From NCBI GenBank assembly GCA_038087875.1, contig CM075993.1, forward strand, positions 6,822,001-6,886,000: a stretch of DNA of 64,000 nt, in the 5' to 3' direction. Every line of letters begins with the position of its first letter. Positions within the stretch are counted from its first letter, which is position 1. Both the position numbers and the translations under genes were made by a program. Source of the DNA: Malacoraja senta. Its lineage: Eukaryota. Positions 1 to 64,000 of this stretch are shown here, piece after piece. The notes beneath the pieces were generated by a model, which was not told the DNA's origin, ran no database searches, and saw only the letters and a list, made by a program, of their open reading frames with translations.

Positions 1-374
1 TTCGGCACGGACTTGAAGGGCCCAGATGGCCTGTTTCCGTGCTGTTATGGTTATATGGTTATATGGTTATAGAGGGCAGTGGAGGCCAAATCACTGGATG
101 GATTTAAGAGAGAGTTAGATAGAGCTCTAGGGGCTAGTGGAATCAAGGGATATGGGGAGAAGGCAGGCACGGGTTATTGATAGGGGACGATCAGCCATGA
201 TCACAATGATCACAATGAATGGCGGTGCTGGCTCGAAGGGCTGAATGGCCTCCTCCTGCACCTATTTTCTATGTTTCTATGTTTCTATTTGTTATTTGAC
301 CCAGAGTGTCTCCAGATCCATTAGACTATGATCCATTTTGCTTCATCATCAACCATTCACTGCACACTTTGGAG

Positions 375-665
375 ATCCAGTGCGGATACAGGGTCTTCGG
401 CCCGTCAAATCTGTTCCGACCAGCAATCCTCCCGTTCACTGGCACTACCCTATGCAGTAAGAACAATTTACAGTTTTACCGGAGCCAATTAACCTTCAGA
501 CCTGCATGCCTTAGGAGTGTGGGGGGGAAACCGGGGCACCCGGAGATAACCCACGCAGTCACGGGGAGAACGTACAAACTCCGTACAGACAACAGCCGTG
601 GTCAGGATCAAACCTGGGCCTCTGGCACTGCGAGTGGGCTACTCTACCGCTGCGCCACCGTGCCG
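375..665 (-). mobile_element. tRNA-derived SINE (HE1/V-SINE-like)
   Basis: Minus strand reads GGCACGGTGGCGCAGCGGTAGAG (A box), then a B-box-like region, the conserved core and a LINE-like tail. Confidence 0.8.
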
Positions 666-2802
666 CCTTCTTTTCGACTATGTTTCGGATTAAATAAACG
701 CACCTCATCTCCCACTGCTTCTGCCCTGAATTAACTTCCCCAACAATGAACATTGCGATGCCTCACCAATCTTAACCCTGTGAAGGTTCTGATGAAGCTT
801 ATTTAAACGACACTTTTGCTTTTCTATAGTGGCCATCACTTATAATCATAAACTTACATCTCATCCAACCCACATAATGCCATTAACATTCTCCAAATTG
901 TCCAAAGAGTAATGAGATTAATTTGGCCCAGTTTAGTTTAGTTTATTGTCACGTGTACGGAGGTACAGTGAAAAGCTTTTTGTTGTCTGCTAACCAGTCA
1001 GTGAAAAGACTGTACATGACTGCAATCCAGTCGTCCACCGTGTACAGATACAGGATAAATGGTATTTAGTGCAAGATGAAGTCCAATTAAAGATAGTTTG
1101 AAGGTCTCCAATGAGGTAGATGAGGTACAATGAAGACTGCACTCTGAGAGAACGGTTCAGTTGCCTGATAATAACTTGGAAGAAACTATCCCTGAATCTG
1201 GAGGCGTGCGTTTTCACATTTCTGTGCCTTTAACATTAGTAAATTAAACAACATTCGATGATGTTCACAATTTGAGGGCAGCAGGCCCGGGTTCAATCCT
1301 GACCTCAGCTGCTGACTTTGTGGAGTCTGCATGTTCTCCTTGTGACTGTGTGGGTTTCCTCTGGGTTCTCTGGTCTCCTCCCACATCTCAAAGACAAGCG
1401 GGATTGTGGGTTTAATTGTCCCTCTGTACATTGCTCCTGGTGTGAAGGGAGTGGGTGGGGAAAGTGAGATGACGTAGAACTAGTGTGAACGGGTCATCCA
1501 CGCTCGGCATGGACTCTCTGGGCCAGTTTCCGTGCTGTATCTCTAAGCTAAGATTTCAACTTTCTTTCAATGACTGTTGACCCTATAGCTGTTCCAGTCC
1601 TTCTTAATCCACTAAGGCTGATTCTATACTCAGCCGAGCTTGTGGTAGATGGCTGTAAATGAATGAGTTCTTGCCTCCGAGGCTCATTTGTGCCCCTTGT
1701 CCTCTCCGAAGCTGCATAAATTAAGGAAAATCTTGGTAAGGTGCAGCTTTGCCTGGGTCTGCCCGGAACTCTAGTTACAGAGATGACAGAAAGCTACAAT
1801 TAACTCGTTATCACCTAGCCCACAGCCAACAATGGAGCATTGTGGGCTCCACATTTTCTTGATTTTCATTGCTTTCTGCAAATCGTCCATTCATTATCCT
1901 GCGTACTGACCATATCTCTCGTTCCCCTGACTCTGAGTCTGAAGAAGGGTCTCCACCCGAAATGTCACCTATTCCTTCTCTCCAGAGATACTGCCTGTCC
2001 CGCTGAGTTACTCTAGCATCTTGTGTCTGTCTTTGGTTTAAACCAGCATCTGCAGATCCTCCCCTACACACAGTATCATTTGAAGTGTTGGCTTGGGATT
2101 TCTGTTCTGAAGGGACAGCCCAGAACTTAGTGACAGGACCTTTTCTTTACTGCAGACTTTGACTTTCGAGATACAGCGCAGAAACAGGCCCTTCAACCCA
2201 CCGATTACACACCAACCAGCAATCACCCCATACACTAGCGTTATCCTACACACCAGGGGCTTTTTACAATAGTTTACCGAAAACATATAACCTGCAAGCC
2301 GACATGTCTTTGGAACGTGGGAGGAAACCGGAGCACCAGGAGGAAACCCACCTGGTCACAGGGAGAACGTACAAACTCCGTACAGGCAGCACCCGTGGTC
2401 AGGATCGAACCTGGGTCTCTTGCGCTGTGAGGCAGCAACTCTACCGCTGCGCCACTATGACAATGTCTTGACCAAATGTATAAATAGAGCCTGTTGCACA
2501 GCTTATCCTGAAGTTTTACAGGACACTTCATCTCTCCTCAAAAGTACCTACCTCTTGAGACGATGCAACTCTCTGTATCCACACAAACAACACACAGCCT
2601 GCATTTGTGCAAGGCACAAAACTGGTAACAAAGGCACGAATATTAGACCAGGTCAGTAAAGTCTTGATCGTGTGATTTTAAGATTAGTCTTAAAGGAGGG
2701 CAGAGCAGTGGAAAGACCTGAGATGCCCCAGGAAAGCACATTGACCACGTGGGTTTTCTCCGGTAGCCCCGGTTTCCTCCGACACACTTATTAGACTTGC
2801 TG

Positions 2803-3095
2803 CACGGTTGCTGCCTTACAGCGCCGGAGACCCGGGTTAGGTCCTGACTATGGGTGCTGTCTGTACGGAGTTTGTACGTTCTCCCCGTGACCTGCGTGGG
2901 TTTTCTCCAAGATCTTCGCTTTCCTCCCACGCTCCAAAGACGTACAGGTTTGTAGGTTAATTGCCTTGGTGTAAATGTAAATTGTCCCCTAGTGTGTGTA
3001 GGGCAGTGTTAATGTGCGGGGATCGCTGGTCGGTGCGGACCCGGTGGGCCGAAGGGCCTGTTTCCGCGCAGTATCTCTAAATTAAACTAAACTGA
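2803..3095 (+). mobile_element. tRNA-derived SINE (HE1/V-SINE-like)
   Basis: Core GGAGTTTGTACGTTCTCCCCGTGACC...GGTTTCCTCCCAC and tail GGGCCGAAGGGCCTGTTTCC...(CTAAA)n. More than 20 copies in the window, e.g. about 1277, 2166, 3328, 4500, 5000, 9520, 14175, 20001, 22632, 27190, 37728, 41702, 46605, 59865, 60632, 63385. Confidence 0.85.
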
Positions 3096-5433
3096 GCTAA
3101 AACCAAACTTCACTTAGAATAAACTGAAAAGCTCCATGTAACATCTGTATTATTGACTAGTCTGAGGCTGTTGTGGTATGAGGTTCCTCATACCGAAGGC
3201 ACCTTAACTAACTGGATTTTCTATCGCTATTTTCCTCTCCTGCTGTACATACTACTGGCTGAGATAAAACATCAAGCCTAGGATTACGCAAAGCTGGTAA
3301 CTTTTCTGAATCAAGTGGGTAAAGTAGGCAGCACAGTAGCGCAGCGGTAGAGCTGCTGCCTTTCTGCGCCAGAGACCCGGGTTCGAACCTGACTACGGGT
3401 GCTTGTCTGTACGTTCTCCCCGTGACCTGCGTGGGTTTTCTCCTTGATCTTCGGTTTCCTCCCACACTCCGAAGACGTGCAAGTTTGTAGGTTAATTGGC
3501 TTGGTATAAAAGTTAAATTGTGTCGGGTACTGTTAATGTGCGGGGATCGCTGGTCGGTGTGGACTCAGTGGGCCAAAGGGCGCTGTATCTCTGAACTGAG
3601 AGAGTTAGATGGAGCTCTTAAAGATAGCGGAGTCAGGGGATATGGGGAGGTCAGGAGCGGGGTACTGATTGTGGATGATCAGCCATGATCACATTGAATG
3701 AGGGTGCTGGCTCGAAGGGCCGAATGGCCTACTCCTGCACCTATTGTCTTTTGTCTATTGTCAGAAACTAAACTAAACTAAATGGAGAAAAGGCACAGGA
3801 TATAATGGGTTATGAATGGTTTAATGGACTCTGGCTCCCTGAGTGCCAGTGATACAGATGAGTGCCAAGATGAGATACAAATGCCAAGTAAGACCACAAG
3901 ACACTGGAGCAGAATTAGGCCATTCTGCCCATGGAGTCCACTCAACCATTCCATCGTGGCTTATCTAGTTTTCTCTCTCAACCCCATTTTCCTGCCGCCT
4001 AACCGTAAACTTTGGAGCGCTTGCTAATGATAAAATGGACTGAAATGAGCTAAAGTTTAGAGGTGGGCGAGCACGTCCATGGCAAAGCATCACTTTCACT
4101 TCGACACTGCCATCTCAACATTTCCATTCCATTTCCGACTCAAGAACCTGTTCTATTTTAGCTGCTTCAAGATCACCAGCCTTTAGGCAATAGTGCTGTG
4201 TTTAGCTTGCTTGCCTGGTTGGTTGCATTGTGGACTGAGTTTAACCCAAGCTACTGTGAAATGCCATTAACCTCTCCACACAGAGGGTGGTGGGTTTATG
4301 GAACAAGCTGCCAGATGATGGTTTTGTTCAAGAAGGAACTGCAGATGCTGGAAAATCGAAGGTAGACGAAAGTGCTGGAGAAACTCAGCGGGTGCGGCAG
4401 CATCTATGGAGCGAAGGAAATAGGCAACGTTTCGGGCCGAAACGTTGCCTATTTCCTTCGCTCCATAGATGCTGCCGCACCAGATGATGTTTTTTGTTTT
4501 GTTTAGATTCGTTTTGAGATACAGCGCAGAAACAGGCCCTTCGGCCCACCGTGTCCGCGCCGACCAGCGATCCCCGCACATTAGCACACACTAGGGACAA
4601 TTTAACATTAATACCAAGCCAATTAACCTAGAAAACTGTACGTCTTTGGAGTGTGGGAGGAAACCGAAGATCTCGGAGAAAACCCACGCGGTCACGGGGA
4701 GAACGTACAAACTCCGTACAGACAGCACCCGTAGTTAGGATCAAACCGGGGTCTCTGGTGCTGTAAGCGCAGCAAGGCAGCAACTCTACCGCTGCGCCCC
4801 CGTGTAATGAGACAGGTACAATAACAGGACTTAAAAGACATTTGGACAGGTACATGGATAGAAAAGGTTTTGAAGAATTTGGGCCAAATGCAGGCAAATG
4901 TGACGAGATTCAGCATCTTGGTCAGCTTGGACAAGTTGGGCCGTAGGGCTTCTTTCAACATGAATAACCTCCAAAGATGTTGCCTGACCCACTGAGTTTG
5001 AGTTTAGTTTTAGAGATACAGTGTGGAAACAGGCCCTTCGGCCCACCGAGTCCGTGCCGACCAGCAATCCCCATACACTAGCACTATCCAACACACTAGG
5101 ACATTTTACAATTTTACCAAAGCCAATTAACTAACAAGCCTGTATGTCTTTGGGATGTGGAAGGAAACCGGAGCACCCGGAGAAAACCCACATGGTCACG
5201 GGGAGAACGTACAAGCTCCGTACAGACAGCACCCGTGGTCAGGACCGAACCCGGGTCTATTGTTCTGTAAAGCAGCAAATCTACTGTGTACAGACTAGAC
5301 TGGAGAGGAAGTTCAGACTGAAGTCATGCCGGCTGCTCCATATCTCGTAGCAGTGGAGATGCTCAAAGTGCAGATAGACACACAATGCTGGAGTCAGGCA
5401 GCAAAAGGAATAGGTGACGTTTCGGGTCGAAAG

Positions 5434-5461
5434 CTGAAGAAGGGTCTCGACCCGAAACGTC
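5434..5461 (+). ncRNA. Minimal hammerhead ribozyme-like core in a Penelope repeat (representative copy)
   Basis: CTGAAGA-A-GGGT-CTCG-ACCC-GAAAC-GTC contains the CUGANGA box, stem II, the GAAA box and a GUC triplet. Confidence 0.65.
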
Positions 5462-6096
5462 ACCTATTCCTTTTCTCCAGAGATGCTGCCTGACCCGCTG
5501 AGTTACTCCAGCATTTTGTATCCATCTTCGGTGTAAACCAGCATCTGAGGTTCCTTCCCACTCATGGTATGGATGCCTAGTTACTCATCAAAATCCCCCC
5601 TTTGGCTCAAAGCAGTTTACCATTCATCTTTGACAGTATCACGCAAAGACTACACTGACACCTATAAATGGAAATTGCAGATAAACTAATAAGGAACTAA
5701 CGTCAGAAAAAAACTTTTTCACAGCTCCGAAAACAGTTTAGATAACATCATGTGCCACTGTTGGGAAAACCTTACTGTCACCACTAGACAAACCAGAGAT
5801 TTTATTCGAAAATATATAAAAGGAACAACTTCCTCATTTGGAGAGTGTTTCAAATTTTGTTATACCTGTCTCAAAATTCTCCAGAACAGCAAGGAACTGC
5901 AGATCCGGATTTATACCAAAGACAGACAACAAATTGATGGAATAACTCAGCGGGTCAGGCAGCATCTCTGGAGAAAATGGATAGGTGATGTTTCGGATCA
6001 GGACCTTCTTCCGTGATTGCTGTTACATTTTGACTAGTGTGCAGGGTATGCCTACTATGAAGAAGTTCTCCTCCTCTCTCTGATCCGAAACATCAA

Positions 6097-6670
6097 CAGG
6101 GCCCTAGTGAGACCACACCTGGAGTATTGTGTGCAGTTTTGGTCCCGTAATTTGAGGAAGGACATTCTTGCTATTGAGGGAGGTTTACAAGGTTAATTCC
6201 CGGGATGGCGGGACTGTCATATGCTGGGAGAATGGAGCGGCTGGGCTTGTACACTCTGGAGTTTAGAAGGAATGGAGGGGATCTCATTGAAACATATAAG
6301 ATTGTTAAGGGTTTGGACACGCTAGAGGCAGGAAACATGTTCCCGATGTTGGGGGAGTCCAGAACCAGGGGCCACAGTTTAAGAATAAGGAGTAAGCCAT
6401 TTAGAACGGAGACGAGGAAACACTTTTTCTCACAGAGAGTTGCGAGTCTGTGGAATTCTCTGCCTCAGAGGGCGGTGGAGACCGGTTCTCTGGATACTTT
6501 CAAGAGAGTTAGATAGGGCTCTTAAAGATAGCAGAGTCAGGGGATATTTGGAGAAGGCAGGAACGGGGTACTGATTGGGGATGATCAGCCATGATCACAT
6601 TGAATGGCGGTGCTGGCTCGAAGGGCCTACTCCTGCACCTATTGCCTATTGTTTATTGTTTATTGTCTTA
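6097..6670 (+). mobile_element. 5'-truncated CR1-clade LINE (HER1-like)
   Basis: Encodes [13 protein letters not shown]...RTRGHSLRI...LWNSLP, with a 3' UTR ending in TATTG-type repeats. Confidence 0.9.
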
Positions 6671-6802
6671 TTACCTATCCATTTTCTTCATGCTGCTGGA
6701 GCTGCTGAGTTACTCTAATATTTTGTGTCTCTTTGAGAATCTTTGGAGCTCGGCCCAAAGCTCCCTTGTCTGAATTGACTGGAGTCATTTTAAGGTGGGG
6801 AG

Positions 6803-7336
6803 TAAGGTTGCCAACTGTCCCATATTAGCCGGGATATCCCGTATATCGGGCTAAATTGGTGTGTCCCGTGCGGGACCACCCTTGTCCTGTATTTGACTGC
6901 TACTACTCAGGTCGAGGGGGACTGTCGGGTCGGAGCGCCGTGTCCGGCCCCCGCCTCACCCGTCCCGACGTAGTGCAGCCCATGGAGTGCAGCAGCAGCA
7001 GCAGCGCCTCGCCCATGGCCCCGTCGGTCGGGAGCCCGGCCAGCCGTCCAACCTTCGGACCTTCGCTTACCGCCGACACCACCACCCCTCCTTCTCATGG
7101 CCGATCATCGGTTCATGAGTTGGACGGGACGCTGGACTTTGCGCGTAATGTCACGCGGCCCGGGCCAAAACTCCTCAGCTGGGCCCGCCGGCTGGGCTTT
7201 GTGTGCAGTCCAGCACCGGGGCCAACTCATCATTCACCCAGCCACGGCCGAGTCGGTCAACGAGTTGCCGTCGGGAATTTGTCCCGTATTTTGACCTTTA
7301 GTCCCTTGTTTGGGAGTGGGAAAGTTGGCGACCCTA
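6803..7336. mobile_element. hAT-like MITE
   Basis: TIR TA(A)GGTTGCCAAC...GTTGGCGACCCTA; 8-bp TSD GTGGGGAG/GTGGGAAG. Confidence 0.82.
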
Positions 7337-7489
7337 GTGGGAAGATGCATGTAAGTTAACTACCTGGGATCTTTCAAGTGAGAAGTTAAACTCTGGGACC
7401 TCTTTTCCTCCCTCTCTTGGGTCGTACTTTAGGGACATGGGGGTTTCTGCAGGGAAACTCACTATTTGTCCGCCTTGGCCTACGCGATC

Positions 7490-8050
7490 TCCCGGTTGCC
7501 CAACACTACCTCCCCTTCCCATTCCCACACTGACCTTTCTGTCCTGGGCCTCCTCCACTGTCGGAGTGAGGCCCAGCGCAAATTGGAGGAACAGAACCTC
7601 ATATTTTACTTGGGCAGCTTGCACCCCAGCGGTATGAATATTGATTTCTCTAACCAAGTAACCCTTGCATCCCCCCTCTATCCACCCCCCCCCCTCTCTC
7701 CACCCCCCACCCGAGTCAGCCAACTAGTTTCACTGTTGCCCTGCTTAGTTTCACTTGTTGTCTCCCCTCATTATCACCTTCTCCACAGCCAACAATGGAC
7801 CATTGTGGGCTCCAACTTTCCTTGATCATCTGGCTGGCTTTGATTTGTTCTTTGCATAACTTTCATTCATTTGTTCTTTATACCTTTTCATACCTCTAGT
7901 TTCTTTCTCCCCTGTCTCTCAGTCTGACGAAGGGTCTCGACTCGAAATGTCACCTATTCCTTTTCTCCATAGCTGCCGCCTGACTCGCTGAGTAACAGCA
8001 TTTCGTGTCTATCTTCGGAGTAAACCAGCATTTGTAATTCTTTCCTACGC
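7490..8050 (+). mobile_element. Penelope-like element 3' fragment
   Basis: SPSHSHTDLSVLGL...LGSLHPSGMNIDF, then the 3' repeat with CTGACGA...GAAATGTC. Confidence 0.8.
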
Positions 8051-8079
8051 AACCTAATTAATTGGAAGACCTTTGGGAC

Positions 8080-8925
8080 ATCATTCTGGTCATCATGTTA
8101 TTGGAAAGATGTTGTCAAGCTGGAAAGGGTACAGAGAAGATTTACAAGGATGTTGCCAGGACTCGAGGGTCTGAGCTGTAGGGAAAGGTTAAGTTGGCTT
8201 GTACTTTATTCCTTGGAACGCAGAAGGATGAAGGGTGATCTTATGGAGGTGTATAAAATCATGAGAGGAAAAGATCGGGTAGATACACAGAGTCTCTTGC
8301 CCAGAGCAGGGGAATCGAGAACCAGAGGACATAGGTTTAAGATGAGGGGGAAAAATTCAATAGGAATTGGAAGGGTAACTTCTTACACACAAAGGGTGTG
8401 GTGGGTGTATGGATCAAGCTACCAAAAGAGGTAGTTGAGGCAAGGACCCACACCATCCTGGCCACACACTCATCTCCCGCTGCCTTCAGGTAGAAGGTAC
8501 AGGAGCCTGAAATCTGCAACATCCAGGTTCAGGAATAGCTGCTTCCCCACAGCCATCAGGCTATTAAACTCAACTCAAACAAAACTCTGAACATTAATAG
8601 CCCATTGCACTTTATCTGATTATTTATGTGTATATATATATTTATAGTATATGGTCACACTGATCTGTTTTGTAGTCAATGCCTACTATATTCTGTTGTG
8701 CTGAAGCAAAGCAAGAATTTCATTGTCCTATCTGGGACACATGACAATAAACTCTCTTGAATCTTGACTATCGTGACATTTAAGGAATAGTTAGACAGTT
8801 ACATGGATAGGATAGGTTTGCTGCCTAATGCAGGCATGTGGGACTAGTGTGGCTTGGACATGTTGGCTGGTGTGGGCAAGTTGGGCCGAAGGGCCTGTTT
8901 CCATGCTGAATCACTCTATGACTAT
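8080..8925 (+). mobile_element. CR1-clade LINE 3' fragment interrupted by a Rex/Babar-type tail (about 8453-8768)
   Basis: ORF 8150-8434 contains ERRRMKGDL...RTRGH. The CR1 tail resumes after 8768. Confidence 0.75.
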
Positions 8926-11900
8926 CGTGTGGATATGGGAAACTATAAAAATACGACAAAAAAAGCTCTCCCCTTCCCACTCAGCTTCCCTTCCCCTTTA
9001 TGATAATCATGAGATAAATCTTGCATGTTTTGTTTCACATGAAGTAATGTCAAAAACTAGAGTAAAGTTGAATTTAATGAGGAAGGAATTCTCTGCCTCA
9101 TTGGAGGCCAATTCTCTGGATGATTTCATGAGAGAGTTAGATAGAGCTCTTAAAGATAGTGTAGTCAGGGGATATGGTGAGAAGGCAGGAACGGGGTACT
9201 GATTGTGGATGATCAGCCATGATCACAGTGAATGGCTGATCACAGCTGGCTTGAAGGGCCGAATGGCCTACTCCTGCACCTATTGTTTATTGTCTATTTT
9301 AACCAGATAGAGTTGTGTTAGAGCACTGAATGCCTGACCAAGTAAAAAAACTCAAAAGAGTGCATAAGGCTCTGATGGTGAGAAAGCATCAGATAGGGAC
9401 CCAAGATTTAATTGCAATGAAACAATTTTGAATTTTCTAACAATTAGCTATAAGGAGAGGATGTCCGAACTTGGATTGTTTTCTATGGCTGAGAGGAGAT
9501 CTGGTAGAAGTATATACGGTTAGTTTAGAGGTAACAGGCCCTTCGGCCCACCGAGCTCACATCGACCAGCGATCCCCGCACACTAACACTATCCTACACA
9601 CACTAGGGACAATTATAATTACAATTACACCAAGCCAATTAGCCTACAAACCTGCACGTCTTTGGAGTGTGGGAGGAAATCGGAGCTCCCGGGGAAAACC
9701 CACGCATGTCACGGGGAGAACGTACAAACTCCGTACAGACAGCATCCGTGTTCAGGACCAAACCTGGGTCTCTGGCGCTGTAAGGCAGCAACTCTACCGC
9801 TGCGCCACCATGCCGCCCTATGGGAGGCATAGATAGGGTAGACAGTCAGAACCTTTTTCCGAAGATGGAAATGTCAAAGACTAGAGGGCAAAGCTTTAAG
9901 GTGAGAGGACCAAAGTTTGAAGAAGAAGCGCGGAGAAAGTTATTTTGTTCCACAGAGGGTGGTGGAATACACTGGCATTGTGGTAGTTGAGGTAGATATG
10001 AGAGTGGTACGTGGTGGAAAGACATTGTCAAAACTGAAGATAGACACAAAATGTTTCTAGTCGAGACCCTTCTTCAGACCCGAAACATCACCTATTCATT
10101 TTCTCCGGAGATGCTGTCTGACCCGCTAAGTTACTCCAGCTTTTTGTGTCCAACTTCCGTTTAAACCAGCATCTGCAGTTCCTTCCTACACGGAAAGACC
10201 TGGTCATGTGGAGAATGTGCAAACTCCACAAAAAAAAAGTGTCTGACGCCATGTTGGCAATTAACTGTATCTCTTCCATATCTCTCGTTTTCCTCTCCCC
10301 TGAATTTCAGTCTGAAGAAGGTGTCTCGACCCGAAACGTCACCCATTCCTTCTATACAGAGAATCTGCCTGATCACATGCCTGAGTTACTCCAGCATTTT
10401 GTGTCTTATCTTCTGGTAAGATACATACAGGACCACGTCAGAAGGTAGTTTGATATACCTGCCTTGGTGGAGGTGTCAATTTACCAAAGAACGGCAGCCT
10501 CACTGATATTACTAATGGTGAGCAAGTTTCTCTGATCCTTGGCATAAAGCTATTGTAAGTCTGCCTTTCCCCACACGCCACCCCAGCATAGTGGCATGTG
10601 GAAATTCCCAATGATGCCACGATTACTCATAGACTCAGCAACTGGGTCGAAGCATGCTGCTTTAGTGATGTGAAATCCCCCCCCCCCCCCCCCAAGTGTA
10701 TATGGATTTTAAAATATTCAATGAGCTAACTTTTAAAGGAATGAAAAAACTTTCCTTAAAGGGCACATTTCACAATCGCAAGGCATCCATAAACATACAC
10801 ATCCAAAGAATTGTGTAGGAAGGAACTGCAGATGCTGGTTTAAACCAAAAGTAGGCACAAGGTTACTGGAGTAACTCAGCGGGACAGGCAGCACCTCTGG
10901 AAAGAAGGAATAGGTGGCCTTTCGGGTCGAGACCCTTCTTCATCCAACCGCTTGTTTCACCTTGGACAAATTGTATGCAGCAGAATCCTTCATGTAAATA
11001 ATTCAATCCCTCTCGAATAAATAGTAGCAACAAGGAACTGCAGATGCTGGTTTACAAAACAAAAACACACAAAGTGCTGGAGTAACTCAGCAGGTTCAGG
11101 CAGCATCTGTGGAGAACACGAACAGGTGATGTTTTGGGTTGGAGACCCATCTTCACATTGATTTTCCCGCTTGACCCAAAAAGTAATTTGAGTTTCACTG
11201 TTAATTGGGGCACGTGACAATAAACTGACCTTTGAACCTTTGAAAGGTCACCCATCCATGTTCCCCGGAGAAGCTGCCTGACCCGCTGAGTTACTCCCGC
11301 ACTCTGACTTTTTTTTCCTCCTCTGTAATATTTTCGTGAAGCCAACTTTTTATTGAAGGGTGGATGACTTATTGCTCCTGTTTTCGTAGCGCATTCATGT
11401 TGTCTGTCAAGACATATATAGCAAGGCCTCGAGAGTTCCATCAAAACCTATCATGAACATGAGAATAGGAGCAGGAGTAGGCCACTCGGCCCCTCAAGCC
11501 TGTCCTACCATTCAGTATAATCAGGGCTGATCTACCCTTGGCATCAACCTCTCCACTGAGCTAGTCCCTAGTGGCCTCAATTCTAACATCTTTCAAAAAT
11601 GAGTCTACTTCCGCTTTCAATGAGGCCAATGATCGCAGCCGTCTTGGGTCAAGAATTCCAGAGATTGACCACCTCTGTGAGAAGTTCAAGTTCAAGTTTG
11701 TGTTTATTGTCACACGCACCAATTAAGGTAGAGTGATATTTGAGTTACCATGCAGCCATACTCAGTGAAACGCAACAATGCACACAGCCACATAAAATAC
11801 AATTTAACATAAACATCCACCACAGCGGGGTGCACATATTCTCACTGTGATGGAAGGTAGTGAAGTTCAATCATCTTCCTCTTTGTTCACCCGTGGTCGG

Positions 11901-12861
11901 GGCCGTTGGACGCTCCCGCATCTTACCACCAATCGGCCACACCACACCACCCCAATCTTGCAGCAATGATCCTTGTTCAAGATTTTCCCGAGACCTTTTG
12001 TGATTCACACACAATAACACCTAGATCCTTATTTCAATTCAATTCATCTGAACTTTACCCATTTTTAGTCTCTTTTCATTTAGATGATGATTTTTTTTTT
12101 TCTGGGACTGAGGAAGGGTTCAGCCGAAATGTCACCTATTTCTTTTCTCCAGAGATGCTGCCTGACCCACTGAGTTGCTCCAGCACTTAGTGTCTATCTT
12201 CGGTATAAACCAGCATCTGTAGGTCCCTGTGGAAGAAAGAACTGCAGATGCTGGTCTAAACCGAAGACAGACACAAAATGCTGGAGTAACTCAGCGGGAC
12301 AGGCGGCATCTCTGGAGAGAAGGAATGGGTGACGTTTCAGGCCGAGACCCTTCTTCCGACTGAGAGTTTGGGGCAAGGGAGACATGGGGATAAGGAAGGG
12401 TACGGTGTGAAAACGAGACATCAATGGGGATGGGGATCAAGGAAAATGTAGAATAGATCGTTGTTAGCTGGGGGAAGGTGACAATGAAGCATACAGAGAT
12501 AAAATTTGACAACGACGGAAACGGGTCTCGACCCGAAACGTCACCCATTCCTTCTCTCCAGAGATGCTGCCTGTCCCGCTGAGTTACTCCGGCATTTTGT
12601 GTCTATCTGCAGATCCTTCCTACACAATCAGTTTTATTTTATTCATCTTGACAAAGTGCATGACCTCACACTTTGCAACGTTAAACTTCATTTGCTGACT
12701 TTTCACCCGCTCACTCAGCCTAGCTACATCTGTCACTATCTATATCTTTCACTATCAATAGCCCACAGTTACAATATCCTCCTCATTGCAACATGTTTTT
12801 TTCCATCTATTTTGATGTTGTCACCAAACCTGGGTACCATAAATTCTTCCCTGGCCTCTAA

Positions 12862-13242
12862 AGGGCCTGTCCCACGGGCAGCATGCGACTCCATGCGGCA
12901 AGCGCGACCTAACCGCAAGCGGGGGCCGCGCGGAGGTCCCGCTTCGATCGCCGGAGCCGTATGGAGTTGTGCGGAGCTGGTCGGCTCCGAAAAACTGACA
13001 CTGTTCAAAAATTCCGTGCGGGAACGGCCTGCCGCCCCGCAGCCGCCTCGCCGCCATACGCACCGTCTTGACGTCACTCGACCTCCACGCGGCCCCCGCT
13101 TCCGATTTGGTAGCGCTTGCCGCATGCAGCCGCATGCTGGTGGGACCAGCCCTGTACGGGGATCACTCGACCTCCGCGCAGCCCCCGCTTGCGGTTAGGT
13201 CGCGCTTGCCGCATGGAGTCGCATGCCCGTGGGACAGGCCCT
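12862..13242. mobile_element. PIF/Harbinger-like MITE, GC-rich, with about 75-bp TIRs
   Basis: Termini AGGGCCTGTCCCAC...GTGGGACAGGCCCT; TSD TAA on both sides. Confidence 0.85.
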
Positions 13243-14622
13243 TAAGTCACTGCATTAATAACTGAGGGCCATGAACTGATCCCTGGGATAATCTATTAGT
13301 TGCATCCTCCAACCTGAAAACGACTCCATCTATTCCACACCTCTCTACTTTCTAAGCGTCAACCAGTTTTCAATGTTATCCCATTCGGTTGCTGTCCCTT
13401 AAAACCTTTCCTATCCATGTATCTGTCCAAATGTCTCTTAAACGCACACATTGGTAACTGAGAACTATTCCAATGTCCGTCTGCGGTCGGTAGGTCTAAA
13501 TCCTGAGTCACCCTCCTCAGCTGCATCGTTTAGTGTAGTTTGTGGAGATGACGTCACCACAAGGACCGCATCAGTTTCAGAGGATAGATACAACATGCTG
13601 GAGTAACTCAGCGGGACAGCCAGCATCTCTGGAGAGAAGGAATGGGTGACGTTTCGGGTCGAGACCCTTCTTCGGACTGAGAGTTTGGGGAGAGGGAGAC
13701 ACAGAGATAAGGAAAGGTACGGCGTCAAAACGATACCTCAATGGGGATGGGGATCAAGGGAAATGTAGAGTAGATCGTTGTTATCTGGGGGAAGGTGACA
13801 ATGAAGTACACAAAGATAAAAGTTGACAATGAGGCAAAAGGGTCGTGACCCGAAACATCACCCATTCCTTCTCCCCAGAGATGCTGCCTGACCCACTCAG
13901 TTACTCCAGCATTTTGTGCCTATCTTCGATGTAAACCAGCATCTGCAGTTCCTTCCCACACATCAGTTTAAAAGGGTCGTCACCACAATATTCACACAAT
14001 GCATCTAAAGAATTGAAGGAACTCAGCGAGTCAGGCAGCGTCTCTGGAGAATGTGGATCAGTCACGTTTCGACTTGAGACCGTTCTTCGGGGGGGGAGGG
14101 GAAGGGGGGGAGGGTTTTGATGGTTTGATGTTTTTGAGGCCAGAGATTTAAACTTTGGACTTTATTTTGGACTTTGGAGATACAGCACGGAAACGCCCTT
14201 CAGCCCACTGTGTCTGAGCCGACCAGCAATCCCAGTTCACTACCCTACACAATAGGGACAACTTATCAATTTTACCAAAGCCAATTAACCTGCAAACCTC
14301 TACGTCTTAGGAATGTGGGAGGAAACTGGAGCACCCGGAGAAAACCCACGTGGTCCCGGGGAGAACATACAAACTCCATACAGACAACACCCGTAGTCAG
14401 GAGCAAACCAGGGTCTGTAAGCATTGTAAGACAGTAGCTCTGTCACTGCACCACCCTGGAAAACCAGAAGGTGTGTGACAAAAGGATTGAGGGGTTGCAA
14501 ATTGTGAAGCCAGAGGAAGGAATGTAGGATGAGGGGGTGGGAGAAATAGGTGTCAAGGGGGAGGGGCATGGATGGGGGAGAAAGGGGTAAGTCACCTGAA
14601 CTGGAGAATTCACCGTTTGAAG

Positions 14623-15003
14623 CAAAGATCCTATAGCGAGCAAGATAGCCCACTCGACGTAGTACGGTCATGGGCAGATTCATGGGTAATTTAAGGCCCC
14701 ATTCCGTAACCGGCTTCCGTCTCCACACCAAAGATCCCATAGCGGAGCAAAGATACCAATGCGGAGACGGAAGCCGGTTACGGAAACATCCTCGTAAAAC
14801 TAAAAGTTATTTGGTAAAAATCTTCTCCTCATTTTCAGAATTATAATTTATTAACACAAACTGTCCCCCCGCAACGTTGATTACACTGCGAGTCGGGTCG
14901 GGTCGGGTTACTGAAATGGATGAAAAAAAGGCCCAAGTTCCGCTCCGTTGCGTACTACACGTCAGCCCATTGCATTTAGCAGGAGTGGTCTATAGGATCT
15001 TTG
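14623..15003. mobile_element. Putative TIR element (possibly hAT)
   Basis: 14-bp perfect inverted termini CAAAGATCCTATAG/CTATAGGATCTTTG; flanks GTTTGAAG/GTTTAAAC match at 6 of 8 positions. Confidence 0.55.
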
Positions 15004-15301
15004 GTTTAAACATCAGACAAAGTGCAGTGTGCTGACATGATTTCCGGGCACATTGTTGGGTCTTATTGACGTCTGAATCTGAAGGTCCTGGGCTGAAGAA
15101 TGACTCCACTGCACCGACCTTAAACCCTGCAATGGGGGGAACGTTGGACTGCTGGGGCTGCCCACTTATAGGGGTTAAAGCAAACACCAGCGAGGGGAGG
15201 TGCCCACTTGATAACCCCAATAACAAACTTACATCTACATGTTTAGATTTTTTTTGTGTGCTTGTTCACATGTAGGTAGTTGATTATTACACAAGGAGTT
15301 A

Positions 15302-15519
15302 AGGGCCAGTCCCACTTTCACAACCTAATTCACGACCTCTGCCGAGTTTGCCCTTGACTCATACTCGCAGCATGGTCGTCACGAGGTCGTAGATAGGTCG
15401 TGATGCTAGTCGTACGTACTCGTGGCATCAAGTAGGTCGGGGCGTTTTTTCTAGCCTGATGAAAAATGTCCACGAGTAAAAAAGGTAGTGAATTAGGTCG
15501 TGCAAGTGGGACAGGCCCT
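15302..15519. mobile_element. PIF/Harbinger-like MITE (short form)
   Basis: AGGGCCAGTCCCACTT...AAGTGGGACAGGCCCT; TSD TTA. Confidence 0.85.
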
Positions 15520-15826
15520 TTAGTTATTGTCCTTCACATAAGTTTGTATAACCAGTTTAGATAGTACTCTGGCGTTGGGCTTGGTTTTCTGGGTTGAGTG
15601 CTTATCCTGGTGTCATAGCACAAGTACTTTGTATTTTAATTGTAATTTTTAATCCCGTGGTGTAGTTTGCAAACATTCTCCTGACCAATATTTATTCCCA
15701 AGGGAACAATGTTGGCCCCACTTGCAAAGCCTGCATCCAAAAATCACGGAAAGAATCTGGTGACTTTATTGAACGAGTTTGTGTATTTGGAACTTCAGAG
15801 AAGCCTTTGCTGTCTGCATCAAGGGG

Positions 15827-16090
15827 TGGGGTTGCCAACTGTCCCGTATTAGCTGGGACATCCCGTATTTTGGGTTAAATTGGTTTGTCCCGTACGGGAC
15901 TGCCCTTGTCCTGTATTTGACTGCTACTACTCGGGTCGAGGGGACTGTCGGGTCAGAGTGCTGCGTCCGGCCCCGCCTCACCGACGTAGCGCAGCCCATG
16001 GAGTGCAGCAGCAGCAGTGCCTCGCCCATGGCCCCGTCGGTCAGTCAGCAGCCCGGCCAGCTGTCCGACCTTCGGACCTTCGCTTACCCG
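15827..16090. mobile_element. Truncated copy of the hAT-like MITE
   Basis: Collinear with 6803-7070, then breaks into a Penelope-like repeat. Confidence 0.75.
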
Positions 16091-17375
16091 GGCCAAGGTC
16101 CGGGCCAAGGACCTTTCTTCAAACTGAAGATGGGTCTCGACCCGAAAAGTCAGCCATTCCTTCTCTCCAGAGACGCTGCCTGTCCCGCTGAGTTACTCCA
16201 GCATTTTGTGTCTATCTTCGGTGTAAACCAGCATCTGCAGTTCCTTCCGTCAACAAAGCAGTTTTGCCTTCTCTCAGTTTTCTTTGTTTTGACTTATCCA
16301 GACCTCTCTAAATATCCCATCTGGCCTGATATTACTGAAACGTTCCTGCAAACATCCTGCCAGAAACCAGTATTGCCCAAGAATAACAGGAACCCCTTTG
16401 TTAACCTTTGACCGCTTCCTATATTTATGAGAAAACTGGCAGTGTTTTTTCCTGCAGAGACCCTGTTTCTTAGAAACCTAGTTCGCTGAAAATAGTTTTC
16501 CATTTGACATCTGTTCACTGCCAACATTTTTTATTTCACTATTGGCCATGAACTGAGTATACTCGGAGGTGGCACTGAACAGGTTCAAAGTAATCAAAAT
16601 GTGTCGGAAAGAACTGCAGATGCTAGTTTAAATCGAAGATAGACATATAAATGCTGGAGTAACTCAGCGGGACAGGCAGCATTTGTGGAGAGAAGGAATG
16701 GGTGACATTTCGGCTCGCGACCCTTCTTCAGACTGCAAACCTACAAACCTCGCTCTCCCTCTGACTTCGAGCTGACCAGCTCTCTTCTCTCTTCGGGTGA
16801 GTGTCCTGCCACCTCAGCAAGAGCTCAACTTGAGCCCACGAGGCAGCAGCCTCACAGTTGCAACAATGTTTGTGTTTGAGGACTAAACGTGCACGTATAG
16901 CAAGTCAAGGCAGGTTTATTTGTCACATACACATACAAGATGTGCAGTGAAATGAAAAGTGGCAACGCCTGCGGATTGTGCAAAAACTACACAACAGAAC
17001 AGAACAGAATCAGTATTTACATGTTAGAAAACCCCCCCAGCAAATTTAAAAGAGACAACACAACAGTAATTAGTCCCTGGTGAGATAAGAGTTTATAGTC
17101 CTGATGGCCTGTGGGAAGAAACTCCATCTCATCCTCTCTGTTTTCACAGCGTGACAGCCAAGGCGTTTGCCTGACCGTAGCAGCTGGAACAGTCCGTTGC
17201 TGGGGTGGAAGGGGTCCCCCATAATGTTGCCGGCTCTGGATCCAACCTATAATGCCTGAATAAAGAAACCGTTTATTCACAACGTTTGGTGCCTCTACAC
17301 TAGCATAACTTAGCTTGAGGGTAAGATCACCCCTCATCCTCCTGCGCTCCAGGGAAAAGAGTCGCAGCCTGCTTA

Positions 17376-17902
17376 AGGGGCTGTCCCACTTGGGTGACCT
17401 GATCCGCGAGTTCTGGCGAGTTTGCCCTCAACTCGTACTCGCAGCATGGTCGACACGAGGTCGTAGGAGGTCTTTGTAACTCTCCTTCATGCCTGAGAGT
17501 GGTCTCCGCGTACTCGAGGCCTCAGCTAGGTCGCGGCGTATTTTTTTACGTTGAAAAATGCCCGCGAGTAAAAAAAGGTCGCCATGGAAAAAATCAATAC
17601 TTTTTTCCTCGTAGATTTAGTCGTAGTAGGTCGTAGTAGGTCGGCATGTTAGTCGTAGGTAGTCGAGGGTAGTCGAAAGTAGTCGTAGATAGTCTTCATC
17701 ATAGTCAAAGGGAGGTCGAAGGAGATCAAAGGAGGTCGTCTTCACTCTCCACTATTCGGTGTCCAATTTTCCCGAAATTAGTCGTAGCTAGTCGAAGCTA
17801 GTCTTCAACATAGTCGAAGGAGGTCTTCAACATGACATTTTTTCAAACTCTCCTAAACCCTTCTAAACTCGCCAATTAGGTTGCCCAAGTGGGACAGCCC
17901 CT
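17376..17902. mobile_element. PIF/Harbinger-like MITE (long form) inserted in a CR1 fragment
   Basis: AGGGGCTGTCCCACTTGGG...CCCAAGTGGGACAGCCCCT; TSD TTA. Confidence 0.87.
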
Positions 17903-18139
17903 TTAACCTCTCCCTATAGAAGGTGATTGAGTTTCCTGGTGGTGTCACTTTGTCAATGCAGGCGTTGGTGCATGTTTTTAACTAGAAGGTGTAAATGCCA
18001 GTGATTGATATGGATGACCTTGAGTGTTTCAGGTTGGGTCAGATTGTTGTGACCCATTGTAATCCCCACATCACCCTGACAGCGCTTGCTGCTGCTCTTT
18101 GATGGTCTTCCTCTGAGGTTCTTTCTCTGTTGGTTACAG

Positions 18140-18275
18140 ATCGCCGGCGCCACCCAGTCGGTGCTTCTCATTGACGCTGAGAAGAGCGGAGTTTATGTGT
18201 GCCGTGTGAATGACGAACAAAACCAATGCGTGTTCAGCAACTGGGCAAAGGTCAAAGTTCATTTTATCAAATCTG
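18140..18275 (+). CDS. MALT1-like: Paracaspase exon A, C-terminal half of Ig1 (IAGATQSVLLIDAEKSGVYVCRVNDEQNQCVFSNWAKVKVHFIKS), phase 0 to 1
   Basis: Acceptor ttacag|, donor G|gtaaac, 136 nt. GVYVCRVN...FSNW resembles MALT1 GFYVCRVN...FSQW. Confidence 0.9.
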
Positions 18276-21200
18276 GTAAACAGTTTTTTTTAAATAATTG
18301 GTTCCCATCGAACTTAATGTTTAGTTCTGTTTTAGTTAAGTTTAGAGATACAGCAGAGAAACAGGTCCTTCGGCCCACCGAGTCTGTGCCGACCAGCTAT
18401 CCCCGCTCACCTACACTATCCTACACACACTGGGGGCAATGTATAATCATACCAAGCCAATTAACCTACAAGCCTGCACGTCTTTGGAGGAAACCCGAGC
18501 TTCTGTCCGGTTTCTAATTGGTGAGCTGGGTGGGGAGCTGTTTGCCAATGGGATAATGTATGTTGCCAATTGTCCTGCTGAGTTACTCCAGCTTTTTGTG
18601 TCTATCTTCAGTTTCAACCAACATCTACAGTTGGTTCCTCCACAGTACTATTTATACGATGCTTAATTCTCCAGCCCGCTGCCTCGAATGCTGCTGGCCG
18701 AGGGCAAACATGGGACATTTGCTAGGACGTGTCAGCGTTGAATCCCCAACTTTGATCCAGCTGGTCGCTCCTTGTCCCAGATCAGTCTTGAATCTCCTCC
18801 TGCCTCTTGGTGTTTCCTTGTCCACGATGCTTAACTCTGGCCTTGGCATCTCATTCTCCCTTTCCTTCCTTCCTGCGTAGGCACCACATCAACGATCTGT
18901 TATTTTTTAGCAAATGACACCTCAGATCACGGTTGTGTCCCAGAAAAATGGGGTCCAATTAGTGTGTCTGATGGTGTGTACGCAGCCCAGATCATGACAC
19001 TAACTAACCTCCCTTCTGAAGAAGGGTCACGACCCGAAACGTCGCCCATTCCTTTTCTCCAGAGATGCTGTCTGTCTGTCCGCTGAGTTACTCCAGCATT
19101 TTGTGTCTATCTTCCCTTCCCTTGCCTCTATTTATACCTCATGCTGCATCGGCAAGGCCAGCAGCATAATCAAGGATGAGTCGCACCCTGGCCATTCCCT
19201 CTTCTCCCCTCTCCCAATCAGGCAAACGGTAGAGATGTGTGAAAATGCACACCTCCAGATTCAGGGACAGATTCTTCCCAGCTGTTATCAGGCAACTGAA
19301 TCATCCTACCACAACTAGAGAGCAGCGCTGAACTACTATCTACCACATTGGTGACTCGTACTATTCTTGATTGTACTTCACTAGTTTTACCTTGCATTAC
19401 ACATTATTCCCTTATCATGTATCTATACACTATAAGTGGCTCGATTGTCTTTCCGCTGGCTGGTTAGCATGCAGCAAATGCTTTTCACTGTACCAATAAA
19501 CTAAACTAGATATAGCCCTTCTCCTGTCTCCCATTCTAATGAGCAAGAAGGAACTGCAGGTGCTGGTTTACACCGAAGATAGACATAAAATGCTGGAGTA
19601 ACTCAGCGGGTCACGCAGCATCTCTGGGGAAAATAAATAGATGACGTTTCGGGTCGAGACCCATCATCAGACTTGGAGTCTGCCTGACCCGCTGAGTTAC
19701 TCCAGCATTTTGTGTCTATCACCCATTCTAATGGCATTATTTTAAATTACGTACAGGATATATTAGTGACCAGCATGTTCATTTTGCCACTGAAGAGCAA
19801 TAAATCTTTCCCATTCCCTTTATCCCCCCCCCCCCCCCCCAAAGCCTGCAATTTATTTTCCTTTTTGTTCGAAGAAGGGTGCTGACCTAAAACATCACCT
19901 ATCTATTCCCTGCACAGATGCTGCCTGACCTGCTGAGTTATTCCAGGGTTTTGTGTTTTGCTCAATATTCCAGCAGTTCCCTTTATCTCCATTCGCTTTC
20001 TTAGTTTAGCTTAGAGATACAGCACGGAAACAGGCCCTTCGGCCCACGAGCCCACGCCAACTAGTGATCCCCACGCATTAACACTATCCTACACACACTA
20101 GGGACAATTTACAATTTTACCAAGCCAACTAGCCCACAAACCTGTACGTCTTTGGAGTGTGGGAGGAAACCGGAGCACCCTGAGAAAACCCACGCAGGTC
20201 ACGGGGAGAACGTACAAATTCCGTGCAGACAGCAACCATAGGCAGGATTGAACCAGGGTCTCTGTAAGGCAGCAGCTCTACCACTCCGAGTTGGGCCGAA
20301 GGGCAGGTTTCCACATTCTGTGATTATGTGACACTTCTGAACCACAGGTGGGGTTTCCTTACAGCTGAGCATAGACACACAAAGAGCAGACATGCAAATA
20401 TGAAATGGTGACTTAAGTGGCTAGTTTTGCTGCATTACATTGACTCACCAATTTCACATCAAAGTATTAAAAGCCGGAAGAAGCCCTGCTGATTATTTAT
20501 GTCTGTATTGCAAACACAGCTATCAACTTCTGAACTCTGAACTCCGTGTCCCTTAGCAGCTGCCTCGTTGGGTCGTGACCCGAAACATCACCCATTCCTT
20601 CTCTGCAGAGTGGCTCGCCGATCATTTCGCTGAACTCCTCTACATCGGCGAGACCAAGTGCAGGCTCTGCGATCGTTTCGCTCAACACCTCCGTTCAGTC
20701 TACCTAAACCTACCTGATCTCCTGGTTGCTCAGCACTTTAACTCCCCCTCCCATTCCCACACTGACCTTTCTGTCTTGGGCCTCCTTCATTGTCAGAATG
20801 AGGCCCAGCGCAAATTGGAGGAACAGTACCTCATATTTCGCTTGGGTAGTTTACACCCCAGCGGAATGAACATTGACTTCTCTAACTTCAAGTAACCCTT
20901 GCTTTCCTTCTCTCTCCATCCCCTCCCTCTTCCCAGTTCTCCCACTAGTCTTACTGTCTCTGTCCCGCCCCCTCCCCTGGCATCAGTCTGAAGAATGGTC
21001 TCGACCCGAAACGTCACCCATTCCTTCTTTCCAGAGATGCTGTCTGTCCCGCTGAGTTACTCCAGCATTTTATATCTCTTAGATGGGGTATGTTGGTCGG
21101 TGTGGGCAAGTTGGACCAAAGGGCCTGTTTCTACGTTGTATGACTAACACTGTGTGACAGCGTTTTGTGTCTATCCTTTTAGTTCAGTTGCTTGCTCAAA

Positions 21201-24200
21201 AAAAGTCATTCTATGAATTAAACATTTTAGATAAATGAATAAAAATGAAGACTATGCAGTAACATTAAGGTATTTCCAAAAGAATTCAAAGCCATTATGA
21301 GCCTCTCTGCACTAAAATCCAGTGTTTTCCAAAATATTCTTATTTTAATTTATTTTCCTGCTTATTTTCAAACACAGTTTTTGCTTTGGTTGATCAGATC
21401 CAAAAGTTCTGTGGAATGTGTAAGAAAGAACTGCAGATGCTGGTTAAAACCGAAGGTAGACACAAAATGCTGGAGCAACTCAGCGGGTGAGCGAGTAAAG
21501 GGCCTGTCCCACTTTCACGACCTAATTCACGACCTCTGCCGAGTTTGCCGCAGCATGGTCGCCACGAGGTCTTAGGAGGTCGTAGGTAGGTCGTAGCAGG
21601 CCGTGATGCTGGTCGTAGGTACTCGTGGCATCAAGTAGGTCGGGGCGTTTTTTCTAGCCTGATGAAAAATGTCCACAAGTAAAAAAGGTCGTGAACTAGG
21701 TCGTGAAAGTGGGACAGGTCCTTAATTCAGTTCTGTGGAATGCCTGGTTTAATTGTCATTTAATTCCGTTTGTATACTGCTGGAAGCCATGGATTTATCT
21801 GCCTTCACTCCCACATCCACTCCCAGGCACTGTAACAGATGCACAATGCCACATACTACATACCAGCAGCTATAACCCTGACAGGCAACACTTGGCACTC
21901 CCGTTATTAGATCTTATCAGCATTAACAATACGATACAATACAACTTTATTTATCACAGGAGGGAAATTGATCTGGCAACAGTCATAAAACACAAGATAC
22001 ATGAAACATGAAATTAAAATGACCAGTGGAAAGTCCAGGATTGGGGATGTCCAAAGATTGGGGAGGGGGGAGGGGGGGGGTTAGGAGTCAGTCTACCCCA
22101 CGACAGAAGGGGGAGGAGTTGTACAGTTTGATAGCCACAGGGAAGAAGGATCTCCTGTGGCGTTCTGTGCTGCATCTTGGTGGAACCAGTCTGTTGGTGA
22201 AGGTGCTCCTCAGGTTGACCAGTGTGTCACGGAGGGGGTGAGCTGTATTGTCCAGGATGCTCCGCAGTTTTTGAGGAGCATCCTCCCCTCCAAGACCAAC
22301 CTCCCGTGAATCCAACTCCGCCCCCACCCCCAGGACGGAGCCAGCCTTCCTGATGAATTTGTTGATCCTATTGGCGTCCACGGCCTTCGCCCTGCTGTCC
22401 CGGCACACGGCAGCGAAGAAGACGGCACTGGCTACCACCGACTGGTAGAACATCTGCAGCATCTTACTGCAGATGTTAAAGTAACGGAGCCTTCTCAAAA
22501 AGTACAGCCGCTCTGTCCCTTCTTGTGCAGGGCCTCAGTGTTCCTGGACCAGCCTTGTTTACTGTCCAGGTACACTCCAAGGTATTTGTACCCCCTGGTA
22601 AACTACACATCCACACCATTGATGGAGACACTTTAGTATAGTTTAGAGATGATAGCGGGGAAACAGGCCCTTCAGCCCACCGAGTCCGCACCGAACAGCG
22701 ATCCACACACATTAACACCACCCTACACACACTAGGGACAATTTGACATTGCTACCAAGCCAATTAACCTGCAAACCTGTACGTCTTTGGGGTGTGGTAG
22801 GGAACCAAAGATCTCGGAAAAAACTCACGCAGGTCACAGGGAGAACGTACAAACTCTGTGCAGACAGCACCCATGGTCAGGATCGAACCAGGGTCTCTGG
22901 CGCTGTAAGGCAGCAACTCTAGTTGAGGCAAGTAACAAATATGTATTGAAGGGGAAACTTGGTACGCATCTAATGGTAAGATAATATAATTGTATCGCCT
23001 TGAGGCTGAATCCTTGCAACTGAAATACTTTGCCTCTGCTACAAATACTGTATTGTACTTTGCTTTGACATACTCTACTGTACATTAATGGCAGGGCTAC
23101 CTCAGAACTGGCAAGGAGAGCTGGTGATTGGACTGCAGCCTGAACCCAGGAGGGTCAAAGTTGGTCAGAGAGCATCGCTGAAGTGTGTTGTGTTTGGAAT
23201 CCCCGCTCCCTTGTACACCAGTGGTACAAAAATGGCATGCAGTTACCTCATCAAACCAAACGAGAATTGACAGTAAGTTGACTGTAAATATATTTTCTTC
23301 CTTGGTTAAACGATCGAGCGTGCAAGAATAAATGCTTCATCTGAATGCAGTTCCACTAAATGGGCCGAGATCATGGTTTGTGATTACCGGTTGATTAGGC
23401 TGAAGCAGGTCCTGTGAGCACATTTGGGCCCCATGTCTGAGGAAGGATGCACTGGCTCTGGAGCGGGTCCAGAGGAGGTTTGAAGCCCTGTCCCACTGTA
23501 CGAGTTCATTCAAAGAGTTCTCCCGAGTTTGCCCTGATTCGAACTCGGAGATTTATGGTAATGGCCACTCGTCGGTACTCGGGGCTCTCGTGGACATTTT
23601 TCAACATGTTGAAAAATCTTCACGAGTCTTCCCGTGCTTACTGCCATCAGCGAGTCTTCCCAGGTACCTGCCGTTAGCATTATGAGCCGCTAAGAGACGT
23701 CCCCGAGGCTCCGACGTACCCGCTAATGTTCATTCTACGTGCTTACCACGAGTTTGATTTTTTTTAAAACTCGGGAGAGCTCTTGGATGAACTCGTACAG
23801 TGGGACAGGGCTATCACAAGATGATCCCAGGAATGAGTGGGTTCGCATATGATGAGTGCTCGACAGCACAGCACTGAACTCGCTGGAGTTTAGAAGGTTG
23901 AGGTGGACCTCATTGAAACTTACAGATAATGAAGGGCATTGACAGAGTGGATGTGGAAAGGATGTTTCCACTGGTGGGAGAGTCTAGGACCAGTGGTCAT
24001 AGCCTCAGAATTAAAGGGTGCTCTTTTAGAAAGGAGGTGAGGAGGAACTTCTTTAGTCAAAGGGTAGTTAATCTGTGGAACTCATTGCCACAGAGGGCTG
24101 TGGAGACCAACTTAGTAGATATTTTTAAGGCAGAGATAGACAAATTCTTGATTAGAACGGGTGTCAAGGGGTATGGGGAGAAGGCAAGAAAATGGGATTA

Positions 24201-27200
24201 GGAGACCTAGTTCAGCCATGATTGAATGGCGGAGTAGACTCGATGGACCGAATGGCCTAATTCTACTCCTATAATGTGAACGTAAGCTGCACTGAAGGAT
24301 GAGCCATATTTCATGCATTCATGTCATAGGAGCTGAATTAGGCCATTTGGATCATCGAGACTAATCCATGCTGATCTATCTTTCACTCTTGACCCCATTC
24401 TCCCGCCTTCTCCCATAACCTTTGACACCCTTACCAATCAAGAACCTGTCAATCTCTGCTTTGAAAATATCCAACGACTTGGCCTCCAATTTGTATGTGG
24501 CAATGAATTCCACAGATTCACCACCGTCTGACTAGAGAAATTCCTCCTCATTTCCTTTCTACAGGCACGTATTTGTATCTTGAGGTTGGATGGCTCATGC
24601 AGCACTTGAATGACTTCATCCTTGCAATTCCTGTCATAGTTGGTACCATCTCCCATTGTAGTCCAGGGCAGTTGTATATTAAAGGAATCCAGTATTACTA
24701 AATGTACACCACAATTAACTCTCATTATATTGGATCGGTGGTGGGGGGGCGGGGGGGTGGGGGAGGGGGGGGGGGAGGGAATGATCTGTTATTGCCGATT
24801 GTCCGCTATAACAGAGTCAGGGATTCGCGACCCAGGGATCCCGAATAAGGGATTCCTGGCCCCTCCACTCATCCCATCTTTCCCTCTCAACCCATTCTCC
24901 TGCCTTTTCCCCATAACCCTTGAAGGGTGTTGGGGGTTATTGGGAGAGAAGGCAGGTAAGTGGGGTTGGGAGGGAGAGATAGATCCGCCATGATTGAATA
25001 GCAGAGTATACATGATGGGCCGAATGGCCTAATTCTGCTCCTATCACATGACCTTATGAACTCCAACCACTAGCAGTTCACTCCGTGAAGCGAGGCGTTT
25101 TCAAATACATTGTTCTTTTTAACAGCTAAAATCAATATTTGTTACTAAAAATACTGAAGGCTGTTTATTACAAAGGATTTTTATTACATGGTTTAGACAA
25201 TAGACAATAGGTGCAGGAGTAGGCCATTCGTGGCCCTTCGAGCCAGCACCGCCATTCAATGTGATCATGGCTGATCGTCCACAATCAGTACCCCGTTCCT
25301 GCCTTCTCCCCATATCCCCTGACTCTGCTATCTTTAAGAGCTCTACCTAACTCTCTCTTGAAAGCATCCAGAGAATTGGCCTCCACTGGTTTCTGAGGCA
25401 GAGAATTCCACAGATTCACAACTCTCTGGGTGAAAACGTTTTTTCTCATCTCCGTTCTAAATGGCTCCACAGACTCACCACTCTATGTGAGAAAAAGTGT
25501 TTCCTCGTCTCCGTTCTAAATGGCTTACTCTTATTCTTAAACTGTGGCCCCTGGTTTCTGGACTCCCCCAACATCGGGAACATGTTTCCTGCCTCTAGCG
25601 TGTCCAATCCATTTAATATTCTTATATGTTTCAATAAGATCCCCTCTCATCCTTCTAAGTGTCATTGCACAAGTGATGATCGAAGCAATTGCTTGTCAAT
25701 TTCAATGGCCTCCCGCAGTGTAACTAGCAGCCCGCGTTCCTAAAGATACAGTGGTGTCTGATTACTGCGGGGATACTCCATCCACTATCACGGAAATCCA
25801 TGACAAAGACGTCAGTAATAATAAGCATTACACTGTACAGTATTACTAGGTAGACAAATTTGCTGGAGAAACTCAGCGGGTGAGGCAGCATCTATGGAGC
25901 GAAGGAAATAGGCAACGTTTTGGGCCGAAACGGGGGGGGGGGCTGGAAGAAGAAAGGAAGAGGAGGAGCCAGAGGGCTGAGGGAGAGCTGAGAAGGGGAG
26001 GAGACAGCAAGGGCTACCGGAAATTGGAGAAGTCAATTGGAGAAGAACATTAAAGGTACACAAAAATGCTGGAGAAACTCAGCGGGTGCAGCAGCATCTA
26101 TGGAGCGAAGGAAATAGGCCTCTGCAGATTTTCCAGCATCTGCAGTTCCTTCTTTAACACGGAGAAGAACATTAACATTGACTTCTCCAATTTCCGGTAG
26201 CCCTTGCTGTCTCCTCCCCTTCTCAGCTCTCCCTCAGCCCTCTGGCTCCTCCTCTTCCTTCCTTCTTCCCCCCCCCCCCCCCCCCCCCACCTGATCACGG
26301 GAGTTTGTACATTTTCTCAGTGTGCTCCGGTCTCCTCTTTGATGTGTGGGAGGAAACCGGAGCACCCGGGGGAATACCCACGCACTCTTAGGGAGACCGT
26401 ACAAACTCCACATAGAGTCATAGAGTGATACAGTGTGGAGACAGGCCCAACTTGCCCACACCGGCCAACGTCCCAGCTTCACTAGTCCCACCTGCCAGCA
26501 TTTGGTCCATAACCCTCCAAACCTGTCCTATCCATGTACCTGCCTAACTGCTTCTTAAATGCTGGGATAGCATAGACAGCACCCATATTCAGGATCGGAC
26601 CTGAGTCCCGAGTGGATTTTCCCTAGTATGTAGGATAGAACTAGTATAGGGCTGATCGTTGGTCTGCGCACTGTCATGCTGTATCTCTAATGGCTAAAGC
26701 CTATATGACTGGACTCGCCAGTGATCAAAGAGATGCTGTTCTCTGCAGGTGGGCTTTGAGAATGTATGTTTTTTCTCCCCTCTCTGTATCTAGATAGCTG
26801 CGACGGAGATGAGACATCATGGGTCGTACCTGTGTGCAGTCACCAATAACAGAGGCCAGGAGTGCTGGAGCTCGGCAGCTGATATCACCGTGGTAAATAC
26901 CCACCAAGCACTGTCATTAATATCTCTCAGTATTAGATTAGGTATGTAGAATTAACAGCACGGAAGCAGGCCGTTCCATTTGCTCCATGTATGTTTGCCC
27001 TCAGGCCATCCTCCCAGCCTATCCATTTGTCCTGTTTCCTTCTCATATGATTATCAACCTCCTCCATTCCCCACACCCTTAAATGCGTCACGTCTTTCAG
27101 AACGCACTGCTTCATACTTACAGATAGATGCACGGTCCAGCACCTTATCAAGTTTCAATATCTTCATTTTAAATCAAGATATCTGCACCGCGGCACGGTG

Positions 27201-30200
27201 GGGCAGAGTTGTTGCCTCACAGCGCCAGAGACCACGGGTGCTGTCAGTACGGAGTTTGCACGTTCTCCCTGTGACCAGCGGGGGTTTTCTCCGGGAGCTC
27301 CGGTTACCTTCCACACTCCAAAGACGTACAGGATTGTACGTTAAGTGGCGTCTGTAAATCTAAATTATCCCTAGTGCATAGGATACTGTGTGTACGGGGT
27401 GATCGCTGGTCGGCACGGTCTCGGTGGGCCGAAGGGCCTGCTTCCACGCTGTATCTCTAAAGTCTAAAGTAATCGCAACAGTTAACGGTGATTTTTTATT
27501 GAGTTTCATTGCGTTTCCTTTGACTGGCCACTGCATATCTGAGAACATCTAGTCGCGGCTCAAAGGATTTGTTCAACAACAATCCTTATAATATGTGCAG
27601 AAGAAAACTGTAGTGGTAAAGTTAAGATGGGAAGTGTGAACATTCTGCAGGTGTAATAGGAACTGATTCTTGTGGCATTTTATTCATGAAGCCCTGTTTC
27701 TCGACACATTTGTTTTATATAATACAGACTTTTTATTACCTTCCATCACAGTGAGGTGTCTGAAGGAGAGTCACTGTGATGGATGTTTGTCTTAAATTGT
27801 GTTAATTGTGTGTTTTGTTGCTTTTTTACTGTTATGACTCCATGGTAACGAATTTTGTTCAACCATTGTTTTGAGTGAACCATCCCTCTCCCATCTTTCC
27901 CCCCACACCCCCCCCCCCCTCCCCCACCGCTCTCCAACCTGGCACCAATTTTGGCCCTCCCCCTCTTGCTTTCCACCTACATTCCCCCCCTCTAGCTTCA
28001 CAATTCGCAACCCTTCGTTGAATTCTGACCCGAAACGTCACCTATCCGTGTTCTCCAGAGGTGCTGCCTATTAGACAATAGACAATAGGTGCAGCAGTAG
28101 GCCATTCGGCCCTTCGAGCCATCATTCAATGTGACCATTCGGCCCTTCGAGCCATCATTCAATGTGATCATGGCTGATCATCCCCAATCAGTACCCCGTT
28201 CCTGCCTTCACCCCATATCCCTGACTCAAGAGCCCTATCTAGCTCTCTCTTGAAAGCATTCAGAGGACCCTCCTCCATGCCCTCTGAGGCAGAGAATTCC
28301 ACAGACTCACCACTCTCTGTGTGAAAAAGTGTTTCCTCGTCTCGGTTCTAAATGGCTTACCCCTTATTCTTAAACTGTGGCCCCTGGTTCCGGACTCCCC
28401 CAACATCGGGAACATGTTCCTGCCTCTAGCGTGTCCAAACCCTTTGTGTCTTTTGTGTCTTTATTTGGGTGCAGCACCACGAGAAGGGGCAAGTTAATAA
28501 ATGCGTTGTACGGGGTCAATTGAAACTAGGGCCCTCGTTTAAACAAAGGAAGCTATCCAAGATAGAGACAGAAAGCTGAAGTAACACAGTGGGTCAGGCA
28601 GCATCCCTGGAGAAAAGGAATAGGTATGTTTTGGATCCAAACATAGAAAAGAAAATAGGTGCAGGAGGAGGCCATTCGGCCCTTCGAGCCAGACCCGGAA
28701 CGTCATCTATTCTCTCCAGAGATGCTGCCTGACCCACTGAGTTACTCTGGCTTTTTGTGCCTATCTTCAGTGTAAACCAGCATCTGCAGTTCCTTCCAAC
28801 ACAAGCTATCGTGTATGACGACTGAGTTAGTTCCTATGGACTGGAGAACTTTATTAAAAGGCACGAGGTTGGATTGGAAATGGCAAACATTCAAGGAATG
28901 AATACAGGAATTGCATCAGTTCCACATTGCATTGTGGAGCAGAAACTCAATAGGGTAAAATGACCCAAACTTGCTTTACAAAAGAGGCTAAATAAAGATT
29001 GTATTGGATCTAAAGTGGATGCATAAATTAGTTGCCAGGAAAAGTGCCAGATCTCAGGATTGGGAGCAGCTCAGAAGAGAGAGCTAGATAGGGCTCTTAA
29101 AGATAGCAGAGTAAGGGGATATGGGGAGAAGTCAGGAACAGGGTACTGATTGTGGATGATCAGCCATGATCACATTGAATGGCGGTGCTGGCTCGAAGGG
29201 CCGAATGGCCTATTCCTGCACCTATTGTCTATTGTCTATTGCTCCTGAACCTGGTGTTGTGGAACATGAGGCCTCTGCACCTCCTGCCTGATGGTACTCT
29301 CCCGTTCAATACATATGTATATGCATAATACCTGTCTGTGTATAATAGCATTATACAATCAAACAGCACAGATTCAAGCCCTTCAACCCACTTTTTCCGT
29401 GCTGACCCACTTCACTGTTTGTCCACACTTGAATTGTGCAGTTGAGTCAGTACTTTCAGAATGCTGACACAGCATCTATGACTGAACTTGTTGCAATTCG
29501 AGCCAGGCTGGTTTTCCCCTCTTGTAGAACGATGTTGATTGTGGTTGTGGCCGTTTCCAGTCCTTTAATTAGTGTCTCGTGTTATTTCCTCACGCAGTTG
29601 AAAACATTGGCGTCACAGTGTCGTTACCCTCGCTAAGAGTGAAGGGTAAGTATTAAAAGTGTACATTTTTCAACAAACAATAATCACTGTTGCTGAAGTG
29701 CCTTTGGTTATACTGGCAATCGTCCAAGATCGATTGCAAAGCTTCAGGAAGACAGCAAGGGATGCAAGCCTAAAAAATGCTGAGAGTTCTCTTCATGTGT
29801 TATAATAATTCTGTGCTTTAAAGAAGGTTGAAACTGAGCATGTGTTATTGATGCTCACTGCAGTTTACTTTAAGAAAGAACTGCAGATGCTGGAAAAATC
29901 GATGGTAGACAAAAATGCTGGAGAAATTCAGCGGGTGAGGCTGCATGTATGGAGGGAAGGAATCCTTCGCTCCATTGATGCTGCCTCACCCGCTGAGTTT
30001 CTCCAGCATTTTTGTCTACCTGCAGTTTACTATAGTCAGATTCTGTTCTTTGTTGTCAAAGGGCAATCGTAAAACAATAGAATAAGGTCGAAAGGGTGAC
30101 AGGAAATTTGTTTACCTGTAATGGTGTGGAATTGGGCTGCATTTACTCTGCCGTGTCTTTGGGAGGTGCATGATGTATATTTGTTACAAGACCATTTTGG

Positions 30201-33200
30201 AACAAGAAAAAGTTCCAAAATGCCTTCTGCACTAAACAAAACATCAAAGGAAAATTATGTTGATGAATCTTTGTTCGTTGAGCAGTCTCCTAGATTGTTC
30301 CCAGTCACCACTGTATTTGGCGCTCCTAAATAAAGTCTTCACTGTCTTGCCCGATCTTTGTGTTGTGTTTTAAAGTTTTCTTTAACACTATTCTGCTGTA
30401 GTGTTCTGCCTCACAGCTCCAATGTCCCAGGTTCCATCTCGACCTCTTTAAGGGCCTGTCCCACTGCGGCGACCTAATTTGCAAGTTTAGAAGAGTTTGC
30501 CCTCGACTCATACTCGCAGCATGGTCGGCACGTGGTCCTAGGAGGTCTATGTAACTCTCCTTCATGCTCGAGAGAAGTCCCCGCGTACTCGAGGCCTCAG
30601 TTTGGTCGAGGCGTTTTTTTTAGCATGCTGAAAAACGCCCGCGAGTAAAAAAAGGTCGACATGGAAAAAATTTTACTCGTAGGTTTAGTCGATGTAGGTC
30701 GTAGTAGGTTGGCATGTTATTCGTAGGTAATCAATGGTAGTGAAAGGTAATCGTAGATAGTCGTAGATAGTGTTAGTATAGTCGAAGGTAGTCGAAGGAG
30801 GTCGTCTTCACTCTCCACTATTCGGTGTCCAATTTTCCTGAAGTTAGTTGAAGCTAGTCTTCAACATAGTCTGAGGAGGTCGAAGGAGGTCTTCTACATA
30901 TTCGTAGGAGGTTCTCTACATAGTCGAAGGAGGTCCTAGGAGGTGTTCTACTTCAGCGATACAACACGTCCATGACACTTTGTTAAACTCTCCTAAACTC
31001 TTCTAAACTCGCAAATGAGGTCCCCGCAGTGGGACAGCCCCTTCAGTTACCTATGTGAGTTTGTATATTCACCCTGCTAATCCATGGGTTGCCTCCCACA
31101 CCCCCGTAGATGTACAAGCCACGGGGGGGGGGATTAGCCACTGTAAATTGCCCGCTGTGTGTAAATGAGGGGTAGGGTCTGAGAATGGAGTTGATAGAAA
31201 TATGTAGGGAACAGGTAACAAATTAAGGTGGAGCTACAATGAACTGCAGGTGCTGGAATCTTGAGCAAAGCGCAAAGTGCTGCGGTAACTTGGTGGGTCA
31301 GGCAGCATCTGCGGAAAGAATGGACCAAAGACGTTTTGGGTCGAGAACTTTTGTCAGGCCGATGGAGTAGGGGGGAGAAAGCTGGGGGTGGGACATTTTC
31401 ACTAGTCCTCTAACCTGAACAAGTCTCAGGGAGAGAGTTCCACTACCCTCCGTGAAGACATGAGCTTGATAGTCGATGGTTCGCTTCCCTTGTTTCCCCG
31501 TTGGCAGAAGCAACCTTTTTCTCTCTGCCTAACCAAGCAACTTTCTGACGAAGAGACCCGATCAGAAACATCACCTATCCATCTGTCTGAAGAAGTGTCT
31601 CGACCCGAAACGTCACCCATTCCTTCTCTCCAGAGATGTTGCCTGTCCCGCTGAGTTACTCCAGCATTTTGTGTCCATCTTCGATTTAAACCAGCATCTG
31701 CAGTTCTTTCCTGCACATCACCTATCCATGTTCTCCTAGGATGCTGCCTGGCCCGCTGAGCTACCCCAGCACTCACATTGTGTCCATCCAGCACTGCATG
31801 TCCATGTTCTCCAGAGCTGCTGTCACTTCAGGAACTGCAGATGCTGGTTTACACCAAAGATAGATTCAAAGTGGTGGAGTAACTCAGCGGGTCAGGCAGC
31901 ATCTCTGGAGAAAAAGAGCATGTGACGCCTCGGGTCCAAACCCTTCTCCAGTCTGAAGAAAGGTTCCAACCCGAAACATCGCCCATCCATTTCCTCCAGA
32001 GATGCTGCCTGACCCGCTGAGTTACTCCAGCACTTTGTGTCTACCTCCAAACTGTATTTGAGGTGTTGTTAGATGGCTCACCATTAGCCATGTAAACTGG
32101 CCCTTGTAGGTGTGAGAGACTCAGGAGAGGTTTATGAGCTTGTGAAAGTGAATGGGACTGCAATGAACTAAATGGGGGCTGGAAATGATAAGATAGCTCC
32201 GAGAGTCAACATAGATTCGAAGGGCTGAAGGGCCTTCTATGTCAAATGGAAAATTATGGAAAATAGATCAGCATTTTAAACAATATACTCACAAATGTAT
32301 AAAATCTCATCAGGATAACCAGGCAATGGTTTTTCACCCAAAGAGTAGTGAATCTGTGGAATTCTCTGCTACAGAAGGCAGTGGAGGCCAATACACTGCA
32401 TGTTTTCAGGAGAGAGTTAGATTTAGCTCTTAGGGCTAAAGGAATCAAGGGATATGGGGAGAAAGCAGGAACAGGATACTGATTGTGGATGATCAGCCAT
32501 GATCATATTGAATGGCGGTGCTGGCTCGAAGGGTCGAATGGCCTACTCCTACACCTATTTTTCTATGTTTCTATGTTGCAATGTCTTTTTTTAACCTCTG
32601 TGTGTAATTGGTCTATTTATATCAATGATGCAGCTGTGATGTTCTTTCAGAATGGCAGGAAAAGATATCTTTGTTCTGATATTTTTCTCTCTTTCGCTTC
32701 CAGCCACACATCAAGATGTCAGACTGAGCGGTATGTCATTCTTCATTTTGTTTGTATTTGAAGCTTTCTGTCCATTCAGTTCAGAGTTAAAGATTTTCAT
32801 GACATTGTCACAGGGTTAAGATTTTCAATCAACATCAGCTTAGTCAATAAATCATTTCAAAAATGTTCTTTTTTTCCCCCTAATATTCTATTTAATTAAT
32901 ATTTTCAGCATCAAAGCCAATGATTCTTCCCACACATCGTTCCCCACCCAGTTTCTCAGTTAACAAGGAAGCAGTTTGTCTAATGGAAATCTGTAGGAGA
33001 TGTTCAGAACTATAAGATGATGACAGGAAAATCACTTTCATTTTATTCCTTCCTGTTATGAAGGATGAGAGGGAATCTTATTGAACATAAGATTATTAAG
33101 GGTTTGGACATGCTAGAGGCAGGAAACATGTTCCCGATGTTCGGGGAGTCCAGAACCAGGGGCCACAGTTTAAGAATAAGGGGTAAGCCATTTAGAACGG

Positions 33201-36200
33201 AGATGAGGAAATACATTTTCACACAGAGAGTTGTGAATCTGTGGAATTCTCTGCCTCAGAGGACGGTGGAGGCCAGTTCTCTGGATGCTTTCAAGAGAGA
33301 GAGAAATGGAGCTCTTAAAATAGCAGAGACAAGGGATATGGGGAGAATGCAGGAACGGGGTACTGATTGTGGATGATCAGCCATGATCACATTGAATGGC
33401 GGTGCTGGCTCAAAGGGCTAAATGGCCTACTCCTGCACCTATTGTCTATTGTCTAATATTTTTATGTGGTGCTTGCTGGCTGTAGCTGTGAATATCCTTT
33501 AAAAGATGGTTCTGTAAAAAGTCTGGAGTAATTCCGGGCCAGGCAGTATCTCTGGGGAACATAGATAGGGGACGTTTCGAGTCGAGACCTTTCTTCAGAC
33601 TGACTGCGAGGGCTGGGCCAAAGAAAGTGAGAAGATTAAATCCTATCCAATTACCCAGCAATGAACTACCTATGCTATCCCTTCAGAAAAATACCCAGGG
33701 TAGAGTTATGTTTAGGAAAGAACTGCAGATGCTGGAAAAATCGACGGTAGACAAAAATGCTGGTGAAACTCAGCGGGTGAGGCAGCATCTATGGAGCGAA
33801 GGAATAGGTAACGTTTTGGGTCGAGACCCGAAACGTCACCTATTCCTTTGCTCCATAGATGCTGCCTCACCTGCCGAGTTTCTCCATCATTTTTGTCTGC
33901 CAGGGTATAGTTATAATGTGTTTCTTTGTCTCCACTCCTGCAATCCAACCCGAAGCATCAACTTTCCATGTTCCCCAGGGATGGTCAACGCATTCCCGGT
34001 ACCGCGAGGAGAGTCAACACAAAGCTTGTGTTGAAGACAGCAGAGTGGGAGTGGGATGTTAAGCCTAGCATGACTGTCTTGGAGACAATGCACAGCCAAA
34101 GGGCCAGGACCATCCAGGCTCACCTTCCAGTTCTTCAGCTGATAGCAATTCAGTCAAGAACAGTCAGAGAGGTACTGAGAAAGTTGCGACCACTGCCCAG
34201 TCCATCATCGGCTCTGACCTCCCCACCGTCGAAGGGATCTATCGCAGTCGCTGCCTCAAAGAGGCTGTCAACATCATCAAGGACTCTGTTGTGCTGCAGC
34301 AAGCAAGAATTTCATGGTCCTATCTGGGACACATGACAATAAACTCTCTTAACTTGACGATGGAGAAACACCTGTGGCTTCACTAACCCGAGGCATTACA
34401 GACAAACTCAAGACAGCAATTTAGTCCACTGTGCTTCCACTCATAGAGCTACACAGCACAGAAACAGGCCCTACAGTGCAACCAGTCCGTGCCTGCCAGC
34501 TAATACATCCTTTGGGATGTGGGAGAAAATTGGAACACCCAGAGATAATGTGCAAGCTCGTAGAGCAGAGAATTGGCCCCCAGAAAGGCTGATCCAAGCT
34601 AGTCCCAATTGCAAACATTTGGCCCATTGAGGGATGTTGGGCTCTTGGTTTCATCTCAGAGCTTGGCACATATTTACACTGTCCTGGCCTGTCAGCCTAC
34701 ATGTGTTCCTCAAGTCTTTGGATTGAGAATTGAATCCACAAACTTCTAACTCCTACAAGCAAGATACAGATACAGCTTGTGTAGGAAGGAACTGCAGATG
34801 CTGGTTTACACCGAAGATAGACACAAAATGCTGGAGTAACTAAGCGGGACAGGCAGCACCTCTCCCTGTCCCTCATCACCCTAGTCGCCCTGCTAGTTTC
34901 ATTGTTCGTACCCCTTCATTATCACCTCTTCCACAGCCAACAATGGACCATTGTGGGCTCCACCTTTAATTGGTCATCGGTGCCGGCTCTGATTTGTTTT
35001 GAACCGCTTCCTACCACTATGAACGCAACACAACACATACGCAAGCAACAACACCTCGGTACACGTGACAATAAACTAAACCTCTCCCCTGACTCTCAGC
35101 CTGAAGAAGGGTCTCGACCCGACATGTCACCTATTCCTTTTCTGCAGAGATGCTGCCACCGAGTTACTCCAGCATTTAGTGTCCATCTACATCTTTGCCC
35201 TTCAGCCCCTGCTTTCCCCTGCCCAGCACTTTATCCAGCGTTCCTTGTATTTCAGCAACGGACAAGGTGGCGTTACTGATTGGGAATATGAACTACGTCA
35301 ACCATCCCAGACTGGTGGCGACCATGATGGATGTCTTTGAGCTGTCGAATCTGCTGCAACAACTGGACTTCCGGGTGGTTTCCCTTCTGGACTTGACGAA
35401 AGAGGAGATTCAAAGTGCGGTGAAACAGTTTCTTCAACTCCTGGACAACGGTGTGTATGGTGAGTGGACACCAGGGACCATGCATTCAGCTGCTGTGCAT
35501 GAACCATGTCAACAAGAAACATGTTTCAATGTATGTGTCCTATGAATAGAACTATTTAAAAGAGTCAGAATGACAATAGACAATAGGTGCAGGAGTAGGC
35601 CATTCGGCCCTTCGAGCCAGCACCGCCAATCAATGTGATCATGGCTGATCATCCCCAATTAGTACCCCGTTCCTGCCTTCTCCCCATATCCCCTGACTCC
35701 GCTATTTTTAAGAGCCCTATCTAGCTCTCTCTTGAAAGCATCCAGAGAACCGGCCTCCACCGCCCTCTGAGGCAGGGAATTCCACAGACTCACCACTCTC
35801 TGTGAGAAAAAGTGTTTCCTCGTCTCCGTTCTAAATGGCTTACTCCTTATTCTTAAACTGTGGCCCCTGGTTCTGGACTCCCCCCAACATCGGGAACATG
35901 TTTCCTGCCTCTAGCGTGTGCAAGCCCTTAACAATCTTATATGTTTCAGTAAGATTCCCTCTCATCCTTCTAAACTCCAGAGTGTACAAGCCCAGCTGCT
36001 CCATTCTCTCAGCATATGACAGTCTCGCCATCCCGGGAATTAACCTTGTAAACCTACGCTGCACTCCCTCAATAGCAGGAATGCCCTTCCTCAAATTAGG
36101 GGACCAAAACTGCACACAATACTCCAGGTGTGGTCTCACTAGGGCTCTGTACAACTGCAATGAATTTGGTATTTGTTCCAGTTCTGATCACCCATACCTC

Positions 36201-39200
36201 ACGGCCCTATGTTTCTTCCTATGTCTTCATAAGTTGATGTTTGTAAGGCCCAACAAGTCTACTCCACCATTCAATCATGGCTGATCTATCTTCCCTTCTT
36301 AATCCCATCCCTCTCCCCATAACCCCTGACAGCCGTACTAATCGAGAATCTATCTACTGTAAGAAAGAACTGCAGATGCTGGTTTAAATCAAAGGTAGAC
36401 ACAAAATGCTGGAGTAACTCAGCGAGTGAGGCAGCATCTCTGGAGAGAAGGAATGGGCGACGTTTCGGGTCGACACCTGAAACATCTGAAGAAAGGTCTC
36501 GAGGTTATCCACTTTGGTGGCAAAAACGGGAAGGCAGACTATTATCTAAATGGTGGCCGATTAGGAAATGGGGAGATGCAGTGAGACCTGGGTGTCATGG
36601 TACACCAGTCATTGAAAGTAGGCATGCAGGTGCAGCAGGCAGTGAAGAAAGCGAATGGTATGTTGGCCTTCATAGCAAGAGGACTTGAGTATAGGAGCAG
36701 GGAGGTTCTACTGCAGTTGTACAGGGTCTTGGTGAGACCACACCTGGAGTATTGCGTACAGTTTTGGTCTCCAAATCTGAGGAAGGACATTATAGCCATA
36801 GAGGGAGTGCAGAGAAGGTTCACCAGACTGATTCCTGGGATGTCAGGACTTTCATATGAAGAAAGACTGGATAGACTTGGCTTATACTCGCTAGAATTTA
36901 GGAGATTGAGAGGGGATCTTATAGAAACGTACAAAATTCTTATGGGGTTGGACAGGCTAGATGCAGGAAGATTGTTCCCGATGTTGGGGAAGTCCAGGAC
37001 AAGGGGTCACAGCTTAAGGATAAGGGGGAAATCCTTTAAGACCGAGATGAGGAAAAACTTTTTCACACAGAGAGTGGTGAATCTCTGGAACTCTCTGCCA
37101 CAGAGGGTAGTTGAGGCCAGTTCATTGGCTATATTTAAGAGGGAGTTAGATGTGGCCCTAGTGGCTAAAGGGATCAGGGGGTATGGAGAGAAGGCAGGTA
37201 CGGGATACTGAGTTGGATGATCAGCCATGATCATATTGAATGGCGGTGCAGGCTCGAAGGGCCGAATGGCCTACTCCTGCACCTATTTTCTATGTATCTA
37301 TGTATCTATGACCTGAAACGTCGCCCATTCCTTCTCTCCAGAGATGCTGCCTGACCCGCTGAGTTACTCCAGCATTTTGTGTCTACCATCGATCTACTGT
37401 ATCCCTGCCTTAAAAATATCCACTGACTTGGGCTCCGCAATGAATTCCGCAGATTCACCACCCTTATCTTAGTGAGCTTATCTCACCAATCTTAAAACAC
37501 TTTGAACTATGGCCACTACCTGCTTTTGAGGAGAAGACACAAGGCCTCAACTCTAACCTTGCTGTTATTTAAATTCAAATTTATTCTTCATAGATTAGCT
37601 AATCCTAACATGATATGCATTGTTTTCTGATGTTCAAGTATAGAGTCAGACTCATGTTGTCACCCACTACCACAAGATGTAGATTATCATTATCTTGCAT
37701 TTGGATTCATGTAGTATTTTACAATTAGCGATACAGCACGATAACAGGCCCTTCGGTCCACGGAGTCCGTGCCGACCATCACCTGTTCAATCTAGTTCCA
37801 AATGATCGCACTCTTGCATCCATTTTCTACGCACTAGGGGTAATTTACAGGGGCCTACAAACCCGCACGTCTTTGGGATGTGTGGGGAAACCGGGACATC
37901 CGGAGGAAACCCACGCAGTCACAGGGAGCACATCGTGCAAACTCCACACAAGCAGCACCCGAGGTCAGGATGGAAACCGGGTCACTGGCGCTGTGAGGCA
38001 GTGGCTCTTCCAGCTGCACCCCTGTGCCTGACATTTACTGATAATAAAGTTAAAGGGAAGGGCAATTAAAGAGAAAGTGTCATCATTTATTCATTTATAG
38101 CACAGTTGGGATCAAACGTTGTATTTAGCTGATCTATTATAATTCTGAAGAAGAGATTTGACCCGAAACGTCACCTATCCATGATCTCCAGAGATGCAGC
38201 TTGACCCACTGAGTTACTCCAGCATTTTGTGTCTTCCCCATTAATATCCAGCCTGTGGTAACCCCCAAAGGTTCACAATTGCAGATTAATTTTGTTTTTT
38301 AGTTTATTTAAATCATGTTAAAGATTTAAACGAAAACATAAAGATATTTGAAAGAGTAGAGATGGTGTTTGCTTGCTCTTGCAGTAGGAACACAATGGGC
38401 TGATTGGCCTTGTTTTGTTCATAAGTGATAGGAGTAGAATTAGGCCATTCGGCCCATCAAGGCTGATCTATCTCTCCCTCCTAACCCCATTACCCTGCCT
38501 TCTCCCAGTAACCCCTGACACCCACATTTGTGCCGCAATTCTCCCTGTGTTGAAATCGATGAGAACGACAGATCTTGCAGCTGAGCATTGACGGTCGACG
38601 CACTAGGATCCCACCCTTTCTGCTGATGATTGAAACTTAAACTGCAGGTCTTCATCCAGAAGGGTGCAGAGTTGGGGGTGGGATTCTGGTGGCAACAGGA
38701 TATCGCATCTTCCTAACTTGGATTAATGACGTGAGAAGCAAACACGTTGAGATAATCTTCTATTTTACCAGTGGCATCACCTTCTTAAATTAAATGACCC
38801 AAAGCCCAAAATAAAATAGCACCACAGGAACACCGTGTGANNNNNNNNNNNNNNNNNNNNNNNNNNNNNNNNNNNNNNNNNNNNNNNNNNNNNNNNNNNN
38901 NNNNNNNNNNNNNNNNNNNNNNNNNNNNNNNNNNNNNNNNNNNNNNNNNNNNNNNNNNNNNNNNNNNNNNNNNNNNNNNNNNNNNNNNNNNNNNNNNNNN
39001 NNNNNNNNNNNNNNNNNNNNNNNNNNNNNNNNNNNNNNNNGAATGGATTAACCATGCAGATAATAACAGCGCAAATCAGTCGTTCTCAGTAACTAAAATT
39101 CAGCGAACAGGAAGACACTGGTGGCACAGACTGGCCAGTTCAGAGGCTGGGACTTGGGGTGGGATAGCCAGTTACTGTGCTCCCACCAAACCCAACCACC

Positions 39201-42200
39201 AGTGGAAGTGGACAGTCACGAGAGTTTAGAGATACAGCGCGGAAACAGGCCCTTCGGCCCACCGAGTCCGCACCAACCAGCGATCCCCGCAAAATTAAGG
39301 GGTTGGCCACTTAGGACTGAGATGAGGGAAAACCTTTTCATGCGGAGAGTTGTGAATCTGTGGAATTCTCTACCACAGAAGGCAGTGGAGGCCAATTCAC
39401 TGGATGTTTTCAAGAGAGAGTTGGACATAGATCTTAAGGCTAATGGAATCAAGGGATATGGGGAGAAAGCGGGAACAGGGTACTGATTTTGGATGATCAG
39501 CCATGATCATATTGAATGGCGGTGCTGGCTCGAAGGGCCGAATGGCCTACTCTTGCACCTATTTTCTATTTTTCTTTGTAAGTCAAGAGCTTTCAATTGT
39601 CATATGGTATCAATACAGAGCAATGGAATTCTTGCAACAGCGTAACAGGTCTGTAAATAGACATAAAATGCTGGAGTAACTCAGCGGAACAGGCAGCATC
39701 CCTGGAGAGAAGGAATGGGTGACGTTTTGGGTCAAGTGCAGGTCTGTAAACACAGTACTTAATAGACAACATAATAATACAATATTATTTCAATATTAAT
39801 ACACAAGGCCAAAGTCCCTTGTGCAACCAGGACAGTTGTCCCCACTTAGCTTTCAATGCCCATCAACATTCACACACAAACACCATCACCATGGCTCAGG
39901 AATCAATTCATGGCTGATAGCTTAGTTTAAAATGCTGCACAGCATTAAAATAATCCTGGGAGAGCAGGAAGATTAACAATTAAGAGAAGCAAAAGAGCCA
40001 TCTTCCACTGGCAGTGCAGTTGAGCTGTGGAGGGTGTACACTGGACTATTAGCAAGCTTTAGATATTGTGTCCTTTCCAGGGCAGCTGCTGTAATGGATG
40101 TTTGGCCCCGAGCAGGTGGCCCGGGCCTTCTGTTGTGCTGTGTAGTCCTGGCTTTGTTTTAAGAATGCATCAAAGCTGAACTTTCAAACCCTACTTCTGA
40201 GAATTGTTCACAAACTCCGGGCGAACACCCAGTCGCAGCATTAAAAGTCTGCTGAAGTTAGACACAACGTGCTGGAGTAACTCAGCGGGCCAGGCAGCAT
40301 CACTGGAGAAAATGGATGGGTGACGTTTGGGTTTGACTGAAAGAGACCTAAAAAGACTGCTGCATGAATGCGTGTACATCATACGGGTGTGATATTAAAC
40401 GTAGGTTAATTCCCGGGATGGCGGGACTGTCATATGTTGATAGAATGGAGCAGCTGGGCTTGTATACTCTGGAATTTAGAAGGATGAGCGGGGATCTTAT
40501 TGAAACATATAAGATTATTAAAGGATTGGACATGCTAGAGGCAGGAAACATGTTCCCGATGTTGGGGGAGTCCAGAACCAGGGGCCAGAGTTTAAGAATA
40601 AGGGGTAGGCCATTTAGAACGGAGATGAGGAAAAACGTTTTCACCCTGAGAGTTGTGAGTCTGTGGAATTCTCTGCCTCAGAAAGCAGTGGAGGCCATTT
40701 CTCTGGATGCTTTCAAGAGAGAGTTAGATAGAGCTCTTAAAGATAGCAGAATCAGGGGATATGGGGAGAAGGCAGGAACGGGGTACTGAATGTGGATGAT
40801 CAGCCATGATCACAGTGAATGGTGGTGCTGGCTCGAAGGGCTGAATAATAATAATAATAATAACGGATGGGATTTATATAGCGCCTTTCTAATACTCAAG
40901 GCGCCTACTCCTGCACTTATTATCTATTGTCCAGTGTCTAAACTGAGGTTCTACCTTTATGCTTGAAGAAGATGCAGATCCTATTGGGAATTAGGATGGT
41001 GAATTTTTCATTAGTGTCCTGGCCAATATTTATGCTTCAACTAGTTGTACGAAGATAGATTATTTATTCAAAATGCTCTTCGTAAAACTCTGCAGTCAAA
41101 GCAGTAACTACATTTGAAAATAGCTTTTTTGACATTCGAAGCCTGAGAAAGCAGTAGAGGTGCTGTACATTTCAGTCCGCCTTGTGATATTCTGTTATCA
41201 ATAAAGACTTATGTTTGTGCATTAATATTGTGCTCAATATTGTGCCAGTCATCCAACTGTACCTCGGCAGCATGGTGGCGCAGCGGTAAAATTGCTGCCT
41301 GACAGCGCCAGAGACCCGGGTTCGATCCCGACTACGGGTGCTGTCTGTATGGAGTTTGTACGTTCTCCCCGTGACCCGCGTGGGTTTTCTCAGAGATCTT
41401 CGGTTTCCTCCCACACTCCAAAGGCGTGCAAGGTTTGTAGGTTAATTGGCTTGGTAAATGTAAAAATTGGCCCTAGTGTGTGTGGGACAGTATTAATGTG
41501 CGGGGATCGCTAGTCGGTGAGGACCCGGTGGGCCAAAGGGCCTGTTTCCATGCTGTACCTATAAACTAAACTAAACTAAACTACTGTAATTTTGCCTTAG
41601 CCTATGTTTTGTGCTCCAATCTTTAAAGCTGGAGTGTTTTCTGCCTCAGACGTGAAAGTGCTCTAAGCTAAGCTGATATCCACTAGATTTATGCCAAGAG
41701 TGGGGCAGCACAATGGTGCAGTGGGCGATAGAATTGCCCAATGCCAGGTTCGATCCTGACCACGGGTGCTGTCCGCACGGTGTTTGTATGTTCTCCCCGT
41801 GACCACGGGGGTTTTCTGTGGTGCTCTGGTTTCTTCCCACATTCCAAAGAGGTGCGGGTTTGTAGATTAATTAGCCTTTGTAAATCACCCCTAGTGTGTA
41901 GGGGAGAACTGGTGTGCCGGTGATCGCTGGTCGGCACGGACTCAATGGGCCGAGGGGCCTGTTTCCATGCTGTGCCCCTAAATTAAACCGCACAGCCACG
42001 ACGTTCTTGAGGAATCTTCATCGCTACTTCTCCCGACGGAAGATTGAAGATTAATTGGGTGATGCTTTGATTCTAGCTGGCTCCAAGTGAGGACCGGAGA
42101 AAGGGTACACTGTGGTCCTCACTGTCGCGGGGGGACGGGGGGGGGGGGGGGGGACGGAGACTTCGCCCTTGTTGTGCTGTGTCAGCGTTGAGGCATGTGC

Positions 42201-45200
42201 AGCCAGACCTGAGGCACATGCTGCTGTGGTTACAAGGTCCATTAACCTCACTTCAAGGGATGTACACATACCTCTCTATGTATAGTCATGTGCCCAATGG
42301 AAAAGGAGAGAAACAGATGGAGGGGCTTTGACGCAGAGCTTGAGGTGACTTTCCAAGAAGTCTGTGGGCTGAGTCATAGTCTAATATTGTCGGCGTGATG
42401 TATTGATATTGATCCGCAGATTAGAAATAGAGGCTTGCCGTTTCAACTCGCCATTGCAAGTCGCCGGTTGAGTTGGTAAGGATCCATGATCAGGAAAGAA
42501 ATGTCTACCGAGGTAAACAAGATGGGGGGTCAGGAGATGGAACATTATCAGTCTGGAGAAGGGTCTCGACCCAAAACGTCACCTATTCCTTCTCTCCAGA
42601 GATGCTGTCTGGCCCGCTGAGTTACTCCAGCTTTTTGTATCTATCTTCCATAAAAAAATTATGGCACAGGAACAGGCCCTTCGGCCCACCATGTCCGTGC
42701 TGAACATGATGCCACGATAAACTCACCTCCTCTGCCTGCATCTGATGTGTATCCCTCCATCCCCTTCATGCCCATGTGCCTATCTAAAAGCCTCTTAAAC
42801 ACCACTATCGTATCTGCCTCCACCACCACCCTGGCAGCATATAGCAGGCGCCCACCCCTAGGTTAAAGACATTTGTCCCACACTTCTCTTTTGAAGTTTG
42901 CCCTTTCATCTTAAAGCCATGCCGTGTAATCATCGTCGAGTCCACCATGGGGGGAAAGGTCCTGGCCGTTTATCTTCACCAGTTGGACAAGGATGCAAAG
43001 AATATTACATTTCCCATTTTAAACCAACTATGGAAAAACAGACAAGATATTGCACTTTGTGGAATAAAAAGGAACTGCAGGTGCTGGTTTATACCACCGG
43101 TAGACACAAAGTGCTGGAGTAACTCAGCGGGTCAGGCAGCATCTGGAGAATATGAATAGGTGACATTTCGGGTCAGGACCCTTCTTCAGTCTGGAGAAAC
43201 ATCCTGACCTAAAACGTCACCCATCCATTTGAATCAATGAATAAGTTTATTGGCCAAGTCACAAACAAGGAATTTGCCTTGGTGCTCCGCTCACAAGTGA
43301 CAACATGATATACAGTGACAATTAGGAATGACACATCAAACATTAAACATTAATAATAAAACATTATCGATTAAACATGTGAATTAAATGAAATACCAGA
43401 GCAAAAGGAGGCTACAGATTTTTGGTTATTGAGTAGAGCTACTACTCGTGGAAAAAAGCTGTTTTTATGTCTGGCTGTGGCGGCTTTGACAATCCGGAGT
43501 CGCCTTCCAGAGGGAAGTGATGCAAAGAGTTTGTGGCCAGGGTGAGAGGGGTCAGAGATGATCTTACCCGCTTTCTGACCCGCTGAGTTACTCCAGCATT
43601 TTGTGTCTGCCTATGATGTGGCACATACTATGTATTTTCTCAACTCTGGGTACTCCGAAGTGGTGCTGATGTTGTGATCGAGATGGTGGCAGCCAATTTC
43701 CGCACAGTACAATGCCACATCTGGACAATGCCACATCTGGACAACAGCAAGCCTAAAACACCTATGAAGCTGCCAGAATATTTCACCACTTTAAAGATGC
43801 CACAAAAATAAACAGATATAGTCCCCAAATGGAGCCAACACCTCACTAATTTGTAATCATGTATGGGACATGATGTTAACACAAAGCCAGCACTTGGTGT
43901 TCATTCCTTGAAATGTCGGCTTGCAGGAGAGTTTTAGAAGGCAAAGATTCACCCATCATTTTTCCCCCAAAAACAAACTTATTCAGATAAAAAAAGATAC
44001 AAAGCAAGAACTCTACGACCTCTTCAGACAGTCTTAGTGTCTATTCTTTCATTAATGTTGTACTCAGCAGTAACTATCCTTGTATCAGGCATGGGTGATG
44101 TTTCGGGTCAAGACCCTTCTTCAGGACCTGAACCTGAAACGTCACCCATTCCTTCTCTCCAGAGATGCTGCCTGTCCCGCTGAGTTACTCCAGCTATCTA
44201 TCTTCTGTTTAAACCAGCGGTTCCTTCTTACACTTATATCAGGCATCCTTGCCATTCTTCATGTTCATATTCGTAAGTGATAGGAGCAGAATTAGGCCAT
44301 TTGGCCCATCAAGTCTACTCTGCCATTCAATCATGGCTGATTTATCTCTCCATCCTAATCCCATTCTCCTGCTTACTCCCCATAACCCCTGACATCCCCT
44401 GCCTCCTCTGGGGTGGTCCGTTCCCTTGCTTGAGGTGGGTCCCCAGTGGACTCTGCCCCCAAATGTCCAGAAGCAGAAGGACCCTAGACTGTGGTCCTCC
44501 CCCACAGAGCCATGGTGTTGGCTGCACTGAGCTTCAATGCGTCCCTCAGGGCGTATTCCTGCAGTCTGGAGCGGGCCAGTCGGCAACATTCCCCGACGGA
44601 CATCTCGCTCTGCTGGGAGACCACAAATGTTTCAGGCAGACCAAAGAGCATCTTTTGCCAAGTTGATGATCTTCCATCAGCACTCGATGTCCAAAGACTT
44701 GGTTAGATGCAACTAAGTAGATGGCAATGCCTCAGCCAATGCTGTAAAGCCACAAGGGCCCCTTCCATCCTTATAGAGGGGAGTGCTAGCCTTCTCTCCT
44801 TTCATACGTAATGCTAATGTTCCTAATGCAGATCAGGCATGTTGTCTAGTATGGGCTGGACCACATCCTACCTTCCAATTGACTTCACCATAGAGAAATC
44901 CTGGCACCAGTGGATCTTCAACCTGGAGATGAACAATTAAGAGGAAAGTCAAACACAGCTTTTTTTTTCTCCCCGCCATTTCGTTCCTGCAGAGTGTCAA
45001 CAACAGCATTGAACACCTTTCCTCCAGCTGGGAGCAAGTCTGTCTTAATCGCAATAGATATGACAGTGGCGTTTAAGAGGTTTATAGATAGGCACATGGA
45101 TATGTCGGGAATGGAGGGATCAAGAGTGTCTTATTGTCATATGTCATGAAACAGAATAATGAAATTCTTGCTTTTAGCGACACAACAGGTACGTAAACAT

Positions 45201-48200
45201 AAAATGCTGGAGTAACTCAGCAGGTGAGGCACTTTCATGCTGGGGTCACCCAAAACATTGCCCATTCCTTCTCCCGCTGAGTTACTCCAGCATTTTGTGT
45301 CTACCTTCGATTTAAACCAGCATCTGCAGTTCTTTCTTACACAGATATGTAAACATAATACTCTATAGACAATAGGTGCAGGAGTAGGCCATTCGGCCCT
45401 TTGAGCCCTAAAACCCATAATGAAAACAAAAAGTTTAGGATATATATAAAACAAACAAATAAATAGACAAATAAATATGCCCTCGTCTATATAGTTTTGA
45501 GCCTATTTGGTGGATGTAGTGCTTAATAGCCTGATGGTTGTAGGGAAGATGCTGGATGTGATAGTTTTCAGGCTCCTGTACCTTCTTCCCAAAGGATGTG
45601 GATCATGTGTAGGCAGATGAGATTAGTTCATCTTGTCATCATGGTCAGCATGGACATGGTGGGCTGAAGGGCCTGTGCTGTTCTGTGTTCTATGTCTCAC
45701 ACCGAGGCAGCTAGACGCCTGCTTAAGTGGTTGGGGTCGGCAGTGATATCTTTGTGTGAAAGTGGCAAATTAGTCGGATGGGTCAGATAATGTTGGAGAG
45801 GGTTCCTTTCAAAAAGGCGTAACTTTTCTAAATCGGACAGCGTGGGCAGACAGTGAGATGAGAAAAGTAGACATCCGTCTGCTACGTGCAGTTGCTGTCG
45901 ACTGGCCCCAGTTGGAGTGACAGAGATGGGAGACACAACAGCAGCAGCAGCTGCTGTTGTGTACTATTTCTGGCTTGCCACTGTCTCACCTCTGTGTTTG
46001 GCGACAGGGATGGAGAGAAAGAGGCAGATGCACAGGGAGAGAAGGAGAACCATGCGTGTTTGTTGCCTTGGGTTATTTCTGCAGACACCGTTGGGACATG
46101 TAGGTCAATGGAGAGGAGAGACAGTTGTTTTACACACATTGGCGTTTCAGCTGCGTAAGGAGGAACTGCAGGTGCTGGTTTAAACCGAAGACGGACACAA
46201 AAAGATGGAGTAACTCAGCAGGACAGGCAGCATCTCTGGAGAGAAGGAATGGGAGACGTTTCGGGTCGTGACCCTTCTTCAGTCCGAAGAGAAGGAATGG
46301 GTGACATTTCGGGACAAGACCCTAAACGTCACCCATTGCTTCTCTCCAGAGATGTTGCCTGTCCCACTGAGTTACTCCAGTTTTTGGTGTCTATCTTTGG
46401 CATTTCAACATTTTTTTTTAGCTGAAAAAATACCAGACCCCGTATGCATGAAGTTGCATTGAATATACAACAACGAACTGCTACATAGCCCAATGCAGTC
46501 ACAATGTCATAAAATGGAACTGCCGATGCTGGTTTACACCAAAGATAGAAACAAAATACTGGAGTAACTCAGCGGGTCAAGCAGCATCTCTGGAGGTTTT
46601 ATATTTAGTTTAGAGATACAGTGCAGAAAGAGCCCCTTTGGCCCACCAAGTCCGCGCAGACCAGTGATCCCCGTACACTAGCACTATGTTACACACTAGG
46701 GACAATTTACATTCTTTACTGAAGCCAATTAATCTACAAATGTGTACGTCTTTGGAGTGTGGGAGAAAGCCGGAGCACCCGGGGTAAACCCACGTGGTCA
46801 CGGGGAGAACGTGCAAACTCCGTACAGGCAGGAGGCGCAGTCACGATTGAACCCGGGTCTCTGGCGCTGTGAGGCAGCATCTCAAATGATTATAGTTGCT
46901 GAAGGTTCTGAAATCATCTTTAAAATTGGTATACCAAGAAAAACGCTCCCACGCCAAGGACAAAAATGTGGACATCTAATATGTCAGAACTGTTACACCT
47001 AGAAGATATGAGATTCCTCCCAGCAGGTAAACCAGACCATTTCCAAAAGATTTGGTCTCCATTTATCGACATATTACAAATATAGGGTGCAACAAAATGT
47101 TGATAATAAATGGTTTGAGGACCTGGCGAGGGGTGAGTAAAGATATGAAGTATGTACATCCCTTTTGTCTTATCTTATCTTTTTTTTTTTTTTTCTCTTT
47201 TTCTTTCTTTTGTTTTTTCTCTTTTGTTTAACTCTTTCTTGTGGTTTAGGTCCCTATGGGTGTTCCTGGACCACTCTTTCACTCACTCACTTACTATCTT
47301 TGCTAACTCTCTCTATCCTTTTTCTTATTAAAGTTTTAAAAAAAGAATTAAAAAAAAAAATTAAAAAAAAAAAAATTGGTATACCACGCAGCATGTCAAG
47401 GAGGTGGTAAAAAATATCCCAAAGTGGGGGCTCTTAAGGGTCATGATGAGAGTGATCGCAGTGGAAAGAGTGTGTAGATGGTCGCTATAAAACAGGACCT
47501 TTGTAGTGCATGTGATCTCTCTGTTTGAAGATCTGGTCTGGGTGCATTTCTCTTTTCTTCTTGTCATTCGCCAGCTCTCTTCTACTACGCTGGGCATGGC
47601 TACGAGAGCTCAGGACGGAACTACATGGTGCCGGTCAATGCCCCCAACCCGTACAGGCCCGAGAGCTGCATCAATGTCCAGAAGATCCTGTGCAGGATGC
47701 AAGAGAAGAACACAGCCCTCAACGTTATCCTACTGGATATGTGCAGGAAATGGTACGGCCACAAGCTCCTCTTCTCTCTCTGGGATATTCAAAACTAAAT
47801 ACAAAATCCGTGTAAAACCACAAAGCGCTGGAGTCATTGAATGGGTCAGGAAACATCTGTGGAGGGCACTGTCCGTCAGACTGATTGTAGTAGGGGGGAG
47901 AAAGCTCGAGGAGAGGCGGGGACGGGACAAAGCCGGGCAAGTGGTAGGTGGAATAAAGGACACAAAGTGCTGGGGTAACTCAACGGGTCAGACAGCATAT
48001 CTGGAGAACATGGATAGCTGATGTTTCGGGTCAAGGTTCTTATTTAGACTCAGTCCCAGTCTAAAGAACCTGAAACATCTCTGATCCATGTTCTCCAGAG
48101 ATGCTACCTAACCTGCTGAGTTCCTCCAGCACTATCTGTCCTTATGTGTGTTAACCAGCATCTGAGGTGCCTTGTTTCTACAAGTGATATGTATAGGAAG

Positions 48201-51200
48201 GAACTGCAGATGCTGGTTTACACTGAAGATAGACACAAAATGCTGGAGTAACTCAGCGGGACAGTCAGCATCTCTGGATGGAAGGAATGGGCGACGTTTC
48301 AGGTCGAGACCCTTCTTCAGACCCTTGCGGGTCAAGACCCTTCTCAGTACAAGTGATAGGTGGATACAGGTGGAGTGGATGGGGCTTGGTTGTCAGATGG
48401 GTAGAGTAAAGGGCCTGTCCCACTTAGGCGATTTGTTTAGGCGACTACAGGCGTCTAGGCTGTCACCGGGGTGTGGCCTGTATGGTCGTGAGTCGTCTCC
48501 TCAGTCGCCCAGAGAGTCGTAGCATCTTTCTAGTTGCCGCTGGATTTTCAACATGTTGAAAACTTTTCGGAGGTAGTCAGCGACAGTGGGTTTGAAGCCA
48601 ATGAGCGTAGCTTGACTTCTCCTGACGTAGGTGCTGTCGTAGTTGTCGCCAGGTTAACATAGGTTGTCGCCGGTGCTGACTTGGGTTTTTTTTTGTTAAA
48701 GTAATGATTCTATTTCAAATTTTATGTCGAAGGGGGGTCCAGTCGCCGTTTTTTCGGCGACGTGCTATGACAATGACAATCGCCGGCAGTCGCCTAAAAA
48801 CAGCCTAAGTGGGACAGGCCCTTAAGTGACAAAAGCTATAGATGTAAAAGACACAAAAGGGTGTTAGATAATGAGTGAAGAGCAGTGAAATGTAAAGCCC
48901 CTGTCCCACTTTCACGACCTAATTGGTGACATCTGCCGAGTTGGCCCTTGACTCATACTCGCAGCATGGTCGCCACGAGGTCGTAGGAGGTCTTCGTAAC
49001 TCTTCCTCGTGCTCGTGAGTGTTCTCCGCGTACTCGTGGCCTCAAGTAGGTCGTAGCTTTTATTCCAGCCTGATAAAAAATGTCCACAGGTAAAAGAAAG
49101 GTTGGCGTGGAAAAAATGGATACTTTTTACTCGGAGGTAGGTCGTAGTAGATCGTGATGGTAGTCGTAGATAGTCGTAGGTCGGTAACTGGCCCGAGAAA
49201 AAAATGCAAACATGACATCATTTGATCATGTGATCATTTTCCACTCGTAGCTAGTCGTAGTTGGTCTTAGGTGTGGAAGACTGAGGTCGAGGGGGGGTCG
49301 TAGGAGGTCGTAGACATAGTCGTAGGAGGTCTTTTACTTCGGCGAGTCAACACGACCTTGACATTTTTTTCACTCGTCTTGGGTCTTCTAAACTCGTGGA
49401 TTAGGTCGTCCAAGTGGGACAGGCCCTCTTTCCCCAAGAGGCTTGAAAGGGGAGAGAGCGGGATAGTTGGACAAATGGAGGTGCACCATTGTGGGGGTGG
49501 TGCACAGGAACGAGAGGGGTGAGGAAAGGGGGGTTGTGTACCTACAATTGGAGACTCCAATGTTCATACCGCTGGGCTGTTTGCACTGTCAGGGTCCCTC
49601 ATTCAACTAATAGCATTGGAGGAACTAGTGTGTGCATGTGATAATGAAAGCTTATAAGACCATGATGGGCATAGATAAGATGGATTGTCACAGTCTTTTT
49701 TTCCCAGCGTAGAGGTGTCACAGAGTAGAGGGCATAGATTTAATTTGAGAGGGGGTAAGATCGAAAAGGACCCGAGGGAAAGTTTTTCACAGAAGGTCGA
49801 GGGTATATGGAATGATCTGACAGAGGAAGTGTATAAAGGGCCTGTCCCACTTTCACCACCTAATTCACGACCTTTTTTACTCGTGGACATTTTTCATCAG
49901 GTTGAAAAAACGCCCCGACCTACTTGATGCCACGAGTACCTACAACTAGCATCACGGCCTTCTACGACCTACCTACGACCTCCTACGACCTCGTGACGAC
50001 CATGCTGCGAGTATGAGTCAAGGGCAAACTCGGCAGAGGTCGTGAAAGTGGGACAGGCCCTTTAGAAAGAACTGCAAGATGCCGGTAAAATTGAAGGTAG
50101 ACACAAAATGCTAGAGTAACTCAGCGGGTCAGGCAGCATCACTGGAGAGAAGGAATGGGCGATGTTTTGGGTCGAGACGTCGCCCAATCCTTCTCTCCAG
50201 AGATGCTGCCTGACCCGCTGAGTTACTCCAGCATTTTGTGACAGAGGAAGTGGTAGAGACAGGTACAATGATAACATTTAATAGACATTTAGGCAGGCAC
50301 ATGGATAGATAAGTTTATTTTAGAGGGATATGGGACCAATGCTGGCAAATGGGGCCAGCTCAGGAAGGCACTCTGGTTAGCATGGGTGAGTTGTGCCGAA
50401 GGGCCTGCTTCCTTGCCATTCCATTTTATGACTTTAAAATGAGGATTAAGATCAAGCTCTCAGTGACGTGGATATTATTTGCTTTTTAAAATCCTATCTA
50501 AGTGCTTATGCATAGCGACATTTGCACTGATCTGTACATAAAACTGAATTGCAATGTACTTGGGTACGTGAAACATAAAATTTCATTGACCATTGGTAGT
50601 CAGAACCTGCAATCTAACATCTGATATTTTGGACCGTACTGTAAAATACTTTCATTCTTCCCATGAATATTCCGTACTATATCCGGACAAGCCTTTCACA
50701 TTCCTGAAATTCCTGCCTCCAGATTATGGAGGAGCACCACAGGATTGTTTTCTTAGCATTGGCAACTTGGCAGACATTTCCTAATTGGGGTTTTTGTTAG
50801 CACTGTTAGAAATCAAGTGCTAACAGTCAATAGGGCTTTTTATTGTCACATATGTTCATTGTTGAGTTTCTCCAGCAATTTTGTCTACCCACAGTTTAAG
50901 AATAAGGGGTAGGCCATTTAGAACGGAGATGAGGAAACACTTTTTCACCCAGAGAGTTGTGAATCTGTGGAATTCTCTGGCTCAGAAGGCAGTGGAGGCC
51001 AAAATCTCTGGATACTTTCAAGAGAGAGTTAGATAGACTCCTTAAAGATAGCAGAGTCAAGGGATATGGGGAGATGGCAGGAACTGGGCACTGATTGTGG
51101 ATGATCAGCCATGATCACAGTGAATGGCGGTGCTGGCTCGAAGGCCTGAATGGCCTACTCCTGCACCTATTGTCTATTGTCTATTGTTAACCCAGTGAAA

Positions 51201-54200
51201 TTCTTGTCCTTAAGAGTCTGTCCCACTTGGCGATTTTTTTTGGCGACAGCCGGCGTCATATCAGTGTCACCAAAAGATTTTGAACATTTCAAAATCCAGC
51301 GGCGACAAAAAAAATGTTTTGCGACACTTGAAAAAACACCGCGCGTCATACGTCATTACGCCGTGAATTTATCGGAGACCTGATACGCCAGTCAATGGTC
51401 ATGGCGGTCGGCGAAAAAATCGGCAAGTGGGACAGGCCCTTAACAAACAGTCCGGTAGCGTATCACCGTACCCACGATCAGCACGTGTCCAGGAATAGTC
51501 CAATGAGCAGCATGCGGGAGGCGCCATCTTTTGGCGGCCATGTTCAAAGTCCACGCTATGGTTTAGTTTAGAGATACGGCACTGAAAATGAATCACACAA
51601 TGAATCACACAATCTTAACAAGGAAACAAGAAGGTTAAACCAGAAAACCGTGATGGGTTACTCATTAGTGGGAGGGGAAAGACGGGAAGCTGTTAGGAAT
51701 GCAAAACAGTGCATTATGTGAAATCATTAATGGAATTACACAAACTTATCATGGATTTATCAAAGGGATTTATGAAAGGTGTGGTGTTTACCCCAGCAGA
51801 GTCTTTGATTAGTTTTCGTTTTAGAGATATAGCACGGAAACAGGCCCTTCGGCCCACCGGGTCCGCGCAGACCCAACGATCCCGGCACATCAACACCATC
51901 CTACTCACACTAGGGACAATTTGCACTTATACCAAGCCAATTAACCTACAACCTGTACGTCTTTGGAGTGTGGGAGGAAACCGAAGATCTTGGAGAAAAC
52001 AGGTCACGGGGAGAACGTACAAACTCCGTACAGGCAGCACCCATAGTCGGGATCGAACCCGGGTCTCCGGCGCTGTAAGCGCTGTAAGGCAGCAAGTCTA
52101 CTGCTGCGCCACCGTGCCGCCAAGTTCTTACATGCGGTGCCTGTACTAGGCAAGTCCCAGGCTGTTGCGGGCCTCCAGACATCGCCTACATTGGGCTCAA
52201 CATCCCTCTCCTCGCCCTCCTTTGTTACCCGGGAGGGGGGGGGGGGAGGACCACCAGTAATCCTGACTCCTTGGGTGGTGGTTTTGTAGTTAACCAATCA
52301 CCACCCAGAATATCAGCAACAAAGAATTCCCCAGCCTTCCTCTACAACGACCCTACGCCCAGAACAACTGCAGGCCCTTGTGACTGCCCCTGGAATTAGT
52401 GCTACACTTTGACTTTCTCTCGCTTTAGCCTTGTACAAATATTAACATGTTTGGGAGTAGGGTTGCCAACTTTCTCACTCCCAAATAAGGGACAAAAGGG
52501 ACAAAAGGTCAAAATAAGGGACAAATTCCCAACGGCAATTCGTTGACCGACTCGGCCGTGGCTGGGTGGGTGAATGATGAGTTGGCCCGAGTGCTGGACT
52601 GCACACAAAGCCCAGCCGGCGGGCCAGCTGAGGAGTTTTGGCCCGGGCTGGGCAATGTCCGGCACCCCGTCCAACTCATGAACCGATGATCAGCCGTGAG
52701 AGGAGGGGTGGTGGTGTCGGCGGTAAGCGAAGGTCCGAAGGTCGGACAGCTGGCCGGGCTGCCGACCGACCAACGGGGCCACGGGCGAGGCGCTGCTGCT
52801 GCTGCTGCGCTCCATGGGCTGCACTACGTCGGGACGGGTGAGGCGGGGGCCGGACACGGCGCTCCGACCCGACAGTCCCCTCGACCCGAGTAGTAGCAGT
52901 CAAATACGGGACAAGGGCGTTCCCGTATGGGACAAACCAATTTACCTCAATATACGGGATGTCCTGGCTAATACGGGACAGTTGGCAACACTATGTGGGA
53001 GACTCCAACAATTTCATAAATCCCTGCATTTATTTTCCAGGTATAACCAGGATTACCTTCCCTCTGATCTGCAGCCACTTGCACCCACTGGGAACATTGT
53101 TTATGGATATGCAACGTAAGTAGCATCCCGGGGTTCGCTTCAGGAAGTAAATGCCACCCCCTCCTCCCCTCTTCCCATCTCTTCCTTTCTCTTTTTGTCA
53201 CTCTCTTTCATTTGCTCTATTTAAAAACATAGAAAATAGGTGCAGTAGGCCATTCGGCCTTTCGAGCCAGCACCGCCATTCAATATTATCATGCCTGATC
53301 ATCCAAAATCAGTACCCTGTTCCTGCTTTCTCCCCATATCCCTTGATTCTGTTAGCCCAAAGAGCAAAATCCAACTCTCTCTTGAAAGCATCCAGTGAAT
53401 TGTCCTCCACTGCCTTCTGTGGCAGAGAATTCCACAGATTCACAACTCTCTGGGTGAAAATGTTTTACCTCATCTCAGTCCTAAATGGCCTACCCCTTGT
53501 TCTTAAACTGTGACCCCTGGTTTTGGACTCCCCCCAACATGGGGAACATTTCTCCTGCATCTAACCTGTCCAATCCCTTAAGAATATTATACTTTTCTCA
53601 CATCATCACTTAACATTGGTGATATCAAATGTTCAGATCAACACTGCACAGGACACTGAGACTGTATGCAGTTTGACAGTGTCCAGAAATGGACAGTCTG
53701 AAGAAGGAAATCGAACCAAAATGTCATCCGTCCATGTTCTCTAGAGATTCTGCCTGGCCCGCTGAGTTACTCCAGTACTTTGTGTAAACCAGCATCTGCA
53801 GTTCCTCTTTTCTATCTCATGACTGGGTCTCCCTCGTCGTAGAACGTGGATTGGAATTGAAAAGGACCATGAAAAGGAACCTTTTGTCTCGAATCAAATC
53901 CATATTAAACGCTGGACTGTTCATTTTCAGTGTTCTCCCTCCTCATCCCCCTCCCATTCTTGTGGCATGCCCATTTCTCCCACTTTCCCGCCCCTTTCCC
54001 CCTCCCTCCGGCTTCACGTTTCACCACTCCTCTCTCCTTTATCTGACACCCTTTTTCTCATTTTCATCTCTAGCCTTTGTCCACCCATCTGCCAATTGAA
54101 ACCTCTCTCACCTGCATCCACCCATCACTCTTGTCAGAAAGAACTGCAGATGCTGGTTTAAATCATAGACACAAAATGCTGGAGTAACTCAGGCAGCGAG

Positions 54201-57200
54201 ACTCTGGAGAGAAGGAATGGGTGACGTTTCGGCTCGAGACCTTTCTTCAGACTGATGTCAGGGGAGTGCATCCACCCATCATTTGCCAGGCTTTGTCCTA
54301 CCCCTACCTTTTTCCAGCTAGCTCCCCTCCCCCCCCCCCCCTCCTACAATCAGTCTGAAGAAGTATTCCGACACGATATGTCGCCTGTCCATTCCTCCAG
54401 CACTTTGCGATCTACTCAAGATTCCAGCATATGCTGTTCCTTGGAGTCTCCATTTCTCCGTCCCACCAATTAGCCTCTGAACGTGGCTTCAGAGACTCTC
54501 TGTCATCACAGAACGTGAATTGGAGTTGAGGAAGACCACTGTACCTCCCGGGCCTGGAATCACCATGTTCCTCGGACTCTGGCGACTTGATCAAATGTAT
54601 TCCCTTCACCTCTCACCTTTGAAACACAATGGCCTCGAACTGCCAACATTTCAACTCCTGATCTTCTCTCCATGAACCCACTTGCCTCTCCTTCCTCCTT
54701 TGTAAAACCTGCCCAGGATGACCAGGTGTGTCCTGACGTAGCAAACAAACCCAGTTGTGGTTAATACACAAAAGTACATAAAGTGCTGGAATAACTCAAC
54801 TGGTCATGCAGCATCTGTGGAGAACATGGAATGGTGACGTTTCAGGTCGAGACCTTTCTTCAGACTTTGCCTTAATTCTTTAAGTTTGTCCTGATGCTCC
54901 ACTCAAAAATTCAGTGTTATCCATATATCGATCTCAGCTGTTAACATTTTCTTTGGCCTCTCAGGTTCAGTAGTATTGGGGGGGGAGAAGAGTGCGGCAA
55001 GGAAGGAACTATGTAACATAGAAAATATTTGCAGGAGGAGGCCATTTGGCCCTTCGAGCTTCTGTAATTCTACTTTTCCCTATAAGAGCTAGCAGAAGAA
55101 AACTCCAAAGTTGTAGAAACAAAGAACTGCAGATGCTGGTTATGAAGAGACTCCAGGCTGGCATTAGAATTCCCTGTACAATTCAGCAATTGCCTTTCAG
55201 ACAGTTTGTAGGTGGAACAGATGGACTTCAAGTGACCTTACTGCCATGCCTAAGAGTTGCAACAAAGGATTAAAATTAACGAGTCTATAAAATGTCAGGG
55301 ACATTCCTAACAAGTTGTATATTTGACTTCCACTGCTCCCCAGAGTTTATTGATTACCAGGAACCTGCCTCAGGCACAAACACACCCCTGCTGAGTCCAT
55401 GGCCATCACAACTCGACTTCATTTAAGGTTGAGCCAGCCATGATCAACAAAAGCATCTTATCACTGCTGGTGAAGACTGATGTACTCCCACCTTCTGCCG
55501 ATAACTAAGAAAGATCTGTTTTGTTTCTGTAACGCCTATTATGACCTCGCGAGTACTTGTTGATGAGGGATAACGGTTTTAACCAGGCAAACATGTCGGT
55601 CAAGTTACAGGTTGCAAAGTTCCACACACACACACACTCAAATGTGATGCTATCTGGTTAATCTAATAGAGCGAAACTTTTTTGTGGTCATAGAAAGCAT
55701 TCCTGTTCTTCTATGAATCAGTGCAATGGGATCTTTACCATCCAATTTAGGATTAAAATGGGGCTTGATTAAAGGGCACTTACGCGACACTTACACGGGC
55801 GACTGCCGCCACCCGTGATAGGTCGCCAAAATTTTCAACATGTTAAAAATTCAGCGGCGACCAGAAAGACACTACGACTCTTTGGAGACCTCCCACGACC
55901 ACGGTCGCCAGGGGTCGCCTGTATGGTTGTGAGAGGTCTCCTATGGTTGTGAGAGGTGTTGAAGATTTCAACATGTTGAAAATTTCGCCGATCTATGGCG
56001 TATTCCGGCAGTCACCCGTAACGGTCGTGTAAGTGCGACAGGCCCTTTAACATCCCACCTGATGTTACTACAGGGCAGCATTGAGCTGACACTCCAAGCC
56101 CACCCAAGTCACAAGCAGAGAGTGCAGTCATTCAATGACAATATACACCAGGTACCAAAGGACAGCTAGCATCTGTAGAATAGGAATAGACAACTGCGGA
56201 TTAGCCACAGCTGCGGTTACCGTAACATTACCAGATTTTGTAGAAAATCCCTTCTGCCTGCTGATGTGGTACAGATTATTTTCTTTCCCTCGAGCTTAGA
56301 CCAAGATTAAAAACCATCTGCACACATCAATAACAAAAGGAGTTTCCCAACAAAAACATACACTCAAAGGTAAAAAGAACTGCAGATAGACACGAAATGC
56401 TGGAGTAACTCAGCGGGACAGGCAGCATCTCTGGAGAGAAGGATTGGGTGACGTTTCGGGTCGAGACCCTTCTTCAGACTGATGTCAGGGGAGAGGGAGA
56501 TACATTGATAAGGAAGTGTGAGTTGTGAAACCAGGACAAAGGGGGTGGAGATTAAGGAAAATGTAGAATAGATCAATGATATCTGGGAGAAGGTAACAAC
56601 AAAGCAAAGGTATCAAAGGTCCTTTATTGTCACGTGTACCAATTAATAATAATAATAATAATAATGGATGGGATTTATATAGCGTACAGTGATATTCGAT
56701 TAAGGTACAGTGATATTCGATTTATGAGATGAAATGTAGTCAGAGACAGTCAGACTGGTCAGAGAACTGGGAAGGGGGAGCGGATGGAGAGAGAGGGAAA
56801 GCAAGTGCTACTTGAAGTGAGGGAAGTCAGTGTTCATACCGCTGGGGTGTAAGCTGCCCAAGCGAAATATGAGGTGCTGTTCCTCCAATTTGCGCTGGGT
56901 GGGCCTCACTCTGACAATGGAGGAGGCCCAGGACTGAAAGGTCAGTGTGGGAATGGGAGGGGGAGTTAAAGTGTTGAACAACCAGAGAAGTGCAGATGCT
57001 GCAACCTTAAATAAAAGCTTAAAATGTTGGAAATACTGAGCAGCCCGGGCAGCATCTGTGGAGAGAGAGTTTGTGTTTCAGGTTCCCGCTGAAGGTGTTT
57101 CGGACCTGAAATGTTGGCTCGGTTTCTCTGTCCGCAGATGCTGCCCGACCCGCTGAGTGGTTCCAGCATTTTTAGATATTTGAATAAAATGCACACGTTC

Positions 57201-58182
57201 ACTCTGCTTTCCGATTTATCGACATGCGTAACCAAAGAATAACACTGTGTGCATCGCTCTAAACAGCAAGGCTAGCTGCCCACCAATGACGTCTGTCTGG
57301 CATTTAGTAGAGGAGGGAAAAGTTAAAATGAAGCAGGTGCCTGTGGGGAAGACAATAGACAATAGGTGCAGGAGTAGGCCATTTGGCCCTTCGAGCCAGC
57401 ACCGCCATTCAATGTGATCATGGCTGATCATCCCCAATCAGTACCCCGTTCCTGCCTTCTCCCCATATCCCCTGACTCCGCTATTTTTAAGAGCCCTATC
57501 TAGCTCTCTCTTGAAAGCATCCAGAGAGCCTGCCTCCACTGCCCTCTGAGGCAGAGAATTCCACAGACTCACCACTCTCTGTGTGAAAAAGTGTTTCCTC
57601 GTCTCCATTCTAAATGGCTTACTCCTTATTCTTAAACTGTGGCCCCTGGTTCTGGACTCCCCCAACATCGGGAACATGGGAAGAAGGGTTTCGGCCCGAA
57701 ACGTTACCTATTTCCTTCGCTCCATAGATGCTGCTGCACCCGCTGAGTTTCTCCAGCATTTTTGTGTACCATCGGGAACATGTTTCCTGCCTCTAACGTG
57801 TCCAAGCCCTTAACAATCTTATATGTTTCAATAAGATGCCCTCTCATCCTTCTAAACTCCAGAGTGTACAAGCCCAGCTGCTCCATTCTCTCAGCATATG
57901 ACAGTCCCGCCATCCCGGGAATTAACCTTGTAAACCTACGCTGCACTCCCTCAATAGCAAGAATGTCCTTCCTCAAATTAGTGGACCAAAACTGCACACA
58001 ATACTCCAGGTGTGGTCTCACTAGGGCCCCTTTTAATCTTCGCTCTAATTGCAGATGTGAAGATGCGGAAGCTTATGAAGTACAAGATGGTGAACGCAGC
58101 TCGGGCATCTTCATGAAGTATCTTAAGAGGCATATTCTCAAGAAGGAAAAAGTCACCCAGATTTTGGAGAATGTCTCCGAGG
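18140..58182 (+). CDS. MALT1-like: MALT1-family paracaspase (partial, 9 exons traced: end of Ig1, Ig2, linker, caspase-like domain); frame-disrupted as assembled
   Basis: Exons have AG/GT boundaries and translate to MALT1 signature motifs: YVCRVN, QWYKNG, DKVALLIGNMNY, FYYAGHGYE, LLDMCRK, NIVYGYAT, GIFMKYLK. Caspase-domain exon sizes (204, 178, 75, 128 nt) and phases match human MALT1 as I recall them. Confidence 0.93.
20636..21075 (+). mobile_element. Penelope-like element fragment: GIY-YIG endonuclease C-terminus plus 3' repeat
   Basis: LYIGETKCRLCDRFAQHLRSV...VAQHFNSPSHS...RKLEEQYLIFRLGSLHPSGMN, followed by the hammerhead-like repeat at about 20988. Confidence 0.85.
21499..21722. mobile_element. 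PIF/Harbinger-like MITE (short form)
   Basis: Same TIRs; TSD TAA. Confidence 0.85.
21926..22630 (-). mobile_element. Rex1/Babar-type LINE 3' fragment (degenerate)
   Basis: RRLRYFNICSKMLQMFYQSVVASAVFFAAVC...SFFPVAIKLYN is typical of the Rex/Babar ORF2 C-terminus; (TATTG)n tail. Related tails at about 930-1230, 16905-17245, 19120-19510, 43231-43575 and 58780-59220. Confidence 0.78.
23095..23272 (+). CDS. MALT1-like: Paracaspase exon B, N-terminal half of Ig2, containing a 2-nt frameshift at about 23217-23218
   Basis: Acceptor gcag|GG, donor ACA|gtaagt. LKCVVFGIPAPLY is followed by an extra AC, then QWYKNGMQLPHQTKRELT, matching MALT1 LQCVAVGSPIPHYQWFKN. Confidence 0.88.
23410..24275 (+). mobile_element. 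CR1-clade LINE 3' fragment interrupted by a MITE
   Basis: ORF 23929-24201 contains RNFFSQRVVNLWNSLP. Confidence 0.8.
23484..23812. mobile_element. PIF/Harbinger-like MITE, different internal sequence
   Basis: AGCCCTGTCCCACTGTACGAGTTCAT...ATGAACTCGTACAGTGGGACAGGGCT. A related copy in the opposite orientation runs from about 63737 to the window end. Confidence 0.8.
25194..25657 (-). mobile_element. CR1-clade LINE 3' fragment with an internal duplication
   Basis: (GACAATA)n tail; FRTE..K..F..RVV.LW occurs twice. Confidence 0.85.
26794..26892 (+). CDS. MALT1-like: Paracaspase exon C, C-terminal half of Ig2 (IAATEMRHHGSYLCAVTNNRGQECWSSAADITV)
   Basis: Polypyrimidine tract plus tag| acceptor, donor GTG|gtaaat. 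Ig motif GSYLC..N..G...S..A.I.V. Ends in phase 0, whereas phase 1 is needed downstream. Confidence 0.85.
29598..29645 (+). CDS. MALT1-like: Putative linker exon D (ENIGVTVSLPSLRVK), 48 nt, phase 1 to 1
   Basis: Acceptor ttcctcacgcag|, strong donor AAG G|gtaagt. Open in phase 1 (TAA in phase 0), located in non-repetitive sequence. No homology support. Confidence 0.62.
30451..31042. mobile_element. PIF/Harbinger-like MITE (long form)
   Basis: AGGGCCTGTCCCACTGCGG...CCGCAGTGGGACAGCCCCT; interior similar to the 17376 copy. Confidence 0.85.
32704..32730 (+). CDS. MALT1-like: Putative linker micro-exon E (THQDVRLS), 27 nt, phase 1 to 1
   Basis: Long polypyrimidine tract plus cag|, donor G|gtatgt. 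Joins in frame to ATDKVALLIG. Confidence 0.7.
33061..33455 (+). mobile_element. CR1-clade LINE 3' fragment
   Basis: ORF 33065-33376 plus (TATTGTC)n tail. Confidence 0.88.
35256..35459 (+). CDS. MALT1-like: Paracaspase exon F, start of the caspase-like domain (ATDKVALLIGNMNY...LLDNGVY)
   Basis: Acceptor ttcag|, donor G|gtgagt, 204 nt. Strong similarity to MALT1 KDKVALLIGNMNY...VVSLLDLT...GVY. Confidence 0.96.
35572..36160 (-). mobile_element. CR1-clade LINE 3' fragment
   Basis: ORF 35840-36160 begins [20 protein letters not shown]. Confidence 0.9.
36503..37310 (+). mobile_element. Young-looking CR1-clade LINE 3' fragment (uninterrupted 204-aa ORF2 C-terminus)
   Basis: ORF 36597-37211 (KKANGMLAFI...[15 protein letters not shown]...GYGEKAGTGY) and a (TATGTATC)n tail. 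Confidence 0.93.
38841..39040. other. Assembly gap (200 N)
   Basis: Run of N in the intron between exons F and G. Confidence 1.
40381..40930 (+). mobile_element. CR1-clade LINE 3' fragment
   Basis: ORF 40364-40789. The 3' UTR is interrupted by an (AAT)n-headed short insert at about 40846-40904. Confidence 0.88.
41266..41582 (+). mobile_element. Full-length tRNA-derived SINE
   Basis: A box TGGCGCAGCGG, B box GGTTCGATCCC, core, and (CTAAA)n tail. Confidence 0.88.
46937..47371 (+). mobile_element. 5'-truncated L1-clade LINE with A-rich tail and 15-bp TSD
   Basis: Encodes KMWTSNMSELLHLEDMRF...FQKIWSPFIDILQI*, has a T-rich 3' UTR and poly(A). TSD AAAATTGGTATACCA at 46922-46936 and 47372-47386. 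Confidence 0.85.
47575..47752 (+). CDS. MALT1-like: Paracaspase exon G, catalytic exon (ALFYYAGHGYESSGRNYMVPVNAPNPYRPESCINVQKILCRMQEKNTALNVILLDMCRKW)
   Basis: Acceptor ccag|, donor TG|gtacgg, 178 nt. His codon at 47595-47597 and Cys codon at 47742-47744. This frame is absent from the supplied ORF track. Confidence 0.96.
48410..48822. mobile_element. PIF/Harbinger-like MITE
   Basis: AGGGCCTGTCCCACTTAGGC...GCCTAAGTGGGACAGGCCCT; TSD TAA. Confidence 0.85.
48896..49427. mobile_element. PIF/Harbinger-like MITE (long form)
   Basis: CTGTCCCACTT...AAGTGGGACAGGCCCT with internal GTCGTAG repeats. Confidence 0.8.
49837..50061. mobile_element. PIF/Harbinger-like MITE (short form, opposite orientation to the 15302 copy)
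   Basis: AGGGCCTGTCCCACTTTCAC...GTGAAAGTGGGACAGGCCCT. Confidence 0.85.
51213..51440. mobile_element. PIF/Harbinger-like MITE
   Basis: CTGTCCCACTTG...CAAGTGGGACAGGCCCT, flanked by TTA and TAA. Confidence 0.75.
51810..52120 (-). mobile_element. tRNA-derived SINE
   Basis: Same consensus as the other copies, reverse orientation. Confidence 0.85.
52458..52993. mobile_element. hAT-like MITE, same family, opposite orientation, 47 bp upstream of exon H
   Basis: TAGGGTTGCCAAC...GTTGGCAACACTA; TSD TTTGGGAG/TGTGGGAG. Confidence 0.82.
53041..53115 (+). CDS. MALT1-like: Paracaspase exon H (YNQDYLPSDLQPLAPTGNIVYGYAT), 75 nt, phase 2 to 2
   Basis: Acceptor ttttccag|, donor AC|gtaagt. Matches MALT1 TANIVFGYAT. 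Confidence 0.94.
55773..56046. mobile_element. PIF/Harbinger-like MITE with a damaged left TIR
   Basis: Right end AAGTGCGACAGGCCCT; internal TTTTCAACATGTTGAAA motif shared with the 23484 and 48410 copies. Confidence 0.65.
56371..56985 (-). mobile_element. Penelope-like element 3' fragment (interrupted)
   Basis: Reverse complement of the GIY-YIG C-terminus at about 56811-56975, plus a consensus hammerhead-like core at 56450-56477. Confidence 0.8.
56450..56477 (-). ncRNA. Minimal hammerhead ribozyme-like core (minus strand)
   Basis: Exact reverse complement of CTGAAGAAGGGTCTCGACCCGAAACGTC. Confidence 0.65.
57351..58030 (-). mobile_element. CR1-clade LINE 3' fragment abutting the acceptor region of exon I, with a nested Penelope-like insert
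   Basis: ORFs 57704-58021 and 57438-57677; (GACAATA)n tail. Confidence 0.9.
58055..58182 (+). CDS. MALT1-like: Paracaspase exon I (CEDAEAYEVQDGERSSGIFMKYLKRHILKKEKVTQILENVSE), 128 nt
   Basis: Acceptor gcag|, donor G|gtaagt. Matches MALT1 CQGAEAFEIQ...GIFMKFLK. Confidence 0.94.
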
Positions 58183-58207
58183 GTAAGTCAAGTCCTCAAG
58201 TTTGAGC

Positions 58208-58495
58208 AAGGTGGCGCAGCGGTAGAGTTGCTGCCTCACAGCGCCAGAGACCCAGGTTCGATCCTGACAACGGGGGCTGCCTGGATGGAGTTTGTACGTT
58301 CTCCCCGTGGCCGGGCGGGTTTTCTCCGGGTGCTCCGATTTCCTCCCACACACCAAAGATCGTACAGGTCGGTAGGTTAATTGGTAAAGACATTCGAAAT
58401 TGTCCCTATTGTGTCCGTGTACGGGGTAATCGCTGGTCGGCACGGACTCGGTGGGCCAAAGGGCCTGTTTCAGGGTTGTTTCTCAAAAATCTCTA
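58208..58495 (+). mobile_element. tRNA-derived SINE about 25 bp downstream of exon I
   Basis: GGTGGCGCAGCGGTAGAG...GGTTCGATCC head followed by the core. Confidence 0.85.
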
Positions 58496-61400
58496 AAAAT
58501 CAAAAACTGTGCATCTTATTTCATAATATGCTGCCTATTTATTGCTGGTGGTTGGTGGAACCTGTCATCTATGTCCTAAGACATACATCTGCCCGCTCTC
58601 CAGTGTCCATGTCCTGTTGTCGTCATCTGCCTCATGGGGATGTCATAAATGGGGACGCTGACTCACATTTGCATCATATTTAGTTCTATTCATTGCTCCT
58701 CTTAAAAGGAAGTGGGCTGGAGAGAGCTGACAGAGCTGCTTCCTCACACCGCCAGAGACAAGGGTTTCATCCGCATTAATCAATCAATCAATCAGTTTTA
58801 TTCCTCACTTCCACATAAAGTCCAAGTGAAATGAATTTGCCAGCAGCGAGCGGTACAATGAAAAAAGAACACACAAAAACACAATACAAATGTAACACAC
58901 ACATCCACCACAGCATTCGTCACTGTGGTGGAAGGCACAAAATTTGGCCAGTCCTCCTCCATTTTCCCCCGTGGTCGGGACCTCAACCCTCCGCAGCCGC
59001 TGCTGCGGGCGTCCAGGTGTGCAGAAAAGGTCAAAAGTCCAGGTAAGTCCTCAATCGGTGCTTCCCTACTGGAGACCGCGGCTTCAGGTTGGTGTAGGCC
59101 GCAGGCCGGCGGCCGAAGATTTAAAGTTCCCGCCGCGCCGCAGCCAGAAGCACCGCGGACCGCAGGGCCGGCGGTCGAAGCTCCCCTCCAGGGATCCTCG
59201 GCGAGGGACCCCGCTCCTGATTATTACATTAGGGATCAATTATCAAGGCCAATTAACTTTAAACCTGTGTTAAAGAAGGAACTGCAGATGCTGGAAAATC
59301 GAAGGTACACAAAAATGCTGGAGAAACTCAGCGGGTGCAGCAGCATCTATGGAGCGAAGGAAATAGGCAACGTTTCGGCCCGAAACCCTTCCGGGTTTCG
59401 TCCCGAAACTTTGCCTATTTCCTTCAGGGTTTTCGGCCCGAAACGTTGCCTATTTCCTTCGCTCCATAGATGCTGCTGCACCCGCTGAGTTTCTCCAGCA
59501 TTTTTGTGTACCTTAACTTTAAACCTGCACATCTTTGGGACGTGAGAGAAAACCGGTGCACTCGGTGGAAACCGGTGTGATCATAGGGAGAACGTGCAAA
59601 CGGATAGCACCTCAAGGTCAGGGTTGAACCCTGATCTCTGGCGGTGTGAGGAAGCAGCGTTATCAGCTGAGGCACTGTGTTGCCCATTGCAAAGTGGAGT
59701 ATAGAACCCTGCAATTGGATACAGGTAGTTTATCGGAGCAAGTAAACGCGTGGCAATGTGAGTTTAAAATGAGAAAGTGTTACGTTGTGCACTCCGGTAG
59801 AGAAGAATCTAAAGGCAGAGTATTAGCTAAATGCAGAAACATTGTAGATGAACAAAGCACAGAGGGAGGGGTAGCACAGTGGCTTAGTGGCAGAGTTGCT
59901 GCCTTACAGCACCAGAGACATGCGTTCAATTACGACTACCGGTGCTGTAAGTACGGAGTGTGTACATTCTTCCCGTGACCGCCTTCTCCAGGTTTTCTCC
60001 GGGTGCTCCGGTTTCCTTCCACACTCCAAAGACGTATGGGTTTGTAGGTTAATTGGCTTCAGTAAAAATTGTAAATTGTCCCTGGTGTGTAGTGTGTAGT
60101 GCTGGTGTGTGGGGGTCGCTGGTCGGCACGGACACGATGGGCCGAAGGGCCTGTATCCGCACTCTATCTCTAAACGAAAGGGATCTAGGTTTTATCGTAG
60201 CGTGAATCACAAAACATTAGTAAACAGGTGCTCATGAAGTTGGCACCAGGCCTATTTTGAATCTTTTTCAAAATGTCTATGTACACGTACAAATCACGGA
60301 ACCTATCGCTCTCCACACAAAGGTAGGGATCGGTTTCAGATCACAAGTGGTCAAGGAGTCGAGTGGCTCCCAGCTGTGTACTGTTCTAAAGTGAGATACA
60401 ACTGGACCATGTGATTTCAAAACCATCTCTTCACGAAAATTTCTATCAATCAAAAATTCTTGGTTCACATAATTTCTTTATAGGTATCTGAACATTTAAT
60501 TATTAATGTGCGTTAGAATATTACTGGATATATATGTATTTTTGATTAATATAATAGGTGCACAAGAGGTCCTTTTTGGTATCTATGTTCTTTGTTATTA
60601 ATGCTTCTTTCCCACAAGGGTAACGAGGACCTTTAGTTTAGTTTAGTTCAGAGATACAGCGAGGAAACGGGCCCTTCGGTCCACCGAGTCCTCACCGACC
60701 AGCGATCCCCGCACATTAACACTATCCTCCACACACCAGGGCCAATTTACAATTATATCAAGCCAATTAACCTACAAACCTGTATGTCTTTCGAGTGTGG
60801 GAAGAAACCGGAGCTCCCGGAGAGAACCCATGCAGGTCACGGGGAGAACGTACAAACTGCGTACAGACAGCACTCGTGTCTCTGACGCTGCAAGGAAGCA
60901 ACTCTACTGCCCCTAATGCAGTTGAAAAGATATGACTATGTTAGACTTATCTTGTAGAAACAAGGAACTGCAGGTGTTGATTTACACAAAAGAGGAACAA
61001 AGTGCTGGAGTAAATCAGCGGGTCAAGCAGCATCTATAGCGAGCATCTGACAAAATGGAGAGACAATGCAGCCGACAAAATGGGAAAACAAGAACCTGCA
61101 GAAGGGTCCAAACCCGAAACGTCACCGATCCATGTTCTCCAGAGATGCTGCTTGACCCGGCTGTTACCTCTGCACTCTGTGTCCTTTCGGGCTTATCTTT
61201 GCTGTATACGTTACAGGTGGAGATGAGGAAGCTCTCTTTATTGAGATGAGGAAACTCTTCTGCAGTTTCTCCTTTTACTATTTGAGTAAGAGCTTTTTGG
61301 CCTCCAGTTGCACAATATGATTATTTTTCATTGAAGAACTTCCATTGATATCACTTCTGTCACAATCTTGGGGCATCCAAAGCACATTTGTGTTAATTAG

Positions 61401-61509
61401 ATATTGTTGGAGTGTGGTCACTTTTAGAGTGCAGCCTGAATGGAGGAAAGCTAGCAGCTATTTATACACTGCAAGCTTCCACTGACAGCAATGAGGTAAT
61501 AACTAGTTT

Positions 61510-61970
61510 AGAGTCATAGTCATAGAGTGATACCGTGTGGAAACAGGCCCAACTTGCCCACACCGGCCTACATGTCCCAGCTACACTAGTCCCACCTGCC
61601 TGCATTTGGCCCATATCCCTCCAAACTTGTCCTATCCATGTACCTGTCTAACTGCTTCTTAAATGTTGGGATAGTCCCAGCCTCAACTACCTCCTCTGGC
61701 AGGTTGTTCCATACACCCACCACCCTTTGTGTGAAAACGTTACCCCTCAGATTCCTATTAAATGTTTTCCCCTTCACCTTGAACTTATGTCCTCTGGTCC
61801 TCGATTCCCCTGCTCTGGGCAAGAGATTCTGTGCATCTACCCGATCTATTCCTCTCATGATTTTGTACACCTCTATAAGATCACCCCTCATCCTCCTGCG
61901 CTCCATGGAGTAGAGACCCAGCCTACTCAACCTCTCCCTATAGCTCACACCCTCTAGTCCTGGCAACAAC
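61510..61970 (-). mobile_element. CR1-clade LINE 3' fragment, second subfamily
   Basis: ORF 61586-62089 contains ERRRMRGDLIEVYKI...RVVGVWNNLP; (GACTCTAT)-type tail. Confidence 0.88.
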
Positions 61971-62504
61971 TTCCAGTGTAGCACCTGCTCCAGCTTTACC
62001 ACCTGATCTTGGATATTATGCTCAAGCTCTTGCAGTGGATCTAGAAGCCACGACTGTCTGAAACCTTTCGGCCATTGATAGGCCATCAAATAGTGAAAGG
62101 GCTGGATAGAGTGAATGTGGAGAGGATGTTTCCACTAGTGGGAGAGTCTAGGACCAGAGGCCATAGCCTCAGAATAAAAAGACGTACCTTCAGAAAGGAG
62201 GAATTTCTTTAGTCAGAGGGTGGTGAATCTGTGGAATTCTTTGCCACAGAAGGCTGTGAAGGCAAAGTCAGTGGACATTTTTAAGGTGGAGATAGATAGA
62301 TTCTTGATTAGTGCGGGTGTCAGGGGTTATGGGGAGAAGGCAGGAGAATGGGGTTGAGAGGGAAAGATAGATCAGCCATGATTGAATGGGCCAAATGGCC
62401 TACTTGATGGGCCAAATGGCCTACTTGTGCTGTTAGAACTTATGAACATAAGAATTTGTATGGTTTGGGTGTCATGAGAGGTAACATTACTTGACCTATA
62501 TGTG

Positions 62505-62805
62505 CGGCACGGTGGCACAGCGGTAGAGTTGCTGCCTTACAGAGCTTACAGCGCCGTAGACCCTGGTTCGATCCTGACTATGGGTCTATCTATACGGCGT
62601 TTGTACGTTCTCCCCATGACCGCGTGGGTTTTCTCCAAGATCTTCCGTTTCCTCCCACACTCCAAAGACGTGCAGGTTTGCAGCTTAATTACCTTGGTAT
62701 GAATGTAATTTGTCCTTAGTGTTAATGTGCGGGGATCGCTGGTCGGCACGGACTCGGTGGGCCGAAGAGCCTGATTCCGCGCTGTATCTCTAAACTAAAC
62801 TAAAC
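62505..62805 (+). mobile_element. tRNA-derived SINE
   Basis: A and B boxes, core, and (CTAAA)n tail. Confidence 0.85.
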
Positions 62806-64000
62806 CATGTCTTCAGCGACGCTTGGAATTGTTGATCCATATCAAGCGTTTCAGCCTGGTTGATAATTTTACCGTTTGAAAAGGTCTGCCTGGTAATCAG
62901 ACTCTTCTTTGTGGCTGGATGGACGTAAGCAGTTACCTGCGTAAGCAATGACCTCATTTGCCAGAAGTGTACACAGCCTTGAGAGGGAGGAAACCTGAGC
63001 CTCTTGACCTCATGCCGTGGACAGCTGCCTCTCCATCGGACCAACAGCGAGACGCGGGATGGAAATATGGAAAAGTACTTGCAGCTCGAGATCAAAGGCT
63101 CTGAGGGTTTAAATAGATGCGGGCACACTGGGGATGGCCGTTCTCTCATGGGATCTGTTGACCTGCCAGGGATTAAAAAGGCCAGAATCTGTTGGAACTA
63201 TTTGAAGTAAACTATTGTGTTTGTGATTCGGAAAATGGCTTGCACTACACCATAAATGTGTACGATTTCTGTCGGGCTGTGACCAGTGAATCGGCCATTA
63301 GCGTGGCCTTATCCCAACTCAGACAACGGGCTGTCCAGTGATGATTCTTGCTGCAATGTGGAAGGAAGCTGATGAGCCGTGAGCTTTAGACTTTTGAGAT
63401 ACAGCGCAGAAACAGGCCATTTGGCCCAGCGATCCCCGTATACTCCTTCTATCCCACACACTAACTGTCACTGTATGTCGTTGTCACTTGTGGGCGGAGC
63501 ACCAAGGCAAATTCCTTGTATGTGAATGCTTGGCCAATAAACTTATTCATTCATTCATCCGACATACTAGGGACAATTTTACAGAAGCCAATTAACCTGG
63601 AGACCTGCACATCTTTGGGATGTTGGAGGAAACAGGAGCACCCTGAGGAAACACATGCAAGTCACAGGGAGACCGGACAAACTCCACACAGACAGCACCC
63701 ATAGTCTGGATCGAACCTGGGTCTCTGGCCCTGTAATGGCCCTGTCCCAAGATGCGAGTTTATTCAAGAGCTTTTCCGAGTTTAAAAAAAAATCAAACTC
63801 GTGGTAAGCACGGAGAATTAACGTAGCAGGTACGTGGGAGCTCGGGGACGCCTCTTAGCGGCTCGTAACGCTAACGGCAGGTACTCGGGAAGACTCGCTA
63901 ATGGCAAGTAAGCACGGGAAGACTCGTGAAGATTTTTCAACATGTTGAAAAATGTCCACGAGAGCCCCGAGTACCGGCGAGCGGCCATTACCGTAAATCT

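Follow-up and report, generated by a model that had tools for sequence, protein, structure and literature searches.

Do the hammerhead-like motifs scattered through a host gene act as ribozymes there, or are they remnants of a mobile element that uses such a ribozyme elsewhere? The question is posed by the window analysed here, a 64,000-nucleotide stretch of Malacoraja senta (contig CM075993.1) that contains a paracaspase (MALT1-family) gene together with 83 fragments of a repeat of about 150 nt, detected by profile search, with the motif at the repeat's 5' end (Table 1). A sequence-only reading had named 19 copies, and all 19 positions do bear the motif on the strand given; for antisense copies, the coordinate named corresponds to the motif's 3' end. 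A descriptor search for minimal hammerhead ribozymes (min-HHRs), which that reading had proposed as a check, returned 12 matches in the window (5 plus, 7 minus) compared with 0 in each of 30 dinucleotide shuffles, and 33 matches across 599 kb around kinase exons elsewhere in the genome. A strict intact pattern occurs 43,687 times genome-wide (reversed control, 0), and 8,126 further copies are otherwise intact but have G12 replaced by A. In the window, Rfam at gathering score reports U6atac only and no hammerhead family. The caution that stem I comprises only 2 bp and that many copies are mutated was well placed: the strict pattern accepts one window copy and a G-U-tolerant one accepts four, every one antisense to the host gene, and neither pattern detects a fully intact sense copy in the 64 kb. 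Taken together, we consider it quite probable that the repeats are pseudo-LTR (pLTR) fragments of an abundant, endonuclease-bearing Penelope-like element (PLE), likely one of the Neptune clade, and bear its minimal type I hammerhead, that they are likely inert in introns, and that the solo copies stem from the run-off that we infer below. Throughout, position 0 denotes the first C of the core, and the cleavage site lies between +27 and +28.

Table 1. Host gene, repeat fragments and selected motif copies, in window coordinates.
Feature	Positions	Strand	Remarks
Paracaspase (MALT1-family) gene	18137..58181	+	approximate exons 18137-18274, 23091-23216, 26794-26910, 29597-29650, 32697-32726, from about 35249, 47574-47771, 53042-53116, 58056-58181
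All repeat fragments	1923..61190		profile search; 42 plus and 40 minus among 82 scored with a second profile
Sole strictly intact min-HHR of the window	56448..56479	-	2-bp stem I, CUGAAGA, extra A, 4-bp stem II, GAAA, palindromic ACGU, C17; antisense to host gene
5'-truncated element end, subfamily A	56378..56982	-	endonuclease C-terminal remnant, long pyrimidine-rich 3' UTR, min-HHR, downstream pLTR part
5'-truncated element end	20632..21078	+	GIY-YIG remnant sharing 73% identity with the intact protein; then 3' UTR and min-HHR at 20988, one stem II pair of which is broken
5'-truncated element end	7511..8046	+	endonuclease remnant followed by a long UTR; min-HHR at 7924, its stem III CpG decayed
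Solo starting at -2	48195..48322	-	intact bar one G-U pair; 11-bp target-site duplication and short duplicate of own 5' end; antisense
Solo	54752..54866	-	intact core (G-U tolerant); antisense
Head-to-head inverted pair	19546..19727	.	intact core in minus copy (19641-19672); 12-bp duplication at flanks
Young subfamily B solo starting at +2	57680..57775	+	target-site duplication of 13 bp; incomplete core; 5' junction with a single extra G
Inverted pair	5361..5566	.	plus copy at 5434 with core, stem II and stem III, without stem I 5' arm
Sense copy at 10312	10296..10420	+	1-nt insertion in stem II; upstream of first mapped exon
Sense intronic solo	19015..19114	+	stem I down to a single wobble pair, with no damage in core, stem II or stem III
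Sense intronic copy	31580..31718	+	one stem II pair broken

What kind of hammerhead is this? The CUGANGA, GAAA and NUH elements of the PLE min-HHR core are all present, as are the unpaired base between A9 and stem II and the G10.1-C11.1 pair found in this class, and a vestigial helix III, the palindromic ACGU (15.2-16.2), occurs in the majority sequences of all three subfamilies (A, B and C) obtained by clustering. Helix I has 2 bp, with a predicted pairing probability of about 0. By every sequence feature examined, the motif appears to be a PLE min-HHR with a stem I at the short extreme. The PLE min-HHRs described by Cervera and De la Pena (2014, PMC4209133) share its type I core, the extra base between A9 and 10.1, the G10.1-C11.1 pair and the palindromic 15.2-16.2, as well as their presence in both pLTRs and their occurrence mostly as single truncated copies dispersed through the genome. 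Differences lie in stem II (4 bp here versus 7-8 in Schistosoma), in stem I (2 bp here versus 4-5 typically, and 2 in D. virilis) and in number, the about 43,700 intact copies here contrasting with about 4,000 for coelacanth and 9,000 for Xenopus under the descriptor of that study; its supplement files 2-3 yielded no shark or skate entry. Two other readings of the motif were rejected. A longer stem I formed with downstream GAUG or GAGA would require a register that differs among subfamilies, in a stretch occupied by a conserved hairpin, and a type III arrangement with cleavage upstream of the core finds its ACGUC complement only in the upstream sequence of one subfamily.

The parent element can be recognised elsewhere in the genome. 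An intact full-length element (L102) consists of a pLTR, a 1,233-aa open frame and another pLTR, and the frame holds DKG, YIDD, a CX4CXXC linker and YIGET, so that reverse transcriptase (RT) and, at the C-terminus, a GIY-YIG endonuclease share one ORF. Young, near-identical full-length elements were reached via an RT piece adjoining one endonuclease candidate, and the hammerhead is present in both pLTRs of the full elements L102, L104, L105, L108 and L113. With a matching core, this bears out the earlier proposal of a Penelope-type minimal hammerhead with vestigial stem III. Frames related to L102 score against Pfam GIY-YIG at E-values of 3e-4 and 1e-3, just below the cut-off, and homologues have RT domains, some also GIY-YIG. 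Within the window, the GIY-YIG frames previously noticed 5' of three motif copies are indeed endonuclease remnants directly adjoining them (7511-7654, plus; 20632-20889, plus; 56982-56814, minus), YIGET being kept in the second only; the remnant at 20557-20892 gave 89,407 first-look candidates in the genome. Ahead of the endonuclease lies a zinc-finger-like CX2-5CXXC linker (residues 1100-1108 of P0121), a feature reported as common to the Neptune and Nematis clades (PMC8557442). The element is an endonuclease-bearing Penelope-like retrotransposon, likely of the Neptune clade, with the linker motif as sole guide to the clade.

The hammerhead is located about 120 nt past the endonuclease stop in most subfamilies, beyond a pyrimidine-rich stretch of widely varying length and sequence, and again in the element's 5' UTR, about 137 nt ahead of the first ATG. 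Subfamily B, for which one 38-mer finds 28,936 exact matches, is young. The 3' ends of copies form two clusters, one near +92 and one near +128, matching the optional PLE 'tail', and an inverted neighbour was scored in 70 of 325 copies, many of them head-to-head. Target-site duplications of 10-17 bp surround many solos; an exact repeat of at least 10 bp was found in 32 of 200 anchored copies, some of these repeats not being true duplications.

Is the motif maintained because it is a ribozyme? Between the subfamily majorities, 0 of 22 core and stem positions vary compared with 19 of 65 downstream, a difference whose p-value of 0.002 is optimistic because the subfamilies were themselves defined in part by about half of those 19 downstream positions. 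Five subfamily changes fall within the motif: loop II accounts for two, a further two turn A-U into G-U, and the fifth replaces C17 by U; these affect tolerated positions only and hence fit selection on the transposon. From this comparison, the ribozyme is probably under selection in active elements. Once inserted, the cores decay at the flanking rate: among 123 unselected copies, core mismatches amount to 71 of 1205 versus 293 of 4318 downstream (p=0.29), and the catalytic G12, part of a CpG, has been lost to A in 32 copies versus 24 at a control CpG. The excess core conservation about which the sequence-only reading had asked is accordingly absent among inserted copies, and neither does stem II covariation come to its aid, since the subfamily comparison reveals no double compensatory change in any stem. 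We did not use pooled core-versus-flank rates for the subfamilies (lower in A, higher in B), as their loci were chosen by exact patterns; the 123 unselected copies provide the unbiased test.

Alternatively, the motif may no longer be a working ribozyme even in active elements and may be kept as an internal promoter, made up of an initiator and a downstream element that overlaps ACGT, or because a protein binds there. Positions N7 and 9.1, which are free in the ribozyme, are likewise invariant between subfamilies, and a promoter or protein-binding constraint could thus account for part of the conservation. The missing compensatory changes and the failure of fold prediction to recover the active form (see below) point the same way, and ACGT falls 27-30 nt past the start site proposed below, a spacing that we take to be near that of the RGACGTGY element of D. 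virilis Penelope. Such an element has been reported for D. virilis (PMC2377424), and hammerhead mutants of the Anolis element left insertion in vitro undiminished (PMC11167929). However, all five subfamily changes, including the two A-U to G-U replacements and C17 to U, obey hammerhead rules, and the extra base after A9 as well as the G10.1-C11.1 pair are typical of min-HHRs. We therefore regard a purely non-catalytic role as doubtful and favour selection on the ribozyme of active elements.

Could the copies nevertheless act in the host gene? The sequence-only reading placed them in paracaspase introns and proposed that sense copies pair through the palindromic ACGU, cutting the intron or releasing retrozyme-like small RNAs. 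The placement is correct for copies lying among the exons at 18137-58181. The first coding exon was searched for in the window and not found, so that the copies at 1939-16124 may reside either in intron 1 or upstream of the gene, whose best protein matches come from rays. In favour of cleavage, the core, stem II and palindrome fit the min-HHR design, the core is kept in several sense copies, and published min-HHRs cut weakly as dimers, tandem Schistosoma min-HHRs showing such weak cutting in vitro (PMC4209133). However, the window lacks a fully intact sense copy, its sense copies are separated by kilobases, and G12 is freely lost. No strand bias is seen either: in genes (the paracaspase gene plus 796 kb around kinase exons, whose flanks were taken as intronic with only some lying between two mapped exons), sequence-competent copies number 22 sense versus 26 antisense, and others 197 versus 189 (p=0.54). 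The proposed depletion of intact sense copies thus appears neither as a deficit nor as its opposite, the 95% interval for the sense share of competent copies (0.31-0.61) being compatible with mild depletion.

Structure prediction also argues against host cleavage. The purine-rich core is predicted to pair with nearby pyrimidine runs, and consequently the active fold is not recovered, with a stem II pairing probability of at most 0.01 in six contexts; the predicted active dimer reaches about -6 kcal/mol versus -22 to -30 kcal/mol for alternative folds. Moreover, the Anolis PLE hammerhead is reported to cut only with the element's protein (PMC11167929). As for small RNAs, the copies are dispersed solos with target-site duplications rather than tandemly arranged units that each hold an intact hammerhead. 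Animal non-LTR retrozymes (bioRxiv 10.64898/2026.07.22.740005) are described as likewise non-coding, derived from PLE pLTRs and equipped with a type I hammerhead, but as forming tandem arrays with one hammerhead per unit, whereas here we find dispersed solos and inversions. Arrays of 2.45 kb, considered as retrozyme candidates, turned out to be tRNA gene clusters bearing an old insertion, and in one 50-nt array stem III is decayed in most units. Conserved intronic hammerheads of amniotes, such as that of RECK (PMC6155905), are similarly type I and intronic; those are reported as conserved canonical motifs at orthologous sites, whereas the present ones are decaying multi-copy insertions on both strands, with a core not conserved above the neutral rate and no preference for the sense orientation. 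Cleavage of the paracaspase intron by paired sense copies, or release of retrozyme-like RNAs from it, is thus extremely improbable, and the repeats are likely to be inert passengers in the paracaspase introns.

How might the solo copies have arisen? Their 5' starts are concentrated at the beginning of the motif: 101 of 325 fall at -7..+2 (10.1 per nt; 28 of these 101 are inverted) compared with 16 of 325 at -60..-11 (0.3 per nt). No pile-up is seen at the cleavage site among these 325 copies, where the bin +26..+30 holds 14 starts (2.8 per nt), the same as neighbouring bins. In young subfamily B, -6..+13 holds 43 of 72 starts, -130..-7 holds 4, and 19 lie still farther upstream. In width the pile-up covers 10-20 nt rather than a single base, and the 28 inverted copies have their junction on a near-palindrome. 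That the pile-up is an artefact of missing subfamily references proved partly true, in that 16 of 92 non-inverted copies moved upstream, but the peak stayed. The cliff falls on TCAGT, which is common to all three subfamilies and which we take to resemble the polymerase II initiator consensus. An initiator-like TCACT has been reported in Adineta pLTRs. Among starts at -3, a preceding G is enriched 1.5x over background relative to A (5,978 versus 6,260), compared with 0.6x at a control junction (769 versus 1,864), a modest signal in which T counts are inflated by one subfamily and control A by deletion variants; in the local set, G precedes 6 of 12 starts at -3 and 5 of 11 at -2. Short duplications of the 5' end occur at 6 of 140 junctions versus 1 in the control. 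The extra G fits copying of a cap, and the 5'-end duplications may equally supply it. Given the sharp common start point, the solos were probably copied as run-off cDNAs from the uncut front of the element RNA. Loose contig ends from four runs, among those listed, fall at about -6..-2, +92..+95 and +128, equal to the DNA boundaries; contigs cannot show RNA starts, ends or cleavage.

Conceivably, the pile-up might instead mark a 3' splice site, with a polypyrimidine tract and then CAG ahead of stem I, which splicing would remodel. A long pyrimidine tract ending in CAG does lie directly 5' of the motif in every endonuclease-bearing copy inspected, and an intron of D. virilis Penelope is reported to end at helix I (PMC4209133). 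However, a search for a common spliced exon ahead of the solo copies found none, the fillers between duplication and element are mostly 1-25 nt long and unrelated, there is no 5'-end peak at -1, and a GT donor is missing from the endonuclease stop in the young subfamily, which together make splicing a very unlikely origin. Flanks that solos do share consist solely of genomic upstream UTR of other subfamilies, or of inversions. A second possibility is that RT stalling, or premature joining of the second strand, at RNA structure around the core generates the boundary in place of a true RNA 5' end. The predicted pairing of the core purine run with the upstream pyrimidine tract would favour this, as would the gathering of inversions on palindromes at -5 and in stem II; yet the boundary is a sharp cliff near -7, on the 5' side of the motif, the G excess is confined to the -3 junction, and the 5'-end duplications suggest a jump after run-off. 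Stalling is rather unlikely in our view, and we retain run-off from an uncut RNA end.

We envision a scenario whereby the element RNA would start at the initiator-like TCAGT just ahead of the core, and whereby RT, by analogy with the Anolis PLE in vitro, would prime internally at +92 or +128. RT may then often run off the uncut 5' end, and the short cDNA would integrate as a solo; inversions on local palindromes may represent fold-back or paired run-off products. The hammerhead would be kept by selection on active elements, and the ribozyme might act, if at all, only within the element's protein-RNA complex, needing a partner copy and protein to fold and cut. A more elaborate version treats the solos, tens of thousands in number, as integrated 'strong-stop' cDNAs: capped RNA starting at -3 would be primed 92 or 128 nt downstream and copied to its uncut 5' end, a 30-nt terminal repeat would remain once the hammerhead of the downstream pLTR had cut, and by jumping onto it, much like retroviral first-strand transfer, the cDNA would restore the pseudo-LTR. 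This version is improbable as a whole, and its strand-transfer step is speculative. If true, it would assign a specific task to the PLE hammerhead and account for the 2-bp stem I.

Several of these features are shared with PLEs of other animals. The Poseidon element PAc of Anolis (Frangieh et al., 2024, PMC11167929) is likewise reported to end at either of two 3' sites separated by about 36 nt, which lie roughly 65-100 nt beyond the cleavage site, and to be copied from uncut RNA, as is probable here. In PAc the hammerhead overlies the start codon; that of the present element sits in the 5' UTR, and the present element's protein possesses a zinc-finger-like linker. The accessible parts of that paper do not describe solo copies of PAc whose 5' ends pile up where the core begins. 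With D. virilis Penelope and Adineta PLEs (PMC2377424, PMC3846280, PMC8557442), the present element shares a pLTR promoter, in our case a putative one, with an initiator-like motif, as well as partial tandems, target-site duplications and head-to-head inversions whose junctions carry palindromes. In D. virilis, the start is reported about 120 nt ahead of the hammerhead with an intron between, whereas the start proposed here lies 3 nt before the core; and solo pLTRs of Adineta have been ascribed to recombination or deletion, whereas many solos here have duplications of their own. A literature search that was light on subscription journals found no paper on PLE hammerheads of cartilaginous fishes (sharks, skates), some of which the supplements of PMC4209133 or bioRxiv 10.64898/2026.07.22.740005 may list, and none on solo run-off copies, strong-stop or cap-G signatures in PLEs.

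What do these repeats mean for the biology of Penelope elements? As a feature of the host gene they are ordinary transposon debris, and the idea that they cleave host transcripts is unlikely. A min-HHR in the PLE pLTR was already known; the pattern of solo 5' junctions goes beyond the sequence-only reading. In a genome that contains intact full-length elements alongside about 29,000 young copies of near-identical sequence, their value lies in a large natural data set on the role of the Penelope hammerhead and on regeneration of the pseudo-LTR. The junctions point to one testable start site, and thereby offer a lead on Penelope replication.

The hammerhead-bearing repeat is about three times denser in the window than in the 599 kb around kinase exons elsewhere in the same genome (82 fragments in 64 kb versus 272 in 599 kb), and the contig that holds the window is a small one of 12 Mb. 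A second SINE-like family is also abundant here (repeat families D10, D14 and D16-D20), and we take it to resemble the HE1 SINE of sharks and rays. Numerous as well are the 3' ends of a LINE, presumably CR1/L2-like, one of which is the target of a young solo, that is, of a dispersed copy of the Penelope-like element's pseudo-LTR. Apart from repeats, the paracaspase introns hold a candidate U6atac snRNA, antisense to the gene (79 bits, E = 2e-17), and a 200-base assembly gap.

Features in the window and at related loci of the same genome (positions without a locus name are window positions)
Feature	Position	Strand
U6atac snRNA match	44691-44812	-
Run of N	38841-39040	
SINE-like family, examples	443-671; 4996-5308; 51814-52116	
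LINE 3' ends, examples	36585-37208; 40352-40786	+
LINE 3' end, example	61589-62134	-
Young solo in a LINE 3' end	57680	
Splice-donor-like motif	L102:1881-1891	
Subfamily B stem II variant	L104:1661-1675	
50-nt array	L035:4174-4520	

In the intact full-length element (L102), a strong motif of the 5' splice-donor type shares bases with the frame's first ATG, and the N-terminal part of the protein is long, proline-rich and different between copies. The stem II variant of the young subfamily B, seen in a further full element (L104), gives an alternative 6-bp hairpin that takes in the core GAAA, and it is on this hairpin that the inversions of subfamily B are concentrated.

Pseudo-LTR sequence also occurs in tandem. 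Two arrays (L151 and L152; G000:C1, ~3.87 and 4.01 Mb) have units of ~2.0-2.45 kb with genes for tRNA-Ala(AGC), tRNA-Ala(TGC) and tRNA-Arg(ACG), and in every unit there is also a solo insertion, amplified and accompanied by an 11-bp duplication. At L035, seven 50-nt units, each spanning the hammerhead core to +48 (counted from its first C), lie head-to-tail, with stem III decayed in most of them; slippage or repeated template jumps could have produced this array. At three further loci (L044, L079 and L195), solo starts at -3 or -5 directly abut sequence from inside the element's own ORF, and these junctions represent either template jumps or insertion into older copies.
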